DNA of 64,000 nucleotides, from contig JAIVGO010000094.1 in assembly GCA_020201525.1 (NCBI GenBank), positions 4,126 to 68,125 on the forward strand, in the 5' to 3' direction. Position numbers and translations under genes: made by a program. The stretch comes from Actinomycetota bacterium (GTDB lineage: Bacteria > Actinomycetota > AC-67). The stretch's first letter is position 1, and each line of letters starts with the position of its first letter. The notes beneath the pieces are model-generated. The model saw only the letters and a program-made list of their open reading frames with translations, did not search any database and was not told where the DNA came from. Of this stretch, positions 1 to 64,000 are shown one piece after another.

Positions 1-675
1 ACGCGCGCCGAAAGACCCGAGCCGGAAACATGTGGAACACGTACGAGACCTCCACGAACGAAGCGGGCGCGTTGCGCCACTTGGGCGCATCGGTGCCAAA
101 AATGTGAACGGTGACAATGTCGACCGCGAGCTTCGGCCTCTGAACATTGAGGTTGCATGCTTGTCCCCTCTCGTTCCAAATCGACTGCGAGTTCCGATAG
201 GCGGCACTCCAGCTGGCGGCCGCTCAGTCCGGTCCGCCACTTGTGGGGCGCGCGGTGGAGGAGTTCACGGGCCAGTCCGACCTAAGATCCACGGAGCCCG
301 CCTCTGCCAAAACAGCCGGGCTCGTAGGGCTCCGCTCTTCGCATCTCGAAGCAGACATGGCGGGCGGGCCGCTGTTCGAGGTCGTCCTCGAGCGGTCGCA
401 TCGGTGTCGCCATCGGCCGGCGACAGCCGGGCACCTTGAGCGATCGTCAGCCGATTCTGTGATTCCGCGACGGCAATGGTTTCGAATGTCCCCTTCGCGT
501 TCTCGCCGGGCCCTCCGAGCCACATCTTTGGGGGATTGATAGGGAGTTTCGACCGGAATAAGTGGGGGTTCCGACCGGTCGAGCGGAACCAAGGCGCACA
601 AACCTGATGAAGCTGAGGAGAAGGTCGAAGTCCTTTCTTTAGTGCCGAAGGTCACCAGTCGATCCCTCCTCCCGA

Positions 676-3600
676 ATGCTTACGGATCGGAAGGACAACG
701 GCGGAATGCGACAGGGGCGTTTGGCGCGGGCAACAGCCCGGTTGGTTGCGGCGATGGTGGCCATCACCATGGGGATCCCGGGACTTCCGAGGGCGGCTGA
801 CGCGCTCAGCTTGCCGCAGCCCGACCCGGGGCCGGGAGTGTCGGCGGCGGTGGCTCTCGATGTGGGCCCGCTCGACCCGCCCGATGCGCCGTTGGTGTCC
901 CGCTCGGAGACGACCAACGTGTTCCACCTGCCGGACGGGAACGGCGCCCTGTACTCCTACGCCGGGCCCGTCAACTGGCTCGCCCCCGATGGGCGCTGGG
1001 TGCCGTTCGACACGTCGGTCATCGCCGACGGGCTCGGCCGGTTCCGGAACCGGTCGGGGCCGGTGACCGTCAGTTTCGCCGGCCTGTCAGGGGCCGATCC
1101 GCTGGTGCGGGTCGGCACCGACGCCTGGTCCGTCGGCTTCACCGCGGAGGGGATGCTGCCCACGATCGCGCTCGGCGTCGACGGCGGCACGGCCCGTTAT
1201 CCGGGCCTGGTGGGAGGCGCTGACCTCGAGTACACAGTCGGACGCAGCAACCTCCGAGAAGTCATCACCGTCCCCAACCGGGCCGCCGCCGGCAGCGGCG
1301 TGTTCCGCTTCCCGCTCCAGCTGTCCGGCGTCATCGCCCACCAGGACGCCGACGGAACCATCGGCTTCTACGACGCAGCCGGGGTGCGTCAGGCGTGGAT
1401 CCCGCCGGGGATCGCCATCGACTCCAGCGGCGATCCGGGCGCTGGGGTTCAACCCCGCAGCGGACCGGTGACGGTGAACCTGGTCGATGACGGCGTCGAG
1501 CAGGCCGTTGAGGTTCACGCCCCCCAGGCCCTGCTCGATGACCCGGCGGTGGTCTGGCCGATCAAGGTCGACCCCGATGTTCGCTTCCCCCGGGATACCG
1601 GCACCGGGTCGTGGGACTCCTATGTCCGCAGCAACTGCGGGACCTGCAACCAGACCGGCACGAACGTCGAGGCGCTCGGCGGCCAGCTCGACGCGGCCCA
1701 AGGCGGCTATGTCGCCAAGGTCGGCTGGAGCGGCGGGGTGGAGTACGACAGCTACTTCCTTTACGATCTCTCTCCGGCCAACAACCAGAACATCCTCACC
1801 GCCACCTGGAACCCTTATCTCTATCTGCAGTCGCAGAACCCGAGCAGCCGCTACGTGCTCTGGCCGGTGGCCGACCCGTACGATCCCAACACGGTGACGT
1901 TCAACACCCGCCCGAACCACTTCACCAGCGGCCTGTGCGACGGCAACAACTCGAAGTGCTACGGGCCGGGCCCGGGCGGCGTGTTGGCGCATGACATCCG
2001 CGCCTGGGTGCACAACTGGACCCACTCGGTGTGGAACAGCCGGGGGATCGTGGTGGACACCGGCGGCGACGCCACCGGCTACTGGACCTTCCTGGCCAAC
2101 GAAGATCCCACCAACGCTTCGTATATCCGGGTGGTCTATAACCTGCCGCCGACCGCGACGTCGCTGGCGCCCAACGGCGGTTACCAGGCCACGACGACCC
2201 CGCAACTGTGCGGGACGTGGACGGACCCGAACCAGCAGTTCCAGAACGACACCGGCTACATCGCCTTCTCGGTCTACAACGGCGGCGGGGGCCTGGAGTG
2301 GTCCGGGAACAGCGCCACGGTCGCCAACAACGGGCGGGCCTGCGCCACGACCGGCGGCCTCAGCCAGGGATATCACACCTGGTCCGCCCAACCCTACGAT
2401 GGCCGGGAATGGGGAGCCACGACATCGGCCACGTTCACGGTCGACACCGTCAAGCCAGGGAACGCGGCGGTGACGAGCTCGACGCACGGCGTTGAGAGCC
2501 CCCCGGGGAGCCAGTGGTACGCGGGGCGGACGGTGGCCGGCTCGATCAGCGGACCGGCCGGCGACACCAGCGGCATCAATGGCTATTCCGTGTCGATTGA
2601 CCAGTCGTCTGCGACGGTGCCCGCCGCTACCGTGAACAGCACCGGCAGCTATAGCGTCACAGCCACGAATAGCAACGACGGGCAGTGGTATGTCCACGCT
2701 CGAGCCAAGGACAACGCCGGCTGGTGGTCGGACACCGCTCGCTACTACGGCGTTCTCATCGACAGCACGCCGCCGACGGCGCCGACGGTCCCCACCAGCA
2801 GCCACGGCATCGGTGTCTGCACCTCGAACCGGACGATCACCATGAACTGGGCGCCGGGCACCGACGTCACCTCGGGGGTGCTGGGCTACTCCTGGGTGTT
2901 CAACAACGACCAGGCCGCCCGTCCCGACAACAGCGTGGAGCCGACGGGGCTGAACACCAGCGCCACCTACACCGTGCCGGTCAACGCCGATGGGACCTAC
3001 TGGTTCCATGTCGTGACCGTCGACAAGGCCGGCAACATCAACCCGCCCGGGACCGGCGATCTTGTCTACGGGCCGATCTGCATCGACAGCACCGCCGATC
3101 CGGTCACGCTCTCCCCGACGCTGCTGCCCGACATGGTGGCCCAGTCCGACCAGGTCGGCCTGGAGCAGTTCGAACCGTACAGGTCGTTCCCTCTCGGCAC
3201 CGGCACCGCTCAGGTGCAGCTGCGGTCGGGGAACCTGGTTGCCCGCTTCGAGGACACCTCGATCCCCAACCAGGGGCTGAATACCGTCATCTCCCACGTC
3301 TACAACTCCCAGCGGCAATCGGGCGTGTTGCACACCAACGGGCTGGGCCAAGGCTGGTCGCTGTCGATCTCCGACCTCACCGCCGGTCTGGAGGGCGTGG
3401 ACGGGGCGCTGGAGGACTTCGACCTCGCCGCGCCCATGACCACGGCCAGCGCCACTGTGGTCAACGGGGCTGGCACCATCGCCGGGTACCTGCTGGAGTT
3501 CACCGACGGGGACGGGACCACCCACCGCTTCATCCGCAAGGGAGGCGTGGGTTCCCGTTGGGATTCCCCGCCGGGCGTGAGCCTGCGGGTGCGGGAGATC

Positions 3601-6600
3601 TCCAGCGGCGGTGTCGTCTCGGCCTACGAGTTCATCCGCCCCGACGGGGTGATCTACATGGCCGAGAACATCAAGACGACGCTGGGCCTGTCCACCAACA
3701 CGTGGAAGATCACCTCCATCCGCGACCGCCGCAGCAACACCGTGACCTTCGCCTACAGCGCCGTGGTGGGCCAAGCCCGCCTCACGTCGATCAGCCACAA
3801 CCGCAACGGGGTGGTGGCCACCCTGACCTGGGACGCCACCACGGGCCGGCTCACCCAGATCACGTCGTTGCCGGGCGTCAGCGCCGTCGACCCGGTGACC
3901 GGGACCAACCGCTCCTACGAGCGGTGGGTGACCTTCACCTACGACGGCAACGGCCAGCTCTGGAAACGCACCGAGAACGCCCAGGCCGGCAGCGACGGCC
4001 CCCGTGTCACCGAGTACCTCTACACCAACGGGCTGCTCACCTCGGTCAAGGACGGCAAGACCCCAGCTCAGACCACCACCTTCGCCTATACCGGCAGCGG
4101 CTACACCGTCCAGCTCACGTCGCTGACCGACCGCCGCCAGACCCCCCAGCCGACCCCCAAGCCGTGGACGTTCGCCTACGGGATCCCCGACCCGAGCAGC
4201 GGCCAGCAAGACACCGTCGTCACCTCCCCGGTGAACGACCAGGTCACCTACCGGACCTCGGGGCGGGCGGCCATCGAACCGACGGGCGCCGACCGGCGCA
4301 TCGCCGGGGGCAACATCATCGCCATCACCGACGCCGGCTACGGCCCCCCCACCCCCGGACAGGTCATCTCCGAGTTCGAATGGACCGAGAACCGCCTCAC
4401 CAAGCGCTACCAGCCCCGCCTGGTGGCCACCCCCCGCGGCGGCGGTGATCCGGTGTGGTCCTACCGCTACAACGACGTCGGGTTCCTCATCGAGACCACC
4501 GAACCCGCCCCCAACGACCCGACCCGCGCCGATCTCCCCACCGGCGCGCCCATCGCGTCGATCACCACCAAGCTCACCTACCTGCCGGTGGTGGCCGGGT
4601 CGCCCGACTCGTTCCGGTACCCTCCGAGCTGTGTCGATCCGGCCGCCGACACCAAGACCATCAGCGAGGAGGGGTACTGCCTCGCCGTCATGGAGCTCTC
4701 CCGGACGGCCGCCGACGCCCTCCCGGGCACTGGGGATACTGCCCGCCGGTACACGGACCTCACTTACAACGGCGACGGCACCCTGGCCTCCCAAACCCAG
4801 CGGGCCAAGAACGACGGCACCGCCGACGGGACCAACGACCGCACCACCACGTTCACCTACTACACCCGGGGCGGGCTCAAGACGTCCGATGGGCCCCGCA
4901 GCGACGTCGCCGACGTCACCACCTACGGGGATACCGCCGATGCCACCTACGGCGGCTACGACCGCACCGGCCAGCCGCCGACCATCAAAGACGCCCAGAA
5001 CAAGACGACGACCGTCACCTACAGCCCCTACGGCCCAGTGCAGAAGACCATCGACCGAGACGGGCGGGTGACCATGGCCCGCTACGACGACCGCGACAAC
5101 CCCGTGGAATCGGTCGACCCCTCCGGTCGCCACACGACCGCTGCCTACGACGGCAACGACAACAAGACCCGCCAGACCAGCCCACGGGGGGTCGCCACCA
5201 CCGGCGTATCTGACGACTTCACCACCATCTGGACCTACGACAATAACGACTGGGTCACCCAGGCCTCCGAGCCCGGCGCGAACCCGGCCGACGCCCGGCG
5301 GGTGGCGACGACCACCTACGCCGACGATGGCCAGAAACTGAATGAGACCACCCCCCGGGCGGGCAGCCAGGTCAACTACACCTACACCCCGAACCGGACC
5401 CTCAAGACCGTCGACGCTCCCGGCCAGACCGCCAACGCGCCAGACCGGGCCGTCACCGACTACTCCTACGACCCGGTCGGCCGGGTGACCCAGCTCGACC
5501 GGCCCGTCACCAACACCGCCGGGGAACGGCCCCGCACCACGACGACGTACACGCCGTCGGGGGCGGTGGCCAAACAGCAGGTGATCGCCAACGCCACCCA
5601 GACCCAGGTCACCACGTACTCGTACAACGCCCACGGCGAGGTCCTCCGGACCGACGGGCCCCGCACCACCCCGGTCACCGCCCAGACCAGCAGCGTCTAT
5701 GACGCCTTCGGGGAAGTGACCAAGACCAGTCGGCGGATCGACACCAGCCGCACCATCGACTCCACCGTCGGCTACGACCGGGCCGGCAACCAGATCCAGG
5801 TCATCCAGCCCAGCGCCACGACCGCCGCCAGCGACGACCTCGAATCGCTCTACAGCTACGACCCCCTCAACCGGCTCTCGGCCCAGACCAAGGACCCCGC
5901 CAACCCGACCCACACCGTCGCCTACAGCTACGACGGCGAGGGCAACCAGACCGAGCGGCTCGATAAGGCCAGCAACGTCACCGTGCGCCGGGTCAGCACC
6001 GTCTACAACCCCGACGGCACCGTCCAATCCGAGGTCGACAAAGATGAAGCGGCCGGCACCACCCTGGCGGCCTGCAACTATCCCGCCGGGGCTGGCGACC
6101 TGACCACCGGCTACGACGCCGACAGCCAGCCGCTCGTCAGCCGCAGCGTCTCGGGCACGAACGGCTGCGCCGGGACGACGACCCTGGAGACCCAGACCTT
6201 CTCTTACGCCGCCGCCAACAACTGGATGACCGGCTCCACCCAGACGCTGCGCTCCCCCGAAAACGGGACCAACTACAGCCGGACCGAGGCCTACAGCTAC
6301 GATCCCGACGGCGCCCGGGCGTCTGTCACCCACGACGGGCTTGCCACCAGCTACGGGCGGTCCCCCGCCGGCTGGGCCACCACCATCACCGACTGGCGCA
6401 GCCGGGCCTCCACCATGGCCTACTTCCCCTCGGGCGCCACCAAGACCGCCCAGCTCAACAACGCCACGGTCACGGGCACGTCGGACTACCAGCGGGATGG
6501 CGCGCCCACCTCGCTGACCTGGCAGGCCGGGGCCACCGTGCTGCGCTCGCATACCGCCATCGGCTACGACCTCGGCGGCCAGCGCACCGCCGAGACGATC

Positions 6601-8187
6601 GCCGTCCGCCAGCCCGGCGCCACCGGGACCACCACCGGCACGGCCAGCTTCGCCTACGACGCCATGGACCGGCTGACCAGCTGGGTCGCCCCCTTCGCCG
6701 AAACGGACGGCTCCCAGAACACCACCTACACCCTCGACGACGGCGGCAACATCACCGAAGAGCAAGCCAACACCGGCACCACCGCCGGGAGCGGAGCCAT
6801 TCGCACCGACATGCTCAACACCTACACGACCGGCCGCCTCACCCAGCGGACCACTAACATCTACAACTCGCTGGGCGTGCTCACTGGGACGGTCTGCAAC
6901 ACGCTGCAGTACGACGCCCTCGGCGAGGAAACCCGCCGCTACACCGACCAGCCCCTGTTGGGCTGCGGCGGCGCGGCCAGCGGCACCTGGGTGGACACCA
7001 CCTACGACCCCGCCGGGCACACCGCCACCGCCGACGACAGCCGGGTCGGAGCGGAAATCACAGACCCCCACGTCCGCTACACCTACGACGCCATCGGCCG
7101 GACCATCGCCAGCACCAACCCCAACCGAAGTGGCTCCGCCAAGACCACCCTCTACTTCTCCCAAGCCGGCGGCGACACCCTCGCCGAAGAAACCGACGGC
7201 ACCGGCCAGACCATGATCCGCTACCTCGACGATGACAACGGCGCCGCCATCGCCCAAGAGTCCTACCGCACCTCCACCGGCAGCCGAACCGCCACCTCCA
7301 CCTGGAACTGGCTCCTCCACGACACCGCCGACAACGTCGCCACCACCTGCGACGACAGCGGCGCCGTCCTCCAACAAGCCGCCTACGACCCCTACGGCCA
7401 ACCCAAAACCGGTGGGGCCGGCAAGACCACCAACACCACCTACGGCGGGTCCTCCCTCGGTCACCAAGCCGCCCTCACCGTCCGCGACGCCAACGGCAAC
7501 ACCCGCGCCGAAATCCTCGGCGACCGCCAATACGACCCCGGAATCCGAAGATTCACCACCCCCGACACCTACGCCGCCGCCACCGCCGACCTCGCCCTCG
7601 GCACCGACACGCTCACCGGCAACCGATACCTGTTCGCCGCCTCGAACCCCGTCGGGTTCTTTGAAGACGGTCACAGTAGCGGTTGCCGCCCCGGATACAG
7701 ACGAGTGAAAGGCCCATTCGGTATCCCAGCTTGTGCTCCCAATGGGCCAAGAGGACCGATCAATATCGATCGCATTGCGAACCATTTTCTAGTCCATTGG
7801 TCGGGAGGAACGGTCCGCACATGCGGCACTAGCGGCAGTGGAAGAACGGTGGTTTGCGTCGAGGACGTTCGCCGACTTCCGAGCGCTGACAGCGGATCCG
7901 ATGCTGTCACCTACGGTCACTACATCTTCTGCTATGGCTCCTGTAACCTGCGCTACGCGCATGAGATTGTGCACGTCGGGCAGTGGGAAAGGTACGGCGA
8001 CTATTTCGGTATCAGATATCTCCGGGAAGCCCGGAAACACGGTACGAAGTGCCGAAACAAGTACGAGCGAGAAGCGTACACGGCACCGGGTGGCGGCCCG
8101 TGCCCTTACGAAACACACGAACCCCCGCACGAGAATACCGAGCCTGATCCACGCATCAACAGAGGCTATGGCCGGGCATCCATTTGA
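676..8187 (+). CDS. Secreted RHS/YD-repeat polymorphic toxin (RHS1), 2503 aa. Order: signal peptide, shared N-terminal module, DNRLRE-like domain, FN3/Ig-like domains, YD-repeat shell, RHS core, C-terminal toxin domain.
   Basis: N-terminal signal peptide (MRQGRLARATARLVAAMVAITMGIPGLPRAADA). Dozens of YD repeats (YTYDGNGQL, YSYDPVGRVTQ, YSYDPLNRL, YSYDGEGNQTER). RHS core near the C-terminus (LTGNRYLFAASNPVGFFEDG). Variable tail with HEIVHVGQ. The 2232-aa antisense ORF is a high-GC artefact. Confidence 0.85.
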   Translation: MLTDRKDNGGMRQGRLARATARLVAAMVAITMGIPGLPRAADALSLPQPDPGPGVSAAVALDVGPLDPPDAPLVSRSETTNVFHLPDGNGALYSYAGPVNWLAPDGRWVPFDTSVIADGLGRFRNRSGPVTVSFAGLSGADPLVRVGTDAWSVGFTAEGMLPTIALGVDGGTARYPGLVGGADLEYTVGRSNLREVITVPNRAAAGSGVFRFPLQLSGVIAHQDADGTIGFYDAAGVRQAWIPPGIAIDSSGDPGAGVQPRSGPVTVNLVDDGVEQAVEVHAPQALLDDPAVVWPIKVDPDVRFPRDTGTGSWDSYVRSNCGTCNQTGTNVEALGGQLDAAQGGYVAKVGWSGGVEYDSYFLYDLSPANNQNILTATWNPYLYLQSQNPSSRYVLWPVADPYDPNTVTFNTRPNHFTSGLCDGNNSKCYGPGPGGVLAHDIRAWVHNWTHSVWNSRGIVVDTGGDATGYWTFLANEDPTNASYIRVVYNLPPTATSLAPNGGYQATTTPQLCGTWTDPNQQFQNDTGYIAFSVYNGGGGLEWSGNSATVANNGRACATTGGLSQGYHTWSAQPYDGREWGATTSATFTVDTVKPGNAAVTSSTHGVESPPGSQWYAGRTVAGSISGPAGDTSGINGYSVSIDQSSATVPAATVNSTGSYSVTATNSNDGQWYVHARAKDNAGWWSDTARYYGVLIDSTPPTAPTVPTSSHGIGVCTSNRTITMNWAPGTDVTSGVLGYSWVFNNDQAARPDNSVEPTGLNTSATYTVPVNADGTYWFHVVTVDKAGNINPPGTGDLVYGPICIDSTADPVTLSPTLLPDMVAQSDQVGLEQFEPYRSFPLGTGTAQVQLRSGNLVARFEDTSIPNQGLNTVISHVYNSQRQSGVLHTNGLGQGWSLSISDLTAGLEGVDGALEDFDLAAPMTTASATVVNGAGTIAGYLLEFTDGDGTTHRFIRKGGVGSRWDSPPGVSLRVREISSGGVVSAYEFIRPDGVIYMAENIKTTLGLSTNTWKITSIRDRRSNTVTFAYSAVVGQARLTSISHNRNGVVATLTWDATTGRLTQITSLPGVSAVDPVTGTNRSYERWVTFTYDGNGQLWKRTENAQAGSDGPRVTEYLYTNGLLTSVKDGKTPAQTTTFAYTGSGYTVQLTSLTDRRQTPQPTPKPWTFAYGIPDPSSGQQDTVVTSPVNDQVTYRTSGRAAIEPTGADRRIAGGNIIAITDAGYGPPTPGQVISEFEWTENRLTKRYQPRLVATPRGGGDPVWSYRYNDVGFLIETTEPAPNDPTRADLPTGAPIASITTKLTYLPVVAGSPDSFRYPPSCVDPAADTKTISEEGYCLAVMELSRTAADALPGTGDTARRYTDLTYNGDGTLASQTQRAKNDGTADGTNDRTTTFTYYTRGGLKTSDGPRSDVADVTTYGDTADATYGGYDRTGQPPTIKDAQNKTTTVTYSPYGPVQKTIDRDGRVTMARYDDRDNPVESVDPSGRHTTAAYDGNDNKTRQTSPRGVATTGVSDDFTTIWTYDNNDWVTQASEPGANPADARRVATTTYADDGQKLNETTPRAGSQVNYTYTPNRTLKTVDAPGQTANAPDRAVTDYSYDPVGRVTQLDRPVTNTAGERPRTTTTYTPSGAVAKQQVIANATQTQVTTYSYNAHGEVLRTDGPRTTPVTAQTSSVYDAFGEVTKTSRRIDTSRTIDSTVGYDRAGNQIQVIQPSATTAASDDLESLYSYDPLNRLSAQTKDPANPTHTVAYSYDGEGNQTERLDKASNVTVRRVSTVYNPDGTVQSEVDKDEAAGTTLAACNYPAGAGDLTTGYDADSQPLVSRSVSGTNGCAGTTTLETQTFSYAAANNWMTGSTQTLRSPENGTNYSRTEAYSYDPDGARASVTHDGLATSYGRSPAGWATTITDWRSRASTMAYFPSGATKTAQLNNATVTGTSDYQRDGAPTSLTWQAGATVLRSHTAIGYDLGGQRTAETIAVRQPGATGTTTGTASFAYDAMDRLTSWVAPFAETDGSQNTTYTLDDGGNITEEQANTGTTAGSGAIRTDMLNTYTTGRLTQRTTNIYNSLGVLTGTVCNTLQYDALGEETRRYTDQPLLGCGGAASGTWVDTTYDPAGHTATADDSRVGAEITDPHVRYTYDAIGRTIASTNPNRSGSAKTTLYFSQAGGDTLAEETDGTGQTMIRYLDDDNGAAIAQESYRTSTGSRTATSTWNWLLHDTADNVATTCDDSGAVLQQAAYDPYGQPKTGGAGKTTNTTYGGSSLGHQAALTVRDANGNTRAEILGDRQYDPGIRRFTTPDTYAAATADLALGTDTLTGNRYLFAASNPVGFFEDGHSSGCRPGYRRVKGPFGIPACAPNGPRGPINIDRIANHFLVHWSGGTVRTCGTSGSGRTVVCVEDVRRLPSADSGSDAVTYGHYIFCYGSCNLRYAHEIVHVGQWERYGDYFGIRYLREARKHGTKCRNKYEREAYTAPGGGPCPYETHEPPHENTEPDPRINRGYGRASI
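7671..8187 (+). other. C-terminal toxin (CT) domain of RHS1: predicted zincin-like metallopeptidase toxin with an HExxHxxQ motif.
   Basis: Follows the RHS core. Motif YAHEIVHVGQWERYGDY (HExxHxxQ, as I recall for the DUF4157 zincin-like family). Several Cys residues. Local GC drops visibly relative to the upstream RHS body. Confidence 0.5.
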
Positions 8188-8243
8188 TGCGTCTATTCAT
8201 CCGTTCGGGCCGGAGTTCGAGCTTCCCTCGGCATAGGAGGCCG

Positions 8244-8600
8244 GTGGGACGACATCGGCTTGGCCTGGTGGCCTACCTGCTCGGTGTAAGCATCCTGACA
8301 GCTGCCTGCATCCCTGGGGATCAGGGCAAGCGAGTTTGGGTGGTTAGTCGTTGCCCTGGCACCGTTTGGATCAGAGGCTCGGAGACTGGCAACGCGTCCC
8401 CAGCCGATCTTATGAAGGGTCCTGGTGGCGTCCGCTTGGAGCCTAATGAGCGAGAACTTTTCCCCGTCTTTGACAACGACGCTGATGGCGTGACTTTTAG
8501 CGTTTCGGCCGTTCAGGGCGACATCGGTGGGTTGACTACCGTTCCTCATTCAAATGACAAGGTCCGCACGCTCGAAATCCAGGGCTCAATGTGCCCTTGA
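8244..8600 (+). CDS. Putative cognate immunity lipoprotein for the RHS1 CT toxin.
   Basis: AGGAGG at 8235-8240, then GTG at 8244. N-terminus VGRHRLGLVAYLLGVSILTAAC has a lipobox (LTAAC). Lies immediately 3' of the RHS stop. GC is lower than surrounding DNA. In-frame with the track ORF 8184-8600. Confidence 0.55.
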   Translation: MGRHRLGLVAYLLGVSILTAACIPGDQGKRVWVVSRCPGTVWIRGSETGNASPADLMKGPGGVRLEPNERELFPVFDNDADGVTFSVSAVQGDIGGLTTVPHSNDKVRTLEIQGSMCP

Positions 8601-8803
8601 TCATGTCGAGACGTTTTCATACTTGTTTGGGAGGTGCGGCCCCACTTCGCGCCGGCCAACCGGTCACCGCTCTCGACTAGGGTGAGCGCCGGGTTCGCTG
8701 CAGCTCCGCTTCTAGCCCACTTCCGCTTTGGGCCAAAAGCGTGAGTCTATGATGGGACTTCGGTGACGCTCCGGGGCCGGATAGCAGAACCGTGAGTATT
8801 CCG

Positions 8804-9022
8804 CTAGCCGGCGGCGTAGATGGCGGGCCGGTAGCGGGGCGGGGGCACGGGGTCCCCGTGGGCGCGGACGGAGTCGAGCCAGGCCTCTTTGGCTTGGAGG
8901 ACCTCGGCGAGGGCTTCCTGGGGTGTGTCCCCGAAGGCCGAGCAGTGCTGAAGGTCGGGGATGTCGGCCACCCAGCTGTCGTCCTCGGCGCTCCAGAACA
9001 CATTGATGTGGTACTCGCTCAT
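8804..9022 (-). CDS. hicB: HicB-family antitoxin (type II TA).
   Basis: 72 aa, MSEYHINVFWSAEDDSWVADIPDLQHCSAFGDTPQEALAEVLQAKEAWL, matching the HicB N-terminal RNase H-like fold pattern. Overlaps hicA by 4 nt. Confidence 0.8.
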   Translation of the reverse strand: MSEYHINVFWSAEDDSWVADIPDLQHCSAFGDTPQEALAEVLQAKEAWLDSVRAHGDPVPPPRYRPAIYAAG

Positions 9023-9306
9023 TTCGTGTCCTCCGGGAGTTGCAGGGCGTTGCGTTCCATGATCTGGAGCACCTGGCGGAGCTGGTAGGGCTTGGCGTTC
9101 CCGCCGCGGGGTTGGAGGTTGAGGCGCTCCCCAATGTCGGGGTGGCGGTAGATGTGGTGGCTGCCCTGCACTCTGTCGAGGGTAAACCCGAGCGCTACCA
9201 CCAGGCGCTGCGCGTCGGTGAAGCTCACGTTGGCGACCCCATGGGGGACTGGAGGTGGTCGAGCGAGTCGTTGTTCGGTAGCGGATTGGATTGATTGGCT
9301 CGCCAC
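9019..9306 (-). CDS. hicA: HicA-family mRNA interferase toxin. The true start may be the internal GTG at 9228, giving about 70 aa.
   Basis: Motif FTLDRVQGSHHIYRHPDIGERLNLQPRGGNAKPYQLRQVLQIME, as in HicA/YcfA (GSHH...HP...K.G.LR.IL). The GTG start at 9306 gives 95 aa. Confidence 0.75.
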   Translation of the reverse strand: MASQSIQSATEQRLARPPPVPHGVANVSFTDAQRLVVALGFTLDRVQGSHHIYRHPDIGERLNLQPRGGNAKPYQLRQVLQIMERNALQLPEDTK

Positions 9307-9442
9307 GCCCGCGAGCGCCCGGTGACGCGATTCGCTCTACAAGGGACGAACGTTCACACTGCGTTGATCCTGTCGGAGGTCGGGGCAGATGGGGTATCGA
9401 ATACGCTCTTGCACCCGCGCTCGACCGAATGGAAATAGAGGA

Positions 9443-10909
9443 ATGTCACCAGTCCTGACGCGTTGGCGGTCCACGCGTGTTCTCGGCGGGCTGAGTGTGG
9501 TGTTGCTGGTGGCCGGGACGGCCACGGCGGTCGACCGCCTGGGCAACAGCGAATCCGATTTGGCGGTGAGCACGAAGGGCGCTCCACGGGCAGCGGTGCT
9601 GCCGCCGATGGAGCTCGACACGAGCTCGTCGTCGACCTCCACGACGGCCTCGACCTTGGCTGGGTCGACATCGTCGACGACGGCGGCCCCAGTAAGGACG
9701 CTCCCCGTCCCCAAGGTGACTACGTCGACCAGCCGTCGGCCGCGGCCGGCAGCGCCGGCCGACCCATCGACACCAACCACCCTCGCGCCGGTGGTCCCGT
9801 TGCCGGTGTCATCGCCGTGCCCTGGGGCCGCTCCGGTCATCAACGCGTATGGCGTCTACGTGGCGGACCGAACCGGGGTAGTGCGCCGGGTTGGAGACGT
9901 TACCGGCGCCGACGTGACCGTGAACCAGATGAGCTGGTCGCCGGACGGGACCATGCTGGCCTTCAGTACCTGGCAGGGAACCATCGGCGGGACCGGGACA
10001 ATCAGCGTCGTCGGCCGCGACGGGCTGGGTGCCCGGGTCCTCACCAAAGGCGGCGAGGTGGGGACCGCGTTCGCCTGGACGGTGGATGGCCGCCAGGTGG
10101 TCTTCGCCACCCGGGATCCCAACACGACTCCCAACCGCTCCGCGCTGCTGGCCGCCGACGTACACAGCGGCGCCGTCCGCACGCTCATCTCCGGGAGCGA
10201 CGTCATGGCGCCCATCGCCGCGCTGCCCGACGGGCAGCGCATCCTCTTCTGGGGCGTCGGCGGTCTTGCGGTGGTCAGCCTGGACGGCAGCGGCGTCCGC
10301 AAGGTCGCCGACGCGTCCTCGATCGGGTCGCTGTCGCCCGATGGGCGTTTATACGCCTTCGTGGAGAACGCGAAGCTCAACGTCGTCGAGGTCGACACCG
10401 GCCGCTTTGTGGTCGGCGGCCCCTACTCGGGGGGCGGATCCCGCCCCGGTGGGCCGGTCCGGTGGTCCCCGGATGGACGGCTGCTGGCCTACCCCGCAGA
10501 CGAGGCCCCTCCGACATTGACGCTGGTGGTCGCCCGCCCCGACGGCTCGGTGGTGCGCAGAATCGCCGATCTCCGGGGTGACTATCAGTTCTCCCCCGTC
10601 GGCGACCGGATCGCAGTCGTGACCGGCGCCGACTTGCGCTCCGATGTCTACAACGTGCCCGGCCCCGGGAACCGGGCTGGCCTCGTGAGCGCGATGCGCC
10701 TCGCCTGGGCGCCGGGGGCGTCACTGGCCGGTATCGAATACTTCTTGGACCACCCGGAAGACTCCCCCGACGGGACCGGCGCCGTCTGCCTCAGTGCTGC
10801 CGACGGCGGCACGCCTCGCCGGCTGGTCACCTTCTCGGGACGCACGATCGGCAACGGCCTGCACTGGTCCCCTGGGGGTGAGGTACTCGCCTTCCAGGTC
10901 ACCCGCTGA
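9443..10909 (+). CDS. Secreted TolB-like PD40 beta-propeller repeat protein.
   Basis: Signal peptide MSPVLTRWRSTRVLGGLSVVLLVAGTATAV. A Ser/Thr/Pro-rich linker. Repeated WSPDG/LSPDG motifs (WSPDGTMLAF, LSPDGRLYAF, RWSPDGRLLAY, HWSPGGEVLAF). Confidence 0.6.
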   Translation: MSPVLTRWRSTRVLGGLSVVLLVAGTATAVDRLGNSESDLAVSTKGAPRAAVLPPMELDTSSSSTSTTASTLAGSTSSTTAAPVRTLPVPKVTTSTSRRPRPAAPADPSTPTTLAPVVPLPVSSPCPGAAPVINAYGVYVADRTGVVRRVGDVTGADVTVNQMSWSPDGTMLAFSTWQGTIGGTGTISVVGRDGLGARVLTKGGEVGTAFAWTVDGRQVVFATRDPNTTPNRSALLAADVHSGAVRTLISGSDVMAPIAALPDGQRILFWGVGGLAVVSLDGSGVRKVADASSIGSLSPDGRLYAFVENAKLNVVEVDTGRFVVGGPYSGGGSRPGGPVRWSPDGRLLAYPADEAPPTLTLVVARPDGSVVRRIADLRGDYQFSPVGDRIAVVTGADLRSDVYNVPGPGNRAGLVSAMRLAWAPGASLAGIEYFLDHPEDSPDGTGAVCLSAADGGTPRRLVTFSGRTIGNGLHWSPGGEVLAFQVTR

Positions 10910-11311
10910 CACTCGTCCCTGGATCGGCCCCGGCGAACGACGTCGACGCGCTCCTCCGCCGCCTCGCCGCCAGGCGGACCGCTCCACCGCGCCGCTGCCC
11001 TGTCGTTTCGGGATAGGCCACGTTGCATGTCAGCTCCAGCACCACACCTTCGTCGTCGACCTTGGCGGGGGGATCCGCCCTAGTCCCCGAGGTCCAGAGC
11101 AAAACCTGCCGAGCCCCGTGGCACCGGTTCTCCACGGCGTCAAGGTCATTCGTCCTCGGCTGCGCCTGCGGGCGCTCCACCTTGACCCCGCTCCGCCCCG
11201 GCACGCCGAGGCGGTCAGGCATCGACGCAGGAGCGTCGCTGCCAAGAGGCAACGGCAGGAGCGACGATCAAAATGCCGCGCCGACTGACTAGGGGCCATC
11301 GGAGTCGGCGT

Positions 11312-11833
11312 TCAGTCGCTGGCCGGGCGGCGAGGGCCTGATTGGTATTGCGTCCAGGCGTCGAGCGCCTCGTCGAGAGTCATGACGGCAACGGCAGCCG
11401 GATCGGCTCCGGCGGTGTGGATGAGTCGGGCGGAGAGCCAGTCGGGCGGCGAGGCCGGTTCCGGTTCGGCTACGGGGCCGGTGGGGTGGCCGAGGCGGGC
11501 GAGAACCTCCGCCAGGGCATGGGTGGCCGGGGTCGGTGGGAGGGCGGCGATCCGGTCGGCGGCTTCCTGGTAGACCTCGTCGTCGGCTCGGGCGCCGACC
11601 ACCCACACCTCGCACACCTCGACGGCACCGTCGTGGGTTTCCCGGTAGACGATGCGCCAGTCCCGGTTCCCGAGGACGAGCTTGCGGTAGCCGGTGAGCG
11701 GCCCACCAAGCGGCATCCCGGCCTGCGGGTTCTCTTCCAGGAGCAGGAGTTTTTTGAGGACCCGGAGCCGGATGGCGTGGTTTAGTCGGAGCAGGTCCTC
11801 GACGGCGGCGTCGAGGAACCGGACATCCGCCAC
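11312..11833 (-). CDS. RelE/ParE-family toxin with an unusual C-terminal extension of about 78 aa.
   Basis: The first ~95 aa have the RelE/ParE pattern (GYRKLVLGNRDWRIVYRETHDGAVEVCEVWVVGARADDEVY). The gene is 4 nt downstream of a Phd/YefM antitoxin gene. The protein continues for a further Ala/Pro-rich ~78 aa. Confidence 0.6.
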   Translation of the reverse strand: MADVRFLDAAVEDLLRLNHAIRLRVLKKLLLLEENPQAGMPLGGPLTGYRKLVLGNRDWRIVYRETHDGAVEVCEVWVVGARADDEVYQEAADRIAALPPTPATHALAEVLARLGHPTGPVAEPEPASPPDWLSARLIHTAGADPAAVAVMTLDEALDAWTQYQSGPRRPASD

Positions 11834-11836
11834 GAT

Positions 11837-12142
11837 CTAGTGGTCGTCGAGCGCCTCGAGCTCGGCCCGGTTGGTCTCGAAGGCGGCGAGGACGTCGTCA
11901 AGACTGGTTCGCCGCCCGGAATCGGTGGCCACCCGGGCCAGGACGACGACGAGATCTCGCAGGTCCTCCTCGAGCGCTTGGAGTTCGCTGAACCGGCGCA
12001 TCGACACCACGGCCGCCACGGGCTTGGAATGGCGGGCGACCACGATGTCTTCGCCGTGCTCGGCGTCGCACACCAGCCCCGACACGCCCCGGCGGGTGGC
12101 GTCGGTGACGGAGACAACGCGGCTGTCATGGAGGAGAACCAT
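11837..12142 (-). CDS. Phd/YefM-family antitoxin.
   Basis: 101 aa, VARHSKPVAAVVSMRRFSELQALEEDLRDL, the typical Phd/YefM core. Sits immediately upstream of the RelE-like gene. Confidence 0.65.
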   Translation of the reverse strand: MVLLHDSRVVSVTDATRRGVSGLVCDAEHGEDIVVARHSKPVAAVVSMRRFSELQALEEDLRDLVVVLARVATDSGRRTSLDDVLAAFETNRAELEALDDH

Positions 12143-12281
12143 AGCTCGATTCTATACAGATTTCTGTGTAGGTCAAGCGAATGTGTGTTCGGGTACGGTT
12201 TTTTCAGGGATATCCGCCTTCGGGTGGCATAGACCCGGAGGCGTCCAGAACTTCTTCTGGGGGCCGGCAGGGCGAACCTTG

Positions 12282-13040
12282 ATGGATCACGATCCTGGCA
12301 CCTCGCGCCAGCCCAGGCAGGGCTCTTACAATCGGGAACCAGGCGCGAGCATCGAACGGGACCGCAACCGCCTGCGGGAATTCCAGCTAGAGGTCAGCAC
12401 CGGGCAGCCCAGCGGGCAGGCGTGGTTGGCCATCCGGGACGACGCCTGGGTCTATGGCGTCCGGACCGTGGCTCGGATGATCCGCCAAGGAGTGGTGTGG
12501 CGCCGGTACCGCGAGCTCGGCGGCGAAGCGGCCCGAGATCTCCGCATGCCGGCCCGGGGCGTCAGCGACGAGGACGCCCATACCCTGGCGTCCCTCGCCG
12601 TCGAACGGGCCCTCGCGGTGCTGCGTCAGCAGCTGCTCGAAAACAAGTGGTGCCCGGACCGGGAGAACCCGGCCAGCATCAACACCTGGTTCGTGAACTT
12701 GGTCGTGCTCAGCCTGCGGACCCCGTGGCGGGCCTGGCGACGCCAGCAGCGAGCCCAGCCGATCTTCGTTCCGCTTAATCCCGACCGGGAAATCGATCTG
12801 CGCGACCGGCCCGAAGCCGTGATCTACGCCGTGGAGTTCGACCGTTACCTCGAATCCCTCGACCCCGAGATCGCCATCATGATCCGCCTCGACGCTGCCC
12901 AGTTCGAGGACGCTGAGATCGCAGCCCTCGTGGGCCGGACCGCCAAAGGCGTCGAATACCACTTGGCCAAGTCCCGCCGGGCGGCCCGAGCCCGCCGCGA
13001 TCGCGAAACCTTCAGGGACCACAGCACCGGCGCGGCATAG
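12282..13040 (+). CDS. Sigma-70 family (ECF-like) sigma factor-like protein.
   Basis: C-terminal region-4-like HTH (YLESLDPEIAIMIRLDAAQFEDAEIAALVGRTAKGVEYHLAKSRRA). A region-2-like segment upstream. The 422-aa antisense ORF 12387-13655 is Arg/Gly-rich junk. Confidence 0.4.
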   Translation: MDHDPGTSRQPRQGSYNREPGASIERDRNRLREFQLEVSTGQPSGQAWLAIRDDAWVYGVRTVARMIRQGVVWRRYRELGGEAARDLRMPARGVSDEDAHTLASLAVERALAVLRQQLLENKWCPDRENPASINTWFVNLVVLSLRTPWRAWRRQQRAQPIFVPLNPDREIDLRDRPEAVIYAVEFDRYLESLDPEIAIMIRLDAAQFEDAEIAALVGRTAKGVEYHLAKSRRAARARRDRETFRDHSTGAA

Positions 13041-13500
13041 GACCTCAGTCGAACCCACAAACCCAAGGAGCAAACAATGGGTCAACGTGGCGCCAGCCCC
13101 CGAGCCGCCCGATCGGCCTCCAAGGTCCTCCGCGACGGCCGCACCAGCGCCGCTTCGAAAACGGCCGCGGGCAGTGCTCTGTCGCAAGCCGCCTCGAAGC
13201 GAAAGGGCAAGTAGATGACCGTCCGGCGCACCACCCGAACCACCACGAGATCCATTCCGATCCGTACCCCCAGCGGCATCCGTCACGTCCCGGTCCGGAT
13301 CACGACCCGGGTCACCGTCACCCGGAGCCGCTAACCCAGGCGCCAGACACGCCGGCAGCCGCCAACGCACTGACCGTCCCCGTCTTCGGGTCGCCCTCGC
13401 CGGTCCGATGCGGAGAAGGCTAAGCAGAACGGGCGAAGCCTTCCGCCCAAGAAGCCGCGGGCGAGCCAGTACGGAGGACACGCCGATGGGACTGTGGGAA

Positions 13501-13594
13501 CAACGGATCGAGACCAGCCCGGCACTGGCGTTCACCCGCGAAGCGAAACAGATCCTCGAAGCTGGCGAAGCGACATCACCCGAGGAGCAGGACC
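13501..13594 (+). pseudogene. Tn3-family transposase (TnpA) C-terminal remnant, part 1, cut by the IS3 insertion.
   Basis: Reads ...FTREAKQILEAGEATSPEEQD and continues in frame after the IS3 element at 16345. Confidence 0.45.
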
Positions 13595-13648
13595 TGAACC
13601 GCCCTGGGATCCGCGGAGGCTCCATTCTTTGGACGGAGGATGGAGTCC

Positions 13649-13966
13649 ATGGCACGACCGAACAAGTACCCGAAAGAGTTCCGGGAGCGGGCAGTCCGGT
13701 TGGTCTTCGAGTGGCGTGAAGCTCGTGGGGTGACCATCGGCGGGGTGAAGGACGTAGCGACGCAGCTGGGGGTGAATCCCGAGACGCTGCGCAACTGGCT
13801 CAAGCCCGTGGAGATCGACACCGGCCTGAGGCCGGGGACGACGACTGAGGACAAGGAACGCATCGCCCAGCTCGAGCGGGAGAACCGGGAGCTGCGCCGG
13901 GCGAACGAGATCCTCAAGCGGGCCTCGGCTTTCTTCGCGGCGGAGCTCGACCGCCCACAGAAGTGA
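13649..13966 (+). CDS. IS3-family transposase OrfA (HTH).
   Basis: MARPNKYPKEFRERAVRLV...LKRASAFFAAELD, the classic IS3/IS911 OrfA. The stop overlaps the OrfB GTG start. Confidence 0.8.
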   Translation: MARPNKYPKEFRERAVRLVFEWREARGVTIGGVKDVATQLGVNPETLRNWLKPVEIDTGLRPGTTTEDKERIAQLERENRELRRANEILKRASAFFAAELDRPQK

Positions 13967-14556
13967 TCGTCGAGTTCATCGACGCCAACCGGGAGGAGCT
14001 TGGGGTCGAGCCGATCTGCCGAGTGCTGCAGGTCGCCCCGTCCACCTACTACGCGGCGAAGAGCCGGCCGCCGTCGGCCCGGGCCCTGCGGGACGCGGTG
14101 ATGATGCCGGTCCTGCTGGCGCTGTGGATGGCCAACTACCGCGTCTACGGCGCCCGCAAGCTGTGCAAGGCGGCCCGCCGGGCCGGCCATGAGATCGGCC
14201 GGGACCAGGTCGCCCGCCTCATGCGCCAGTTGGGAATCCGGGGCATGCGCCGGGGTCGGCGGATGATCACCACCCGACGGGACGACAAGGCCGATCGGCC
14301 GCCCGACCTCGTCAACCGGAAGTTCTTCGCCAGCGCTCCCAACCAGTTGTGGGTCACGGACCTGACCTACGTGGCCACCTGGTCGGGGATGGCCTACGTC
14401 TGCTTCATCGTTGACGCCTTCAGCCGCAGGATCGTCGGCTGGCGGGTGGCAGCCAACATGCGCACCGACATGGTCCTCGACGCGTTGGAGATGGCCCGGT
14501 GGTCCCGCGGCACCCACCTCGAAGGGCTGGTGGCACACTCCGACGCCGGGTCGCAG
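13963..14556 (+). pseudogene. IS3-family transposase OrfB, 5' part (integrase core), interrupted after HSDAGSQ by the IS30 insertion.
   Basis: LWVTDLTYVATWSGMAYVCFIVDAFSRRIVGW...LVAHSDAGSQ, then the sequence diverges at 14557. Confidence 0.8.
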
Positions 14557-15996
14557 GGCGGACTCAACCGGCCGTCGCAACACCTCGATCACGGAGGTGC
14601 CGGTGGCGACGCAACGGGAAGTTCGGCTTTATCGGGGTCAGATCCCGTCGCCGGGTCGGCCGACGGTGGCCTGGCGCGAGGACCGGGTTCGCTTCTGGTC
14701 GGCTATCGCGAGCGGGACAACGACCGAGGACGCTGGTGTCGAGGCGCGCGTGTCAGTCCCCGTCGCGTGCCGATGGTTCCGACACGCTGGCGGTGTGAAC
14801 CCCTGCCTCTCATCAACAGTTTCGGGTCGCTACCTGTCGTTCCCCGAGCGCGAAGACATTGCGATCTTCCACGCCCAGGGATGTGGCGTGCGCGAGATCG
14901 CTCGGCGTGTGGGCCGGAGCCCGTCGACGATTTCCCGAGAACTGCGGCGCAACGCGTCGACACGGACTTGCCGGCTTGACTACAAGGCATCGATCGCGCA
15001 ATGGCACGCCGAGCGTCGAGCTCGACGGCCAAAGATCGCCAAGTTGGTCACCAACGACCTGCTCCGCGAGTACGTGCAGGAGCGCCTCTCCGGATCGGTG
15101 CGGACCGCTGATGGACGGGTCGTCGGCCCGGCCGGACCAGAATGGAAGGGTCGCAACAAGCCCCATCGAGGGGATCGGCGGTGGGTGAAAGGCTGGAGCC
15201 CCGAACAGATCTCCAAGCGCCTCAGGGTCGAGTTTCCCGATGATGAGTCCATGCGGATCAGTCATGAGGCCATCTACCAGGCCCTCTACGTGCAGAGCCG
15301 AGGAGCGCTGGAACGGGAGCTGGTCGTGTGCCTTCGCACCGGGCGGGCGCTCCGGGTCCCCCGACCTCGCTCCCGGCAGAAGGCGTGGGCCCACGTCAAA
15401 CCCGAGGTGATGATCAGCGAGCGTCCGGACGAGGCCCAGGACCGGGCCGTTCCCGGCCACTGGGAAGGGGATCTGCTCATCGGTCTGCAGCGTTCGGCGA
15501 TCGGCACGGTCGTTGAGCGCACGACCAGGTTCACGATGCTGATCCATCTGCCACGTGAGGACGGCTTCGGTGTCATCCCCCGAACCAAGAACGGACCGCC
15601 GCTCGCCGGCTACGGCGCAGTCAAGATGAAGAACGCCCTCGCCGCAACGATGACCACGCTGCCCGAGCAGCTGCGCCGATCGTTGACATGGGACCGAGGC
15701 AAGGAGCTGTCCGCTCATGCAGCGTTCCGAGTCGAGACCGGCATCCCGGTCTACTTCGCCGACCCCCGCAGCCCCTGGCAGCGCGGAACGAACGAGAACA
15801 CCAACGGCCTCCTGCGCCAATACTTCCCCAAGGGGACCGACCTCTCCCGCTGGACCGCTGAAGAAGTCGAGGCCGTCGCCAACACCCTCAACAGTCGGCC
15901 CCGCAAGTCCCTCGGCTGGAAGACCCCCGCCGAGGCTTTCGACGAACAGCTACGCTCCCTCCAACAGGCCGGTGTTGCCACGATCGATTGAGCCCA
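14557..15996 (+). mobile_element. IS30-family insertion sequence nested inside IS3 orfB.
   Basis: Imperfect terminal IRs: ggcggactcaaccggccgtcgcaacacc at the left end versus ggtgttgccacgatcgattgagcc at the right end (equivalent on reverse complement). Candidate 3-bp target duplication cag at 14554-14556 and 15997-15999. The IS3 OrfB reading frame resumes exactly after it (FTSIRYGE...). Confidence 0.7.
14603..15991 (+). CDS. IS30-family transposase.
   Basis: GGAGG at 14593-14597, then GTG at 14603. Two N-terminal HTH regions (RVRFWSAIASG..., GRSPSTISRELRRN). DDE region with GHWEGDLLIG and NENTNGLLRQYFPKGTDLS, as in IS30 transposases. Confidence 0.8.
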   Translation: MATQREVRLYRGQIPSPGRPTVAWREDRVRFWSAIASGTTTEDAGVEARVSVPVACRWFRHAGGVNPCLSSTVSGRYLSFPEREDIAIFHAQGCGVREIARRVGRSPSTISRELRRNASTRTCRLDYKASIAQWHAERRARRPKIAKLVTNDLLREYVQERLSGSVRTADGRVVGPAGPEWKGRNKPHRGDRRWVKGWSPEQISKRLRVEFPDDESMRISHEAIYQALYVQSRGALERELVVCLRTGRALRVPRPRSRQKAWAHVKPEVMISERPDEAQDRAVPGHWEGDLLIGLQRSAIGTVVERTTRFTMLIHLPREDGFGVIPRTKNGPPLAGYGAVKMKNALAATMTTLPEQLRRSLTWDRGKELSAHAAFRVETGIPVYFADPRSPWQRGTNENTNGLLRQYFPKGTDLSRWTAEEVEAVANTLNSRPRKSLGWKTPAEAFDEQLRSLQQAGVATID

Positions 15997-16313
15997 GTCA
16001 GTTCACCAGCATTCGTTACGGCGAGCGCCTGGCCGACCTCGGGGCGTTGCCCTCCATCGGCAGCGTCGGGGACAGCTTCGACAACGCGCTGGCCGAAGCG
16101 GTCAACGGGCTCTACAAAGACGAGCTGATCCGCGGTCCCGGTCAGGGACCCTGGCGGACCGTTGAGGACGTCGAACTCGCCACCCTCGGCTGGGTCCACT
16201 GGTTCAACACCGGCCGGCTCCACGGCTACCTCAACGACGTCCCACCAGCCGAGTTCGAACAGGCCTACTACCGTGACCTCAACGACAATGACGAGCTCGT
16301 TGGAATCCAATAA
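15997..16313 (+). pseudogene. IS3-family transposase OrfB, 3' part.
   Basis: FTSIRYGERLADLGALPSIGSVGDSFDNALAEAVNGLYKDELIRGPG...EFEQAYY is the canonical end of an IS3 OrfB. Confidence 0.75.
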
Positions 16314-16344
16314 ACCGAGCCTCCATCAGACCCAGGGCGGTTCA

Positions 16345-16581
16345 CTGGTGGCGAACTGCGTGATCTTCCACACCACCCTCGACATGATGGCCGTGCTCCG
16401 CCAACTGGTCGACGAGGGCTGGACGATCGACCCAGAGGACCTCGCCGTCCTCTCCCCCTACATCAGGGAGCGGATCAAACGCTTCGGTGAATACGTCATC
16501 GACGGCCTCGCCGACCCACCCGAGGCGTTCGACCCGCATCTCGACCTCCCCGACGTCGTCGTCGCCAGCCAGGCCGCTTGA
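16345..16581 (+). pseudogene. Tn3-family transposase (TnpA) C-terminal remnant, part 2.
   Basis: LVANCVIFHTTLDMMAVLRQLVDEGWTIDPEDLAVLSPYIRERIKRFGEYVIDG resembles the extreme C-terminus of Tn3-family TnpA (NT..Y......L...G....EDLA.LSP....HIN.LGRY). Confidence 0.5.
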
Positions 16582-16826
16582 GCAGGAACGGAGGCACGGT
16601 GGGTCCTGACCGGCAACCCAACTGGCAGCCGATCAGTGCCCTGGCCACGATCGGTTCGCTCATCGACGGCGAGGTCGATGGCGGCCGGGACCAGTACCAG
16701 CGGCTCCTGCGGACCGCCGAGCGGCCCTACGTCCTCGATGACGCCACCGTCGCCTGGGTGCTGCGGGTCTATGGCTTTAACCGCCGCCGATCTGTGGCCT
16801 TCGCCAGCCAGGCCGGCCGCTAGGGC

Positions 16827-17252
16827 CTACCGTGTGAAGGTCAGTGTCTGGGGGGTGGGGAGCTCGTTCTTTGGGTTCTTCTCGCCGGTTGCGACCGTCA
16901 CGCGGTACTCGCCGGCGGGCAGCTTGTGGAGATAGGTGATGCCGTAGCGGTATTCGCCCGAGGGCGGGAGCTCGATGAGGTCGGCTGTTCCGGCTACGGC
17001 ATCGACCCCAAGGAGTCGAGCCAGGGTGCTATCGGCGTTGACCCAGCCTGACCCCGAGCGTTCCTCCAGGCCAAACGTAGACCCGGCGAGCATCGGCCGG
17101 CCGGTGTTGTTGGTGAGAACGATTTGGCTTGTAGAGTCGTCAAGGCGAAGAGTCGGGTTGCCTTGGCTCGAGTGAGAGGACGATGGTCCCGCTCCGCATG
17201 CGGTGAGTACCAGTGAGAGCCCGAGGTAGACGGCCCAGCGGTGGCGGCCCAT
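16827..17252 (-). CDS. Small lipoprotein immediately downstream of the S1 protease gene. Candidate protease inhibitor or partner.
   Basis: MGRHRWAVYLGLSLVLTACGAGPSSS has a lipobox (LTAC). A 1-nt gap separates it from the protease stop. The 202-aa ORF in the track has a spurious upstream extension. Confidence 0.5.
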   Translation of the reverse strand: MGRHRWAVYLGLSLVLTACGAGPSSSHSSQGNPTLRLDDSTSQIVLTNNTGRPMLAGSTFGLEERSGSGWVNADSTLARLLGVDAVAGTADLIELPPSGEYRYGITYLHKLPAGEYRVTVATGEKNPKNELPTPQTLTFTR

Positions 17253-17253
17253 A

Positions 17254-18720
17254 CTACGAGGCCGTTTCGAAGACATGGACACCGAGTTCCGCTTCGATGT
17301 CGGAGAGGATGTTGAAGTACGCCACGGGGGAAGGCCTGCAGTGGCCGGTTGCGGGATCGAGGTTCGACAGCGACATGATTCCGTGACCGACGTATCCCCA
17401 GTGGACCGGGCCGCCGCTGTCGCCGTGTTCCGCACACAGGCTGGCTGCCGTCATGTTGTGGAACGTGATGTCTCTGCCATCCCCTTCGCAGTCACGACAT
17501 GTCACCGTGAGCCCCGTTGCTTGGATCTGTCCGAAGGTCTGGTTGGTGGTGATGCCTTCTTTGGTCATGGGAGCGGAGATCGTCCCGCCGGTTGTTTCGG
17601 AGCGGGAGAAGACCCTCAGGATCTGCTGCGTTTGGGAGTCGTCGGCGTAGACCCAGTTGTTGGGCACCCAATGGGCACTACTGGAGTCATCGAGTTTGAT
17701 CACTTCGCCGTCGGTATTCGACCCCGTCTTGTCACCGAACGCCCTCGTGGTGACCTTGCCCAGATTGTAGTCGCCGTGGGTCACTGTCGGGCCTTGGTCG
17801 AAGCAGTGGCCGGCCGTGAGTAGGACGGTGGCGCCGTCGGAGTCTCGTCGGGCGGCGAAACCCGAGGTGCACGACCTCGTGTAGGTCGTCTGAATGGGCC
17901 AGATGCCGCTCGTGGTCTGAGTCTGGAGGCGGACGCCTCCCCGCATCTGCTCGTTGGGCGGGCCGGTGATGATGCCGGTGGTGGCGGTGGTCGTTGTGCT
18001 CTGGGGGCAGGCAGATCGAGACGTGCAGGCACTCATCGCGTGCAGATCCGGCCCTTGCTGGACGACGAGGTTGGCGGCGTCCTGGGGGAACAGCTGGCGC
18101 AAGATACGTTCGGCTTGAGCGAGGTCGGAGATCACCCCCACGACCACCTTGTTCGTCGGGATGTCCTCGCCGACCGTGACGACCTTGACCCCCTGCACGT
18201 CCAGGTTGTGGAACTGGTCATCCACCGACCGATGGAGGGCACGGAGCGCGGTGAGCGACCGATCGACTTTGACAATGACCACGTCGGGGAGGCTTGCCGT
18301 CAGGACAGCGCTCACGGTGGCGAAGTCCTGGCCGGCGAGAAACAAGTGGATCCGCTGACCGGGCACGTCGAGGGCGACGCCCGCGAAGCGCTCGTCACCG
18401 ACGAGACCGAGGACGTGGCGACCGAGTACGTCGGCAGCGTCGGCCTGGAGGAGGTAGGTCGCCACGGTGTCGTCGCTGGCAGCCTCGTTGTGGAGCGCCT
18501 TGCGGCCACGGGCAAGCTCGTTGGCACCAACCGGCCGTGCCAGCGCCTGGCGCATCTCGGTGGCGGCTTGCGCGAGGGGGGCCGAGGGGACGAGCGGGTC
18601 GATTCCGTCGGCGGCTCGGGCGGCGACCGACCCGACGGGCGATCCACCCATCGCCGCCATGGTCAACAGCACGGCAAGCCAGCGGCGCCGGGCCGCGCGG
18701 GACGACAGGGCAAAAGGCAC
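17254..18720 (-). CDS. Secreted S1-family (chymotrypsin fold; alpha-lytic/streptogrisin-like) serine protease with an N-terminal pro-region.
   Basis: Signal peptide. LLTAGHC (His) and GDSGGP (Ser) motifs. A pro-domain of about 180 aa precedes the catalytic domain. Confidence 0.8.
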   Translation of the reverse strand: MPFALSSRAARRRWLAVLLTMAAMGGSPVGSVAARAADGIDPLVPSAPLAQAATEMRQALARPVGANELARGRKALHNEAASDDTVATYLLQADAADVLGRHVLGLVGDERFAGVALDVPGQRIHLFLAGQDFATVSAVLTASLPDVVIVKVDRSLTALRALHRSVDDQFHNLDVQGVKVVTVGEDIPTNKVVVGVISDLAQAERILRQLFPQDAANLVVQQGPDLHAMSACTSRSACPQSTTTTATTGIITGPPNEQMRGGVRLQTQTTSGIWPIQTTYTRSCTSGFAARRDSDGATVLLTAGHCFDQGPTVTHGDYNLGKVTTRAFGDKTGSNTDGEVIKLDDSSSAHWVPNNWVYADDSQTQQILRVFSRSETTGGTISAPMTKEGITTNQTFGQIQATGLTVTCRDCEGDGRDITFHNMTAASLCAEHGDSGGPVHWGYVGHGIMSLSNLDPATGHCRPSPVAYFNILSDIEAELGVHVFETAS

Positions 18721-19007
18721 GGAAGGGGTCCTCCAACGACCGGGAGCGGGAACGCTCGGGTCTCTCGGAGCAAAAGATCGTCACGACTCCCTTCCGCCTA
18801 AATGGTCCGACCGCGTCATTTCGGGGCTAGTCAGCCCGCTGGGGCTGCCCTCCGGTCGCCCGGGCGAGGTCCGATGCACTTCAGAGAACCCGCGCCGGCG
18901 GGGCCCACAAGGCCCCGGGACCACTTCAGAGAACACGGCCGCACCGCCACGGCCCGTGATGTACGGCGAACAGCGGCGGGGATGGCCAGAGCCACGATTA
19001 TGCTATC

Positions 19008-19036
19008 TAGACACTATAGTATTTGGATGGCATAAT
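19008..19036 (+). promoter_or_regulatory. Candidate sigma-70-type promoter (TAGACA, 17-bp spacer, CATAAT) driving a leaderless higB-like operon.
   Basis: tagaca at 19008-19013 and cataat at 19031-19036. An in-frame GTG at 19044 lies about 8 nt downstream of the -10 element. Confidence 0.35.
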
Positions 19037-19043
19037 CGGTGGT

Positions 19044-19481
19044 GTGAGTCGCGTTGAGTATCACCCGACGTTCGCCGCGCAGTACGAGGCGCAGTGCCGG
19101 AATGATGCGACGCTCGAGCTAGCCGGCGAGGTGACGGCTCTACTCACGGCACTTGAGGAGTTCGGCCACGAGATCGAAGGGGAGCAGCCCGAGGATGCCA
19201 GTCATCCCGTCGTCATCTCGCACTACCGCATGTTCGCTCTTCGCCGGACGCCGCCGACCGTCTACACGCCGTATGCCGACGCACCGCCGGTCATTCGGAT
19301 CCCGTATGTCTGGTTCGCGGACTCGGCAACTGGCGATGAGGTTGCCGTTGTCATGCTCATGGACGACAAGCGCAAGCTGGGCAACCAGTGGTACCCGAAG
19401 ACGGTCGCCGCGATTGAAGGTCGGATGATCCCCGATTGGCAACGCACCCATCCCACACATAAGGCGAGGAGGCGAGCATGA
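19044..19481 (+). CDS. RelE-superfamily toxin, HigB/Gp49-like.
   Basis: About 145 aa. Toxin-first gene order with a 4-nt ATGA overlap onto an XRE-HTH gene. C-terminal IRIPYVWFADSATGDEVAVVMLMDDKRK pattern (ayRilYff...vvlLhafkKk). Confidence 0.5.
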   Translation: MSRVEYHPTFAAQYEAQCRNDATLELAGEVTALLTALEEFGHEIEGEQPEDASHPVVISHYRMFALRRTPPTVYTPYADAPPVIRIPYVWFADSATGDEVAVVMLMDDKRKLGNQWYPKTVAAIEGRMIPDWQRTHPTHKARRRA

Positions 19482-20023
19482 GCGAATCGATCATTCCCGA
19501 GCCGGCGGACCAGTTTAGCGACGAGGACTTTCAGACGGCGACCAGCCGTGTCCGCGCTGCTCGCCAGCGGCTGCTCGAAGCCGATGCCGCTCGGGCCGCG
19601 CATGACGCTCTGGTTGCAACCATCGGGGAACGGGTGGAACGCCGCCGTGCCTCACTGGCCCAGCTGAGAAAGGCGCTCGGCCTCACTCAGGCCCAGATGG
19701 CCGACACGCTGGGCACCGACCAGGCCGAAGTGTCCAAGATGGAACGTCGGCTCAACCACAAGCTGGCGACCCTTGAACGGTTCATCCAGGCCACGGGCGG
19801 GGCACTGCGGGTCAGTGCCGTCTACGGCGACGTGGAGGTGGAGCTGAACCTGGGAGAGCTTTTGTCTGATCTGCCGTCAGTGGACGAGGACGTTCCAGCG
19901 AAGCCGAAGCGGGCGAAGCCGACCACGAAACGGTCCGCCAAGGCGACCGTTGTGGCTCGCCGAGCTGCCGCCGCAAAAAAGCCGCCCGTCCCTCGAAGCA
20001 AACGACGCGAGGAGCGAACATGA
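19478..20023 (+). CDS. XRE-family HTH antitoxin (HigA-like) with a Lys/Ala/Pro-rich basic tail.
   Basis: LRKALGLTQAQMADTLGTDQAEVSKMERR is a Cro/C1-type HTH. Translationally coupled to the upstream toxin gene. Confidence 0.65.
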   Translation: MSESIIPEPADQFSDEDFQTATSRVRAARQRLLEADAARAAHDALVATIGERVERRRASLAQLRKALGLTQAQMADTLGTDQAEVSKMERRLNHKLATLERFIQATGGALRVSAVYGDVEVELNLGELLSDLPSVDEDVPAKPKRAKPTTKRSAKATVVARRAAAAKKPPVPRSKRREERT

Positions 20024-20130
20024 GCAAGAAGGCAGCCATCCACGTCACTCCCGACAAGCAAGGCTGGGCTGTCATCCGGGAGGGCAGCACGCGGGCCAGC
20101 TCCGTTCATACCAGCCAGAAACAGGCCTAG
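20020..20130 (+). CDS. DUF2188-like small protein, apparently truncated by an in-frame TAG.
   Basis: MSKKAAIHVTPDKQGWAVIREGSTRASSVHTSQKQA* matches the DUF2188 N-terminus (HV.P...GWAV.REG..RASSVH.TQ.EAI.AGR). Residues after the TAG (TAGR...) still align. ATGA overlap with the upstream stop. Confidence 0.4.
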   Translation: MSKKAAIHVTPDKQGWAVIREGSTRASSVHTSQKQA

Positions 20131-20202
20131 ACGGCCGGGCGGAGCGTTCATAAAAGGAAGCGCACCCGACGGTGCACCGCCAAGGGGAGGGGCCGTCGAT
20201 AA

Positions 20203-20753
20203 ATGGCTAAGTCGGTCTTCTACAGCTTCCACTACGACCACGACGTGCACCGCGTCCAGCTCGTGCGCAACATCAACGCCTTGGAGGGCCAACCGATCCT
20301 CAACGCCAGGATTGGGAGGCCGTGCGCAGAGGTGGAACGCCGGCGATCAAGAAGTGGATCGACAAGCAGATGGCCTACAAGAAAGCCGTGATCGTCCTAG
20401 TGGGACGCTACACCGCCGGGCGGCCGTGGGTGACCTACGAGATTCAGAAGGCCTGGTACGACAAGAGGCCGCTGCTCGGCATCAGGATTCATGGCCTGTC
20501 CTCGTTCGGGAACGTCGATACGGCCGGAGCCAACCCCTTCGCGAAGGCCGATGTCGGGTCGGTCACGATCTCAGGCAAGAGCCGTCCACCTCGTGCTGGC
20601 TCGTCCGCAAATGTCCAGGTCAGAGGCCATTTCCCGCTTTCGCTCCGGCCCTTCGTGACGGTTGATTATGCCCCGTGCTGTGTCGTTCGTGACCACGGCG
20701 TGACCGTGACCCAGCCGGCGGGGCCCGCCGGCGCCCGGATAAGCATCCGCTAA
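20203..20753 (+). pseudogene. TIR-like domain protein (DUF1863 / ThsB-like TIR), frameshifted.
   Basis: MAKSVFYSFHYDHDVHRVQLVRNINALEGQPILNA, then in the -1 frame DWEAVRRGGTPAIKKWIDKQMAYKKAVIVLVGRYTAGRPWVTYEIQKAW. A single-nucleotide indel near 20308 (aacgccaggattgg) splits the ORF. Confidence 0.6.
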
Positions 20754-20984
20754 CCCACGGCCCGCGATGCTGCCACCGAACAGCTCACTGCCCGGGCCGC
20801 GAAGCACGTCGGGGGTTCGGCTACGGTCGGCAGGACTAGTCATTCGGCGCAACTGTGTCGCGGCGCGATGGACCTTGGGAAGAAAAGGGATGACCCGGTC
20901 TGACCAGCGGTTCTGGTCAACAGCGGTTCACGTCACTCTCCTTCACGGCCTGAGTTTCCACTGCCGGAAGGAACCCCTGACGTC

Positions 20985-23900
20985 ATGCGCCGTTCGTCGC
21001 CCTCTACTGCCGCGACTCGCACCTCTCTGCACCGGGCACGCCGTTGGGCCGTGCGACCTACGGCGTGGATGATGGCCTTGAGTGTGATCACAAGTGGTCT
21101 GTCGATCGTGCCGGCGGTGGCAGCCGGCGCCGAAGCGAAGTCGGGAACGGCGGGGACGACGACCTTGGCCAATGTGCCTTCCGAACCGGCTGCGGCGCCG
21201 ACGGCTCCGGCGGTGCCTCTCGGCGACTTTTCGAATCCTCCGTCGCGGGAATCCAACAAGTCGTCCATGACCACTTCGGCTGGGCCGACGATCCGCGTCC
21301 AGCCGGCGGCCGACCGATTCAGGCCGGGGAAGAGCGTCGAGCTGCCGGAGCTCCGCAAGGCGAACGAGAAGACGTTCCTCAATCCGGACGGGAGCCACAC
21401 CACCCAGGTCTTCAACGCCCCTGTCCACGTGCTCGATTCGTCCGGGAAGTGGGAGGATCTCGACACGACGCTGACCTCCGCGGTCGGCGGACGGTTCAAG
21501 TCGAAGACCACCCAGGCCCCGGTGGATGTAGCCGCGAAGGGCACCGACGCGGTCTTGGGTCGCCTGACGGTGGACGCCAACCACAGCGCCGCCTTCGCCA
21601 TGGCCGGCGCGCGCCAGGTTCCGGCCACGGTGGCAGGCGACGTGGCGACCTACACGGGGATCCAGCCGGGCGTGGATCTGCGTCTCGCCAGCCATCCCGA
21701 CGGGCTCAAGGAGGATTTGGTCCTGGCGTCGAAGGATGCCCCGGATCATTTTGTCTTCCCGTTGACCCTGAAGGGCTTGACCGCTTCCATTGATAGCACC
21801 ACGGGCGACGTGGTCTATCGCAACAGCGCTGGGACGGAGGTGGCCCGGACTCCTCACGGGTGGATGGCAGACTCCAACGTGGATCCCAAGTCGGGCGAGC
21901 CGGCCCGCAGCTTCGGAGTGGTGTATCGCTTGGTCGACATCGGCAAGGGCCACGTGGCGCTCGATGTGCAGCTCGACCGGGCGTGGCTCCAGGCCCCGGA
22001 ACGGCAATTCCCGGTGACCGTTGACCCTTCGTACTGGCTGTCGACCACGCTGTCCGACGACACCTATGTGCAACGACCGTTCGTCAACAACCAGGGGTTT
22101 TGGTCGACGGACAGTGTGCTCAAGGTGGGCCATGCCGACGACCCGGGCCTTCCGTCGGACAACTTGGCCCAGTCGTTCATGCACTTCGACGTCTCGGGAC
22201 TCAACGGCAAGCAGATCGTGGATGCCAGCTTCTACGCCTACGAGACCTGGTCATGGTCATGTGCTGCTCGGGGCGTCGGGCTGTACCGGATTACCCAGCC
22301 GTGGTCGACGTCGGACTCGTTCATGCAGAGCTTCCCCGGCGCCAGCTATGCCGACCAGGTGGCGTGGGGATCGTTCGCCATGGGCCACGACGCCGGCTGT
22401 CCGGCCGGCTGGGCGTTTTGGGACATCACCCCGACGGTGACGAAGTGGACCAATGGGACGTGGGACCAGTACGGGCTGATGCTGAAGGTCGACTCTGTCT
22501 CCGAGGGCGACGTCTACGCCTGGAAGAAGTTCGCGTCGTGGAATACGGCGCTTGCGACCAGTTCCTGCGACATCCCCGGCAACCCGAACCCCGAAGATCC
22601 CTACCTCACGAAGTGCATTCCCCACATCAACATCGACTGGCAGGACCCGGCTCCGCCGAATAATCCCCCGACTGCGCCTGCGATGGTGACGCCGCCCTCG
22701 CCCGGCAACGGCACGGGCATCGGCACGCTGACGCCGCAGCTGCAGGTGTCGTCGACCGACCCGGACGGCGACGCCATCAGCTACCGGACCGAGGTCTCGA
22801 CCGATCCGGGGTTCGGGTCATTCACGGCCGTGTGTGACTGGGGCGGCCCGACCTGCAATCCGACCGGGCTGGCTTGGAACCGCACCTACTACTGGCGGGC
22901 CTGGTCCCGCGACGCCACCCACACGACGAGTCCCGCCGCCGTGTGGTCGTTCTCGACCCCGAACGCGGCACCCAGTCCGGGCACGCCGTTGACGCCCCCC
23001 AACGGCAACGGCATCACCACGCTCATGCCGATCCTGGAAGCCAACGCGGGATCGGATCCCAACAACGATGCCTTGCGCTACTGGTTCCGTCTCTCCGCCG
23101 ACGACGACCCCGAGGTCCACACCCTGTGGGATTCCGGCTGGCTGAACTCCTCCCAGTGGGTGATCCCCGGGATTCCCAGCGCGAAGGTCGTCAACCCCGC
23201 GCAGCCGACCACGCCGATCCTCAAGGACGGCGCCACCTACTCGTGGAAGCTGTACAGCACCGACGACATCAATGGGCAGGTCCAGTCAGCGACCTGGAAG
23301 TTCAAAGTCAGCTTCCGCCTCGGTGACCAGCCCTCCAGCCCGCTCGACGCGGTCGGGCCGGTCACGGTGAATCTTGCCACCGGCAACGTGGTCGTCAAGG
23401 CCGCTACCCCGACGATGACGACGGTCAGCGGCCCGATGGGGATCAGCTTCACGTACAACTCGCTCGCGCCGGCGGCGAGCACTCCGGCGCTGCCCCAGGG
23501 CTGGTCGATGTCCCTCGACGACGAGGCCACCCTGGCCTACTCCGGTCTGCTCACCCAACCCAACGGTGAAAGCATCGTCCTTGTCAGCCCGGACGGCGGG
23601 ACAAGCGAATACCGGCGGACGGGGACGGCGACGTCGACCTGGGCGCCGCTCAACGCCGACGACAGCGCGGTCGTGACCCAGAGCAGCAACGGTGACTACA
23701 TCGTCCAGGGCGGCGACGGCATCACCTACCGCTTCGGCCCCGACGGCCAGGGCAACTGGGTCCTGCAAGACGCCACCCAGGCAGCCGACGACCAGGGCCA
23801 CCCGAGCAGCCTGTTCTCGCACTGGGACACGACCACCGGTCGTCTCAGCAGCGTCGAGGATCCGGTCTCGCATCGCAGCATGAACCTGATCTATGGCGGC

Positions 23901-26900
23901 GGCAGCCCGGATTACTGCTTCCCACCCACCGAGACCGGCATCTCCACGCCGGCGCCGGGTCGGTTGTGCCGAATCGAGTTCACCGATGGTGCCAACCCGA
24001 TCTTCAGCACCAAACTCGGCTACGACTTCGACATCTCGGGGCCCGATCAAATCATCGCGATCCAGAACCCCCCGTCGACGGCGGGCGGTGCCGACTATGA
24101 CGAGACGAACTTCGTCTACGCCAACCAGGGCGCCTACGGGCTGCGGATGACCGCCATCCGCTCCCCGTTGGCCAACGACAACAACCAGAACCCGGCCGAG
24201 CTCAAACGGACCGACAGCGACCCTCTCCAGCTCATGACCGTGCTCGGCTATTACACCAGCGGGCCGGCCGGCGGGAAGGTGGCCAGTGTCGAACTGCCCC
24301 GGGCGCTGCAGTCCGACCCGTCCCGCATCATCCACTCCTACGGCTACTCGGTCCAGTCCGTCGACGTTGCCAGCGCGCCGAATCTCTACTCCGAGCACAC
24401 CGATGTCACCGTCGACGACGCCGATCCCCAGCCGGCGCCGCCGGCGCCGGGCGCCCCGGACCTCAACCTGACGCTGGCGAAGGTTCGCCACGTCTACCTG
24501 AACCTCCTCGGTCAGGTCATCACCGACCAGGACCCTGCCGGCAACGCCACCCATTCCGACTGGTGGCCCGACGATCGCGTCCGCTGGACGACCGACGCTT
24601 CGGGACGACGGACCGGCACGGCCTATGACCCGGAGCATCGCGTCGCCCACGTCTATGGGCCCGCCCCGGTCCAGATCGGCTCGACGGCATGCTTCAGCAG
24701 CGTGGCTCCGGAGTTGCCCAGCGGGAACTGCGCCGTCCCCGACACCAGCACGGCCTACGACGGCACCGGCAAGTTCTACACCTACAACGTCAACGACTCG
24801 ACCGTGTCGCCGATCATTCCAGCCGCCGGCGCCTCAACAGGATCGCCGCTCAACGCCGACGGCAGTTCGCTGATGCGGGGCCTTATCGCTTCGTACTGGG
24901 CCGCCGATCCCAATGGCCAGTGGCCGCCGAGCCCCGGTGCGTTCATCGGTCAGCCGGTCGCCCACGAGCTGATCGCCCCGGCCAGCGGGACCTTCGACCA
25001 AACCTGGAGTAGTTCTCCGCCAGGGATCGCCGCCGGGAACCAGAAGTGGCTCGCCCGCCTCACCGGCGAGGTCGTCGCTCCTCAGCCCATCGACCTCAGA
25101 CTCGTCGCTGATGACGGCGTGCAGATCTACGTCGATGACCAACTGCAGTCAGGAGGCAATTTCTGGGGCTGCTGCGTGAACCAGCAGACCCAAAACAATG
25201 GCGTAACCATCCCCATCGGGGTTCACCGGATCAGGATCGACTACTTCCAAGACACCCTCGGTGCCCATCTCCAGCTGGTGTGCGTCAACGGCTGTTCAGG
25301 GTCGTTGCCGCTCAGTTACCTCAGCCCCCGCCTCGGTCTGGTCACCTCGACTCGAGACGCTGACGGCAAGATCACCACCACGCAGTACGGCGACACCTCC
25401 AATGCGACCTACGCCGCGGACATCGCCCGGGCGAACCCCATGATCACCACCGTCGATCCCGGCGGCGCCAATCTCAAGACGACCACGATCTACGAACCGG
25501 TGGGCGCCGGGACCTATGCCCGACTGAAGACGAAGCAGCTGCCCCGGTGGTACGGCAACCTCAGTCCCGCCACCATGACCACCTCGACCTACTACGACGG
25601 GACTGTCGGCAAGACAAACCCCTGCCTGCCCGACCCCCAGACGCCCGTCATCCAATCCGGGCTGTTGTGGAAGACCACCGGCCCCGACCCGGCCGGGCCC
25701 GACCAGGCCCGAGTCGAAGAACAGATCTACGACGTAATGGGCCGCGTTGCCGCCACCCGGGCGGCGGTCGCTGACCAGGAACCCAACGACGCGTGGACCT
25801 GCGCCGTCTATGACGACCGCGGCCAGGTGACATCGAGTTCGGACCGGCTCGGGAACACGACCACGAACACCTACCTCGGGCTGCGCACCGCCTCGACGTT
25901 CCCGGACTCGAAAGGCGTATCCCGCACCACCACCCAAGACGTCGATCTCCTCGGTCGTCCCGTCCGCTACACCGACGAGTGGGGCACCGTCACCCGCACC
26001 GTCTACGACTACCTCGGCCGGGCCGTCTCCACCTACCGGACCCTGACCGGGACCTCAACCGAGGTGAAGCTCACCGACCTCGTCTACAACGACGCCGGCG
26101 GGGTCATCTCCACCACCGAGTACAGCTCAGGCGTCGGCCGCACCAGCACCTTCACGTACGACCCCGCCGGCCGCCTCCTGAACACCAACCGCCCCAACCA
26201 GGTCAACACGGTCGAGACCTACAACGATCAAGGCGCGGTCGCCACCCTCACCGACAAGCGGGCCACGAACCCCGCCCGGCAGTTCTCCTACACCCGCACC
26301 GCCGGCGGTCGGATCGTGACCGAATCGGAAAGCGTGACTGCGCACACCACCAGCTACCTGAAGGCGGACGGCGTCACCCCCGCCTACGACGGCGCCGGTC
26401 GGCTCACCCGGGCCGTCGACGGCGCCACGATCCGAACCTACGACTACGACTCCGACAGCAACCGCTGCTCGACGTCCTCGACCGTCACGGACTGCTCCGA
26501 CACGGCCTACGAATACGACGAGGCTGACCGGATCACCGCCTCACCGTTCGCCGCGCAATATCACCATGACCTCCATGGCAACGTCGACTGGACCAAAGAC
26601 GGCGCCGGCAACTTCCTCCTGAGGTATACCTACGATGGCAACGACCACGCCACGAGCATCGACGACGGCGCCACCGTCACCACCGACACGCTGACCCCGT
26701 CCGGGCGAGTCCTCGAGCACGTCGTCGCTCCGTCCGCAGGCGGGCCGCCCACGGTGGACCTCATCTACGGCTACGCCGGCTCCGGCGACTCGCCCGCATA
26801 CCAGATCAACAACCTCGCCACCAGCGGCACGTCGTCCGGGAGTCAGCCCCGCTCGTCGGCCAGCGCCCACAACAACGCCGGCGTCGACACCACCCTGGTC

Positions 26901-28919
26901 ACGCCAACCCCCGCCGGGGTTCTGGCCGGCGACGTCATGATCGCCGCGATCGCCACCCGCGGCGTCGCCACCGTCAGCGCCCCGACCGGCTGGAACCAGA
27001 TCGGGACCGGCATCGCCAACGGCAGCAGCATGACCGTGAGGAGCTACTGGAAACTGGCCAACGGCTCGGAACCCGCCAGCTACGCCTGGACACTCTCCGA
27101 AGCGAAGGCGGCCACCGGCAGCATCGTCGCCTACAGCGGCGTCGACAGCACCAACCCGATCGACGTCACCGCCGGATCATCGAACCTGTCGAACTCGACG
27201 TCGATCGTCGCTCCCAGCGTCACCACCACCGCGGCCAACGAACGGGTCGTCGGCCTGTTCGCCACGATGGCCACCGCCACGCCGGCGCTGATCAACCCGC
27301 CAACCGGGATGGTGGAACGAGGCGAGGACAGCGCTGATGCCAACGCTCAGCCACCCGCCACCCTCGAGGTCGCCGATTTCGTCCAGTCCATGGCAGGCGC
27401 CACCGGCGACAAGACGGCCACGGCCAACGCCGCCGACCGCACCACCGGCCAGCAGATCGCCCTGCGAAACGCCCCACCCCCCACCGGTACTATCACCGCC
27501 CGGAGCTGGACCGCCGGCCACAACGACGCCACCACCACCAGCGTCGTCGTCACCAAGCCGACCGGCACTGCCAGCGGCGACGTCCTCATCGCCGGCATCG
27601 CCACCCGAGGCACCCCGACCGTCACTGCACCGACCGGGTGGACCCTCATACGGACCCGGGAAACCGGCAGCAGCTGGACCCTCCAGAGCTACTACCACGT
27701 CGCCGGCAGCAGCGAACCGACGAGCTACACCTGGACCCTCTCGGTGGCCAAAGCCGCCGCCGGGACCGTCACCGCTTATACCGGAGTGGACACGACCAGT
27801 CCAATTGACGTGACCAGCGGCCATCTCGACAACACCGCCGCGACGTCGATCACCGCCACCGGGGTTACCACGACGGCGGGCAACGACCTCGTCGTCGGCA
27901 TCTTCGAGAACACCGGAGCAGCCACCTTCACCCCACCGGCAGGGATGACCGAACGGGGCGAAGACCAGTCCAACGCCGCCGGACAGTCCCACGTCGACAT
28001 TGAAACCGCCGACATTTCCCAGACCACGGCCGGTGCCACCGGCGACAAAATCGCCACCGGCAGTGCGGCGAACACCGGCGCCGCCGAACTCGTTGCCCTC
28101 CGAGCCGCTCCGTCCGCACCGCCGGCAACGACCTCCGTCACGACCATGATCAGCGGGCCGAGTGGGCTGCTTGTCATCGATACCAATGGAACCCCCGCCT
28201 ACCCCCTGGCCAACGCCCACGGCGACGTCATCGGCACTGTCGACGCCACGGGCGTCCTGACCGCCAACCCGCTGGTAGACGAGTTCGGAAAGGCCGTCGC
28301 CAACGGCCAGCCGGTCAACGGGCTCGGCTGGCTCGGCGACAAAGAACGCTTCACTGTCGCCGGCAATGGCACCATCCGCATGGGCGTCCGCCTCTACGAC
28401 CCCAACCTCGGACGATTCCTCTCCGTCGACCCCGTCGAAGGCGGGAGCGCAAGCGACTACGATTACGCCAAGGGCGATCCCGTCAACGACTTCGACCTCG
28501 ACGGACGGATGTGCTTCGTCAGGTGCGGCTGGGGCAGGGCGGGCCGGCGAGTTGCGCGAGTCGCGAGCGTCGTCGCTAATGCGACTTCCTTGTCCAGCAT
28601 TGCACTAGTCGGCGGGTGCGCTCTTGCAACCGTAGGGAGCGCTGGGATCGCCGGCGCAGTCTGCCTCGGCGCCACAGTTACCACTTGGGCGACCATTGGC
28701 GGTCACGCCGTCGCTGCCGCAGGATACGCAGTCGATCAGGACTGGGGCGCGGCGGGTCACTCAGCCTTCAATGCTGGCTGGTCATATCTCACAAGGAACA
28801 GCGGCGCTACCCGAGCGATCTTTGGTTCTGGACGTGGCTTCGCCTTCTTTCAGGTCGGCATCCATCTTCCTATCGCCGCCTGGAAATGGGCTTACAATAT
28901 GCGGCAGGAGATGTACTAA
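20985..28919 (+). CDS. Secreted RHS/YD-repeat polymorphic toxin (RHS2), 2644 aa. Order: shared N-terminal module, DNRLRE-like domain, FN3-like repeats, PA14-like domain, YD shell, tandem inserted domains, RHS core, glycine-zipper CT.
   Basis: Signal peptide. PA14-like segment (RLVADDGVQIYVDDQLQ...IRIDYFQD). Many YD repeats. RHS core GNGTIRMGVRLYDPNLGRFLSVDP...DPVNDFDLDG. Then a 137-aa hydrophobic Gly/Ala-rich tail. Confidence 0.85.
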   Translation: MRRSSPSTAATRTSLHRARRWAVRPTAWMMALSVITSGLSIVPAVAAGAEAKSGTAGTTTLANVPSEPAAAPTAPAVPLGDFSNPPSRESNKSSMTTSAGPTIRVQPAADRFRPGKSVELPELRKANEKTFLNPDGSHTTQVFNAPVHVLDSSGKWEDLDTTLTSAVGGRFKSKTTQAPVDVAAKGTDAVLGRLTVDANHSAAFAMAGARQVPATVAGDVATYTGIQPGVDLRLASHPDGLKEDLVLASKDAPDHFVFPLTLKGLTASIDSTTGDVVYRNSAGTEVARTPHGWMADSNVDPKSGEPARSFGVVYRLVDIGKGHVALDVQLDRAWLQAPERQFPVTVDPSYWLSTTLSDDTYVQRPFVNNQGFWSTDSVLKVGHADDPGLPSDNLAQSFMHFDVSGLNGKQIVDASFYAYETWSWSCAARGVGLYRITQPWSTSDSFMQSFPGASYADQVAWGSFAMGHDAGCPAGWAFWDITPTVTKWTNGTWDQYGLMLKVDSVSEGDVYAWKKFASWNTALATSSCDIPGNPNPEDPYLTKCIPHINIDWQDPAPPNNPPTAPAMVTPPSPGNGTGIGTLTPQLQVSSTDPDGDAISYRTEVSTDPGFGSFTAVCDWGGPTCNPTGLAWNRTYYWRAWSRDATHTTSPAAVWSFSTPNAAPSPGTPLTPPNGNGITTLMPILEANAGSDPNNDALRYWFRLSADDDPEVHTLWDSGWLNSSQWVIPGIPSAKVVNPAQPTTPILKDGATYSWKLYSTDDINGQVQSATWKFKVSFRLGDQPSSPLDAVGPVTVNLATGNVVVKAATPTMTTVSGPMGISFTYNSLAPAASTPALPQGWSMSLDDEATLAYSGLLTQPNGESIVLVSPDGGTSEYRRTGTATSTWAPLNADDSAVVTQSSNGDYIVQGGDGITYRFGPDGQGNWVLQDATQAADDQGHPSSLFSHWDTTTGRLSSVEDPVSHRSMNLIYGGGSPDYCFPPTETGISTPAPGRLCRIEFTDGANPIFSTKLGYDFDISGPDQIIAIQNPPSTAGGADYDETNFVYANQGAYGLRMTAIRSPLANDNNQNPAELKRTDSDPLQLMTVLGYYTSGPAGGKVASVELPRALQSDPSRIIHSYGYSVQSVDVASAPNLYSEHTDVTVDDADPQPAPPAPGAPDLNLTLAKVRHVYLNLLGQVITDQDPAGNATHSDWWPDDRVRWTTDASGRRTGTAYDPEHRVAHVYGPAPVQIGSTACFSSVAPELPSGNCAVPDTSTAYDGTGKFYTYNVNDSTVSPIIPAAGASTGSPLNADGSSLMRGLIASYWAADPNGQWPPSPGAFIGQPVAHELIAPASGTFDQTWSSSPPGIAAGNQKWLARLTGEVVAPQPIDLRLVADDGVQIYVDDQLQSGGNFWGCCVNQQTQNNGVTIPIGVHRIRIDYFQDTLGAHLQLVCVNGCSGSLPLSYLSPRLGLVTSTRDADGKITTTQYGDTSNATYAADIARANPMITTVDPGGANLKTTTIYEPVGAGTYARLKTKQLPRWYGNLSPATMTTSTYYDGTVGKTNPCLPDPQTPVIQSGLLWKTTGPDPAGPDQARVEEQIYDVMGRVAATRAAVADQEPNDAWTCAVYDDRGQVTSSSDRLGNTTTNTYLGLRTASTFPDSKGVSRTTTQDVDLLGRPVRYTDEWGTVTRTVYDYLGRAVSTYRTLTGTSTEVKLTDLVYNDAGGVISTTEYSSGVGRTSTFTYDPAGRLLNTNRPNQVNTVETYNDQGAVATLTDKRATNPARQFSYTRTAGGRIVTESESVTAHTTSYLKADGVTPAYDGAGRLTRAVDGATIRTYDYDSDSNRCSTSSTVTDCSDTAYEYDEADRITASPFAAQYHHDLHGNVDWTKDGAGNFLLRYTYDGNDHATSIDDGATVTTDTLTPSGRVLEHVVAPSAGGPPTVDLIYGYAGSGDSPAYQINNLATSGTSSGSQPRSSASAHNNAGVDTTLVTPTPAGVLAGDVMIAAIATRGVATVSAPTGWNQIGTGIANGSSMTVRSYWKLANGSEPASYAWTLSEAKAATGSIVAYSGVDSTNPIDVTAGSSNLSNSTSIVAPSVTTTAANERVVGLFATMATATPALINPPTGMVERGEDSADANAQPPATLEVADFVQSMAGATGDKTATANAADRTTGQQIALRNAPPPTGTITARSWTAGHNDATTTSVVVTKPTGTASGDVLIAGIATRGTPTVTAPTGWTLIRTRETGSSWTLQSYYHVAGSSEPTSYTWTLSVAKAAAGTVTAYTGVDTTSPIDVTSGHLDNTAATSITATGVTTTAGNDLVVGIFENTGAATFTPPAGMTERGEDQSNAAGQSHVDIETADISQTTAGATGDKIATGSAANTGAAELVALRAAPSAPPATTSVTTMISGPSGLLVIDTNGTPAYPLANAHGDVIGTVDATGVLTANPLVDEFGKAVANGQPVNGLGWLGDKERFTVAGNGTIRMGVRLYDPNLGRFLSVDPVEGGSASDYDYAKGDPVNDFDLDGRMCFVRCGWGRAGRRVARVASVVANATSLSSIALVGGCALATVGSAGIAGAVCLGATVTTWATIGGHAVAAAGYAVDQDWGAAGHSAFNAGWSYLTRNSGATRAIFGSGRGFAFFQVGIHLPIAAWKWAYNMRQEMY
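26893..28125 (+). repeat. Tandem duplication of a ~195-aa domain of unknown function inside RHS2, between the last YD repeats and the RHS core.
   Basis: Copy 1: TLVTPTPAGVLAGDVMIAAIATRGVATVSAPTGWNQI...SYWKLANGSEPASYAWTLSEAKAATGSIVAYSGVDSTNPIDVT...ERGEDSADANAQ...AGATGDKTAT. Copy 2: TSVVVTKPTGTASGDVLIAGIATRGTPTVTAPTGWTLI...SYYHVAGSSEPTSYTWTLSVAKAAAGTVTAYTGVDTTSPIDVT...ERGEDQSNAAGQ...AGATGDKIAT. Confidence 0.5.
28508..28919 (+). other. C-terminal toxin (CT) domain of RHS2: glycine-zipper-rich hydrophobic domain, predicted membrane-inserting or ionophore-like toxin.
   Basis: After DPVNDFDLDG: ...ATSLSSIALVGGCALATVGSAGIAGAVCLGATVTTWATIGGHAVAAAGYA... (GxxxG/AxxxG zippers). GC is lower than the RHS body. 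Confidence 0.45.
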
Positions 28920-29201
28920 ATGCAGACCAGACGGGGCGATATCTTTGGCTTCAGCATCAGCGGCGTCATCGTTGCTATCCCCATCTTCATCATGGTGGCC
29001 GCGAACAAGCGTGCACCGGATTTAGCTCCGCTAGTTGCCGCCCTGGGAGGATTCGCTGGGATCATGGCTTCTGGCCTGGCATGGGCCAGCCTTGGCCGCC
29101 CTCCTGCCGAACGGCTGTTACGAGACCGGCCTGGCCTTGCGCTCTTGTGCTTCGCCCTTTTCGTCGTTGGCCTGATTCCTACAATCGTCTGGAGTAAATA
29201 G
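28920..29201 (+). CDS. Small three-helix membrane protein, putative cognate immunity protein for the RHS2 CT.
   Basis: The ATG directly abuts the RHS2 TAA. 93 aa with three hydrophobic segments (ISGVIVAIPIFIMVAA / LVAALGGFAGIMASGLAWASL / LALLCFALFVVGLIPTIVW). GC is lower. Confidence 0.6.
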   Translation: MQTRRGDIFGFSISGVIVAIPIFIMVAANKRAPDLAPLVAALGGFAGIMASGLAWASLGRPPAERLLRDRPGLALLCFALFVVGLIPTIVWSK

Positions 29202-29401
29202 CTTCGTCGAAGCCCGATCGCTCCTCTCGATACGGCCTATCCATGTGGGACCATTAAGTGCTTTTGATCTCTTCAGTGAGTGATGAGAGTGAGGAAACTT
29301 TTATGACACAACCGTTCCTCCGCACCGCGCCAAGTTGTCGGCCAGACTGCGTTTCGGTGTTATCTGGCTGACGCCGAGTTCTCAGGATTAAGCGTAGCCC
29401 T

Positions 29402-29797
29402 GTGATCAAAGAGTTCTGCCGACCACGACCGTGGGAGCCTGGGCGCCTACGGCATAGGCACTGCGCCCTTCTTCCAGCCCTTGCCCTGTTTCTGGTGGCT
29501 GGGTGCGCGTCATCGCATCATCTGAACGTTACGGCCGCGGGCTCTGCCCCAACGATTGAGATACAAGGGTCCTTCAACGGCAGCTCTACGACAGTGACGA
29601 CCTCGATCCCGACGTCGAGCACAGCGCCTACGTCAACGAGCGTGACAGTGGCGACCATCACGTCGACTACAAGAACTCCCGCAGCGACCGCCACGACGCA
29701 GAAGTATCTGGCAGGCACGACGACGAGCACTTTTCCAACAAGCGCGATCTGTCTGACGATCGTCAACGAGCACCCGAGCGCCGTGGAGTGGGCGTGA
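29402..29797 (+). CDS. Ser/Thr-rich lipoprotein. The downstream overlapping ORF 29788-30039 may be a frameshifted continuation.
   Basis: ALLPALALFLVAGCASS has a lipobox, followed by a Thr/Ser-rich low-complexity stretch. Confidence 0.35.
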   Translation: MIKEFCRPRPWEPGRLRHRHCALLPALALFLVAGCASSHHLNVTAAGSAPTIEIQGSFNGSSTTVTTSIPTSSTAPTSTSVTVATITSTTRTPAATATTQKYLAGTTTSTFPTSAICLTIVNEHPSAVEWA

Positions 29798-30382
29798 ACG
29801 GCGCCACGTACTCCTTGAGCCCGGGGAAGCACCTCGGTCCCTTGGCTGTTATTCCGAGGGCTGACCGAAACGACGCCTACTCGGCGAGAGTTCACGGCAC
29901 GCAATGCGGCGTGGGAGACTCCGGCCCTTTCTTTCAGAAGGATCCGGGAACCTCGATCACCATGCGGCTAGTGCCGGAAGGCGCCTGCGAGCCGGCCGGC
30001 ACAGACGCCCCCAACCTCGGGGTCGTTTTCGAAGGATGAGCCCGCCGAGAGCCTGACCGTACAGACATTCTGCTTCTGAGCACCGTTCTGGCCAGTTGCC
30101 ATTGGGCTTGACCCACTTCCGTTACACGCGGTTTCGGTGATCATGCCTTGAACTGAGCAGCGGACTCCACCGGGTTGTGGTGCCCAAGGGCGTCTGGTGG
30201 CTTTGACGCCGGTTATAGAACCCAACAAGTACCCGAATGACTCCCGGGCGGGCGCCGTTCGGCTGTTCTCGAGTGAAATGATGCTCGCGGCGTGTCCACC
30301 GGCGGGGTGAAGGACATCGCCGATCCGGATGAGAGTCGGCCCGCAGTTTCCTGGGCCTGGGGAAGGTCAGGTCTTCCGGGAG

Positions 30383-31372
30383 CTACGGAGCAACCGGTAG
30401 CTGACCGGCCCCGGGCGGAAGCCCCGTGGCCCCGGGGATCTGCATCGCCGGGATGGCGATCTGCTGCTGCAGCTTCACGAACGCTCGGCCAAGATGATTC
30501 TCGACGATCTTCGCCGCTGGACCGGCGAAGGTGTGCATGGTGGCGTGGAAGACGCTGAGCACCGCGTCTTGGAGCTGCTGGTCGTCTTCCAGATTTTCGA
30601 TCACCAGCCCTTGGGCCCGAGCACTTTCCCTGTCGATCCCGAGTCCATGAGATCTATGGATCGAATAGTCGCCAAAGAAGGCGGCAATTTCGGCCGCCTT
30701 CTCGGCGCCGCCCTCCTTGTCCTCTCGGAACATGTATCTCGCGAGCCACTCCGCAACCAGGTTCTTCGCCAGCTTCTCGGCGTTCTCGCACTCCTCGATC
30801 AGGGAAGTGCCGTACTGCTGCAGGATGGGGTACCACGCCCCGAGGACAGCTGGATTCTCGGCGCTCTCGCGCTTAGCGCGCTCGAACTGTTCGATGATCG
30901 CTCGAGCTGGCGCGAAACGCTGCTCAGTCGGTCGGAAGAACTGCGGACCGATCGGGCCTAGCTGGGAGTGCTTGCCCATCACGATGGCATCTCCCGCCAG
31001 CGCCCACATCGTGCCGGCGGACATCGCGGCCAAGGGGACGAGCACGCGGATGTGGTCAAACTTCTTCCGGAGGTACTTGACGATGCTGGCCGTCGCCTCG
31101 GCGCTACCACCCGGGCTGTGGATGATCAAGTCCAGGTTCGGCCCTTGGAGCCCACGGCAGACCTCCATCATTGCCTGCATGTCTTCGAGCGTGATTGACG
31201 ACGCCGGGTTGCTCCCCGCGAGCCAGTCGGTCGCGTACAGGATCGTCGGTCGGCCGGTGTAAAGGTGCAGCCGCTGTAGGTAAGCGCGCCGGATGGTGTC
31301 GAAGTCGGGTGGGCCACCTCGCGCTTGAGCCGACGCGTGGAGTTCGGCCAGGATTTCACCCCACGTTGGCAT
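30383..31372 (-). CDS. SDH-family (ClpP/crotonase-fold, S49-like) serine protease.
   Basis: LDLIIHSPGGSAEATASIVKYLRKKFDHIRVLVPLAAMSAGTMWALAGDAIVMGKHSQLGPIGPQ; compare ClpP (IN)SPGG. No signal peptide. Confidence 0.7.
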   Translation of the reverse strand: MPTWGEILAELHASAQARGGPPDFDTIRRAYLQRLHLYTGRPTILYATDWLAGSNPASSITLEDMQAMMEVCRGLQGPNLDLIIHSPGGSAEATASIVKYLRKKFDHIRVLVPLAAMSAGTMWALAGDAIVMGKHSQLGPIGPQFFRPTEQRFAPARAIIEQFERAKRESAENPAVLGAWYPILQQYGTSLIEECENAEKLAKNLVAEWLARYMFREDKEGGAEKAAEIAAFFGDYSIHRSHGLGIDRESARAQGLVIENLEDDQQLQDAVLSVFHATMHTFAGPAAKIVENHLGRAFVKLQQQIAIPAMQIPGATGLPPGAGQLPVAP

Positions 31373-31382
31373 TGCGGATCAG

Positions 31383-31589
31383 CTAGGGATTGGCGCCGGT
31401 GTCGAATCTGGTCGTGGTCGTTACGAACTGGACCTGGACACCGGTGTAGGGCGCGAGGCGCCCATAGAGCTCGGCGATCTCTGCAACGCCGGGGATCTTC
31501 TCCGCTTCCGCGAGCAGCACCGGCACTGTCCTGTCGTCCTTGCCTTCCGCCATGTCGCGGCTCGCCTCCCGTCGAGATCGCGGTGTCAC
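31383..31589 (-). CDS. Small hypothetical protein upstream of, and probably co-transcribed with, the SDH protease.
   Basis: 68-aa ORF ending 11 nt before the protease ATG. No recognisable motif. Confidence 0.3.
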   Translation of the reverse strand: MTPRSRREASRDMAEGKDDRTVPVLLAEAEKIPGVAEIAELYGRLAPYTGVQVQFVTTTTRFDTGANP

Positions 31590-31982
31590 AATTCAGAGTA
31601 CCCACGAACGCCGCGGCGGCAAGCTCGACACTCTACGTTCGCTACGCCTCGTTTACTGTGTTACCCGTGAGTTTAGTGTGGCCCGCGGGCCCGTTCGCAC
31701 AGCCGATCGAGCACTCCAACCGAAGGACGCTCGCGATGACTTATGGCAGCGACACCCTTCAGTTTCGAGTTCGAGGTGGGCCGTAGTCTTCAGTATCCTC
31801 TGGTCCCGGGAAATCCGCCGCGACCTGCGCTTTCAAGGCTGAACCCCGCATACGCGTGCCGCCTCGTGCCGCCTCGTTCTGCGGAGTGCGTTGACAAATC
31901 CGTTGACAAACGCGTCTGGCACCACTGGGGTCGGCCGAGCTTGCCAACTCGACCGGACCCACTGGTCAACGGCGTTTCGACG

Positions 31983-32365
31983 TCAGTGCGGGCGTTCAGG
32001 GGGAGGGTGGTCGTACCTGGCGTCAAGAGCGCGCTCACTCCGCTCGACGATTACAGCCAACTCCTGCCGGGGACGCTCAGCCATCATTACCGCTGACTCC
32101 AGCTCGCTCTCGTCGAGAATTAGCGGTAGCCGGGCGAAGACGTCGTCCAGCTCGCCGATCGATGGTTGAGCCGGTCGAGCACCCCCCGCAGGGCCGGACG
32201 GCGCCGCATGGATGAGCCGCTGAGGCCGGCATCGGTGGCCACCTCGACGAGCTCCCAGCCGCGATGGGCCGCTTCCGCCTCGATGGCGACTCTTTGGGCG
32301 TCCATTCCCAGGCCGGATTCGACCTGTTGGTCGGTGTTGACCCGGCTGTAGCCGATGGCCCGCAG
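31983..32365 (-). pseudogene. Serine recombinase (resolvase/invertase) N-terminal catalytic-domain remnant, frameshifted.
   Basis: LRAIGYSRVNTDQQVESGLGMDAQRVAIEAEAAHRGWELVEVATDAGLSGSSMRRRPALRGVLDRL matches the resolvase N-terminus. The nucleophile position reads N (RVNT instead of RVST). The frame breaks after LDRL. No ATG start. Confidence 0.45.
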
Positions 32366-32665
32366 CGGGGACTCCCTCGGCGGAGCGTTCTTCACCGGTC
32401 CTCCTCGGTCGCCCGCGTTCAGGGTTGGTGCCAACCCCCTGCACCCCCACCCCACGAACCCCCCACGCTGAGACGCCGATCTCCGGAAGCCAATGTTCAT
32501 TTGGCAGGTTGAGCCAGCGAAGTCCGACAAACCTCGGGCCGTGAACCGTGCGCTCGAACCCGAACGGGACGTTGCCGCGTTCACGGACGAAGGGACCTCA
32601 GAGGAAAGGCCGAACCTGATGGCGGCTCGTTACATCTTCGGTTCATCCTCTGCGGAGCGTCTTCC

Positions 32666-35600
32666 ATGGCTCGTCATCGCTCACTTGTCGCGCTGCTCGC
32701 GGCCACACTCATCACAGGCCTGCTAGCCCTGATACCTGCCACGCCAACGGCGCTGGCCGCAGCCAACAAGACGACACCCCGCCTCGTCAGGCAGACCGAG
32801 ACCACGGACGTCTACGCCAATGCCGACGGGAGCCGGACAGCGGTCTTCTATGCCGGGCCGGCGAACTTCTTCGACAAGACCACGAACCAGTGGCGCAAGC
32901 TCGACAAGGAGTTCCGTCGAGTCGGCGACCACCTCGAGAACGGCGCCGGGCCGGTGCGGGTCCAGCTGCCCAGCGATACCTCTGCCGGCAAGGTCACCGT
33001 GGCCAAGGACGACTGGTCGGCGAGCTTCGCGCTCGAGGACGCGAAACCCAACCGGCCCGGCAACGTCACCAAGGGCCAGGTCCGCTACGACGACGTCGCT
33101 GCCGCCGCCGGGGTGAGCCTCGACTATCGGATGTTGAGCAACGGCTTGAAAGAGGACATCGTCCTCGACCAGTCCCTGCCCGCCGGGTCGCCGGACCACT
33201 TCCGCTTCCGCCTCTCCGTCGCCGGAGCCACCCCGGCTGCCGTCGATGGCGGTACGGCCATCGCGCTCCAGGATGGCGCCGGCCACGAACTCGCCCGGAT
33301 CCCCCGGGGCATGATGGTCGACGCCAAGGGAGCAAAGGGCGTCGTGGACATGCATCTCGTCGAGCAGGGCGCATCCTGGTTTGTCGACGTCGCCCCAGAC
33401 CCAGCCTTCCTTCGAGGTGACCGGGCCTATCCCGTGCGCATCGATCCCAGCATCATCTACACGGCGACGGCGCCGACCGACTCCTTCACGGACTCGGTCT
33501 GCACGACCTGCAACTACAACGGCATGGCCACCCTCAAGGCCGGCTGGGCCAACGGCATGCCGGGGACCACGGAGTACTACTCGTACATCCGCTTTCCTGA
33601 CCTCACCCCCATCGTCGGCAAATGGGTCGCCAACGCCCAACTCCGTCTCGAAGCGACCTACCAGGTCGATCCGTCGAGCTACGGCGTGACCGCCTTGCGG
33701 ACCCACCAGTCGTGGAACGCCTCGACCATCACGTGGTCGAACATGGCGAACCACGGGCCCGAGAGCTCCCACGCGGCCGCCGGGGGCTACCCGGACTACT
33801 ACTTTGACGTCACCAGCTGGGCCCAGGGCTGGGCCGGCGGGCAAGACGGCGAGTGGATCAACGGCAAGTGGAGCCCCTACGGCGCCACCATCAACACCGC
33901 CGGCGCCGCCGCCTACTACCAACTCGGCGCCGCCGAATCGACCTTCGTGCCCAACATCCCCTCGCTGTCGGTCACCTACACCAACCAGAGCCCGAACCTC
34001 CCGACCGCGTTGTCGCCGGCCGACGGATGGACGGGAACCTCAACGCCCCAGCTCAGCGCCACGCTCAGCGACCCCGACGACAGCAACGGCTGGATCGAGT
34101 TCGACCTCGACAGCGCCAACACCGCCATCGTCCCAACCGTCAACGGGATCGCCTCCTTCACCCCGACGCTCGGAGCCGGCACCCACTCGTGGAGGGCTCG
34201 CGGCAGAGACTTCGATAGCGCCGGCCCCTGGACGGCCTTGCGGTACTTCACCGTCAACACCGCCCCCGCTATGCCGGACCAGCTCAGCCCCGCCGATGGC
34301 TACTACAGCACGACCCTGCCTGCCTTGTCGGCTCGCTATGTGGACGTCGACAACAACAGTGGGTCGCTCGCGTTCGAAGTCGACGGCGTGGCCCATTCCG
34401 TGACCGGAATCGCCAACGGCGCAACCGGCTCCTGCACGACAGCCAACCTGTGCCTCCCGAGCAGCCTGGCCCCGGGTCTCCACTCCTGGCGCGTCCAAGC
34501 TGTCGACGGGCTCGGGCTTCCCTCCACCTGGTCGCCGTACCAGCAGTTCGAGTACCACTATGCCGGGCAGGTTGTGCGCGAGGAATTCCCCGTCAACGGC
34601 TCGCAGTGGGACACTACGAAATGGGCGATCTCGAGCGGCCTCACCGTCTCGAACAACCAAGGTGTCTTCCCGGCCAGCACTGCATCGAAGCGGGCGACCG
34701 CGACAGCCGCCTACTTGCAGGACTCCGAAGTTTCGTTCACCTACTCCATCCCGGACCGCACGGCGGGAACCGAACTGCGCACCACGCTGCGAGGATACGG
34801 CGCCACCGGATCGGCGCAACTCCCCAACGGTTATCGCCTCGACATCCCATCAGGTCTGAATCAAGATGGTTCGACCACCATCTCACTCAAGAAGCTCGTG
34901 AACGGAGTGGTCACGCCGCTCGGATCATCCTTCAACTACACCGGGTCAGGCTACGTCAATACTCGTGTGCGGTTCCGTGTGGATGGTTCGACAATCAGCG
35001 TCAAGGTATGGCCGGCTGGAACGCTAGAGCCAACAGCATGGTCGGCTCAAAGGACTGACAGCAGCATCACTGCGGCCGGGACGCTTCAGATCGCCCAGTC
35101 CTGGCAGACCGGAAGCGGCCGCGTGATCAACGTCGACAACGTTACCTACGAAAACCGGTCCTTCTGGGGCGTTGACTCCTCGAAACCGATCAATCAGGCG
35201 AGGCTCGATGTCCTGAACACGCAGTATGGGGGAAGGCCGAACGTCTGGGGCCGGTACCTCACGACGCAAAAGTTAGACCGCCAGACATATGAAACGACGT
35301 ATTGCCCCCGGTGCGGTCTGAACGAAGAGCCTCCGGGCGACGAGATCACCTTCGCACAAAACAACAAGATCGCGATCCAAGTCATCCAACGGGCCAACAA
35401 CGGTGACATCCTCCTCGGTGAGCAACTCGGGCGCGACTACGCAAATCTCGCCCAGGAGCATGCGCAACGGCTCGGGATCCCCACCAGCGTGGCGATCTTC
35501 ATGAACATCGAGGAATGTGCGAACTCGTGTCGGGTTGATGCCGGATTCATCTGGGGGTGGTTCGATCAACTCGACCGAGTGTACGGACGCAAGGTGGGCT

Positions 35601-35989
35601 ACTACGCAAACACGACCACTATCCCGTCTCGGAGCGAGTTCGCGACTCAATTTTGCGCGGCGAACGCCGACCACGCTCGCGTCGGGTCCGACTCGTTCAT
35701 CTACGCCTCTGTGCCGTTCACCGGTCGCACGAAGGAGAGCGAAGCGCCGCCGTATGCTGCCAGCAACTTAGATTGCGGAGTCGTGTCTTCGACTGCGTGG
35801 CAGTACGGCCTCGCTGGCCAGGACCGGGCGTCGGGCTCGACCCTGACCGACCACCCTCAGGCCAAGTCGGACCCTACGCAAGGGCCGTCAGACTTCGACA
35901 CCGACCTGATCAAGCCGGAGCTGACTGACGTTCTCTGGTATCCAGGCGGCGTTTCCTGTCCCGCGCCTCGTGGCGCATACTGCATCTAG
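32666..35989 (+). CDS. Secreted multidomain protein, 1107 aa. Order: shared N-terminal module, DNRLRE-like domain, two FN3-like domains, LamG/ConA-like domain, C-terminal GH-like TIM-barrel domain (DUF1906/Rv2525c-like).
   Basis: Signal peptide MARHRSLVALLAATLITGLLALIPATPTALAAA. N-module homologous to the RHS1/2/3 N-termini. VKVWPAGTLEPTAWS LamG-like motif. C-terminal FWGVDSS...ILLGEQ...AIFMNIEE. The C-terminal third has lower GC. Confidence 0.8.
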   Translation: MARHRSLVALLAATLITGLLALIPATPTALAAANKTTPRLVRQTETTDVYANADGSRTAVFYAGPANFFDKTTNQWRKLDKEFRRVGDHLENGAGPVRVQLPSDTSAGKVTVAKDDWSASFALEDAKPNRPGNVTKGQVRYDDVAAAAGVSLDYRMLSNGLKEDIVLDQSLPAGSPDHFRFRLSVAGATPAAVDGGTAIALQDGAGHELARIPRGMMVDAKGAKGVVDMHLVEQGASWFVDVAPDPAFLRGDRAYPVRIDPSIIYTATAPTDSFTDSVCTTCNYNGMATLKAGWANGMPGTTEYYSYIRFPDLTPIVGKWVANAQLRLEATYQVDPSSYGVTALRTHQSWNASTITWSNMANHGPESSHAAAGGYPDYYFDVTSWAQGWAGGQDGEWINGKWSPYGATINTAGAAAYYQLGAAESTFVPNIPSLSVTYTNQSPNLPTALSPADGWTGTSTPQLSATLSDPDDSNGWIEFDLDSANTAIVPTVNGIASFTPTLGAGTHSWRARGRDFDSAGPWTALRYFTVNTAPAMPDQLSPADGYYSTTLPALSARYVDVDNNSGSLAFEVDGVAHSVTGIANGATGSCTTANLCLPSSLAPGLHSWRVQAVDGLGLPSTWSPYQQFEYHYAGQVVREEFPVNGSQWDTTKWAISSGLTVSNNQGVFPASTASKRATATAAYLQDSEVSFTYSIPDRTAGTELRTTLRGYGATGSAQLPNGYRLDIPSGLNQDGSTTISLKKLVNGVVTPLGSSFNYTGSGYVNTRVRFRVDGSTISVKVWPAGTLEPTAWSAQRTDSSITAAGTLQIAQSWQTGSGRVINVDNVTYENRSFWGVDSSKPINQARLDVLNTQYGGRPNVWGRYLTTQKLDRQTYETTYCPRCGLNEEPPGDEITFAQNNKIAIQVIQRANNGDILLGEQLGRDYANLAQEHAQRLGIPTSVAIFMNIEECANSCRVDAGFIWGWFDQLDRVYGRKVGYYANTTTIPSRSEFATQFCAANADHARVGSDSFIYASVPFTGRTKESEAPPYAASNLDCGVVSSTAWQYGLAGQDRASGSTLTDHPQAKSDPTQGPSDFDTDLIKPELTDVLWYPGGVSCPAPRGAYCI

Positions 35990-36267
35990 CGGACCCCTGG
36001 GTCCACCGCTAAAGGGCCCTCCTCGTAAGGCGACTCTGCTCGTGATTAAAGGCGCAGACAACCTAGCGAGGAGGGCCACGCGTTCGCCCACCGCGGCTAC
36101 CAGCGGATCGACCGGCTCACCAGCCACGACGCCGAGGTCCACCAGCACAGCGGCTTACAGGGACGCACTTCAGAGCTTGGTGCTCCCAGGCGCTGCACGA
36201 TGGTCCAACCGAGCTGTCAACGGCGCTCCACGAAGCGGACGCCCAGCCAGTTCGGATCGAGCGGGAC

Positions 36268-37533
36268 TCATGGTCCGAAGCGAATCGGTTCCCATGTCAG
36301 GCCCGAGTCGCGCGTGACGTACAGCCCCCCAGTCAGCACTACGCCATGACGGGAATCGACGAAGCTGATAGATCGGACCAGCTCGCTCTCCCCCGAGGCG
36401 TTGAACCGGACCGAGTACCGGCGGCCATCAACTCTTTCGACGTCAAGCTCCCCGGTATTCCGTGCGAGGAACTTGGCTTGCGTCGTGACGGCCACGGCGA
36501 TCACGTGAGGCACCCGACCTTGGCTCCTCCATTCCCGCCTCCAGGACTGTGCGCCGTCGGAACTCTCGTAGAGCTCGTAGACGGCCTGCTGGAAGGCGCC
36601 TTCCCCTGTCTGGCAGACGAAAACCAAGTCCCGGGGGCCACTCGCGGCCAGACTGCCGGCCCAGTCGCAGGGAGCCATTTCCCGGCGTTCCCAGTGCCCG
36701 GCGGGGGTCCGGGCGAAAAGCAGCGGCGGCTCGCCATCTTCCTTCGGCGCTCCATACCGTTGGACTGTGAGGTAAGCGGCGCCATCGTGAACCACAAGAT
36801 GGCCGTTGTGGAGTTGTCCCCCGCCGTAGGGTCGAGGCTCCACTTGCACCTCGAGGACAGAACGCCAGTCGTCGCTACCGACTTCTGCCTCGTACAGGCG
36901 CACCGGTCCGGTGCACTCCACCGCGCTGACCCCGCACGAGCCGACGACGGCATACACCCGCCCGGCGGTCGCCTCCAGCGACAGCACTGGATTGCCGAGG
37001 CGAACCGGGCGCCAGCTGGCACCGCCGTCATGCGTAGCCCACAACTCACGATCGAACACCCAGCCGTTCCGCTCATCGGCGAACCGAATGGCGCTCACAT
37101 AGCTCGCAGACCGTACCCGCTCACTCTCCCCGGCCGTCTCGGGCGCACCAGCGACCTGCCAATGCGCCCCTGCATCGCGGGTCCGAGCCACGACGGTGCA
37201 CGTTGCTTCTCCACAGGGCGCCTCGCCGAGCACCCAGCCGTCATCCTCGCTGATGAACGACACTCCCGAGGGATGAAAGCCCGATGGAGGGACAGCCCCG
37301 ACCAGCTCGCTACCCGACCTCAGCGGAGGCTGTGAGAATGCGCCGCTCGTACTGTCCTGACCCTGCGTCGGCGTGACCTTCGTCGCAGGCGCGGGGCTTA
37401 GGTGCCCCGAATTAGACACAAAGACGGCGCTCTGCGTTCCCCACCGAAGGCCTGAGACCGTGACGATGAGGACAGCGGCCAACACAAGCCATGGGGTCGC
37501 CGAACGCTGGATCCTATGCACGTCGACGTTCAT
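36268..37533 (-). CDS. N-terminally membrane-anchored BNR/Ycf48-like beta-propeller protein.
   Basis: TM helix PWLVLAAVLIVTVSGL. Repeated S/T-x-D-G-G-x-x-W-like motifs (THDGGASWRPV, SSDGAQSWRRE, TRDSGLTWEPI, TRDAGAHWQV). Confidence 0.55.
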   Translation of the reverse strand: MNVDVHRIQRSATPWLVLAAVLIVTVSGLRWGTQSAVFVSNSGHLSPAPATKVTPTQGQDSTSGAFSQPPLRSGSELVGAVPPSGFHPSGVSFISEDDGWVLGEAPCGEATCTVVARTRDAGAHWQVAGAPETAGESERVRSASYVSAIRFADERNGWVFDRELWATHDGGASWRPVRLGNPVLSLEATAGRVYAVVGSCGVSAVECTGPVRLYEAEVGSDDWRSVLEVQVEPRPYGGGQLHNGHLVVHDGAAYLTVQRYGAPKEDGEPPLLFARTPAGHWERREMAPCDWAGSLAASGPRDLVFVCQTGEGAFQQAVYELYESSDGAQSWRREWRSQGRVPHVIAVAVTTQAKFLARNTGELDVERVDGRRYSVRFNASGESELVRSISFVDSRHGVVLTGGLYVTRDSGLTWEPIRFGP

Positions 37534-37644
37534 ACCCGGCTCCCCCCGCAAAGTCCCCAGCCGTTTAAGAAAGAGTTTCGCAGGTGACCCCTCAGTTGTC
37601 AGGCCAGCCGGGTTGGGGAGTTCTGTATCACAACGGTGTAAGTC

Positions 37645-40608
37645 TCAGGGTCCGATGTCGATGCCAGCGCCCATGTCGGGCCCCGGAAGGGGCGGTCGGG
37701 CGACTTCGGCAAGGCGGTCGAGCCAGGGCGGCGTGTCTGGCGCCGCCCGGGGCAGCGATGCTTCCCGAGATTGGCTCAGTTCCGGCGACAGGCCAAGATC
37801 GGCGAGTTCGGCCTCGACGGTGCGGAGCCGGGAGTCGGGGAATCTGTGCTCGACATCCCATTTGAGGCGCTGGTCCGCTTCGGGTCGCAGCTCCTCGATC
37901 ACACGTTCGCAGCCGTCGATCTTCGCTTCGGCCTTGCGGACATCGCCGGTGAACCGGTCAATCTGATCGAGGGTTGAGGCTTTTTCTCGGCGGCCGTGAC
38001 TCCGGAACTGGGAGAGCCGGCCGAGCTGGTCGAGCCGTTCGCGGGCGTGATTGAGCCGGTAATGAGCCCAGTACAGCTCCTTCTTGGCTGATTCGAGGCG
38101 CAGTTCCGCCTGGTGCAGTGCTGGCCGGCGGTCAGGCGGGCGGTGCTGGAGGAGCGCCCGGAGCTCGGCTCGTTCGGCCAAGAGCAACTGAAGGCGGCTG
38201 GGGGCGTCGTGGATGGCGAAGCCGCTGTCGGGTTGGCGGCGGAGGGCGTCGAGGACTTCCCGGGTGGGGGTGCGCTGGTCGGCGAGGACGCCGCCGTGGT
38301 CGATGTCGGGCAGTCGGGTGACGTTCCAGGTGTGGGTGGCGTGGCGGGATCGGCTCTGGCCGGTGTAGCCGGTGAAGCGTTCGAGGGCGGCGGTGCCGAG
38401 GAGGTGGACCTGTTCCCACGTGCCGCCCTGGATGCCGTCGACGGTGCGGGCCCAGGCGTGGGAGCAGTTGGGACTGCCGTCGGCGCGGCGGCCTTCCACG
38501 AATTCGTGCGGGAGGGCCAGCCGGTGTCCCTCGCGGTCGACGGCCTGCAGCCCGTCGGCGCCGATGGCCGTGACGGTGAGGATGCTGCCGTTGTGGAGCC
38601 GCTGACCGTCGGTCCGGAGGGTGCCGTGGACGAGGAGACGGTCGCCGGCGGCGTAGCGGCGTTCGCCGTTGTTCCAGGCAGGGCCGGCCAGTTCGGGGCC
38701 GTGGAGATGGCCGGTGGCTCGGAGGCGGTGGCGGATGCGATCGGCGAGGTCTTCGCAGTCGGCGTGGGAGACGGCTAGGGCGACGAGCCCGGCGGCGCCG
38801 TGGCGGTCGATGTCGGCCATGAGGGCGTCGGCCAGCGCTTCGCGGGTGGCGTGGGGAGAGCCGAGGTCGTGTTCCCAGCCGTGGTCCTGTCGGATGGCCT
38901 GGCTGGTGGCGACGAGCCCGGCGCGGTAGCGGGCTAGGGCCCGTTGTTCGGCCGGGTCGAGTTGGCGGCGGTTCTCGGTCAATTCCGGGGCGGGGATGTG
39001 GCCGGTGGCACCGAGGCGGGCCAGTTCCGCACCGAGGCCTCCGGCCCGGACGGCTTGGGCCTGGTGGGGGTCGCCGAGGCACCACAGGGTGGCGCCGGGG
39101 GTGGCGGCGACGGCGTCGAGGACGATCTCGGCGTCGCTCGTGGCGACCTGGGACACCTCGTCGAGGACCACGACCGTCCCGGGCGGGAGGGCGGCGCCGT
39201 CGAGGGCGAAGCGGGCGATGGTCGTGGCGTCGATGCCGGCCTGGCGGAGTTCGCAGGCGGCCTGGTTGGTGGCGGCCAGGCCGAGGACGGGGTGTCCGGC
39301 CGCGCCGGCGGCCGTTGCGGCGGCGTGGACGGTGGTGGTCTTGCCGAACCCGGCGGGGGCGATGACGGTGCGGATGGCCGGGCCGGCGGCGCACAGCGCC
39401 TGGACGGCGTCGGCCTGGTCGTCGCCCAGGCCGGGCCTTTCGCCGGCGATCGCCCGCTTGACCAGTGGCGGTGGGATGGCGTCGACCGGCGTGGCGCACA
39501 GGTCAGCCACCAGATCCAGAACCCGCTCCTCGAGCAGGAGGTGGTCCGCGGTGGAGTACTGCGGCGACGTACGGCCGGTGCGGTCGGCCAGGGGGACGGC
39601 GTGCTCGGAGGCGAGAAAGGCGTCGGCCAGATCCTCGATGGCGTCGACGGGGAGGCGGCCGGCGCCAAGGGCGGCGATGTGTTCGACGACGTGCGCTTCG
39701 TTGAACCGGGCCCGCCGGGCGCACAGGCCTTCTTCCGGTTCGATGAGGGCGTCGACGAGGTCGTCCCACTCCAGCCCGGGCCGGAGCATCGGGATCGTCC
39801 GCCCGCAAACCTCGGCTTCGAGGGCGTGGCCGGTCGGCATCCCGATCCCATCGGCTTCGGCCTGCCACCGTTCCCGAAGCACCTCGGGAGTGAGGGAGCC
39901 GTCTCTGCGGGGTCGGGTGGCCAGTGATGCCGCCTCGTCCGCCCACATCCGCTGCTTGGGGTCGGGGTTCTCCGGGCCGGCGCCGGCCAGGTAGTCGTCG
40001 ATGGCGACCGTGCGCTTGGAGAACGTCCGCAGCCATCGGGGATCGAACCCGGCGATCTCCCGGCAGCCGTGGCGGTCCGGTCCCCATTCGACCCCCAACC
40101 GCTCGGTGAGACGCCGGCGGAGTTCTTCCTGGTACACCGATCCCGCCGCCCGGCCCCACTCGTAGAGCGGGGTGGCATCAAGCGCGGCGTAGGTGCCGTC
40201 GGGGCGGCGGCCGAAGTTGGCCACCACACAATGGCTATGCAGCTGGGGGTCACCATCGCGACTCGTCCGGTGAACGAAGGTGGCCGCCGCCACACCCGTC
40301 GGGATCCGCTGGCGTTCGCCCTCGACCTGGAGCCTCGTCGCTCCCGCCCGCCGCTCCAGCAGATCGAGGGCCACCGCCACGGCCTCGACATGAACGATCG
40401 ACGCCACCGATGCCACTTCCGGTGAGCCAAACGCCCACAGCAGCGACACCGATTTCGGCGCCGAGAACGTCACATCAAACGCCATCACCGTCCGGGCCCG
40501 ATGCCCGGCCAGCAGCTCGGTGTCCGTGGCCGGGTCCCGGCCGAGGAGTCCTTCACTGCCCCAAACTGGACCCCGCTCGGGATGGTCGAGGAGGCAAGTG
40601 CAACACAT
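37645..40608 (-). CDS. MobF-family conjugative relaxase with RecD-like helicase (TrwC/TraA-like). About 35-40 N-terminal aa appear to be missing, so it may be a pseudogene.
   Basis: Relaxase motifs FDVTFSAPKSVSLLWAFG and ATFVHRTSRDGDPQLHSHCVVANF. Helicase P-loop APAGFGKTT. The ORF opens at ...HPERGPVWGSEG with no upstream relaxase-like sequence; a stop lies about 100 nt upstream in frame. Confidence 0.75.
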   Translation of the reverse strand: MCCTCLLDHPERGPVWGSEGLLGRDPATDTELLAGHRARTVMAFDVTFSAPKSVSLLWAFGSPEVASVASIVHVEAVAVALDLLERRAGATRLQVEGERQRIPTGVAAATFVHRTSRDGDPQLHSHCVVANFGRRPDGTYAALDATPLYEWGRAAGSVYQEELRRRLTERLGVEWGPDRHGCREIAGFDPRWLRTFSKRTVAIDDYLAGAGPENPDPKQRMWADEAASLATRPRRDGSLTPEVLRERWQAEADGIGMPTGHALEAEVCGRTIPMLRPGLEWDDLVDALIEPEEGLCARRARFNEAHVVEHIAALGAGRLPVDAIEDLADAFLASEHAVPLADRTGRTSPQYSTADHLLLEERVLDLVADLCATPVDAIPPPLVKRAIAGERPGLGDDQADAVQALCAAGPAIRTVIAPAGFGKTTTVHAAATAAGAAGHPVLGLAATNQAACELRQAGIDATTIARFALDGAALPPGTVVVLDEVSQVATSDAEIVLDAVAATPGATLWCLGDPHQAQAVRAGGLGAELARLGATGHIPAPELTENRRQLDPAEQRALARYRAGLVATSQAIRQDHGWEHDLGSPHATREALADALMADIDRHGAAGLVALAVSHADCEDLADRIRHRLRATGHLHGPELAGPAWNNGERRYAAGDRLLVHGTLRTDGQRLHNGSILTVTAIGADGLQAVDREGHRLALPHEFVEGRRADGSPNCSHAWARTVDGIQGGTWEQVHLLGTAALERFTGYTGQSRSRHATHTWNVTRLPDIDHGGVLADQRTPTREVLDALRRQPDSGFAIHDAPSRLQLLLAERAELRALLQHRPPDRRPALHQAELRLESAKKELYWAHYRLNHARERLDQLGRLSQFRSHGRREKASTLDQIDRFTGDVRKAEAKIDGCERVIEELRPEADQRLKWDVEHRFPDSRLRTVEAELADLGLSPELSQSREASLPRAAPDTPPWLDRLAEVARPPLPGPDMGAGIDIGP

Positions 40609-42528
40609 GTTCGCGGTTGGGTAAGTGACACCAACCTCAATGGAGCGGCCACGACCGTCAAGGTCTATGTAGATGGATCCTCGACGCCGGCGGTCACCTT
40701 GACGGCCAACCTTTCTCGTGGCAATCCGTCAGTCAATAATGGCTTTGATTGGACGCCTCCATCAACGCTAAATCTCACGAACGGGACGCAGCATTCCTTC
40801 GTGGTAAAGGCGATAGATTACCCTTCGAATCCAAGTAACCCTGAGGTAGTGATCAGTAATCCGTTAACTACCTTTGTTCAGATGGATGATTCCTTCACAG
40901 GGAGCGACAATACCGACTGGTCAACTGTGAAATGGAATACGTCTGGTAACACGCTCGGCGGGACAGTGCGCGATGTTGATATCCTTTCTGGGCAAGGTCG
41001 GTTCTACGTCGCGAACGCGACTCAGGATGCCCAGGCGAAGCAGGCAACAGGTGAACCAGCCGTTCTCAACTCCGAGGCAGTAATGTCCTTGCGCTTCGCT
41101 GACCCGGGTGACTCAGCAAAAATGAAGGTCGCGCTCCGAGGAGCGAGCAACGTCTCCGGATCTTGGATGAGCGACGGCTACCAGCTGGAGATGCGTTCAT
41201 ACTCCAACCTCGTGAAGGTCTACCGAGTCGTCGGAACCGTCCGGACCGAGATCGGCGGGTTCACCTACACGTTCGGCACTGCCACGCACCGCCTGCGGTT
41301 CAAGGTCATCGGAACCAACCCGACGACCGTCTCGGTCAAGATGTGGCCGGCTGGAACAACGGAGCCGACGAGCTGGACGATACCTCCGATCGTTGACAGC
41401 ACCGCCCCAGTGACTGCGCCCGGCAAGCTCTTTGTCTCGCTAACCAATGGTGGCGGCACTCCCCGTACTGCGTATGTCGATGATCTTTCTCTGATACGGC
41501 TTAATAACACTATCGACGACGAGCCGAACAATCCGGCTGGCACTGCACCGCCGAACAGCATCTCTCGTTACGTCGACACGGCTGACCCTCAAAAGCTCCA
41601 CGACGCCGGTGCTGAAGATGCTGCCGCTGCCTTCCGGGTCATGACGGTCCTTGACTTCGGAGACCAAAATATCGACGGAGCACATTGGTACTCCCTCGGT
41701 TTGAGCGGCGACACGATTAAGAGCCTTGCCAAGCAATATATTGATGGCTTCTATAACGCCGCTGCGAGTGGGCAACAGGTAACCGTGGCCCTTGGGGTTT
41801 CGTGCAGCGGATACACCGGTAGCCGGGCAGACAAGAGGCAGAACGCCCGCGACAAGGGCGCAATTTGGGCCCAGCTCGTCAGCGATGTCTACACAACAGC
41901 TCGAGCCGATCACCCGAACACCCAAGTTCGAGTTGGCGGTGCGTATGACGTCGAATCTGAGGCAGGGTTCTGTGGTCCGCGCGTTTCCGGGAACCCGGGC
42001 GACGGCCCGAGCACTGCAGCGGCCTGGGTGGCTGGGTTCGACGAGAAGCAGACAAGCATCAGCATGAACGGAGGTTTGCCGCTCTTCTACGCGAACTTCG
42101 GTTCCGCCAACGGTTGCCCTCCCGCCGGCTCCTGTTCGGACGGCTGGACTCAGGAAGATTACTGGTCGCTCAGTACCGGTCCGAGGTCAGCGGTCGGATA
42201 CCCGGAAATCTATGGTACGAGCAACGATGAACAGTGGCAGCAGATTGGGATCTACGGTGTGGACCAGCACGGTGACAACCAGGACACGAGAATCGACTTC
42301 GTAGGTGCGATGACGCAACGCCAGGCGTGCCTGCAGGATCGACGCGACAACCCGGACCATGTCCCGGCAGACCAGATCCAGACGCATTACTGCAACGGGA
42401 CAGATCAGGACGCCCCGACTGGATGGAACGCCTTGAAGAACACGCTGGAGAGCAACCAGAAGACGGCCCAGCCAGTCGGATTCTCGACCGACATCATGTG
42501 GCTCGGCCGCGCGCCGCAGCTAGGCTGA
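40582..42528 (+). CDS. Ig-like plus LamG-like domain protein lacking a signal peptide and N-module. Likely a 5'-truncated member of the secreted-protein family.
   Basis: VSVKMWPAGTTEPTSWTIPP...GKLFVSLTNGGGTPRTAYVDDLSL (LamG-like motif shared with 32666 and 52817). Much lower GC (~50%) than neighbours. The first ~100 nt of the track ORF are antisense to the relaxase. Confidence 0.5.
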   Translation: MVEEASATHVRGWVSDTNLNGAATTVKVYVDGSSTPAVTLTANLSRGNPSVNNGFDWTPPSTLNLTNGTQHSFVVKAIDYPSNPSNPEVVISNPLTTFVQMDDSFTGSDNTDWSTVKWNTSGNTLGGTVRDVDILSGQGRFYVANATQDAQAKQATGEPAVLNSEAVMSLRFADPGDSAKMKVALRGASNVSGSWMSDGYQLEMRSYSNLVKVYRVVGTVRTEIGGFTYTFGTATHRLRFKVIGTNPTTVSVKMWPAGTTEPTSWTIPPIVDSTAPVTAPGKLFVSLTNGGGTPRTAYVDDLSLIRLNNTIDDEPNNPAGTAPPNSISRYVDTADPQKLHDAGAEDAAAAFRVMTVLDFGDQNIDGAHWYSLGLSGDTIKSLAKQYIDGFYNAAASGQQVTVALGVSCSGYTGSRADKRQNARDKGAIWAQLVSDVYTTARADHPNTQVRVGGAYDVESEAGFCGPRVSGNPGDGPSTAAAWVAGFDEKQTSISMNGGLPLFYANFGSANGCPPAGSCSDGWTQEDYWSLSTGPRSAVGYPEIYGTSNDEQWQQIGIYGVDQHGDNQDTRIDFVGAMTQRQACLQDRRDNPDHVPADQIQTHYCNGTDQDAPTGWNALKNTLESNQKTAQPVGFSTDIMWLGRAPQLG

Positions 42529-42551
42529 TCGACCCACGAGGAAGGAAGGCA

Positions 42552-43358
42552 GTGAGGACCGTGCGGCAACGTCGCTGTCGATTAACCGCAGTGCTGTTCA
42601 CTTGCGTCGCTCTGGGATTAGCTGCCTGTCGAGATGGAAGCGAGCCCCCCGCTGCGCAACGAGCCGCCGCCAAGCCAACCACCTCATCGACGCTGCTGAA
42701 CGGAGAAGCTCAAGGAACTCCACCGGCCGGAAACCGACCGACTTCGAGCTCTGTAGCCCCCGGGCCGACGACTGTTGCAAGGGTGAGGCCGGGGGTCTCG
42801 TCGCCGACCTCGTCCACTACCACTCCCAGCCAACCCGACAGACCTCTCTATGCAGCGTGCGGTGAACGGAGTTTTTCCGATATCGCTCTTCTGCGGAATA
42901 CCCCGGTTGCGAATCGAGCGCCTTGGACCAAGGTTGCCCAAGTCCTCGTAGCGAACCACTACGGTCCAGACTGCTCATATGAGGGATCCCCGCAAGTAGT
43001 TCTCGCTCGAGACCTCGCGGTTGGGGGAGAATTACCGACGCAGACAAAACACGCAGATGATTTCGAAGAACGGTGGGTCAATCTTCGCTGGACGCACACC
43101 GAGACAGGGTATGAATATAAGGGTCGGACAGGTTATTTTCTTATATACACCACAGATCGAACGGACGACGGCGCACCTTGCCCATTAACTCGGATGATCA
43201 CTGGTGAGAAGCCTCATGTGAAGTTTCCTCCGACTGACGGGAGCGGAACCTTCAGCGGAAGTCCCGTATACGACGGGCCAGTCTTAGCGTCATGTGACGG
43301 CCGGATTTCAGTCACAGCATTAGCACAAGCACCGGACTCGGTCGTCGGAGACCGTTGA
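42552..43358 (+). CDS. Lipoprotein downstream of the LamG-domain protein. Candidate partner or inhibitor.
   Basis: gaaggaagg RBS, then GTG. VRTVRQRRCRLTAVLFTCVALGLAACRDG has a lipobox (LAAC). Low GC like the upstream gene. No recognised domain. Confidence 0.5.
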   Translation: MRTVRQRRCRLTAVLFTCVALGLAACRDGSEPPAAQRAAAKPTTSSTLLNGEAQGTPPAGNRPTSSSVAPGPTTVARVRPGVSSPTSSTTTPSQPDRPLYAACGERSFSDIALLRNTPVANRAPWTKVAQVLVANHYGPDCSYEGSPQVVLARDLAVGGELPTQTKHADDFEERWVNLRWTHTETGYEYKGRTGYFLIYTTDRTDDGAPCPLTRMITGEKPHVKFPPTDGSGTFSGSPVYDGPVLASCDGRISVTALAQAPDSVVGDR

Positions 43359-44008
43359 CGGGGGGCTCGCTCCAGCGTCTCGTCGACAGTACAGACGCCT
43401 TTGGCCGCCCGGTCAGCGTGTCCCGCCCGCCGGCTGCGACTCTCGACTCTGGGCGTGGCACTTGGTTCCGCCACTTGCCGACGACGTCGCATAGGGCTTT
43501 TTTGGTGTGAATAGGGCTATCCACGGGAGCAACCCGTGGACAGCCACCTTGGCGCCGCCACCCGCCGGTCGGAGGTGATGATCGACCGGTGGCGGGGCGG
43601 GGGCCAACTCGGTCGGGTCGCCGGCCGGCCGGCGAGGGGCGGCCGGGCGGTGGGCTTCTGCCGTTCGCGGTAGCTCTCGCCCTCGACGAAAAGGTCCTTA
43701 GCCGCGCTCTGGAGACGGTCGATGACGGGACTGGGCGAGGAGCGGATCGGCATGACGGCCAACCAACTCAACTGGCTCAACGACGAGTTCGGAATTCCGG
43801 ATCGCAGCACTTGGCGTGCGGAACCAAGGCTTAGGTGGTCGGATGGCAATCGTTAGCAACAAAATGACAGCGGATTCCCCCCGAAGGTCATCATAATGGT
43901 GCCTGGTGGTCTCGCCACGTTGAGCCCTTTTGTTCTGAAGTGCAAAGCGCCGTAATCGCCAAGACAAGACGATTCGATTAGGAGCGTGTCGTACGCGCCG
44001 TACGGTTC

Positions 44009-45241
44009 GTGCGACGATCGTTCTCGATGTCTTCTCGAAGAGATAGATGCGATCAAAGATTTGGGCGCCGTTTGGGTCTGGCGATGTTATGCCTGCTAGC
44101 AGTTATCGCCGTCCCGATGACTGCCAATGCGCAACCGGGTGGCGGCAAAGCGACTGGCCACCGGGCGGTCTGCGGTCCCCCGAGGCCAGGTGGTGCTGAG
44201 TGCCACGCGCGCATCGCGACTGACGAATCAGCGGCGCCGCTCACCGCAAGCGGTCCGGTCGGGTTTACCCCGCAACACCTGCAAGCGGCTTACGTGACGC
44301 CGTCAAGCACGGCAGGCCGCGGTCAGACGGTCGCGGTCGTCGCCGCGTACGATGCTCCGAACGTGGAGGCAGACCTTGGGGTCTACCGTTCGCAATTCGG
44401 GCTTCCGCCCTGCACATCTGCCAGCGGCTGTTTCCGAAAGGTCGACCAGAAGGGTGGAACGAAGTACCCCCGGGCTGACGATCGGTGGGCCCAGGAGATC
44501 GCCCTGGACCTCGACATGGTCTCGGCCGTCTGCCCGAACTGCAAGATTCTTCTCGTCGAAGCCGCGTCGAGCAGTTTCTCTGACCTCGGTGCTGCGGTTG
44601 ACCGAGCCGCATCGCTGGGCGCGGTCGCTATCTCGAACAGTTACGGCGGGCCAGAGTTCTCGGCACAGACGACAGCCAAGTACGCCAGTCATTACAACCA
44701 CCCGGGCGTAGCGATCACGGCGAGCTCCGGCGATGGCGGTTACGGCGTCCAGTTTCCTGCCGCGTCGGCTCACGTCACCGCAGTCGGAGGGACCACGCTC
44801 GTTCCCGACTCGACAACAGCGCGCGGATTCACGGAGTCGGCTTGGGCTGGCTCCGGGAGCGGCTGCTCGGCGTACACGCCGAAGCCCGCCTGGCAGCGGG
44901 ACGTCGGGTGTCCTCGCCGGGCCGTTGCCGACGTCGCCGCGGTGGCTGATCCGGGGGTGGCGGTCTACAGCAGCTACCCCTACCAGGGCCGCAGCGGATG
45001 GCTGACGATCGGCGGCACCAGTGTGGGTGCCCCCCTCATCGCGGCGATGTACGCCCTGGCCGGTAACACCGCCCAGCTCAGCCCGCCCTATGCAGGTTCC
45101 CTCTACAGCCATCCTGACTCGCTGTTCGATGTCGCGACGGGAACGAACGGCTCCTGCGCTGTCGCCTACCTGTGCGCTGCCGGCGTGGGATACGACGGTC
45201 CGACCGGCCTGGGAGCGCCGAATGGCATCGCCGCTTTCTAG
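44009..45241 (+). CDS. Secreted S53-family (sedolisin-like) serine peptidase. The true start is probably the internal ATG at 44084.
   Basis: MLCLLAVIAVPMTANA signal peptide. SGDGGYG and IGGTSVGAPLIAAMYAL (GGTSxxAP) motifs, typical of S8/S53. Confidence 0.65.
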   Translation: MRRSFSMSSRRDRCDQRFGRRLGLAMLCLLAVIAVPMTANAQPGGGKATGHRAVCGPPRPGGAECHARIATDESAAPLTASGPVGFTPQHLQAAYVTPSSTAGRGQTVAVVAAYDAPNVEADLGVYRSQFGLPPCTSASGCFRKVDQKGGTKYPRADDRWAQEIALDLDMVSAVCPNCKILLVEAASSSFSDLGAAVDRAASLGAVAISNSYGGPEFSAQTTAKYASHYNHPGVAITASSGDGGYGVQFPAASAHVTAVGGTTLVPDSTTARGFTESAWAGSGSGCSAYTPKPAWQRDVGCPRRAVADVAAVADPGVAVYSSYPYQGRSGWLTIGGTSVGAPLIAAMYALAGNTAQLSPPYAGSLYSHPDSLFDVATGTNGSCAVAYLCAAGVGYDGPTGLGAPNGIAAF

Positions 45242-45244
45242 GCC

Positions 45245-45780
45245 CTGGGATAGCAGGCCTGTGTTCGGTCAGGGGACGACCTGGGCAGCGGCGTTGTCCC
45301 GGAAGAGGGAACCGCTGCGGATGTAGCCGCGGGCGACGACAGGGAGCGGTGGCCGGTCTGGTTCATGATGGCTCGTTCCGAAGCGCCGGCTTCGGCCGCG
45401 GCGGTGGCGAGGCCGGCTCGCAGGGAGTGGCCGGAGCAGGGGCGGGGATCGGTGCCGGTGTGTTGGACGGCGCGTTGGACGGCCCGGTTGGCGCCGGCGG
45501 CGGAGAGGCGGCCCGGCCCGATGGTGCCGTGGCGGTTGATGGGTCGGAGGCGACCCGTCGGTGATGCCCGCAGCGTCGAGCAGGCATGCAGAGCTCGGAC
45601 GGGGCAAGTGGTCGGGTTGGAGCCGTAGGGGATCCCGACTGGCACCTGGTCGGCGGCGTCCCGGTCGGTTTGGGGCGGCGAATGGTGAGCACGGCCCCTT
45701 CGTCGCGGCCCTCGATGTCTCTGACCTCGAGGGCCACGAGCTCGCTGCGGCGCAGCGCCCCAGGCAGTGACCCCCTTCAT
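45245..45780 (-). pseudogene. Tyrosine recombinase (integrase) C-terminal fragment. A frameshifted partial duplicate of the integrase at 57832-58626.
   Basis: GIPYGSNPTTCPVRAL...INRHGTIGPGRLSAAGANRAVQRAV..TGTDPRPCSGHSLRAGLATAAAEAGASERAIMNQTGHRSL in one frame and VVARGYIRSGSLFRDNAAAQV in another. Roughly 85-90% nt identity to the reverse complement of 58100-58626. Confidence 0.7.
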
Positions 45781-46143
45781 GTTGGAGCAAGGAACAACCT
45801 GCCAGCTTCGGCTCTGGATCGCTTAGCCTCTCGACGTAGGGCAGCGGGGCAGGCAGCGGCCAGGAGCTCCTCGTCGACGAGGGCTCGGTCGAGTTCGCCG
45901 CTAGTGGCAAGCATCCTGCGGAAGAAGCCAAGCCCGGTCGAGCCGGTTGTGCGGTCCCGACCGGGGCGGCCCACACGTCAGCCAGTTCTGCCCGCAGTGG
46001 CGCGAGGCGGCAGCGGGTCTCGCCTTTTCGGGGCCCGAGACATCGAGGTCCGAAGGAGGAATAGACGGAGCCAACATCGCTGGCTCCCTGCGTAGCCTGG
46101 CCCAGTGATTCGCCTCTAGCCGCGATGCAGGCAGAATACGGGA

Positions 46144-46785
46144 ATGTCAGACGAGCGTACGGCTTTGGTGCAGCAATCGTGGCGGAACATCATCGCTTGG
46201 TGCCGGGAGAACGCACCGGTGACCGCTGACACCCTGCGGGGGCCAGCGAGTGAGGAAGCTCTCGCAGCGGCACAGGCTGAGATGGGCTATGAATGGCCCG
46301 CAGAACTGTTGGCGTGGCTGCGTGTCGGCGACGGTGCTCTCCGGACACTTCAGGGCGACCTGATTCCACCAGGCTTCATCCCGATGGGTGTTGATCAGAT
46401 CATGGGCGACTGGCGACTGATGATCGAAGTCATCGGAGACATCGTGCAGCCTGAGGAGGTCAAATCAAGCGAAGGTGCGCCAGCGGGTACGTACTCAGCA
46501 GCTTGGTGCCGGTCCTTCATTCCCATTGGCGACTACACCACCGGTGATCTTCTGTTCATTGACCTCCGCTCAGGTCCCCAAAGCGGTTGCATTCGCGAAT
46601 GGGAGGACGGAGCGGCGCACCTCCGGAAACCCAATTGGGACAGCATCGCTTCGATGCTGGCGGATATCGACCAAGCTCTACGGGCGGGGCAGTGGGGAGA
46701 CGACGAGACTGGAAGGATTCCAACGGTGGAGAACGGGGCACTCAGGTGGAAATACTCCGAGGGCTGGGAAACGATCGACGGATAG
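46144..46785 (+). CDS. SUKH-1 / SMI1-KNR4 family protein (polymorphic-toxin immunity protein family), orphan.
   Basis: ...AWCRSFIPIGDYTTGDLLFIDLRSGPQSGCIREWEDG is the hallmark SMI1/KNR4 (SUKH) C-terminal motif. No adjacent toxin gene. Confidence 0.7.
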   Translation: MSDERTALVQQSWRNIIAWCRENAPVTADTLRGPASEEALAAAQAEMGYEWPAELLAWLRVGDGALRTLQGDLIPPGFIPMGVDQIMGDWRLMIEVIGDIVQPEEVKSSEGAPAGTYSAAWCRSFIPIGDYTTGDLLFIDLRSGPQSGCIREWEDGAAHLRKPNWDSIASMLADIDQALRAGQWGDDETGRIPTVENGALRWKYSEGWETIDG

Positions 46786-47335
46786 CGACGCGCCTGGCCG
46801 AATCCTCAGGGGTTCTTCCGCACCCCGACTGATAGCCAAGCTGCCAGTCCCGGTCGGGCGGGCCAACAGCTGGGACCGCGCCCAGACCGTTTCCCGATCC
46901 AGATATCGGTCTGCGATGGCCGAGCAACAGGCGTGTTCCGGCGCGTCACTCAGCGCCCCGGCGAGGCGGGCGATCTCGGCCTATAAGGTCTCGATGCGTC
47001 CAGCCTGCTCCTCGTTGAGTCGTTCCGGTGGTTGAGTTCGGCGGCCAGCTGGGCCACAGTCTCCTGCGCTCGGGCGATCGAGCTGTCTGCCATCGGCTCG
47101 GCTCTTTTGTCGGGTGGGCGGCGCTTGCCGGGCCGGCACCGGCTCCGGGACGGGGAGGCGAGGCTCGGCGAAGGCGACGAGCGGAGCGTGCTCGGACTTG
47201 CCGCCCGAGAGGGTCCCAGCGCCACCGTGGCCACCGTTGCGGCGTCCGCCCAAAGCCGCCCGAGCGCTGTGGCGCGACTCACACGCTGCTGGGGAGTCGC
47301 CAGTACCCAACGGTCTCAGTTCGTCTGGACCGTCG

Positions 47336-48085
47336 TCAGTGGTCGCGGTACCGGACCCGTCGGGGTCGCGGCTGGGTTGGCGTGGTGTGCGGGGCCCTCG
47401 GCGTCGACACCCGTAGGGGTTGGGGGTAGGCCTGCGCGGCGAGGAGCGCGGCACGGGCCGACGCGGCGTCGGAAACGCCGGCGTAGGTTGCGCTCTGCTG
47501 AACGCCTTGGGTGTGTTCGTCCACGGTGACAGTGGAGGCCACGTCGGGGGTGGCGGCTTGGTGGAGCGCTTCGCCCCGTTCGTCTCCGGCGACCGCACGA
47601 GCGGCGGCCGCACCGTTGGGGTCAGCCGGCGTCGGTGCGAGGACGACGGTGGCGGCGACCATCGCGTCGATCGGGTCCAGGCCGTCTGCGAGTCCCTGCT
47701 GGTAGCGGATGATCAGCTCGGGGTACAGGAGCCTGAGGCGTTCCTCGGCGAGCCGGACGGCTTCTCGAGCTGACGGCTCATGATCGATCCAGGGCTGGGC
47801 GGCCGCCCATATCGTCGCCGCGTCGGAAGCCGAGGCCGCCGCGATGACGGAGCGTTCCAGACCGGGAGCCCAGATGGCGCGGGCGGCGGCCTGCTCCCGG
47901 CGCAGCTCCGCCCGCTGGACGCCGGCGGCCATCTGCTCGGCGGCCTGGTCGGCTTCGAAGCGGCGCGTCCGCACGCGAAGCGTGGTTTGCGTCGCCGTGG
48001 CCAGGATCGTGGCCAGGTGGGCGGCGGTCTGGGTCGTCTCGCCGATGGCGCCGCCGAGGAGGTTGCCGTGGTGCTGTTCGTTCAT
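47336..48085 (-). CDS. Ala-rich hypothetical protein, possibly part of a conjugative element.
   Basis: 249-aa ORF with a 4-nt overlap onto the DUF4913 gene. No recognisable motif. Confidence 0.3.
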   Translation of the reverse strand: MNEQHHGNLLGGAIGETTQTAAHLATILATATQTTLRVRTRRFEADQAAEQMAAGVQRAELRREQAAARAIWAPGLERSVIAAASASDAATIWAAAQPWIDHEPSAREAVRLAEERLRLLYPELIIRYQQGLADGLDPIDAMVAATVVLAPTPADPNGAAAARAVAGDERGEALHQAATPDVASTVTVDEHTQGVQQSATYAGVSDAASARAALLAAQAYPQPLRVSTPRAPHTTPTQPRPRRVRYRDH

Positions 48086-48564
48086 TCGGCGTCACCTTCC
48101 GGGCTGGGCCAGTAGCCGGCGGGGGCGGGGAGGACCGGCAGTTCGGGCGGCGGGTTGTGTTCGGTGCCTTCGCATGCCTGGAAGGGGCCGTTCTCACTCA
48201 TGAGGACCTGGCGTTGCGGGGCGAGGTGGTCCCGGAGCCAGGTGGCCATCCCTAGGTTCGAGTCGAGCCGCAAGGTTTCCCAGGAGCGCCAGAGGGCTTC
48301 GAGGCGGACGATGGCTTCGGCGTGGAGCCACCACTGGGCGCACCAGCGGGTGGTGCCGAGCCGGCGGGCGAAGGTCGGCGCGAACCACCCGGTCACCCAC
48401 GCCTCCACGATGGGGTAGAGCGGCTCCGGCGGTGCCGCAGTCGACTCGGCACCGGTGGGGGCGGGGAGGGCGAGTGTCTCTTCCAGCGCTTCGTAGGACG
48501 ATTCGAGGCGGCTGAGCCGCGCCTCGAGCTCGGAGAGCGAAGCGGTGGTGGCAACAGTGGTCAC
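48082..48564 (-). CDS. DUF4913-like protein (family common in actinobacterial conjugative elements).
   Basis: PLYPIVEAWVTGWFAPTFARRLGTTRWCAQWWLHAEAIVRLEALWRSWETLRLDSNLGMATWLRDHLAPQ, remembered DUF4913 pattern (W.C..WW.H.EA..RL.ALWR.WE.LRLD). Confidence 0.5.
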   Translation of the reverse strand: MTTVATTASLSELEARLSRLESSYEALEETLALPAPTGAESTAAPPEPLYPIVEAWVTGWFAPTFARRLGTTRWCAQWWLHAEAIVRLEALWRSWETLRLDSNLGMATWLRDHLAPQRQVLMSENGPFQACEGTEHNPPPELPVLPAPAGYWPSPEGDAE

Positions 48565-48673
48565 GCGGCCTCCTCATCGCCGGTACGGGATTGCTGAGCA
48601 ACGGTGCCGCTGGTGTCGAGCACATCCGTGGGGGGTGCCTCGTCGCTGATCCCGTCGGCGTTGGCCCGGGCGG

Positions 48674-49130
48674 TCAGCGCGGCGATCGTCTCGTCGTAGG
48701 CGGACCGGATGTCGTCGGCCTGGGGGCCGTCGTACCAGGGCCGCAGCCCGACGAGAGCGGGGCGGCAGCCCGTGGCCAGCAGGAGCGCCTGCCTCTTGGG
48801 GAGCTGGCGGAGGTCCTCGACGGCGAGGATGCGCTGGCGCCGTACGGAGAGGTTCTCGCCGTGGCTGCCCTGGCGTCCGACTCGAGGCGCGCGGGAGTAT
48901 CGACGACGATGGTGTCGTAGTCGCCGACGTCGCGTAGACGCCCGAGTAACCCGACGTCGGTCTCTTTGGCCAAGTCGAAGGGTGGTGCCGCGGCCCCGGT
49001 CAAGCCACCAGCCGGCGGAGCCAGAGCACCCGGCGGTCCTCAGCGAAGACCGCCGGCAGGTTATCGGCGGTGGTGGTTTTGCCCACGCTGCCCTTTCCGT
49101 TGACGACTGCAAGTACCGAAGTCATGGACT
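48674..49130 (-). pseudogene. ParA/MinD-like partition ATPase fragments (frameshifted).
   Basis: MTSVLAVVNGKGSVGKTTTADNLPAVFAEDRRVLW (Walker A KGxVGKTT) ends at 49000. A second frame continues ...DLAKETDVGLLGRLRDVGDYDTIVVDTPA. At least two frameshifts. Confidence 0.45.
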
Positions 49131-49395
49131 CTGGAACTAACGGAGTCTGTGACCGATGTGGTGGATGGTGTGAGGGGCTAATCGTTCCGTCCAATGGCCG
49201 CCATGACCGGAATGTGTAGTTGGAGCGGTAGGTCCGAGACTGGTCGGACTTCACTGCCTCGGGTTTGTTGCGCTTTTGCAGCAACATGTGACGATCTGCA
49301 GGGACGGGCGAACAGGGGACGAATCTAACGGTGCGATCGCCGCCGCCGGACCCCCCGGCTTGCTCCCGGCGGTCCCCCTCATCAAGGAGCCCATC

Positions 49396-49728
49396 TTGAA
49401 GAAGCACTTTGCCGCCGCCCTGATCGCGGCCGCCGTGCCGGCCCTCTTCGTCTCGCCGGCTGGTGCCAGCTCGGCCCGCACCACCTGGGAGCACTGGTCC
49501 CAGCCCTGCGCAACTGGCCACAAGTCGGCCACCCTCGTCTCGAAGCGGGTCGACGGCGCCGTGACCAAGGTCTGGTACAACAACCCCTGCAAGGGCCAGT
49601 GGCTCGGGCTCGTCCGCTGCCAGCCCGATAGCCAGAGCGACTGCACGAGTGACGCCATCGCGCCGCACCACAAAGGCAGCAGGGGCGGCGAGTGGATCGC
49701 CGTGCTGATGAACACCAAGAACGGCTGA
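49396..49728 (+). CDS. Small secreted Cys-containing protein.
   Basis: aaggag RBS, then TTG. LKKHFAAALIAAAVPALFVSPAGASSA signal peptide. 4 Cys in about 85 mature residues. Confidence 0.45.
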   Translation: MKKHFAAALIAAAVPALFVSPAGASSARTTWEHWSQPCATGHKSATLVSKRVDGAVTKVWYNNPCKGQWLGLVRCQPDSQSDCTSDAIAPHHKGSRGGEWIAVLMNTKNG

Positions 49729-49787
49729 CCCCGCAGACACGACGAAGCCCCCGGTCCCATCGGACCGGGGGCTTCTTTCGTTTCTGG

Positions 49788-51800
49788 CTACGGGGTCGGG
49801 TTGAACACGTAGCTGTGCGCTGTCGTCAGGAAGTTGGCGTCGCTTCCGAACGTGTTCTTGTAGGTGGTCAGGCCCCGAGTGTCCGGGGACAGGTTGTTGC
49901 TGGTCGGGATGAACCGCCAGTCGTAGGTCGAGCTGGTCGGGCCGACGTGGAAGTAGGCGAAGCCGATCATGTACCGGAGGATCAGCGGGTTGGTCGTCAT
50001 CTCCGTGTACATGTCCGAGAACCAAGTGCCTCGGTCCATGCTGGTGAAGGTCTTGTTGCAACCGTGTGCCGTCTCGGTGCTCCCGTCGCAGCCGGGGTGC
50101 GAAGCCACCTCGGCGACGATGACCGGCTTGTCCTTCAGCTCCGCGAGCCCCATGAGGGTCTTGTGGTGGCCGTTGGTGTCGGTCCCGGCGCTGGGGTTGT
50201 CGACCGTCTTCTGGAACGAGTCCCAACCGTTGGCCGTGGAGCACTCACCAGGGGCCGGTGTAGTGTTCAGCACGCCGTCACCGTTCGACGCGTTCTTGCG
50301 GAAGCAGCCGTAGTTGTACGGGTCGCCGCCGATCACGTCGATGTAGGACCAGAACGCCGACGGGTTCATCAGGTCGCCGGAGCCCACAGTCGTGCCGACG
50401 GTCATGTTATCGGGCACGCCGATGTAGGCGATCTTGACCTTGTTGCAGGCGTAGCCGGTGCCGGTGATCCCGCCGTTGATGTCGCACTGCGTGTCGCGGG
50501 CAGTCTTCATGGCGTTATACAGCGCGGCGAACTCGGCCACGGTCCCGAAGCAGGCGTCGTTGCCCGCCGAGGGGGCCGCTGAGTTACCGGGCACGCCGTG
50601 CTTGACATCGAGGTTGGTGACGGGGTCGCCGCACTTGGCGCTGGCGGCGCCGCCGTTCCAGCCCTTCGCCGTGTCGGACGTGTTGTCGTGCGGCTCGTGC
50701 GTGATCGTCCAGGTCATGAAGGACGGGCCGTTGGTCTGGTTGGCGTCGTCCTGCAGGGCCCGGACCTGAGCGTTGAGGCCGTTCGTGCCGATGACGTCGG
50801 CCGCTGCCGCCGCCCAGGGCGACTGCGACAGGTTCGACCATGCGCCGCCGGTAGTGGTCGTGTGCTTGGTGAAGCCGGGCGGAACCACGGACCAAACGAC
50901 GGCCTTGCCCTGTCCGGCCAACGTGCGAACCTGGCTGCTCGGGGTGCTCCACGAGGACTCGAACCACCGGACCAGGCTGTAGTTCTTGTTGATGCCGGTG
51001 GTCGCACCCTGCTGGTCGCCAAGGTCTGTGAGCTTCAGCGCGCCAGTGCTCCCCATGCCCGAGGCACCGAACAGGTACTGGTAGGCGGGGGTCACGGTGA
51101 AGTACCCCTGCCCGGCGTGGTAGGTGAACCCGCCGCCGAGGGTCGAGCAGGCGGTGGGGGTGCAGTAGTTCTGCGTCTTCAGTTCCACCACCATTTGGTA
51201 GGTGCCAGGCGTGAGCGGGGGATCTGCCGTGCTGTTGAACGGCGACGTGTCCATCTGCACGTTGATGGAAGCCGACTGCTGCTGGTGGAAGCTGCCCGGG
51301 TTGGTCATGGTGTACGAGCCCGGCAGGATCGTGCCCGTCGCCGCGTCACGGATCTTGAGCGTGACGGTCGTGTAGAAGTCGAGGTTCGTGGTCGACGTGT
51401 CGTCGCCCCAGCCCTCGTTCACTTCGAGACAGAAGTTCCCGCTGGTACCGGTGCGGTAGGCCGTCTGGACTGTGCCGCCGAGGTCGCTCTTGTCGTCGGC
51501 CTGGTTGGCGAGGTTCGTCCCGGCATCACAGGTCGAGTACTGCTGAGGGTGGGCGATAGCGAAGGACTTCCAGTAGGTGCCTCCGGTGTCGACCCTCATG
51601 TCGACCTTGGACAGGCCGAGGCCGTTGAAGGTCGTCCACCACTGCTGTTCCGGGTAGACAGTCGCCCAGGCGCCGGGGGCAGCGACGACCCCAGCCACGA
51701 GGGTGGATGTCAGGAGGGCGACCGCCGTGAGGGCGCGTCGGATGCGGTATTTCAAGAGGTCTCCTTGATGCTCACGCGTGGAGGTGGCAGCCGCGGACAT
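49788..51800 (-). CDS. Secreted protein with a C-terminal glycoside-hydrolase-like domain (possibly GH26-like).
   Basis: Signal peptide MSAAATSTREHQGDLLKYRIRRALTAVALLTSTLVAGVVAAPGAWA. WTITHEPHDN resembles the GH26 (F/W)xxHE(M)N acid/base motif. The assignment is weak. Confidence 0.45.
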   Translation of the reverse strand: MSAAATSTREHQGDLLKYRIRRALTAVALLTSTLVAGVVAAPGAWATVYPEQQWWTTFNGLGLSKVDMRVDTGGTYWKSFAIAHPQQYSTCDAGTNLANQADDKSDLGGTVQTAYRTGTSGNFCLEVNEGWGDDTSTTNLDFYTTVTLKIRDAATGTILPGSYTMTNPGSFHQQQSASINVQMDTSPFNSTADPPLTPGTYQMVVELKTQNYCTPTACSTLGGGFTYHAGQGYFTVTPAYQYLFGASGMGSTGALKLTDLGDQQGATTGINKNYSLVRWFESSWSTPSSQVRTLAGQGKAVVWSVVPPGFTKHTTTTGGAWSNLSQSPWAAAAADVIGTNGLNAQVRALQDDANQTNGPSFMTWTITHEPHDNTSDTAKGWNGGAASAKCGDPVTNLDVKHGVPGNSAAPSAGNDACFGTVAEFAALYNAMKTARDTQCDINGGITGTGYACNKVKIAYIGVPDNMTVGTTVGSGDLMNPSAFWSYIDVIGGDPYNYGCFRKNASNGDGVLNTTPAPGECSTANGWDSFQKTVDNPSAGTDTNGHHKTLMGLAELKDKPVIVAEVASHPGCDGSTETAHGCNKTFTSMDRGTWFSDMYTEMTTNPLILRYMIGFAYFHVGPTSSTYDWRFIPTSNNLSPDTRGLTTYKNTFGSDANFLTTAHSYVFNPTP

Positions 51801-51963
51801 CAAGAAGTCCGAGTAGCGACGAAGCCTTGTCCCGCTTAGTTCTCTGGCCTCCGTGTTCGGTGGCCCAGAGATTCCTTGAGAGTCGAGACTCTGGATCGGC
51901 GGCGAACAGCCTCGGCTAAATCGTCGGTTGCACAAGTGTGCCTATGAATGCGGCGATGGCCGG

Positions 51964-52497
51964 TTACTCCGCCAGAAACTGCCAGCGGAGACCTGTGGCG
52001 TCCGATACGGACAGATCGGCGCCTGCGATTGCTGAAATTCCCCACCGGGTGGCCATCACGGGAACGCGGACGCGGCAGCATTGCTCGAGCGGAGCGTGGC
52101 GCGTAACGAGCTCGTTGGCCTCAACCTGCCCCGCCGGCAGCTTGACCCAACCGATGGGCAGCGCCGTGGTCGTGATCGTCTGCCAGCCGCTCAGGTTCGC
52201 CGCCAATGGGTGATGCGGCAGTGTCACCTGAACCTGGTCGGTGGAGAACGTACCGTGGTCGACGGTCGCAGTCGGCCCGGCCATCTGGAGGCCGTCCTGC
52301 TCGTACGCCTTCATCGAGATGATCGGCACCGACACCTTGACCAAGTCGTCAGCGGTGAACTCCGTCGACGCCACCGTCGGGGCCACGACCACCAGCTGCA
52401 CCCCACGAGTGCTCGCCGCCCGGACCGCCTCGTCCGCGACCGACTCCAGAACGCCACCCGACGTCGTGGTGGTGCTGACAAACGCTGGGGTGCACAT
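51964..52497 (-). CDS. Hypothetical protein.
   Basis: 177-aa ORF with plausible globular composition (VQLVVVAPTVASTEFTADDLVKVSVPIISMKAYEQDG). No motif identified. Confidence 0.3.
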   Translation of the reverse strand: MCTPAFVSTTTTSGGVLESVADEAVRAASTRGVQLVVVAPTVASTEFTADDLVKVSVPIISMKAYEQDGLQMAGPTATVDHGTFSTDQVQVTLPHHPLAANLSGWQTITTTALPIGWVKLPAGQVEANELVTRHAPLEQCCRVRVPVMATRWGISAIAGADLSVSDATGLRWQFLAE

Positions 52498-52816
52498 CGC
52501 CGGAATCCGGTCCGGACCGTCGACAACCCGCCAGAGCAGCGCGGTGCCATACAGCAGTTACGGCCAGGTTTCGCCACCGGCATGCCCGCAGTTCAGCCCT
52601 GGTAGCAGCTCGATCCCGCGAGCGAGGCCTTCCCAGAGGCCTCGCCGCGGCGAGTTCACGTCCGAGATGAAGACGTGATGAAAAGCCGACAAAGGCTTCG
52701 GTGCGAACAGCGCGTTGCGAGTCGAAGTGGACTTCGCGCGCTGATCGGCCGAAGGCATCGCGATTTTCCCGCCGAACCTCAGACGGCGGCCGGCACTCCG
52801 TGTTCCGGCCCAGTCA

Positions 52817-55800
52817 GTGCGTCGAGAGGAACGGGTTGGATTCGTGAGATTCTTTACGGCAGTCCGGAAGACGAAGCGGAGCCGTCGGGCTGGCGGCCTC
52901 CTTGCCGTGTCGTTGCTTGTCAGCGCGTTGCCGGCGGGCGCAGCCGACGATGGGACCACTCTGGCTGTCTCTGCCGCCTCGACCGCTCCTGCCGCAGCGG
53001 TCGGCGCCAAGCCCTTCATCGGCTTCGTGCCAGGGCAGAGCGTCGAGGACGTTTCGAAGCGAACGGCGCAGTCAAAGACCTTCCGGAACCCCGACGGGAC
53101 CTATACGGCTCAAATTTCGTCCGATGTCGTGCACTACTGGACCGGCACCGGATGGGCCGAGATCTCCAACCGGCTCGTGCCCGACGGGCCCGGCAGTTAC
53201 CGCAACGAGGCCAACTCCTTCACCGTTCGTTTCGGGGCAGCAGACGTCGTGCTGGACACGCCGCAAGGCGCAATGAACCTGGGGCCGTCCGGCGCGTCGT
53301 TGCGTGCTCCCGTGCTCGACCCAGTGGGCGAGACCGTCACGTACGCGGACGTATGGCCCGGAGTGGATGTCCGCTATCGAGTCGTCAGCACCGGCGTAAA
53401 AGAAGAAATCGTGGTCCGGCGGCGGCCAACGATCAGCCAATTTCCGTTCCGCCTCCAAGGCGCGGCGATGACCGTCCAGGCCGACGGCAGCGTGGCCATG
53501 GGCGGCGCCTTCGCCGGCACGTGGAGGATCCCCGCACCGCAGGTGTTCGCCAAGGACGGACAACTCATCAGCAAGACTGGCGCCCGCTTCACCGTGACCG
53601 GAAACACCATCACCCTGAATGTCGACCGCAGCTGGCTTGCCGGTCTGGACGAGACGAAAGATCTGCCCGTCGTTCTCGATCCGCCAATCCTCTCCGTCGG
53701 GTCGACGACCGGCCGTTCCTACGAACGCCTCTCTTCGGACACCGACTACGGCACGTGCGACAGCATCCCCACGCCCTGCCAGGTAATGGTCGGCATCCGC
53801 AACACCACGAACGGCTGGCACCCCTGGCGGTCGGTGCAGTACTTCCCCTACGAGTCGCTGTACGGCAAGCAAATCCTCAAAGGACAGGTCATCCTGCAAG
53901 CTCGCCAGGAAGGCACGCCCGACCCGAAGGTCATGAAGATCTACGGCGACGACGTCAACGGCCAGTTCGGCGGCGTCTGGAACTGGGTGAACCTCGGCGG
54001 CTTCATCGCCTCCGGTACGGCGCAGGACGACACGTTCATCTACGACGAAGCCGAGAGCGGACCGCACCCGCTGGCCGACTACTACCAGGATCTCGTCAAC
54101 CGCAACCTGCCCGGCATGGCGATCAAGTTCCTCGGGGACGAAACCCCGGGCAACTCAACGTTCAAGCGATTCGCCTGGTTCCAGCTCCAACTCACGTACA
54201 ACACGCCGCCGAATGTCCCCGACACACTGAGCCAGACCTGGTCGTCTGGGTTCACCGCGCCGGAACTCTCCGCCCGGTTCACCGACCCCGACGGCGACAA
54301 CGGCAACGTCGACTTCGAAGTCACCCGCCCGGACGGCTCGAAACTCCTCGTGCCGGTCGGGACGACCAACGGAGGGACCGCCCGGACCACGCCCGCTGTG
54401 AGCGCCGCCGGCACATACTCCTGGCACGTCCGAGCCTGGGATGGAAGGACCCTGTCCCGCAATCCCGAATGGTCGAGCGATCAGACCTTCACGGTCATTA
54501 CCGACGTCGCCCCGAACGTTCCAGACAACCTTGCCCCTGACAACAACGCGGCCAGTGCGTCAGCCCCCACGCTCTCCGCCCGGTACACCGCCAACGATGG
54601 GCAAGGCGGATGGATCGAGTTCGACCTCGGCAGTGAAGACCAGGTCATTTTAGTGCCCGCTGCGCACAACCAGACCGTGAGCTTCACTCCAGACACGCTC
54701 ATGGAGGGGAACTATTCCTGGCGGGTTCGAGCCACTGACGGAACCTACGAATCTGCTTGGACGCCATGGCGCTACTTCAACGTGAGAAAAAACCTTGTTT
54801 GGTACGAGAACTTCACCGGTAACAATGGCGATCTTTGGAACAGCTCCCGCTGGAGCACCGGGACGAATAGTCTCACGAGGACAGTCGATATTCAAAGTAA
54901 CGAAGGGCGGCTCTACGTTAACGGCTCCTCGGCAGGGGCGACCGCTCGACAGGCCGGCTCGAACATCAACCTTGCGGATATCGACGTCGCGTTGACGTTC
55001 CGGTTCGAAAACACCAACACTCGAAGCTTCCTGCGGCTCAGGGCACGAGACTCAGGCACGAACGCCTATCGTGTCGAACTCCGCAACGACTCCACCACCG
55101 TCAAGTTGCAAAACATTCTCAACGGCGTATCCGGCGCGATCACACAGTTCACGTACAACCCCGATGGCCAAGCCGGCTTCGATCCTGGAAGCCATCGCCT
55201 GCGTGTTCAGCTCACGGGCAGCACCGTCCGAGTGAAAGCGTGGCCGGCGAACAGCGCCGAACCAGACACCTGGCAGATCGATCGGACCGATACGTCCGTC
55301 ACCGGCCCAGGCGTCCTGAAGATCGACCACAATTACGACACCGGATCACGCAGCATCTACCTCGATGACGTGGCGGTCGCGAATCTCCAGGTCCAAGGGG
55401 GAACTCAGCCAGAGCTCAAGATGTGGGATGAGTATCCCAACCACGGGTACGCCGACATGGCCAGAGTGACGGACGGCGGAACCCTCCTTGGGTTCACCTC
55501 CGACCGATGCAAGGCGGTTGAAAACGACCTCATCGCCCAAGTCAAAGCGACCACGGAAGGAAGCCAACCGGAATTCCGGGGTGCCTGGCCGAGCGGACTA
55601 ATCCTGCACCGAGGCTCCGACTGCATCGGCCGGGTCGGCGACGGCGTCCATATCACGCTCGACTACATGACCGACAGCGAATGGACCCAGTCGGGTCCGG
55701 GGCATGGAAAGAACGGTGGCCATGTCCACTCCTTCCTAGCCGCCCCAGAATGGTGCGATGTTCACGGATACACCAAGATCAACGGAAGATGCGGCTTGGA

Positions 55801-56029
55801 ATTCAGCCGGGTCCACCTCAAGGAATCGAAGTTCGACACCGTGTACCCGAATGACACCGTCAGGCGGAACGTTCTCATCCACGAGACCGGCCATGCTTTC
55901 GGCTTCAAGGACGACTGCTCCACGAAGGCGATCACCAATGACGGATCGTGCGGTCTCCCTCAAGGCTGGACATCCATCGACAGGCGAGAGATGCGGGATC
56001 ACATCTACACCAACTTCCCGTACCCGTGA
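52817..56029 (+). CDS. Secreted multidomain protein, 1070 aa. Order: shared N-terminal module, DNRLRE-like domain, two FN3-like domains, LamG-like domain, C-terminal snapalysin/M7-like metzincin (HExxHxxGxxD).
   Basis: Signal peptide. N-module homologous to the RHS N-termini. VRVKAWPANSAEPDTWQIDRTD LamG-like motif. C-terminal VLIHETGHAFGFKDDCS. The C-terminal third is lower in GC. Confidence 0.8.
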   Translation: MRREERVGFVRFFTAVRKTKRSRRAGGLLAVSLLVSALPAGAADDGTTLAVSAASTAPAAAVGAKPFIGFVPGQSVEDVSKRTAQSKTFRNPDGTYTAQISSDVVHYWTGTGWAEISNRLVPDGPGSYRNEANSFTVRFGAADVVLDTPQGAMNLGPSGASLRAPVLDPVGETVTYADVWPGVDVRYRVVSTGVKEEIVVRRRPTISQFPFRLQGAAMTVQADGSVAMGGAFAGTWRIPAPQVFAKDGQLISKTGARFTVTGNTITLNVDRSWLAGLDETKDLPVVLDPPILSVGSTTGRSYERLSSDTDYGTCDSIPTPCQVMVGIRNTTNGWHPWRSVQYFPYESLYGKQILKGQVILQARQEGTPDPKVMKIYGDDVNGQFGGVWNWVNLGGFIASGTAQDDTFIYDEAESGPHPLADYYQDLVNRNLPGMAIKFLGDETPGNSTFKRFAWFQLQLTYNTPPNVPDTLSQTWSSGFTAPELSARFTDPDGDNGNVDFEVTRPDGSKLLVPVGTTNGGTARTTPAVSAAGTYSWHVRAWDGRTLSRNPEWSSDQTFTVITDVAPNVPDNLAPDNNAASASAPTLSARYTANDGQGGWIEFDLGSEDQVILVPAAHNQTVSFTPDTLMEGNYSWRVRATDGTYESAWTPWRYFNVRKNLVWYENFTGNNGDLWNSSRWSTGTNSLTRTVDIQSNEGRLYVNGSSAGATARQAGSNINLADIDVALTFRFENTNTRSFLRLRARDSGTNAYRVELRNDSTTVKLQNILNGVSGAITQFTYNPDGQAGFDPGSHRLRVQLTGSTVRVKAWPANSAEPDTWQIDRTDTSVTGPGVLKIDHNYDTGSRSIYLDDVAVANLQVQGGTQPELKMWDEYPNHGYADMARVTDGGTLLGFTSDRCKAVENDLIAQVKATTEGSQPEFRGAWPSGLILHRGSDCIGRVGDGVHITLDYMTDSEWTQSGPGHGKNGGHVHSFLAAPEWCDVHGYTKINGRCGLEFSRVHLKESKFDTVYPNDTVRRNVLIHETGHAFGFKDDCSTKAITNDGSCGLPQGWTSIDRREMRDHIYTNFPYP

Positions 56030-56095
56030 TAGTGGCCGGCCTTCTAGCGGAATTCAAACGAACCGAAGCAGAAGCCGATTCGGAGGTAACCGGTA

Positions 56096-56554
56096 ATGAA
56101 AGCCCGCAATAGGATGCGCTGGGCAAGTGCTCGCTTCTTCATTCCCGTGCTCGCCATTCTCGCGGGTCTGGTTGGGATGGCGTCGCTCGCCAGCGCCGGC
56201 CCTGACAAGGCGCCCTCCAAGGGGCGGCCGATGCTGGGTTGCTCAAAGCTCGTTCCCGGGGCGGGATCGCAAGAGAGCCAGGACCTCTTCGACCCCGAGA
56301 GCGGGCAGCTGGTGGTATCGACGCCTAGCGCCGACTACCTTCTGTCCGAGAATGACCCTGAGTGCAAAGCGAATCCCGAAGCCCGAGGTCGGCTCGCTGA
56401 GGCCCGGTCCATGGCGAACGAGAACCACAGGGCCATGTGCGAGGACTTCAACCGCTATGTGGCAGAAGGCACCACCGAAGTGAACGGCCGCCCCATCAAT
56501 CTTGACGCTGCTCGGCAAGCTCTCCAGGGAGGATGTGTCGGTTGGCTTCGCTGA
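56096..56554 (+). CDS. Small secreted Cys-containing protein immediately downstream of the metzincin-domain gene. Candidate inhibitor or immunity protein.
   Basis: GGAGG, then ATG. MKARNRMRWASARFFIPVLAILAGLVGMASLASA signal peptide. 4 Cys. Lower GC. Confidence 0.55.
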   Translation: MKARNRMRWASARFFIPVLAILAGLVGMASLASAGPDKAPSKGRPMLGCSKLVPGAGSQESQDLFDPESGQLVVSTPSADYLLSENDPECKANPEARGRLAEARSMANENHRAMCEDFNRYVAEGTTEVNGRPINLDAARQALQGGCVGWLR

Positions 56555-57561
56555 CACGTCGACTGCGACGACCTTTGGTCGCAGCAGCATGTCTCACGCT
56601 GGCTCTCACCGCCTGTCGTTCGTCGAGTTCGCCGCCCAGCGCCTCGCGGGGAGAGGAAGCAGCGTCCACAACCTCCAGCGGGCGGGACGAAGCGCCGGGG
56701 GTTCCCGATCGTAAATCGTACGGACCCTTTATTCGCTTAGCGTCCATGGGGGCTACGGCCTGGGATGGCCACCGAGTCTGGATTACCGACTCTGACCATG
56801 GCCGGCTCCTGGCTGTCGATGGCGACTCCGGCAAAGCGGTCGTCGATAGTCACGTCGATTGGTTCTCCGAGCCTGGCAGCATGGCAGTCGCCGATCGCGA
56901 ACTGTGGGCCATCGCCCAGGATGCGGATGGGGCAAACGTACGCGTCCTCCGAATCAACAGTGCCGATGGCCACATCAAGAGCAGCCGGATCGACGGAGGA
57001 CGACCACTCGGGCAAGCCCTCCGTAAGGACAACAGCCTCCTTGTCGCCGATTACGAGCGGGCCATTGTCTCGATCGATCACGACACCGGCACGCGGCACG
57101 TCAAAGTGCCGCTTGACGTCATCCCGAACCTCCTTCAAGCCGCACCCAACGACACTTACTGGGTCGTAGACGACAACCGCACACGGGTAGTCCGGGTTGA
57201 CGCTGGAGGCAAACGTCTGGTCGACTCAACGCAGTCTCGCTACGTGGCTGGAATCGTCACTGATGCCGCGGGTAACGCCTGGTTAGCTCAACGTTCGGCC
57301 GTGGCCGTCTTGAACCTCGCCGGTGCGACAATCCGCGAATTCGACGGGTTCAAGAACGTCGTGGCTGTCCTATGGTGCGAAGGAGCAGCTGTGGCTTCGG
57401 ACATCGAAACCGGGGAGCTCGCGTGGCTTGATGGCTCCGGACGTGACCAGCGCGTCCAGACAGGGACCTCCGGGCGTGCCATCGCATGCGCGCCAGATGG
57501 GATCTGGTTCGTATCCGCCGACGGATACCTCTCACGGATCACGAAGCCGTCCAACCCCTGA
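56533..57561 (+). CDS. Lipoprotein with a predicted beta-propeller-like fold.
   Basis: RRPLVAAACLTLALTACRSSSS has a lipobox. Repetitive DG/DxxG segments. Overlaps the upstream gene by about 20 nt. Confidence 0.5.
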   Translation: MCRLASLTRRLRRPLVAAACLTLALTACRSSSSPPSASRGEEAASTTSSGRDEAPGVPDRKSYGPFIRLASMGATAWDGHRVWITDSDHGRLLAVDGDSGKAVVDSHVDWFSEPGSMAVADRELWAIAQDADGANVRVLRINSADGHIKSSRIDGGRPLGQALRKDNSLLVADYERAIVSIDHDTGTRHVKVPLDVIPNLLQAAPNDTYWVVDDNRTRVVRVDAGGKRLVDSTQSRYVAGIVTDAAGNAWLAQRSAVAVLNLAGATIREFDGFKNVVAVLWCEGAAVASDIETGELAWLDGSGRDQRVQTGTSGRAIACAPDGIWFVSADGYLSRITKPSNP

Positions 57562-57602
57562 AGTCGTCTACCACCAGCCGTCGGTAGTTAACTCACACGC
57601 TT

Positions 57603-57633
57603 TGACGCGCGATAAGCTTCCCTTATCGCGCGT
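57603..57633 (+). terminator. Perfect 13-bp stem / 5-nt loop hairpin (rho-independent terminator-like; no U-tract).
   Basis: gacgcgcgataag-cttcc-cttatcgcgcgtc lies 42 nt after the stop at 57561 and before the integrase reading frame. Confidence 0.5.
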
Positions 57634-57831
57634 CAGAAACAGAGGTCAGAACCGCCGGCCGAGGAGCCGGGAGCGGTCGAGCTCCAGGCCGTCGACGATC
57701 TCGCCCTCGAGGCGCTCACCGCCCGAGCGGCGGAGTATGTCGACGCCGGCCGAGCCCCCAACACCAAGAAGGCCTACCGCACGGACTGGGCCGAATTCAC
57801 CGCCTGGGCCGGCCAACGCGGCCTGGCCGTC

Positions 57832-58626
57832 ATGCCTGCGGAACCGGCCACGGTTGCCATCTATCTGACTGACCTCACCGAGGTCGCCAAGACGTCGACG
57901 GTCGAGCGACGCCTGGCATCGATCGCCTTCGCTCATCGAACCGCCAACCTTGCGTCGCCGACCGACGACCCGATTGTCAAAGCGGTCTGGGCCGGGATTC
58001 GCCGTGTCCATGGCACTGCCGAAGCCCAAGCCGCCCCCATCACGGTTGGGTTGTTGCGCCGCATGATCGCCAACCTCCCGTCGGGACCCGGCGGAACCCG
58101 AGACGCCGCCCTCTTGCTCGTCGGATTCGCCGGCGCGCTGCGCCGCTCGGAGCTCGTCGCCCTCGACGTGGCCGACCTCGAGGACCGCCACGAAGGACTG
58201 GTCCTTACCCTGCGCCGCTCCAAAACCGATCAGGAGGCTGCTGGCCGTCAAGTCGGCCTTCCCTACGGCTCCAACTCCGCCACCTGTCCCGTCCGCAATC
58301 TCACCGCCTGGCTCGACGTCGCCGGCATCATCGACGGGCCCGTGTTTCGGCCCGTCGACCGCCACGGCCGCATCGCCACCACTCGCTTGTCCGCCGCGGG
58401 CGCGAACCGCATCGTCCAACGAGCCGTCGGCCGCACCGGCACCGACCCCCGCTCCTACTCCGCCCACTCGCTTCGGGCCGGGCTGGCCACCGCCGCCGCC
58501 GAAGCGGGGATCTCTGAACGGGCCATCATGAGCCAGACCGGACACCGGTCCCTCGTCGTCGCCCGCGGCTACATCCGCAGCGGTTCACTGTTTCGCGACA
58601 ACGCCGCTGCTCAGGTCGGTCTGTAA
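57832..58626 (+). CDS. Tyrosine recombinase (phage-integrase family). Integrase-like sequence continues about 200 nt upstream of the first ATG without a canonical start codon.
   Basis: Catalytic-domain motifs ...LLVGFAGALRRSEL..., HSLRAGLATAAAEAG, GHRSLVVARGYIR. In-frame upstream AVELQAVDDLALEALTARAAEYVDAGRAPNTKKAYRTDWAEFTAWAGQRG looks like the N-terminal core-binding (SAM-like) domain. Confidence 0.8.
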   Translation: MPAEPATVAIYLTDLTEVAKTSTVERRLASIAFAHRTANLASPTDDPIVKAVWAGIRRVHGTAEAQAAPITVGLLRRMIANLPSGPGGTRDAALLLVGFAGALRRSELVALDVADLEDRHEGLVLTLRRSKTDQEAAGRQVGLPYGSNSATCPVRNLTAWLDVAGIIDGPVFRPVDRHGRIATTRLSAAGANRIVQRAVGRTGTDPRSYSAHSLRAGLATAAAEAGISERAIMSQTGHRSLVVARGYIRSGSLFRDNAAAQVGL

Positions 58627-58826
58627 ACGCTGAGGTAATTTCGTCCGGGCATTCGGCTTCCAGCTTCTGGACCATTAACCGGGCGAGCCGACCGGCCCGG
58701 CTTCATGGCATTTCGGGCAGCGGGCACGCAACCGCCGCAAGGGTTCGACGAGTCCTCTCCAGCGCGTCGCAGCAGCGGCCGATCCTGCCTTTCGGCTTAG
58801 CTCCCGCACGAAGGGCCTGTTCGCTG

Positions 58827-61800
58827 ATGCGCGTTTCGCTGAAGATCTCCGTCGACTCAAGCGCTCGCCGCCCATGGCATCGGGGGCTGGTCAGCACCCT
58901 GGTGGTCCTCGTCAGCCTCGCTGCTACCAGCTTGGTCGCCGTGCCCCTGACCGCGGAAGCGGCCGACCGAGGCGACGCGCACAAGCAGATGAGCCCCCAA
59001 GAGCTCCCCGCCCTCCATTCGGACGCCCCCACTCCCAGAGCGTTGGACATCCCGCAAGGCGACTTCAGCAATCCTCCCGCCCAACACGCCGACGACGTCA
59101 GCACCGACCGCAGCGGCGTCAAGGCCGGAGCAACACTGGTCGGCCGGTCCGCGGGCAGCGAAATCTGGGACAATCACGATGGAACCTCGACCGCGGTCGT
59201 ACATGCGCGACCCTCCACGTGGGCTGATCGCGACGGCAAGCACAAAGTGATGGATAGCCGCCTGACTCGTCAGGGTGCACGCCTGAAGAACACCGGCGGA
59301 CCGGTCGGCTTCGACCTGCCAGCCGCAACAACAGCGAACGAAGTAGTAGTCGCCTCAGCCGACGGCTGGTCCTTGGGTTTTGCCATGGACGGCCTCGCCG
59401 CTGGACGAAATGGCGAAGTCGACGGAGCTTCCGTTCGCTACCGCGCGGTTCAGCCTGGCGTCGACCTCGTCGAGACCATCGAAGGCGACACCCTCAAAGA
59501 GACGGTCGTTCTAACTGAACTGCCTCGGCCCGGTAGTACCAACCGATTCCGCTTCCCGCTCACCATGAGCGGGCTGACCCCGAAAGAACAGGCGGACGGT
59601 TCGATCCGCTTCTACGACCGGGCCGGCACCGAGGTCGCCGCCATGCCGGTCGGCGTAGCGTTCGACGGTAGCGGCGATGCTGCCCGCGGTACGCAGGCCC
59701 AGACTCCGGTCCATCTCGACCTCATAAGAGTGGCGGGCCAGTGGACTGTGGAGCTTTCGGTTGACCGCACCTGGCTGTTGGATCCGAGCCGTGTCGCTCC
59801 GATCTCGATCGACCCGTCGGCGACCTTCAATGCTGGCCGCGACAACGGCTCGACTCACTCGGACGCCTTCGTCTCGCAGGCCGCCCCGACCACGAACTAC
59901 AACACGCTGCTCGACTCCGGCTCCTACGTCGACAAGGTCGGCTACGGTTCCTACCCCACCGACCAGTTCAACACCTTCTTGAAGTACGACGTCTCCGCAT
60001 TGGCCGGCAAGACCGTCAGCGCCGCCACCTGGAACGGCTACTTCCTCTCCGCCGCCGCCTACCCCAGCACCTACGCCCTCACCCAAGCGGCAGCGTCGTG
60101 GACCGACTCCACCTTGACCTGGAACAACCAGCCCGGCGCCACGGGCTCGGCTGCCACGGGCTCCGTCACTGCCGCGAATCAATGGGCGACAAAGGACATC
60201 ACCGGCTGGGTGCAGGGCTGGCTGGCCACGCCCACTTCGAACAACGGCATCAGGCTTGACAGCAATGGCACCAACGCCTACCTGCGCCTAGCCGCTATGG
60301 AGCAGGCGGCGCAGGACTCGTATATAGCGGTCACCTTCGCGAATACGGAGCCGTCCGCACCGACCGCTGTACAGCTGACACCGGCCGACCAATCGACCGT
60401 CATGTCGCTCACACCGACGCTCACATCGGCGGCGATGACCGATGCCGAGGGCGACGCCGTCCAGTATTGGTTCCGAATCGCCACGGGCACCGACGGGCAG
60501 ACCGGACAGTTGATCAACTCGGGTTGGCTCACCACCCCGTCGTACCAGGTTCCGATCGGTGCCTTCCAGGACGGCATGACGTACCACTGGGAGGTCTACA
60601 CGCGAGACGCCTGGGCCACCGGTCCTCCCACCACCGTCTCCCCCACGGTGTCCCTGACGGTGGACCAGGGGCTAGGGCGAGGCGCCAGCGACAACGTCGG
60701 ACCGGTCTCTATAAACCTAACCAACGGCAACGCCACGGTCAGTGTCGCGTCACCGAGCTTCCAGACGCTCGGGGGATCAATCGGGCTCAGCTACACCTAT
60801 AACTCGCAGACGCCAGTTCCCAGCGGCCTCTCCGGCTCGTACTACCCCTGCACCGCAGCCGCAGGTACCGGCTCGGCCGGTCCGACGTTCCCGGCCACGG
60901 GCACGCCTCCGGCCCTCGTCCGACCGGACACCACTCTGAACTTTGCGTGGAACGCCACGTCTCCTTTGCCGGCACCGGGACCGAACGCCGACCCGACGAA
61001 CTTCTGTGTCCGGTGGAGCGGATATGTCACCGTGCCTACGACGTCGACGGCGTGGTCGTTGAGCGACACCCATGACGGCGGAGCTCGCATCTACCTGAAC
61101 AACAACTTCACGACGCCTTACGTCGATGCGTGGTCGAATTCGTCCGGGACGGTGACCGCCAGCGGTGCAGCCGTCGCGCTCACCGCCGGCGTGCCCACAC
61201 CGATCACCATCGACTACTACCAGAGCGACACCGCCGCCAACTTCTCGTTGTCCGTAGCCGGTCCGATCACCGGCATCGTCCCGTCCAGCTGGCTCACGCC
61301 GAGCTCATCGTCTGTCGTGCCCAGCGGCTGGTCGGTCTCGACCGGCGGAAGCCGCACCCTGGCCTACACCGCCGCCAAGGTTGGCAACGACTCGTTCGTG
61401 CTCACCGACCCAGCGGGGGGTGCGCACGAGTACCGCAAGGTAAACAGGGCCTGGAAGCCCACCAAAACTGAGCAGGCCGTCGTCACGCAGAACTCCGACG
61501 GCACGTTCACGGTGCTCGCGCCCGACGGCCTGAACTACTTCTTCAGCACTGCCGGCAAGCTCAGCTCGGTCATGTCAGCCAGCGATGACAGCAACAGAGC
61601 GGCACCGACCTACTCCTTCGACCCTACGAGTGGCAACGTCACCGCCCTGACCGACCCGCTCAGCGGCCGCGCCCTTAGCCTGACCTACGCCACCACCCCC
61701 AACCCGTGTGCCACCCCGCCCAGCGGGTTCGACAGTTCCCCGCCGGCAGGCATGCTCTGCAAAGTCTCCTATCCCGACGGATCGGTCACGAATCTTTTCT

Positions 61801-64000
61801 ACATGGCTGGGCAGCTCGGCCGCATCGTCGATCCGGGATCTTCCTCGATCGGGTATCCGACGACGGACTTCGCCTACGACTCGAGCGGTCGGCTCACCAA
61901 GGTCCGCGACCCCCTCGGATACGACAAGGTTCAGACGAGTCCTGGCACGCTCGACAACGATACGACCCGCACGGTGATCGCCTACGACACCGGCGGGCGG
62001 GTGACCACACTCACCGCACCGGTCCCGAACGCTGGAAGCACCCCCGCCTTGCCCGCCCCGCAGCGCACTTACTCCTACCCCACCGCGGGCGAAACCCAGG
62101 TCAACGTCATCGGGTTGACCCCGTCGAGCGGCTTTTTCCGCAAGGTGACCTTCGACCCTGGAACGGGAGTTCTCCTCTCGGACACGGACGCGACGAACCG
62201 CACAACCAGCTACGAGTACGACACTGACGAGCGACTCGTCATCACGACGGACCCAGGTGGGCTCAAGACAACCACGGTCTACAACGCCCAGGGACAGGTG
62301 AGCGACACCTACGGTCCCGCACCGGCCACCTGCTTTACCGGCCAGACACCTAACGGCGCCTGCACCAACCCGGCCGTGCCGCATGCCACCAGCGCTTACG
62401 ACGAAGGAATCAAGGGGCTCGCCGCCGTCTACTGGAACAACCAGACCCAGACCGGCCCGGCGATCATGCACGCCACTGGGGTGGGGGACTCCACCGGCGC
62501 GCTCAACAAGGACTGGGTCGGCGGGACGCCATTCGACTCGAACTGGACATCCGCCTGGTCCGGGCGATTCACCGGCGACATCACCTTTCCGCAGGTCGGT
62601 ACGTACAGCATCGCTCTCGACAGCGACGACGGCGTCCGGCTCTACCTGGACGACTCCAGCTCGGCGCTGATCGACTACTGGCGCGACCACCGAGGCTTCT
62701 CCCCCAGCGCCACCTTCACCAACACCGTCGCCGGGTCACGCCACCGCATTGACATTGAGTACTACGACAACACGCAGGGCGCCAAGATTGGGCTGTACTG
62801 GACTCCGCCCGGCGGCACCCAAGCTCTGGTCCCCGGCGATTATCTTTCCCCGAGTTATGGGCTCGTCACCTCAACCACCGACGCCGACGGCAAAAAGACG
62901 GCGACTGAGTACAGCAACGGCAGCATCGGCCCCGAGTACGGGCTGGCGACTGCCACCGTTCAGGACCCCGCCGGACTGAACCTACGGACAAGCACGTCCT
63001 ACGAGGCGCCCGGTGCAACGGGAAGCTACCTGCGCCCCTTGACGAAGACGCTTGCGAAGAGCTCGGCACACAAGACGACCAACAGCTATTACGGCGCCAC
63101 CGAGGCCGCCCCGACGAACAACTGCGGCATTGGTTCATCGACCGTGCAGGCGGGGATGCTGAAGCAGACCGCCGATGCCGACGGCGTCACCAAGCAGTTC
63201 CTCTATGACGGCTCGGGCCGGTTGGCTGGAGCCAAATACAGTGGTGACGCCAACTGGTCGTGCACCGGCTATGACGCTCGGGGCCGGGTGACTTCGGCGG
63301 CGGATCGCAACCTCGCCTCGGCCGCTACCGACTACAGCACCGTGGGGCAAATCACCACCACTTACACCGACTCGTCGGGGATTGTCCGCTCCACCCTGGC
63401 CAAGGCCGACCTGCTAGGGCGGTCCATCTCCTACACCGACGAGCTGGGCACGAACACCCGGAGCTTGTACGACCAGGCCGGGCGGGTCACCGCGATGTAC
63501 CGGACGTTTGCCGGCGCCAGCGAAGGTCAGTTGAACGGTACGGTCTACGACGACGCCGGCCGGCCGACCAGCGTCACCGACTACACGTCTGGCACCGGAC
63601 TAACGACGATTTTCGCTTATGACACCGCAGGGCGGTCGCAGACGCTGACTCGGCCCAATGGAGTCGTCACCACGGCCACCTACGATCCCAACCAGGGCCG
63701 CCTCACCGGCCTGTCCAACAAGGCCGCGGGCACGACGGAACTCTCGCCCTGGACGTACACCCTGAGCGCTGCAGGACGCATTGCCTCCGAAACGACAACG
63801 GGTCGGAGCCGCTCGTTCACGTACGACGGTGCCGGTCGCCTCGTAACTACCAGTGAAAACAGCGGGACGACCATCCGCAACTACGCCTACGACGCGAACA
63901 CCAACCGCTGCGCGAACACCACCAGCTGCACGACCCCGACGTTCACGTACGACAACGCCGACCGAATCACCGCCTCGCCTTACGCCAGCGCCTACGGCTA
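58827..64000 (+). CDS. Secreted RHS/YD-repeat protein (RHS3), 5' portion. Order: shared N-terminal module, DNRLRE-like domain, FN3-like domains, two PA14-like domains, YD repeats. Continues beyond the window.
   Basis: ATG at 58827, MRVSLKISVDSSARRPWHRGLVSTLVVLVSLAATSLVAVPLTAEAAD signal peptide. N-module homologous to the RHS1/RHS2 N-termini. PA14-like segments (HDGGARIYLNNNF...ITIDYYQS; DSDDGVRLYLDD...IDIEYYDN). YD repeats to the last base (FTYDNADRITASPYASAYG). Not in the ORF track because it lacks an in-window stop. Confidence 0.8.
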   Translation, partial: MRVSLKISVDSSARRPWHRGLVSTLVVLVSLAATSLVAVPLTAEAADRGDAHKQMSPQELPALHSDAPTPRALDIPQGDFSNPPAQHADDVSTDRSGVKAGATLVGRSAGSEIWDNHDGTSTAVVHARPSTWADRDGKHKVMDSRLTRQGARLKNTGGPVGFDLPAATTANEVVVASADGWSLGFAMDGLAAGRNGEVDGASVRYRAVQPGVDLVETIEGDTLKETVVLTELPRPGSTNRFRFPLTMSGLTPKEQADGSIRFYDRAGTEVAAMPVGVAFDGSGDAARGTQAQTPVHLDLIRVAGQWTVELSVDRTWLLDPSRVAPISIDPSATFNAGRDNGSTHSDAFVSQAAPTTNYNTLLDSGSYVDKVGYGSYPTDQFNTFLKYDVSALAGKTVSAATWNGYFLSAAAYPSTYALTQAAASWTDSTLTWNNQPGATGSAATGSVTAANQWATKDITGWVQGWLATPTSNNGIRLDSNGTNAYLRLAAMEQAAQDSYIAVTFANTEPSAPTAVQLTPADQSTVMSLTPTLTSAAMTDAEGDAVQYWFRIATGTDGQTGQLINSGWLTTPSYQVPIGAFQDGMTYHWEVYTRDAWATGPPTTVSPTVSLTVDQGLGRGASDNVGPVSINLTNGNATVSVASPSFQTLGGSIGLSYTYNSQTPVPSGLSGSYYPCTAAAGTGSAGPTFPATGTPPALVRPDTTLNFAWNATSPLPAPGPNADPTNFCVRWSGYVTVPTTSTAWSLSDTHDGGARIYLNNNFTTPYVDAWSNSSGTVTASGAAVALTAGVPTPITIDYYQSDTAANFSLSVAGPITGIVPSSWLTPSSSSVVPSGWSVSTGGSRTLAYTAAKVGNDSFVLTDPAGGAHEYRKVNRAWKPTKTEQAVVTQNSDGTFTVLAPDGLNYFFSTAGKLSSVMSASDDSNRAAPTYSFDPTSGNVTALTDPLSGRALSLTYATTPNPCATPPSGFDSSPPAGMLCKVSYPDGSVTNLFYMAGQLGRIVDPGSSSIGYPTTDFAYDSSGRLTKVRDPLGYDKVQTSPGTLDNDTTRTVIAYDTGGRVTTLTAPVPNAGSTPALPAPQRTYSYPTAGETQVNVIGLTPSSGFFRKVTFDPGTGVLLSDTDATNRTTSYEYDTDERLVITTDPGGLKTTTVYNAQGQVSDTYGPAPATCFTGQTPNGACTNPAVPHATSAYDEGIKGLAAVYWNNQTQTGPAIMHATGVGDSTGALNKDWVGGTPFDSNWTSAWSGRFTGDITFPQVGTYSIALDSDDGVRLYLDDSSSALIDYWRDHRGFSPSATFTNTVAGSRHRIDIEYYDNTQGAKIGLYWTPPGGTQALVPGDYLSPSYGLVTSTTDADGKKTATEYSNGSIGPEYGLATATVQDPAGLNLRTSTSYEAPGATGSYLRPLTKTLAKSSAHKTTNSYYGATEAAPTNNCGIGSSTVQAGMLKQTADADGVTKQFLYDGSGRLAGAKYSGDANWSCTGYDARGRVTSAADRNLASAATDYSTVGQITTTYTDSSGIVRSTLAKADLLGRSISYTDELGTNTRSLYDQAGRVTAMYRTFAGASEGQLNGTVYDDAGRPTSVTDYTSGTGLTTIFAYDTAGRSQTLTRPNGVVTTATYDPNQGRLTGLSNKAAGTTELSPWTYTLSAAGRIASETTTGRSRSFTYDGAGRLVTTSENSGTTIRNYAYDANTNRCANTTSCTTPTFTYDNADRITASPYASAYG

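Follow-up and report, generated by a model that had tools for sequence, protein, structure and literature searches.

The five large proteins that share an N-terminal module on the stretch of actinobacterial DNA analyzed here (64 kb, henceforth "the window") are members of an already catalogued family, not a new system, and they are probably WapA-like multidomain extracellular proteins of monoderm Actinomycetota, in which a common "head" anchors and displays differing cargo after export via Sec. The head, as the term is used here, comprises a module of ~230 aa and a DNRLRE/CBM96 domain, both located behind a signal peptide; by analogy with WapA-type toxins, its most likely role would be glycan/cell-wall anchoring and display, and it does not define a new secretion system. 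Three of the proteins contain RHS repeats and are referred to by the positions at which their ORFs start as RHS1 (676), RHS2 (20985) and RHS3 (58827), while the 1107-aa protein starting at 32666 and the 1070-aa protein starting at 52817 are called P1107 and P1070, respectively; all the features whose positions are given below lie on the + strand.

A check of the ORFs of the 64-kb window placed a signal-peptide-like start followed by the homologous module in these five ORFs, and a six-frame scan with the module profile found exactly five copies: aa 72–304 of RHS1 (889–1587, DUF7948-like), aa 117–354 of RHS2 (21333–22046), aa 37–267 of P1107 (32774–33466), aa 75–292 of P1070 (53039–53692) and aa 102–336 of RHS3 (59130–59834). 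Their five-way alignment has 16 invariant columns, including an N-terminal DG and a terminal P...DP, at pairwise identities of 25–34%, and BLASTP comparisons of the excised modules (E-values scaled to a database of 1e8 residues) gave E-values from 1e-10 to about 3e-31 for seven of the ten pairs; the weaker pairs all involved P1070 (1.6e-4 with RHS1, 3e-4 with RHS3 and 0.11 with P1107). The shared module behind a signal peptide, which the initial annotation had proposed from a visual comparison, is borne out by the alignment, BLASTP and the six-frame scan alike, and the similarity extends over the whole module instead of being limited to the signal peptide. Signal peptides were assigned by eye and by hydropathy, with Ala-rich sites read from the sequences: all five proteins have a positive N-region and then, inside their first 45 residues, a hydrophobic stretch that averages 1.85–2.62 on the Kyte-Doolittle scale over a 15-aa window. 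P1070 also has an SRR motif, which could hint at Tat export. No LPXTG/sortase motif was found at the C-termini, and no lipobox.

Profile comparison places the module as a divergent branch within the Pfam family DUF7948 (PF25778), an entry without an assigned function whose name was absent from the literature searched. The P1070 module, at 32.5 bits against a gathering threshold of 27, is the only copy in the window to pass, RHS2 scores a sub-threshold 13.4 bits, and the Pfam model has no match in the modules of RHS1, P1107 and RHS3; a module alignment (A3) nevertheless aligns end to end with P0003, tagged PF25778.2 (hhalign probability 99.4%, E 6.2e-22, 217 columns). As the DUF7948 model reached E<=0.01 in only 2 of 30 aligned modules, the one match shown covering just model positions ~103–201 of 214, the actinobacterial branch is largely unmodelled.

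The family itself is very large. An exhaustive search of cluster representatives returned 15,487 that match the module profile (E<=1e-3), with the module nearly always N-terminal (median start at residue 90) and with at least five phyla represented, namely Actinomycetota, Bacillota, Chloroflexota, Patescibacteria and Bacteroidota; this search was used in place of a word-indexed protein search, in which module alignments had returned only 4 and 9 short matches. The alignments A2 and A3 contain no conserved stretch of 7–10 columns, and genome loci were therefore picked by a back-translated motif pattern; 118 of 120 contained the module, again in several phyla. A DNRLRE-like domain directly follows it in 69 of 117 relatives, and the cargos of the relatives include PA14, FN3 arrays, phospholipase A2, GDSL lipase, FG-GAP, LHH nuclease and DUF6531 with RHS. 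One WapA-like protein, from locus L097 of Bacillus sp. BP-3, combines the module (129 bits) with DNRLRE, FN3-like repeats and RHS repeats, and some of its Bacillus relatives carry PF25778 together with PF24517; B. subtilis WapA itself presumably carries the module as well. The taxonomic survey by profile that had been suggested for this DNA thus ended in a very widespread module, and the accompanying claim of an undescribed architecture fails because the module is a known domain that is widespread and has been seen on secreted proteins before. Such proteins are annotated as a matter of routine (RefSeq calls RHS2 a "DNRLRE domain-containing protein"), and the layout is preceded in the literature both by a paper on WapA (PMC12704120) and by the idea of 2012, as put in the relevant sections of Zhang et al. 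(PMC3482391), that one constant domain next to the signal peptide carries variable effectors.

The second domain of the head, which the initial annotation assigned to all five proteins, stands in four of them. The NCBIfam model NF033679 (curated cut-off 34 bits) is passed by RHS2 (22047–22619; 69.1 bits, E 4.6e-19), P1107 (33467–33982; 48.3 bits, E 1.2e-12) and RHS3 (59847–60335; 83.9 bits, E 1.3e-23), the latter two also being found by Pfam CBM96 (PF24517, cut-off 26 bits) at E 2.7e-7 and 6.7e-14, respectively. The curated NCBIfam and Pfam models miss the DNRLRE-type domain of RHS1 (aa 310–488, 1603–2139), which matches an enriched DNRLRE profile built without RHS1 relatives at E 3e-29. The equivalent segment of P1070 (53699–54226) has no NCBIfam or Pfam match and reaches an hhalign probability of only 66% over 64 columns; P0132, 48.5% identical to P1070, shows a DNRLRE-like sequence, as judged by eye, at the equivalent position, and the second head domain of P1070 is best regarded as a degenerate or unproven DNRLRE. 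The five-sequence profile also matched PDB 7vbo (E 3.8e-9), from the sole characterized case of CBM96, in which alginate is bound. Together, the passing of DUF7948 by P1070 and the matches to the CBM96/DNRLRE_dom families (PF24517/NF033679) place these catalogued domains among the closest known counterparts of the head.

RHS1, RHS2 and RHS3 fit the layout of WapA-type toxins (Bacillus WapA and Streptococcus suis WapA-CT1, PMC12704120), which consists of a signal peptide, an N-terminal domain, DNRLRE, spacer repeats, RHS, a variable C-terminal toxin and a small downstream ORF. RHS/YD repeats score above the curated cut-offs (PF05593, TIGR01643) in all three and are absent from P1107 and P1070. 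In RHS1 (2503 aa, 676–8187), the signal peptide and head are followed by Ig-like domains, DUF6531 (Big_13 and DUF6531 are found by Pfam), RHS repeats and, after a weak RHS core (21.6 bits, below the TIGR03696 cut-off of 32.5), a C-terminal region (aa 2330–2503, 7663–8184), putatively a toxin, in which the sequence HEIVH occurs. RHS2 (2644 aa, 20985–28919; MCA1832871.1 from an internal start codon) continues after its signal peptide and head with DUF6531, a PA14-like domain, RHS repeats, an RHS core that passes (44.7 bits at aa 2433–2507) and a Gly/Ala-rich hydrophobic C-terminus (aa 2508–2644, 28506–28916), putatively a membrane-acting toxin. RHS3 (at least 1724 aa, 58827–64000) has a signal peptide, the head, two copies of PA14 and RHS repeats, and is cut by the end of the window, within which it has no stop codon. 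The proposal of RHS cages with C-terminal toxins therefore holds as far as the repeats of the three proteins are concerned, while the C-terminal regions of RHS1 and RHS2 match no Pfam family. The small ORF that overlaps the stop codon of RHS1 (8184–8600, with a lipoprotein-like N-terminus) and the 93-aa ORF directly after that of RHS2 (28920–29201, with three hydrophobic segments) are candidate immunity genes by position, but neither has a family match (Pfam in the case of 8184–8600).

The two remaining proteins carry enzyme-like cargo. P1107 (32666–35989) consists of a signal peptide, the head, two Ig-like repeats, a β-domain (34541–35170) and a glycoside-hydrolase-like domain (35153–35818), and P1070 (52817–56029; MCA1832889.1 from an internal start codon) of a signal peptide, the head, Ig-like repeats, a β-domain (54782–55426) and a metzincin-like C-terminal domain (55427–56026). 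The claim of a GH-like domain proved correct: the C-terminus of P1107 matches PDB 1sfs (E 7.6e-18, 222 residues) and is by sequence Rv2525c-like, PF08924 (Rv2525c_GlyHyd-like) scoring 24.9 bits, just below its cut-off of 27.2. The claimed pairing of LamG with a metzincin survives in its second half, at the level of the motif. P1070 contains, at aa 1022, HETGHAFGFKD, which corresponds to the metzincin-type extended zinc-binding motif HExxHxxGxxD, and is thus a putative zinc metalloprotease (Reprolysin_5 at 20.9 bits, E 4.6e-4, against a cut-off of 27), whereas the preceding ~200-aa "LamG-like" domain, homologous between P1107 and P1070 (phmmer E ~1e-18), has no LamG-type Pfam match, its best being the Sialidase N-terminal domain at E 0.049; AlphaFold2 on a five-sequence alignment gave the "LamG" and protease region of P1070 a mean pLDDT of 43.7, with a β-rich core at 66–88 and the protease part below 50. 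A 152-aa ORF with a signal-peptide-like N-terminus just downstream of P1070 (56096–56554) might, speculatively, encode an inhibitor or immunity partner.

The module was modelled with high confidence in the case of RHS3 (residues 108–336, AlphaFold2 pLDDT 94.2) and is predicted to adopt a galactose-mutarotase-like β-supersandwich, as also seen in aldose 1-epimerase, domain 5 of LacZ, the C-terminal domains of heparinase II/III-type lyases, YidC P1 and GLMP. Foldseek returned no structural match at E<=1e-3, with TM-scores of at most 0.51, and the sequence identity to the structural neighbors, YidC P1 among them, is 5–14%, so that the match is one at the fold level only; the module shares no catalytic residues with the domains listed and stands alone N-terminally instead of serving as an enzyme accessory. 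The structure prediction that had been suggested in search of a carbohydrate- or wall-binding fold thus arrived at a predicted fold of the type that is usually a carbohydrate-associated accessory domain in glycoside hydrolases and polysaccharide lyases, although supersandwich domains are also known in non-glycan settings, such as YidC P1 and GLMP. It is this fold class, together with the neighboring domains, that makes the module a candidate carbohydrate- or wall-binding domain.

In the anchoring and display reading we favor, the signal peptide would direct the chain, still unfolded, into the general Sec pathway, and the head would emerge first, fold outside the membrane and bind a glycopolymer of the cell envelope, which would hold the protein non-covalently on the wall of its producer; Ig/FN3-like spacers would then keep the cargo well out from the cell, where RHS cargo would serve contact-dependent toxin delivery and the two enzymes local hydrolysis. 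How Gram-positive bacteria hold and present Sec-exported contact-dependent toxins is, to our knowledge, not well understood. S. suis WapA has a Sec signal, a first domain described as unknown and DNRLRE on an RHS toxin, and its N-terminal fragment is predicted, or assumed, to bind the cell wall, while the SrtB interaction measured for it maps to the DNRLRE+LysM part and not to the N-terminal domain (PMC12704120); the window pairs such an N-terminal domain with CBM96. In contrast to S. suis WapA, the proteins of the window lack LysM and have no adjacent SecF-like or SrtB genes, their spacers differ from those of WapA (Ig-like, PA14 and DUF6531), and two of the five have no RHS region. For constant domains behind the signal peptide, too, a role in anchoring effectors to the cell surface, or in clustering them there, has been put forward (section 37 of PMC3482391). 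MAFB-N, Microscilla-N and APD1/APD2 are similarly globular post-signal-peptide domains common to several proteins of a genome with differing C-terminal parts, APD1/2 also with ordinary enzymes as parallel cargos and not only swappable toxin cassettes; those, however, are lineage-specific and nearly identical from one paralogue to the next, whereas the head spans several phyla and its copies in the window are 25–34% identical, with neither a MAFA-like partner gene nor a lipobox accompanying it.

The pairing of the module with CBM96 on RHS toxins and ordinary hydrolases alike, very common as it is, with 15,487 cluster representatives spread over several phyla and many plasmids, makes the head a concrete candidate for the anchoring/display determinant, and the module profile is a better sequence handle on Sec-dependent effectors in Actinomycetota than the current Pfam model. 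A wider version of the same reading, which we put forward as a tentative possibility, is that the head may be a general Sec-coupled display platform, mainly of monoderms (Actinomycetota, Bacillota, Chloroflexota and Patescibacteria), and itself the determinant that attaches to a conserved wall glycopolymer and so keeps both WapA-type toxins and non-RHS enzymes (nucleases, lipases, proteases and wall hydrolases) on the envelope of the producer; if true, this would make for an effector class independent of RHS.

The fold and the domain company of the module could, however, also speak for an adhesin that recognizes the target by binding glycans of competitor or prey cells, or a polymeric substrate, instead of anchoring the protein to its producer. 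CBM96, in its sole characterized case, reportedly binds alginate and is the substrate-targeting module of an alginate lyase (PDB 7vbo; the CBM96 paper is PMC9971899), PA14, usually carbohydrate-binding, is present in RHS2, RHS3 and relatives, the fold class is, as noted, typical of accessory domains of polysaccharide-degrading enzymes, and some lectin-like domains of polymorphic toxins may enhance contact with the target cell (section 42 of PMC3482391). We nonetheless consider such an adhesin unlikely: the head is strictly beside the signal peptide, i.e., at the end nearest the membrane of the producer and furthest from the C-terminal toxin, and it is kept from phylum to phylum while the cargos vary widely, as presumably do their targets; furthermore, the same section 42 sees anchoring to the wall of the producer as the task of carbohydrate-binding domains at the N-terminus of toxins exported via Sec, and WapA-type proteins are wall-associated (PMC12704120).

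Less probable still is that the module serves as a pro-domain for export, folding or processing, recognized by its own accessory factor, be it a sortase, SecDF-like protein or protease, or cleaved off after acting as an intramolecular chaperone, which would amount to a distinct secretion route. The S. suis WapA locus does encode a SecF-like protein and an SrtB sortase with a part in delivery (PMC12704120), the structural neighbors include YidC P1, and genes for trypsin-like, S8 subtilase and SDH/ClpP-like proteases are present in the window; none of these three, however, adjoins any of the five genes, the SrtB contact of WapA spares the N-terminal domain, and all five proteins begin with a classical signal-peptide-like N-terminus. 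No neighboring gene recurs in the 118 module-bearing loci (8-kb loci, most of them filled by the giant gene itself): with overlapping ORFs excluded, since out-of-frame ORFs abound in high-GC DNA, the largest cluster of neighbors comprised 9 loci and had the appearance of an off-frame artefact rich in Arg and Pro. Upstream of the five window genes, likewise, there was no common gene, and aligning these regions gave neither a shared motif nor shared DNA. The co-occurring export or processing gene that had been suggested is, consequently, found neither among the 118 loci nor upstream of the five genes, and a dedicated secretion system was considered unlikely. Of the proposed common route of export, targeting or surface display, what stands is the single head on RHS and non-RHS proteins, in the window as well as family-wide, and what does not is a dedicated export gene; as no conserved partner gene was found, export would need no more than the signal peptide and the Sec pathway.

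Returning to the anchoring and display reading, the five head-bearing genes are, by sequence comparison, anciently diverged lineages gathered on a mobile-element-rich region (TrwC relaxase, integrases, IS and Tn3 remnants), not recent in-genome duplicates. Identities to proteins from elsewhere are 44–87% (with much closer relatives in other metagenomes at 87% for RHS1, 67% for P1107, 51% for RHS2, 47% for RHS3 and 46% for P1070) compared to 25–34% among siblings in the window, which is why "paralogous", the term of the initial annotation, is right in that the modules are homologous and wrong if taken to mean recent duplication. Recent duplication in this genome, with the head kept and the cargo cassettes swapped as in the diversification of polymorphic toxins, was rejected as very improbable, since, for all that these 64 kb contain five + strand copies interspersed with recombinase and transposase genes and both non-RHS members have the same post-spacer β-domain, the window modules are far less similar to each other than to relatives in other metagenomes (46–87%) and the upstream regions share no DNA. 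A megablast search of P1107 against plasmids gave no match; similar genes flanked by IS elements are present on plasmids of Bacillus and of Streptomyces, and the one from Streptomyces is followed downstream by a SUKH immunity gene.

The five large proteins of the window, namely RHS1 (676-8187), RHS2 (20985-28919), the 1107-aa P1107 (32666-35989), the 1070-aa P1070 (52817-56029) and RHS3 (58827 to the window end, without a stop codon), occupy the ORFs named in the initial annotation, and its claim that they share an N-terminal module is borne out by a five-way alignment, pairwise BLASTP and a profile scan of the window alike. In the MAFFT alignment of the five N-termini, conservation runs far past the signal peptide, rather than being confined to it, and the excised modules of ~230 aa have 16 invariant columns in common. 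Seven of the ten module pairs reach E-values of 3e-31 to 2e-10 (scaled to a 1e8-residue database) over ~220-245 residues at 26-34% identity, the P1070 module being the outlier (E 1.6e-4 vs RHS1, 3e-4 vs RHS3 and 0.11 vs P1107). When the entire window was scanned in all six frames, the family profile recovered exactly five copies. Judged by hydropathy, all five N-termini resemble signal peptides, with charged residues at the start and a stretch of 15 residues that is strongly hydrophobic, and all five proteins lack both a lipobox and a C-terminal LPXTG. From internal start codons onwards, RHS2 and P1070 are identical to two proteins of a metagenome-assembled Actinomycetota bacterium in GenBank, MCA1832871.1 ("DNRLRE domain-containing protein") and MCA1832889.1 ("hypothetical protein", LC750_09240), respectively.

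The second domain of the shared head, DNRLRE/CBM96, had been assigned to all five proteins, which holds for RHS2, P1107 and RHS3, where curated thresholds are passed, and for RHS1, which matches, at E 3e-29, an enriched profile of family members from which relatives of RHS1 had been left out; in P1070, however, the corresponding segment is doubtful (hhalign probability 66% over 64 columns), while its relative P0132 (48.5% identical) has, by eye, DNRLRE-like sequence at the equivalent position. As for the module itself, only the P1070 copy passes a Pfam model (DUF7948, 32.5 bits, model positions 103-201 of 214), RHS2 scoring 13.4 bits and RHS1, P1107 and RHS3 giving no DUF7948 score, and just 2 of 30 aligned family modules match that model at E<=0.01. 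Nevertheless, since hhalign pairs the family alignment over its full length with a DUF7948-tagged protein (probability 99.4%, E 6e-22, 217 columns) and since precomputed annotation places PF25778 together with PF24517 in some Bacillus relatives of the Bacillus sp. BP-3 protein, the module appears, judging by sequence comparison, to be a divergent DUF7948 branch largely missed by Pfam's model. The name DUF7948 was absent from the literature searched.

Modelled with AlphaFold2 from a 30-sequence alignment, the RHS3 module comes out as all-β with high confidence (pLDDT 94.2, pTM 0.88). The structure prediction suggested in the initial annotation points to a β-supersandwich, a fold class whose customary setting is carbohydrate-active enzymes, but the likeness of the modelled module to solved structures would be one of fold only: Foldseek returned nothing at E<=1e-3, and no solved structure was found among family members.

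When 1.84 billion cluster representatives were searched exhaustively with HMMER, 15,487 matched the module at E<=1e-3, 10,012 at E<=1e-10 and 1,197 at E<=1e-30. In the best 150 of the 15,487, the module lies nearly always right behind the leader (median start at residue 90, 5th-95th percentile 5-151). Among the 117 relatives in which over 200 residues follow the module, a DNRLRE-like domain directly adjoins it in 69, although the five-sequence profile used to detect that domain was weak. A scan of one genome per species for the back-translated motif WL..P.R.[YFW]P[VI]..DP found at least 120 loci, and 118 of the 120 listed carry the module by HMM; those listed are mostly from Actinomycetota, with Clostridia, Bacilli, Patescibacteria, Chloroflexota and Dormibacterota also represented and, more weakly, Bacteroidota and one Phycisphaerae MAG. 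The Bacillus sp. BP-3 locus among them has the module followed by DNRLRE, FN3-like repeats and RHS repeats, that is, the WapA layout. On plasmids (tblastn against PLSDB), the RHS3 head is matched by 84 replicons (Bacillus 34, Streptomyces 25, others the remainder); among the 30 rows listed, the annotation reads "DNRLRE domain-containing protein" in 27 and RHS core protein in one, and two have no listed feature. Both plasmids inspected carry a ~2,000-aa gene between flanking IS elements, with a SUKH immunity gene downstream of it on the Streptomyces one. Several head-bearing genes were also seen in one Flavobacteriales MAG (L057 and L064) and one Actinomycetota MAG (L026 and L112), and three places on plasmid NZ_CP027023.1 match the head; multi-copy arsenals are therefore not unique to the window.

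What follows the head varies. Pfam scans of nine mid-sized relatives gave PA14, FN3 arrays, phospholipase A2, GDSL lipase, FG-GAP, an LHH nuclease toxin and DUF6531 with RHS, and among the 45 relatives that are at least 2200 aa long, no fewer than 37 have RHS-type repeats. Within the window, the three cargo types originally distinguished stand as regards RHS/YD repeats (RHS1, RHS2 and RHS3), Rv2525c-like homology (PDB 1sfs is matched at E 7.6e-18 by the C-terminus of P1107, which also comes close to the threshold of Pfam's Rv2525c_GlyHyd-like model) and the extended zinc-binding motif HETGHAFGFKD of P1070 (Reprolysin_5 match weak), but not as regards LamG: the ~200-aa domain that P1107 and P1070 share ahead of the enzyme part (E ~1e-18) has no LamG match in Pfam and a poor AlphaFold2 model (pLDDT 43.7). 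DUF6531 is found in RHS1 and RHS2, and PA14 in RHS2 and RHS3. In RHS2 a genuine RHS core (TIGR03696, 44.7 bits) precedes a Gly/Ala-rich hydrophobic tail, whereas the RHS1 core is sub-threshold and is followed by a tail with HEIVH; no Pfam match was obtained for either tail. Directly downstream of these two genes, ORFs 8184-8600 (lipoprotein-like N-terminus) and 28920-29201 (three hydrophobic segments) are positioned like immunity genes, with no family support. A 152-aa ORF directly downstream of the metzincin-like P1070 (56096-56554, +) has a signal-peptide-like N-terminus and no family match; it may encode an inhibitor that is secreted, or an immunity partner.

The window modules are 87, 67, 51, 47 and 46% identical to proteins from other samples, compared with 25-34% to their window siblings, so that the five copies are, on these identities, best read as old family lineages accumulated here; recent duplication with swapped cassettes is contradicted by the same figures. 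The nearest upstream gene differs for each of the five, their upstream DNA has no common motif, and no recurrent neighbour of module-bearing genes was found within 8-kb loci outside the window, which gives no candidate for a co-occurring secretion or processing gene.

With architecture, homology, predicted fold class, N-terminal position and the lack of covalent-anchor motifs and, within the 8-kb loci, of a conserved partner established, the head-bearing proteins would be exported through Sec, the head folding outside the membrane, binding an envelope glycopolymer non-covalently and displaying its cargo on Ig-like or FN3-like spacers. We infer this from the supersandwich setting, from CBM96, which in one case is a proven carbohydrate-binding module (PMC9971899), and from the published argument that polymorphic toxins delivered by Sec are held on the wall of the producer by their N-terminal carbohydrate-binding domains (PMC3482391), together with the predicted wall binding of the S. 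suis WapA N-terminal fragment (PMC12704120). The chief alternative has the head binding glycans of target cells or substrate instead. A pro-domain or dedicated-export unit is less likely, given the signal-peptide-like N-termini and the absence of a recurrent partner gene from the 8-kb loci. The initial interpretation, in which the DUF7948-like supersandwich head serves all five proteins for display or targeting, is reasonable.

The architecture, by contrast, cannot be upheld as undescribed, given the DUF7948 homology, the WapA-like layout and the constant-domain principle already published. RHS1, RHS2 and RHS3 are putative WapA-like Sec-dependent RHS toxins; P1107 and P1070 belong to the same head-bearing family without being RHS proteins. 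A constant domain behind the signal peptide with variable effector cargo is described for MAFB-N, Microscilla-N and APD1/2 (PMC3482391); the window head follows this principle but, unlike them, is phylum-spanning, anciently diverged and, within the 8-kb loci, partner-less.

The window, whose GC content is high (61-74% per 2 kb), is an island or plasmid-like region full of mobile-element genes. Situated between the five genes are a relaxase of the TrwC type that also contains an AAA_30 helicase domain (37645-40608, -; E 5e-60) and a DUF4913 protein (48082-48564, -), the presence of which suggests that the region is part of a plasmid or ICE able to conjugate or to be mobilised, as well as two phage-type integrases, one of them short, overlapping IS3-like (HTH_21+rve) and IS30-like (HTH_38+rve) transposase ORFs, a C-terminal Tn3 transposase fragment and an N-terminal resolvase fragment; mobile-element genes and fragments lie at 13963-15991 (+), 16162-16581 (+), 32120-32584 (-), 45238-45780 (-) and 57832-58626 (+). 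The same intervals hold a ParE-family toxin gene (11312-11833, -), a stand-alone SUKH-1 (SMI1/KNR4) gene (46144-46785, +) that adjoins none of the five and may be an orphan immunity gene, and, just upstream of RHS2, a 143-aa ORF (20322-20753, +) with a Thoeris ThsB TIR-like domain (E 2e-14), which aligns to the C-terminal half of the model only (positions 45-98 of 100) and may be a truncated defence gene. Three proteases, trypsin-like (17254-18720, -), ClpP-like SDH-type serine (30383-31372, -) and S8 subtilase (44009-45241, +), adjoin none of the five genes; they may conceivably process the large secreted proteins. Three β-propeller-like proteins (9389-10909, +; 36268-37551, -; 56533-57561, +) show weak PD40/WD40, BNR/sortilin-like and Vgb-lyase-like matches, and two further ORFs have no Pfam match, one of 675 aa in a lower-GC stretch of ~0.61 (40501-42528, +) and one of 715 aa with a very high GC3 of 0.89 adjoining the P1070 upstream region (49788-51935, -). 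The + strand in the RHS-repeat regions (4001-8000, 24001-28000 and 58001-64000) shows a strongly negative GC skew (down to -0.22) and a positive AT skew (up to +0.34), probably an effect of the repeats' skewed amino-acid usage and not of replication.

Follow-up and report, generated by a model that had tools for sequence, protein, structure and literature searches.

A rare hydrophobic Rhs tip and the small membrane protein encoded behind it, a predicted toxin/immunity pair in an actinobacterial genome

The RHS2 gene of an actinobacterial MAG ends in a short Gly/Ala-rich extension and is directly followed by a small open reading frame (ORF), which raises the question of whether the two form a toxin/immunity cassette and, if so, where such a toxin acts. 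An earlier note, made from the letters alone, had proposed a membrane-depolarising or pore-forming effector paired with an integral-membrane immunity protein. The features concerned lie in the window, that is, the whole stretch of 64,000 nucleotides that was analysed:

20985..28919, + strand: RHS2 gene, taken from the ORF list, 2644 aa; GenBank MCA1832871.1, annotated 'DNRLRE domain-containing protein'
20985..21140, + strand: predicted N-terminal export signal, with a basic n-region containing RR, then hydrophobic WMMALSVITSGLSIVPAVAA, then AGA/EA
28281..28505, + strand: Rhs repeat-associated core, aa 2433-2507, ...RLYDPNLGRFLSVDPVEGG...DPVNDFDLDG; TIGR03696 E=1.4e-11
28506..28916, + strand: variable tip, predicted toxin, 137 aa directly after the scored Rhs-associated core
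28906..28910, + strand: AGGAG ribosome-binding site, 9 nt 5' of the ATG at 28920 and inside the end of RHS2
28920..29201, + strand: 93-aa ORF, predicted immunity protein with three predicted transmembrane (TM) segments; GenBank MCA1832872.1, annotated hypothetical

Domain profile searches revealed DNRLRE (CBM96/DNRLRE), PA14-like, YD-repeat and Rhs_assc_core domains in RHS2, the YD/RHS shell repeats being detected by PF05593 (E=1.1e-5, four stretches) and TIGR01643 (E=6.8e-9). The N-terminus is probably a signal peptide, with a Kyte-Doolittle (KD) 19-aa mean of 1.85 over aa 29-47. Alignment to the solved Rhs proteins PDB 7q97 and 8fjp placed Asp2482 and Asp2504 on their two DPxG aspartates, VDPVEGG and DLDG of RHS2 matching DPIG and DPLG of 7q97. 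In the Rhs toxin Tse5, the catalytic pair is D1141/D1164 and cleavage follows L1168 (PMC10684867); by analogy, the RHS2 tip would be expected to be released at about R2508|M2509. RHS2 displays the features of Rhs/YD polymorphic toxins, namely shell repeats, a core with two Asp before the tip, and a compositional break with an adjacent small gene. The sequence DPVNDFDLDG ends at aa 2507 and is followed by exactly 137 aa, as counted earlier, whose composition (Ala 20%, Gly 15%, Val 9%) bears out the Gly/Ala/Val-rich character ascribed to them. Three sub-regions were distinguished in this tip:

28506..28559, + strand: tip aa 1-18, cationic (+6, no acidic residue) and amphipathic
28560..28733, + strand: tip aa 19-76, a 58-residue charge-free core rich in Gly/Ala/Val/Thr
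28734..28916, + strand: tip aa 77-137, aromatic-rich (12 F/W/Y), net basic, the best conserved part

HMMER, run exhaustively against 1.84e9 representatives, retrieved only two loci with real relatives of the tip, one in an Acidimicrobiia MAG and one eroded metagenome locus (L002), both joined to Rhs sequence. A homologous three-TM ORF follows the tip in all three loci, abutting or overlapping the tip end in both relatives. These downstream homologues of the 93-aa ORF (L001/L003 and L002) were recognised by BLASTP at 1e-5, and a profile search recovered only the three proteins, with E values of 1e-32 to 1e-38. Only the last 35 aa of the toxin, belonging to the C-terminal part, survive in L002, next to an intact 97-aa membrane ORF, a classic orphan-immunity pattern. 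We consider the tip and the 93-aa ORF, on sequence grounds, to be a well-supported toxin/immunity cassette, because an Rhs core lies upstream, the relatives are likewise joined to Rhs sequence, and a three-TM ORF follows in three of three loci. This part of the earlier proposal stands on firm ground, whereas the membrane activity that it also predicted is an inference.

The rarity of the family (three loci, every cluster a singleton in the cluster look-up), the visible erosion of L002 and the abundance of spurious ORFs in high-GC DNA could instead indicate a non-functional remnant, with a non-toxic tip and a small ORF that is a chance frame. Such decay is most improbable, since the small ORF is conserved at the protein level in three divergent loci (hydropathy, loop motif and position after the tip) and carries an AGGAG at the correct spacing, and since in the window the RHS2 frame of 2644 codons and its core are intact.

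The ATG of the small ORF (28920) directly adjoins the RHS2 TAA (28917-28919) without overlap, correcting the earlier statement that the ORF starts on the stop codon. The hydropathy check on this protein revealed three strongly hydrophobic segments, roughly aa 8-28 (KD maximum 2.5), 35-57 (1.8) and 70-91 (2.6). Three segments of TM length were also found in P0006 and P0007, their insertion and topology being predictions, and the profiles correlate across homologues with r of 0.67-0.85. Conserved residues include a W..GRP loop, a Pro before TM3 and a terminal G..P..VW. The description as a membrane protein agrees with the three segments, but its "all-helical" character was not established because both AlphaFold models have a pLDDT of 37-44 (37 for the tip, 44 for a tip-immunity fusion); their secondary structures contradict each other and the models are unusable. 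The predicted loops comprise only about 6 and 14 aa, leaving the protein almost wholly membrane-embedded, so that recognition of the toxin would have to occur in or at the membrane. Immunity proteins are located where the toxin acts, and those for pore-formers reside in the cytoplasmic membrane (reviewed in PMC9558359). Most likely, the three-TM protein protects its producer from a membrane-damaging toxin.

Regarding the tip itself, domain searches revealed no enzyme or nuclease signature. No match was obtained in Pfam, NCBIfam, PADLOC, PHROG or PDB, including the Pfam toxin families at E <=10, and neither the tip nor the 93-aa ORF matches a known family or solved structure. Compared with all PDB chain sequences (phmmer and profile, E <=10), among which full-length Tse5 is assumed to be present, the tip gave only spurious matches. 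Identification as a Tse5-CT homologue was dropped, no sequence match having appeared in that search, and so was a pore-forming colicin domain, which matched in neither Pfam nor PDB.

These sequences are most economically read as those of a membrane-active toxin and its antagonist, because the uncharged core is conserved, the immunity protein is almost entirely membrane-embedded and an enzyme signature is absent. In the window tip, 58 consecutive residues carry no charge (shuffle p=0.003), and its homologue has a corresponding run of 56 aa (p=0.0014); the smoothed hydropathy profiles of the two tips correlate (r 0.79). Within the core, IALVGGCALATVGSAGIAGAVCLGATV (tip aa 32-58) reaches a KD 19-aa mean of 1.6-1.75, and two Cys, C38 and C53, are conserved in the alignment with the homologue. 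The amphipathic-helix check proposed earlier was positive for tip aa 1-18 (helical hydrophobic moment 0.5-0.64), but not for the C-terminal part, whose amphipathicity is of the beta type.

The earlier note had also read GxxxG/AxxxG spacing, and hence a glycine zipper, into this segment. The canonical motif of glycine-zipper membrane toxins (TelE, EsxX, TspA, CdzC/D type) is (G/A/S)xxxGxxxG or GxxxGxxx(G/S/T), usually extended (PMC12744356), and it occurs in neither the window tip nor the L001 tip; the single GxxxG of the window tip (GSGRG) sits outside the apolar core. Counts of GxxxG, small-xxx-small and three-step zippers did not exceed those of composition-preserving shuffles (fractions reaching the observed value 0.95, 0.16 and 0.41), nor did chains of small residues at i+4 (0.42 for the longest chain; second value 0.90). 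With the canonical motif absent and its spacing no commoner than in shuffles, the glycine-zipper label was abandoned. The real conserved traits of the tip are its uncharged Gly/Ala-rich core and its aromatic-rich basic C-terminal part.

This C-terminal part is the most conserved, with 58% identity to the homologue versus 45% for the core. It carries the motif G.G.(G/A)FA(F/Y)(F/Y)Q.G(I/V)HLP.A.WK.A.N.R and many invariant polar residues (H85, S86, N89, R97, N98, S99, R103, Q116, H120 and K127), and it is the only part kept in L002. These conserved 60 aa could serve in binding or catalysis instead of belonging to a pore. Hydrophobicity of the core is marginal (KD about 1.75; crude summation on the Hessa 2005 scale gave +2.4 kcal/mol for the window tip and +0.6 for the homologue), and its two Cys, spaced by 15 residues, could hold it as a stapled hairpin in place of one long helix. 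The tip might then be a membrane-anchored surface toxin, in which the C-terminal 60 aa bind or modify an envelope component at the outer face (e.g. lipid II, undecaprenyl carriers or a receptor membrane protein, as with Gly-rich microcins), the core only anchors and the immunity protein blocks the site. We regard this as unlikely: an enzyme of 60 residues would be unusually small, searches at E <=10 still gave no family or PDB match, and loops as short as those of the immunity protein leave little surface with which to block a soluble domain.

The hydrophobic core could also serve entry, as the Tde1 glycine zipper and the entry domains of CdiA-CT do, and carry a small toxic domain across the target membrane to act in the cytoplasm. 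There is precedent for hydrophobic or glycine-zipper segments serving translocation (PMC10240207), and CDI toxins have such a two-domain layout of entry plus toxin (PMC11630599). However, a cytoplasm-acting toxin would be expected to have a soluble cytoplasmic immunity protein, whereas the only conserved partner here has three TM segments and minimal loops; moreover, the entire tip is just 137 aa and bears no nuclease or other enzyme signature, so that translocation appears very unlikely.

We favor, at a probability of roughly 0.55, a membrane-inserting depolarising toxin that is neutralised within the bilayer, functionally similar to Tse5/Tsi5 and carried on a signal-peptide-bearing actinobacterial Rhs protein. 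RHS2 would be exported with its YD shell enclosing the 137-aa tip, and the core aspartyl protease (Asp2482, Asp2504) would cut at about R2508|M2509, freeing the tip at the cytoplasmic membrane of a neighbouring cell. There, both ends of the tip, the cationic amphipathic one and the aromatic, basic one, may bind the membrane interface, and the uncharged Gly/Ala-rich stretch of 58 residues between them would insert into the bilayer. Membrane potential would then be dissipated, by an ion-conducting pore or by action on a membrane component, and in the producer membrane the 93-aa three-TM protein would block the inserted toxin through contacts inside the bilayer or at its edge. More tentatively, the tip may represent a novel family, or fold, of toxins that permeabilise membranes, styled more like Gly/Ala-rich microcins than like helical glycine zippers; it might be exported by the Rhs cage from a monoderm cell via the general secretion pathway, even with an apolar segment of 58 residues, and kill from outside without import, the three-TM protein blocking it inside the bilayer.

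Among known systems, Tse5 (RhsP1, PA2684)/Tsi5 of Pseudomonas aeruginosa shares the layout of RHS2: an Rhs cage, an aspartyl-protease core and a C-terminal fragment of about 150 aa. This pore-forming CT of 149 aa has no enzyme signature, inserts in the membrane and depolarises it, and the adjacent gene encodes Tsi5, a small integral membrane protein with two predicted TM segments (PMC9637101; PMC10684867). The window likewise has a hydrophobic tip of about 150 aa lacking an enzyme signature and a predicted membrane immunity protein, with three predicted segments versus two in Tsi5. Tse5 is PAAR-like and T6SS-delivered in a Gram-negative bacterium, whereas RHS2, from an actinobacterial MAG, combines a predicted export signal with domains of the CBM96/DNRLRE and PA14-like types.

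Tox-WTIP, a predicted pore-forming tip of proteobacterial Rhs/PVC toxins (Zhang et al. 2012), is small, very hydrophobic and predicted to span the membrane twice, with a basic RxxR ahead of the domain (PMC3482391). In that family RxxR belongs to helix 1 and Wx[ST]IP to helix 2. RAGR and RVAR are present in the window tip, and its W-A-T-I-G resembles the Wx[ST]IP motif with Pro replaced by Gly; the homologue has NVSIG without the Trp. Membership was rejected, given no Pfam match at E <=10, the absent Pro, the non-conserved Trp and the location of RxxR in the polar N-segment instead of an apolar helix; Tox-WTIP is reported only from proteobacteria.

The Gram-positive T7SS LXG toxins TelE, EsxX/ExiCD and TspA/TsaI depolarise from outside and have polytopic membrane immunity proteins, of which orphan copies are common (PMC12744356). 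Their toxicity requires an extended canonical GxxxG zipper, absent from the window tip, and their delivery is by LXG/T7SS rather than an Rhs protein. CDI ionophore toxins (CdiA-CT EC93 family) are polymorphic C-terminal toxins that dissipate membrane potential, and their CdiI proteins are hydrophobic peptides of 72-100 residues encoded immediately downstream and often unannotated (PMC11630599). Unlike the RHS2 tip, they rely on CdiA/T5SS delivery, a predicted five-helix bundle with a receptor-specific entry domain and a two-helix-hairpin CdiI, and they show no sequence match to it. In pore-forming colicins, an uncharged hydrophobic hairpin drives insertion and a small polytopic inner-membrane immunity protein acts within the bilayer (PMC9558359; PMC11630599). 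The colicin domain differs in being a soluble ten-helix globule of about 200 aa.

WapA-type Sec-exported YD/Rhs toxins of Gram-positive bacteria (B. subtilis, Streptococcus suis) offer a comparable layout in monoderm hosts, a YD carrier with a signal peptide whose tip is polymorphic and has its immunity gene next to it. To our knowledge, the WapA tips characterised so far are nucleases and, like their immunity proteins, soluble, whereas both window partners are membrane-type by prediction. The S. suis WapA is the subject of PMC12704120.

The tip and the small ORF constitute a previously undescribed, rare sequence family of an already known kind of bacterial weapon. We know of no characterised Rhs-delivered membrane toxin other than Tse5; if confirmed, the pair would enlarge this small set by a new toxin and immunity family unrelated in sequence and extend the strategy to signal-peptide-exported Rhs proteins of Actinomycetota. 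With 137 and 93 aa, it would also be a compact model for the safe export of an apolar toxin and for in-bilayer neutralisation by a membrane protein. Such cassettes are expected by specialists, and no long-standing question is opened.

The GC3 value falls from 0.866 in the RHS2 body to 0.664 in the tip and 0.645 in the small ORF, and GC drops too, in line with the lower GC noted earlier. The cassette at the RHS2 end may be horizontally exchangeable. The second core of L003 and RHS1 of the window bear unrelated tips, and that of RHS1 has a matching GC3 break.

RHS2 is a 2644-aa protein encoded by the ORF 20985..28919 (+); its GenBank entry, MCA1832871.1, is named 'DNRLRE domain-containing protein' and comes from the MAG of an 'Actinobacteria bacterium'. 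Its N-terminus, where a basic n-region leads into a hydrophobic stretch of 20 residues and then AGA/EA, looks like an export signal and may function as one. The recognizable parts of this carrier protein are:

RHS2 aa 359-522: DNRLRE/CBM96-type domain
RHS2, by domain searches: YD repeats
RHS2 aa 2433-2507: Rhs repeat-associated core (TIGR03696, E=1.4e-11)

The core terminates with DPVNDFDLDG, after which exactly 137 residues remain, the length that the earlier note had given for the tip. In an alignment with solved Rhs/YD proteins (PDB 8fjp, 7q97), the VDPVEGG and DLDG sequences of the RHS2 core are opposite their DPIG and DPLG motifs. The Rhs toxin Tse5 is cleaved four residues past the second Asp of its catalytic pair, D1141 and D1164 (PMC10684867); the equivalents in RHS2 are Asp2482 and Asp2504, which, by analogy with Tse5, would release the tip near M2509. 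Between the YD repeats and the core, RHS2 aa ~1960-2400 (window ~26865..28180) form two tandem ~205-aa repeats, 52% identical (E=2e-58) and without a match in Pfam, an unusual insertion directly ahead of the shell plug.

The adjacent 93-aa ORF was confirmed at 28920..29201 (GenBank MCA1832872.1, hypothetical). The earlier note had its start on the RHS2 stop codon; the ATG does adjoin the TAA, but does not overlap it. An AGGAG is located 9 nt upstream of this ATG, within the 3′ end of RHS2. Scanning the surroundings of the cassette for terminators and promoters gave nothing exceeding shuffle expectation. The protein has three hydrophobic segments (KD maxima 2.5, 1.8 and 2.6) linked by loops of ~6 and ~14 residues, so that nearly all of it lies in predicted membrane segments. 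Six K+R residues in the N-terminus and loop 2, against three in loop 1 and the C-terminus, favour an N-in, C-out topology. The lower GC attributed to the pair was borne out: GC3 is 0.866 for the body of RHS2 but drops to 0.664 over the tip and 0.645 over the 93-aa ORF. A similar break, from 0.915 to 0.654, occurs at the unrelated tip of RHS1 (676..8187).

Searches of Pfam, NCBIfam, PADLOC and PHROGs with the tip and the small ORF returned nothing meaningful, even at E<=10; the best family match, MccV (E=6.2, obtained with the homologous tip), was rejected as a composition effect. Single-sequence and profile queries with both proteins against PDB sequences gave only spurious matches. When the tip was compared with 5.8e9 proteins through a word index, no match was returned and RHS2 itself was missed. 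Exhaustive search did recover RHS2; the word index seems to drop low-complexity Gly/Ala-rich queries of this kind. Exhaustive HMMER analysis of 1.84 billion representatives yielded four matches at E<=0.001, namely RHS2, P0003, P0005 and P0004, the last being a repeat protein discarded as a compositional match. No relative was obtained by scanning JGI metagenomes with automatic patterns, by searching metagenome or viral contigs for the degenerate motif QxG[IV]HLPxA[AV]WK, or by tblastn against plasmids and phages, and no further Rhs-core or tip/immunity copy was found downstream of RHS2 in the window.

P0003, which shares 52% identity with the tip over aa 12-133, is encoded on an Acidimicrobiia MAG contig (L001) and again on a second, independently assembled contig of this locus (L003). 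The L001 frame runs open to the contig edge, and ...PYIPSLGRFTALDPVEGGNPNDYIYPTDPINGYDLTG precedes the tip, which is thus joined to a Rhs core there too. A 104-aa ORF with three hydrophobic segments overlaps and follows this tip, and shares 33% identity with the window ORF across TM2-TM3 (E=1e-5). In L003, the tip-linked core fragment adjoins an IS21 element (region 1..2960):

1097..2674 (-): IstA
333..1100 (-): IstB

This element sits between two inverted Rhs-core fragments that continue into different tips. The left-hand fragment has the sequence ...DPVNGFDLDG RRCWFGVDHTEPDG... and is cut off by the contig end.

The P0005 match is confined to the last 35 tip residues. Its locus on a JGI metagenome contig (L002, 385..1433) is an eroded Rhs locus in which YD-repeat debris is deletion-fused to these 35 residues, followed with an 8-nt overlap by an intact 97-aa ORF with three hydrophobic segments. 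In this arrangement the putative immunity gene has outlasted the toxin, which is the usual mark of a polymorphic toxin/immunity pair. Farther downstream, L002 carries another Rhs-core remnant (YDYVCGDTINSLHLDG) with a 14-aa stub, and an MNT/HEPN pair is present elsewhere along the contig, beyond the eroded locus.

The three membrane proteins share W..GRP following TM2, a Pro ahead of TM3 and a terminal G..P..VW, and a profile built from them recovers only those three from 5.8 billion proteins. Hydropathy profiles are conserved both between the tips (r=0.79) and among the ORFs (r=0.67-0.85). Rhs sequence adjoins the tip at all loci, and the same membrane-protein gene always lies 3′ of it. This conserved pairing shows the cassette to be genuine; it is also very rare.

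The tip is dominated by Gly, Ala and Val, as had been noted (28 Ala, 20 Gly and 12 Val among its 137 residues), and is divided into three parts:

Tip aa 1-18: cationic (+6, no acidic residue), helix-amphipathic, with a hydrophobic moment of up to 0.64
Tip aa 19-76: 58-residue stretch free of D, E, K and R; it contains two Cys and abundant Gly, Ala, Val and Thr
Tip aa 77-137: net basic and aromatic-rich (12 F/W/Y)

A charge-free run as long as 58 residues arose in only 0.3% of composition-preserving shuffles, and the homologous tip has one of 56 residues (0.14% of shuffles). The glycine zipper proposed for this region, on the other hand, had to be dropped. The canonical motif, (G/A/S)xxxGxxxG or GxxxGxxx(G/S/T) (PMC12744356), has no match in the window tip or its homologue, and the sole GxxxG of the tip sits outside the apolar core. 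The numbers of GxxxG, small-xxx-small and three-step zipper patterns match shuffle expectation, as does the length of the longest chain of small residues at i+4 spacing; the spacing noticed earlier is a chance product of a sequence with 57% small residues.

Regarding the mode of action, immunity proteins are located where the toxin acts, and those against antibacterial pore-formers reside in the cytoplasmic membrane (PMC9558359). The conserved uncharged core of hairpin length, its cationic and aromatic flanks, the lack of an enzyme signature and the membrane-embedded partner suggest that the tip is a membrane-inserting toxin that dissipates the membrane potential, the best reading, with a probability of roughly 0.55. 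Three features lead us to retain alternatives. First, the core is marginally hydrophobic (KD ~1.75), with an apparent insertion energy of +2.4 kcal/mol in the window tip and +0.6 in the homologue, both crude estimates; this weakens a simple TM-helix reading and could fit a segment that crosses an export channel and inserts later. Secondly, conservation is highest in the C-terminal 60 residues (58% identity), which are polar and aromatic, include invariant His, Ser, Asn, Arg, Gln and Lys, and show amphipathicity of a beta-like kind. Thirdly, the AlphaFold2 models are unusable, with pLDDT values of 37 for the tip alone and 44 for a tip-immunity fusion and conflicting secondary structures. On these grounds an anchor-plus-effector or receptor-dependent tip is kept as an unlikely explanation; a tip serving as an entry domain is decidedly improbable, and a dead cassette more so still.

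For the membrane-inserting toxin, Tse5/Tsi5 is the direct precedent and the closest system in function and layout: a Rhs cage there bears a pore-forming tip of 149 aa, and the immunity protein is a membrane protein (PMC9637101; PMC10684867). No sequence similarity is detectable, however, and whereas the Tse5 carrier is a PAAR/T6SS protein, that of RHS2 is actinobacterial, carbohydrate-binding and predicted to bear a signal peptide; Tsi5 has two TM segments, against three in the window protein. Tox-WTIP, a hydrophobic two-helix Rhs tip predicted in 2012 (PMC3482391), was rejected since the profile does not match and the motif is not conserved, as were the colicin pore domains (no match) and the glycine-zipper toxins (motif absent). 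The cassette thus represents a new sequence family inside a known kind of system. Its general design is one that specialists would expect; the pair itself is compact, rare and experimentally tractable.

The second Rhs protein of the window, RHS1 (2503 aa), ends in a ~200-aa tip containing HEIVH (HExxH-like), and is overlapped and followed by a 138-aa ORF (8184..8600) with a lipoprotein-like start; neither this tip nor its ORF has a match in Pfam. Other genes around the two cassettes are:

8804..9306 (-): HicB-like antitoxin (PF15919/UPF0150) and HicA toxin (PF07927) pair, directly 3′ of the RHS1 cassette
14411..15991 (+): IS30-type transposase (HTH_38 + rve)
29402..29797 (+): 131-aa Thr-rich ORF with a lipobox-like LVAGC, 3′ of the RHS2 cassette
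30383..31372 (-): ClpP-like SDH-type serine protease, 3′ of the RHS2 cassette
32666..35989 (+): 1107-aa protein with a signal-peptide-like start, CBM96 and a C-terminal Rv2525c-like glycoside-hydrolase-like domain
37645..40608 (-): TrwC relaxase with an AAA_30 helicase domain

No tie was found between the RHS2 cassette and the serine protease gene or the 131-aa ORF. The TrwC relaxase and the IS30-type transposase place the Rhs genes in a mobile-element-rich region, possibly an integrative or conjugative element. The CBM96 domain of the 1107-aa protein is of the same type as that in the N-terminal region of RHS2.

Follow-up and report, generated by a model that had tools for sequence, protein, structure and literature searches.

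The polymorphic toxin systems described by Zhang, Aravind et al. (2012, PMC3482391) are built on secreted multidomain proteins in which a conserved N-terminal region is followed by a highly variable C-terminal domain. The locus analysed here shares this organization and, with it, an adjacent gene for a small tail-specific exported protein, truncated copies that may be orphans, a variable part of lower GC and mobile-element surroundings; the nearest systems within that description are the short Sec-exported toxins that have no central repeats and the toxins with lectin-type adhesion domains. The Rhs/WapA toxins are a second group of relatives, and in S. suis their DNRLRE N-terminus is the Sec-dependent part that binds the cell wall (PMC12704120). 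A third likeness is to the umbrella toxins of Streptomyces, a secreted actinobacterial antibacterial system outlined in PMC11062931, in which diversified lectins target and polymorphic C-terminal toxins kill. In that outline UmbA, the lectin component, and UmbC, the toxin, are distinct proteins that assemble into one complex, whereas here the corresponding parts lie on one polypeptide, and Umb-type domains were not found in the three genes described below.

The window, i.e. the whole 64-kb stretch of DNA that was analysed, derives from an uncultured soil actinobacterium and carries three unannotated genes, A, B and C, whose products are labelled 'hypothetical'. We propose, at a probability of roughly 0.55, that A and C encode exported effectors of the polymorphic-toxin type in which exchanged cassettes of module, enzyme and partner gene are mounted on an RHS-type scaffold.

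An RHS-type scaffold in genes A and C

Gene A (32666..35989, plus strand) encodes 1107 aa comprising a signal peptide, a DUF7948/DNRLRE-CBM96 scaffold, two Ig-like domains, a ConA-like module and an Rv2525c-like tail; its N-terminus, read from the translation, is MARHRSLVALLAATLITGLLALIPATPTALA/AANK, and the scaffold matches Pfam CBM96 at aa 266-394 and NCBIfam DNRLRE at aa 272-436. Gene C (52817..56029, plus strand, 1070 aa from a GTG; the database annotation starts at 52844, giving the 1061-aa MCA1832889.1) consists of a signal peptide, a DUF7948 scaffold, two Ig-like domains, the module and a zincin tail, and aligns with A over ~750 aa at 29% identity (E 7e-49). Both are exported multidomain proteins with an N-terminal region common to several loci, their signal peptides being visible in the sequence. 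The initial annotation had proposed that A, B and C share a module, and this was borne out by pairwise BLASTP (E 1e-15 to 1e-23, ~30% identity). The ~200-aa module is present in exactly three copies in the window, all on the plus strand, in A (aa 631-835, 34556..35170), in B (aa 126-335, 40876..41505, placed by pairwise BLASTP and motif) and in C (aa 656-860, 54782..55396), and the motif (V/I)(K/R)(V/A/M)WPA..EP..W is invariant in their alignment.

The A scaffold (aa 40-614, 32783..34507, plus strand) has homologues in the N-terminal regions of the window's RHS genes. By BLASTP it matches aa 73-665 of RHS1 (E 5e-33) and aa 121-699 of RHS2 (E 6e-25), corresponding to 892..2670 in RHS1 (gene 676-8187, which matches the Pfam RHS_repeat model) and 21345..23081 in RHS2 (gene 20985-28919), and tblastn with A, RHS1 and RHS2 located it once more at 58902..60638, where it heads a third RHS gene, RHS3, whose reading frame is open from 58602 to 64000 and continues past the window end; all three lie on the plus strand. 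The scaffold of A and C is also found in the related proteins P0035, P0046, P0056, P0011 and P0007. With the Rhs/WapA toxins (S. suis WapA, PMC12704120, and RHS1-RHS3) the genes thus share the Sec signal and the DNRLRE-containing N-terminal scaffold, and the ConA-like module also sits near the tip in many RHS proteins: in 16 of these, all from elsewhere, a distance of 80-100 aa separates it from the RHS-core cleavage motif downstream, and the tips that come next belong to 15 unrelated families.

Unlike those toxins, the three proteins A, B and C lack YD/RHS repeats, an RHS core and an aspartyl autoprotease motif. The RHS_repeat Pfam model gave no match in them at E<=0.1, YD-like motifs number 0 as against 13 in RHS1 and 8 in RHS2, and GRFxxxDP and DPxG[LWM] were absent in a motif scan, whereas RHS2 carries the core motif GRFLSVDP...DPVNDFDLDG at aa 2476-2510. 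As repeats and core are missing, the payload, which exceeds typical RHS tips in size by a factor of 2-3, is not encapsulated. From the systems of PMC3482391 the three proteins differ further in lacking the motifs of cleavage or demarcation that precede the toxin there (DPxGL, VENN, HINT). Since the scaffold of A and C is that of RHS1, RHS2 and RHS3 and the module is common inside RHS toxins elsewhere, we regard A and C, on the strength of these homologies, as an RHS-less branch of the RHS scaffold family and not as the independent, non-RHS second system that had been suggested.

Tails and neighbouring genes

The three C-terminal domains differ from one another, as was first noticed: that of A is Rv2525c/DUF1906-like, that of C a zincin, and that of B belongs to no known family. 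The A tail (aa 836-1107, 35171..35989, plus strand) alone scores 24.9 bits with PF08924, just below the cut-off of 27.2; a relative, P0042, passes the cut-off with 34 bits, and the profile of A-type tails matches PDB 1SFS at E 3.6e-25 over 209 positions. These profile matches assign the A tail to the glycoside-hydrolase-like Rv2525c/DUF1906 family (PF08924; PDB 1SFS, 4PMN), with which it aligns over ~210 residues of 1SFS. For Rv2525c itself hydrolase activity on peptidoglycan is only a proposal (Bellinzoni 2014, cited in PMC12419801). The known members of that family are small standalone secreted proteins, whereas in A the domain forms the C-terminal payload of a scaffold protein of 1,100 aa that has a conserved propeller gene beside it; as a related precedent only a TelC-PGBD-Rv2525c fusion, from conflict systems, came to light.

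The C tail (aa 861-1070, 55397..56029, plus strand) is a putative Zn metallopeptidase with homologous tails in P0007 and P0028. Its zinc-binding motif, HETGHAFGFKDD (HExxHxxGxxD, 55880..55915, plus strand), includes HETGHAFGFKD, which is invariant in three homologues; the residues invariant in alignment A5 are H162, E163, T164, G165, H166, G169, D173 and C174. Pfam returned sub-threshold matches to Reprolysin_5 (E 5.7e-5), Reprolysin_2/_4 and Zincin_1, no match to the Peptidase_M7 (snapalysin) model was obtained, a PDB sequence relative was not found, and the Met of the putative Met-turn (DRREM) is not invariant across homologues. Of the proposed snapalysin-like metzincin the zinc motif therefore stands, and the likeness to snapalysin would apply at the level of the superfamily only.

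The B tail (aa 336-675, 41506..42528, plus strand) has no Pfam or PDB relative, and a kinship to the A tail was rejected (hhalign probability 0.2%). It is a conserved domain of no known function that recurs behind the module in P0058, P0061, P0074 and P0109 and stands alone in P0154-P0156, with 61 invariant columns in the alignment, including DFE and WTQDDYW. A single-sequence AlphaFold model of full-length B was unusable (pLDDT 34.7). Behind the module the relatives carry tails of more than 25 unrelated families, Amidase_3 and Zn peptidases among them, and many tails are small, Cys-rich and outside known enzyme families. No Pfam toxin or immunity family was detected in the tails of P0035, P0046 and P0056, in the 92-aa and 239-aa neighbours of the first two or in the tips of RHS1 and RHS2, and the tails and partners of the window, unlike those of PMC3482391, match no catalogued Tox/Ntox/Imm family. 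Rv2525c-like, amidase and protease domains also occur in ordinary housekeeping and degradative exoenzymes, which counts against a toxin reading.

Across loci, and with one exception, a given type of tail is accompanied by an exported neighbour gene specific to it. The candidate partner of A is an exported BNR/Ycf48-like beta-propeller (36268..37551, minus strand; Pfam PSII_BNR/BNR sub-threshold) with homologues in the equivalent position beside A-type genes in L001 (85% identical) and L006 (59%), so that a BNR propeller accompanies the Rv2525c tail in 3/3 loci. The candidate partner of C is a beta-propeller lipoprotein (lipobox LTAC, 56533..57561, plus strand; Pfam Vgb_lyase sub-threshold), and a propeller lipoprotein stands beside the zincin tail in 2/2 loci, the L002 homologue being 55% identical and lying directly after the C-type gene. 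That of B is a lipoprotein (lipobox LAAC, 42552..43358, plus strand) starting 24 nt past the B stop codon and 38% identical (E 3e-28) to the DUF4232 gene that follows the B-type gene in L003/L004; the exception is L005, where the B-type gene is followed by a BNR propeller and not by a DUF4232 lipoprotein. A 92-aa lipoprotein begins 1 nt after P0035 and a 239-aa ORF 15 nt after P0046. Among known immunity families the partner genes gave nothing beyond a 'faint' Tli3 flag. Two of them are large beta-propellers, unlike the partners in PMC3482391 systems, and that of A is convergent rather than co-directional, which is unusual among immunity genes.

We suggest that A and C would be exported by Sec or Tat on a scaffold of signal peptide, DUF7948, DNRLRE/CBM96 and Ig-like domains as in RHS/WapA-type toxins, though without the RHS shell. 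A cassette would then have three pieces: a non-catalytic ConA-like lectin module, probably binding a cell-envelope glycan; a C-terminal enzyme presumably acting outside the cytoplasm, peptidoglycan-hydrolase-like of the Rv2525c type in A, a zinc peptidase in C and of no known family in B; and an adjacent exported or lipid-anchored protein that is specific to the enzyme type and would, on the simplest view, provide immunity or inhibition. The likely targets would be competing bacteria. Should this be correct, uncultured soil Actinomycetota would have a branch of interbacterial toxins that has escaped annotation, every protein concerned bearing the label 'hypothetical' and the module, several tails and all partners being without a family model; the locus would also be a source of testable candidates for new cell-envelope-acting antibacterial enzymes and inhibitors.

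Less probably, these proteins would be common secreted hydrolases of several domains that remodel the cell wall or degrade necromass and polymers, in which the module is a CBM, the tails reflect the usual domain shuffling of exoenzymes and the neighbours are helpers or coincidental. The module is indeed nearest to CBM66 and GH16, the scaffold contains CBM96, an alginate-binding CBM family, those tails whose family can be identified are hydrolases, dozens of proteins end C-terminally with the module and have no tail, the exchange is ancient, and no partner matches a known immunity family. Such hydrolases would leave unexplained, however, why three RHS toxins within 64 kb are headed by that very scaffold, why the module takes a pre-tip position in many RHS toxins, why tail-specific exported neighbours recur across unrelated contigs, why many tails are small and rich in Cys and fall outside the known enzyme families, and why integrases or relaxases lie nearby and GC3 drops as it does at RHS tips. 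Were the hydrolase explanation nevertheless true, these would be modular exoenzymes with a new CBM-like family, which helps annotation and is unsurprising.

Mosaic relatives and base composition

Comparison with loci in relatives, a check put forward at the outset, revealed scaffolds that are 61-69% identical and carry unrelated tails. The scaffold of A is 61-63% identical to those of P0035 and P0046: with P0035 (~62%) the module identity is ~39% and the tails are unalignable, and with P0046 (61%) the tails are unrelated; C and P0056 are 69% identical in the scaffold and ~36% in the module, again with unrelated tails. The opposite pattern is given by C and P0007, ~25% identical in the scaffold, ~90% in the module and ~55% in the tail. 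The replacement of C-terminal domains on related N-terminal regions is thus seen at the family and not at the strain level, as the closest scaffold pair with different tails reaches 69% protein identity and a near-identical pair was not found. Among 68 proteins the median module identity was 44.6% for non-RHS pairs of the same tail type and 31.3% for pairs whose tails differ, a difference confounded by the relatedness of same-tail proteins, and for 34/50 proteins the nearest module belonged to a protein of the same tail type, in a sample of relatives that is small and consists mostly of short metagenomic contigs. These comparisons suggest that the module goes with the tail rather than with the scaffold and support the view that module and enzyme behave together as an exchangeable C-terminal cassette. 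Unlike in the systems of PMC3482391, the lectin-like module is apparently exchanged with the toxin and is not in the constant part. Whole cassettes would have been exchanged between scaffold lineages over evolutionary time by recombination upstream of the module, leaving a lower-GC3 signature that resembles that of RHS tips.

Base composition changes along A and C, whose profiles are not flat. GC falls from 67.4% in the N-terminal part of A to 60.8-60.9% in the module-plus-tail part, and from 64.5% to 58.4-60.0% in C; the lower GC claimed for every module-plus-tail segment therefore holds for A and C, with magnitudes smaller than the '50-58% vs ~70%' given, and does not apply to B, which is 56-60% GC throughout and has no high-GC N-terminal part. 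GC3 drops in A from 0.879 to 0.737/0.754 (permutation p<5e-5, change-point at aa 664) and modestly in C from 0.809 to 0.727/0.762 (p=0.008). It is likewise low in the partner genes of A (0.743), B (0.535) and C (0.676), a step at the start of the cassette is seen in five other loci (L001, L002, L011, L012 and L013), and in RHS2 the GC3 change-point falls at aa 2521, near the RHS core motif.

That no cassettes were exchanged, and that the GC drop and identity steps merely mirror differing constraint or codon usage along anciently fused genes, seems improbable to us. C shows only a modest step (0.81 to 0.74, p=0.008), third-position identity is similar along C and its L002 counterpart, and the modules of the window are only ~30% identical, all of which would fit; yet rate variation cannot yield the incongruence by which C is nearest to P0056 in the scaffold (69% vs 25%) and to P0007 in the module (90% vs 36%), between the tails of P0035, P0046 and P0056 and the tails of A and C homology is not detectable, and GC3, which is largely independent of amino-acid constraint, steps at the equivalent architectural point in six loci.

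The exchange that we favour is an old one. Even in stretches with 90% amino-acid identity the third codon positions are close to saturated, which points to ancient exchange and not to active population-level polymorphism, and since the three window copies are ~30% identical paralogues there was no recent swapping among them. A recent recombination between C and L002 was rejected, third-position identity being only 50-70% inside the 90%-identical module. The modular replacement likened to that of RHS tips is hence upheld by the mosaic relatives, the GC3 steps and the tail-specific neighbours, with the qualification of age. Integrases or relaxases adjoin these genes in the window and in L002, L005, L006 and L011.

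The module and the truncated gene B

The AlphaFold model of the C module (pLDDT 94.5), from which the fold of the homologous A module was deduced, is a two-sheet jelly-roll superposable on concanavalin-A-like structures, its nearest folds being L-type lectins, GH16, CBM66 and actinophage receptor-binding domains, and the best size-normalised match the non-catalytic CBM66 (TM 0.78-0.81). At the sequence level identity to CBM66/DUF1080 and L-type lectin/GH16 structures is 9-15%, a PDB search with the module gave nothing significant, and no Pfam model covers the module, the copies of the window having no significant match. Among 26 module sequences Laminin_G did not match at E<=1 and CBM66/PF06439 matched two (best E 1.9e-4); a profile compared with the levanase CBM66 gave E 0.36. 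Of the assignment as LamG/ConA-like, the predicted fold thus supports membership in the ConA-like superfamily, not LamG proper. Unlike CBM66/DUF1080 (PF06439, 3-keto-disaccharide hydrolase-like) and the L-type lectin/GH16 group, the module has its own signature, DxFTG..G..W...KW ... (V/I)(K/R)xW..G..EP..W, and R, E, D, P, Y, three W and three G are invariant or nearly so in alignment A2. Although GH16 enzymes are among the best fold matches, it is very improbable that the module is itself a GH16-like glycanase and the proteins bifunctional enzymes, a role we rejected, as the ExDxxE-type catalytic motif was not found in module sequences (alignments read by eye), CBM66 fits best and the module also occurs in tandem arrays and within RHS repeat regions.

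Word-indexed searches with the module profile, the B-tail profile and the A scaffold returned 3-4 matches each, and a profile search of genome contigs with the three-sequence module alignment gave four weak loci only, with no reference-genome synteny; the exhaustive HMMER search exposed a family of 3,407 cluster representatives. We tentatively raise the possibility that polymorphic toxins of the Gram-positive type use the module as a targeting domain, one so far undescribed and, with >3,400 cluster representatives, very widespread, which is exchanged with warhead and immunity gene as one unit and pluggable onto either an RHS shell or a WapA-like cell-wall scaffold. If so, the variable unit would be lectin-like targeting module, toxin and partner together, each cassette bringing along a receptor specificity, a killing activity and a self-protection of its own; the likeness to actinophage receptor-binding domains would reflect recognition of common envelope glycans, linking toxin targeting to the glycans that these phages recognise; and the signature would serve to locate cassette boundaries in RHS and non-RHS toxins.

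Gene B (40501..42528, plus strand; 675 aa as annotated, MCA1832880.1) has an Ig-like domain, the module and its tail and no signal peptide. Its residue 22 aligns with residue 457 of P0058, which means that ~450 aa of the N-terminus are missing. At 40545..40564 homology to a minus-strand TrwC relaxase stops and that of B starts; the relaxase match begins at protein residue 22, position 53 of 286 in the profile, and GC shifts from 0.72 to 0.49 at this rearrangement junction, the high-GC DNA upstream of B being the relaxase remnant. B is thus a 5'-truncated remnant abutting a truncated relaxase and not a full fusion. On the proposed cassette model it would be a displaced cassette that retains its partner gene; B and its lipoprotein neighbour fit an orphan toxin cassette with immunity gene, but adjoin a truncated relaxase rather than a cassette array. 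A second truncated copy, P0166, is found elsewhere.

A module in three genes, and a scaffold common with RHS genes

The window (66% GC) is part of an 81.8-kb contig from the MAG of an uncultured member of the Actinomycetota. Three of its genes, A (32666-35989, 1107 aa), B (40501-42528, 675 aa, MCA1832880.1) and C (52817-56029, 1070 aa, or 1061 aa from the annotated start, MCA1832889.1), are genuine long ORFs with high third-position GC (GC3), and the products of B and C are both annotated as 'hypothetical protein'. The initial annotation had assigned a common lectin-like domain to the three, and BLASTP bears this out: a module of ~200 aa occupies aa 631-835 of A, 126-335 of B and 656-860 of C, with pairwise E values of 1e-15 to 1e-23 at ~30% identity, and the motif quoted at the time falls in the invariant block VK.WPA...EP..W. 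By tblastn, the window as a whole contains exactly these three copies. The module family counts at least 3,407 cluster representatives at 50% identity, often occurs in several copies per protein and is found in carrier proteins of up to 4,577 aa; neither Pfam nor NCBIfam has a model for it, and it would deserve a family definition of its own.

Upstream of their different tails A and C are homologous over ~750 aa (29% identity, E 7e-49). The N-terminal scaffold, comprising DUF7948 and a DNRLRE/CBM96 domain, recurs in the RHS genes of the window: A aa 40-614 matches aa 73-665 of RHS1 (676-8187; E 5e-33) and aa 121-699 of RHS2 (20985-28919; E 6e-25), and C also matches both. The same N-terminus is found in a third RHS gene on the plus strand (58602-64000, open to the window end), with the scaffold at 58902-60638 and a match of 61356-63995 to RHS2 aa 849-1859 (E 2e-107). 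WapA of S. suis, a polymorphic toxin of the Rhs type, binds the cell wall through its N-terminal fragment with Sec signal and DNRLRE domain (PMC12704120). A, B and C lack both YD repeats and an RHS-core motif. The proposal of a second polymorphic system is only partly upheld: the cassette logic is supported, and the independence is not, as the scaffold of A and C is that of the RHS genes.

RHS2 carries GRFLSVDP...DPVNDFDLDG just ahead of its GC3 change-point; compared with this canonical form the core-end motif of RHS1 is degenerate, RQYDPGIRRFTTPD...NPVGFFEDG. The variable C-terminal tip of RHS1 (7696-8187), low in GC3 and with no Pfam match, holds AHEIVH, a motif of the HExxH type which suggests a putative zinc-peptidase toxin. 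A tyrosine recombinase gene (57832-58626) directly precedes the third RHS gene.

Tails, base composition and exchange of the cassette

The tail of A is a DUF1906/Rv2525c-like domain, as initially assigned. It scores 24.9 bits against a Pfam cut-off of 27.2, the relative P0042 lies above that cut-off, and a profile of four A-type tails matches PDB 1SFS over 209 positions (E 3.6e-25), Rv2525c itself being weakly matched. For C, described earlier as a snapalysin-like metzincin, the zinc motif HETGHAFGFKDD is present and invariant among three homologues, and reprolysin-type zincin matches are sub-threshold; the snapalysin M7 model in Pfam gave no match, and a PDB sequence search returned no solved relative. 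The C-terminal domain of B had been called unknown, and Pfam and PDB searches indeed yield no relative. It is a conserved domain of ~340 aa with 61 invariant columns in five aligned sequences, is unrelated to the tail of A, and occurs behind the module again in P0058, P0061, P0074 and P0109 and standalone in P0154-P0156.

Over module and tail GC falls from 67.4% to 60.8-60.9% in A and from 64.5% to 58.4-60.0% in C, so that the drop claimed initially has the right direction in these two genes and its magnitude ('50-58% versus ~70%') was overstated. The claim does not apply to B, which has 56-60% GC throughout. GC3 declines from 0.879 to 0.737/0.754 in A (permutation p<5e-5), with the maximum-likelihood change-point at aa 664, ~30 residues into the module, and from 0.809 to 0.727/0.762 in C (p=0.008). 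Both RHS1 and RHS2 have far larger steps at their tips (0.913 to 0.601 and 0.866 to 0.674). Among the loci around related proteins from the database, the GC3 step at the cassette start also appears in L002, L011, L012 and L013 and is weak in L001.

In the best 150 of the at least 3,407 representatives the module is placed at the C-terminal end, in tandem or embedded in large proteins, and the 95 of their tails that measure 120 aa or more make up over 30 unrelated clusters, identifiable families including an Amidase_3 peptidoglycan amidase and zinc peptidases that are M10/M66- and DUF3152-like. The module is also met inside RHS proteins: in 16 proteins 80-100 aa separate it from the RHS-core end motif, behind which comes a tip of 49-204 aa (107-146 aa in 14 of them), these tips forming 15 unrelated clusters, and in P0005 and P0009 two tandem modules lie within the YD-repeat region.

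Scaffold, module and tail have incongruent histories. The scaffold of A has 63% identity with that of P0035 and 61% with that of P0046, compared with 56% for the 'orthologue' P0011, and yet the tails of P0035 and P0046 are not homologous to the tail of A. Relative to C, P0056 has a scaffold 69% identical, a module ~36% identical and an unrelated tail, whereas P0007 has a scaffold of ~25%, a module of ~90% and a tail of ~55% identity. Such incongruence requires recombination, and it also upholds the claim that the module goes with the tail and not with the scaffold. Across 68 proteins the median module identity of non-RHS pairs is 44.6% for the same tail type versus 31.3% for different tails, and 34 of 50 proteins have their most similar module in a protein of the same tail type, a statistic which is confounded by overall relatedness and therefore supportive only. 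Even in the stretch of C and P0007 with 90% protein identity, third codon positions of identical residues match only 50-70%, and the modules of the window share no more than ~30% identity. The exchanges are thus old; strong purifying selection acts on the module, and the window's own three copies give no sign of ongoing swapping.

Partner genes and interpretation

Each tail type has its own neighbour encoding an exported or lipid-anchored protein. The A-type gene is convergent with one for a membrane-anchored BNR/Ycf48-like propeller (36268-37551; 85% identical in L001, 59% in L006), and the zincin type is followed on the same strand by a propeller lipoprotein (56533-57561; 55% identical in L002). 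The partner of B is a lipoprotein (42552-43358) that starts 24 nt past the B stop and has 38% identity (E 3e-28) with the product of the DUF4232 gene following P0058 in L003/L004; the exception is L005, in which the B-type gene is followed by a BNR propeller lipoprotein (with a faint Tli3 flag) and not by a DUF4232 protein. Other tails have other neighbours: a 92-aa lipoprotein 1 nt downstream for P0035 (L011), a 239-aa ORF 15 nt downstream for P0046 (L013) and a 54-aa ORF for P0056 (L012). The window partner genes have a GC3 of 0.54-0.74, low like the cassettes. Besides L005, two caveats apply: the partner of A is convergent, and in Pfam none of the partners matches a known immunity family.

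We propose, at a probability of about 0.55, that A, B and C belong to the WapA/RHS-type family of polymorphic toxins as a branch without RHS, with a constant exported scaffold and an exchangeable unit. The unit would consist of the lectin-like module, an extracytoplasmic enzyme as 'warhead' and the gene for a cognate exported partner, and B would be a displaced, truncated cassette that still keeps its partner; toxicity, immunity and glycan binding are all putative. The main rival, which takes A, B and C for ordinary modular exoenzymes equipped with a new CBM-like domain and accompanied by helper genes, is less probable: it accounts for the fold and for the hydrolase tails, but leaves both the RHS connections and the tail-specific neighbours unexplained. 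As short polymorphic toxins without central repeats have been described, as have lectin-type domains (including Laminin-G) N-terminally, among RHS repeats or near the toxin (Zhang et al. 2012, PMC3482391), the theme is already known. What is new is the specific unmodelled module family and its co-transfer with the tail, the tails and partners without known family, and the use of one scaffold both with and without the RHS shell.

Other genes lie close by. Between C and its propeller lipoprotein gene, a 152-aa signal-peptide ORF (56096-56554, +; GC3 0.725), with no Pfam match and missing from the equivalent position of L002, may be an additional partner or inhibitor specific to the window. Upstream of C, a 715-aa ORF (49788-51935, -; GC3 0.89) with no Pfam family has a homologue (tblastn E 7e-16) in L003, a signal-peptide protein of 594 aa (5219-7003, -) encoded upstream of the B-type gene, so that this type is a recurring neighbour. 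A secreted S8 subtilase (44009-45241, +) and a ClpP-like SDH-type serine protease (30383-31372, -) are encoded between and beside the toxin-like genes.

Truncation of gene B at a relaxase junction

The GC-rich DNA upstream of B is the 5' end of a minus-strand gene for a TrwC relaxase with AAA_30 helicase (37645-40608), which is truncated because its Pfam match starts at position 53 of 286, the first ~52 profile positions being absent. B has no signal peptide, and its alignment to full-length relatives begins only at residue 22, which pairs with residue 457 of P0058. The two genes adjoin head-to-head, and at their boundary (~40545-40564) GC changes abruptly from 0.72 to 0.49; thus two truncated genes meet there, B being a 5'-truncated remnant, and the junction looks like a scar left by a rearrangement in which a conjugative element took part. 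Integrase or relaxase genes adjoin the loci in the window, L002, L005, L006 and L011.

The A-type gene of L006 is seemingly split: a 193-aa ORF (7348-7929) for the signal peptide and the first domain of the scaffold ends 71 nt before an 883-aa gene (8001-10652) whose start is inside the scaffold, which may reflect a frameshift or an assembly error. In L011 a TrwC gene and an integrase flank the A-type gene. The 49.9-kb ENA contig that bears L011, with its intact P0035 gene, also encodes P0166, a paralogue of 623 aa that has a complete A-type scaffold (60% identical) and stops partway through the module, a second case of truncation in or near it.
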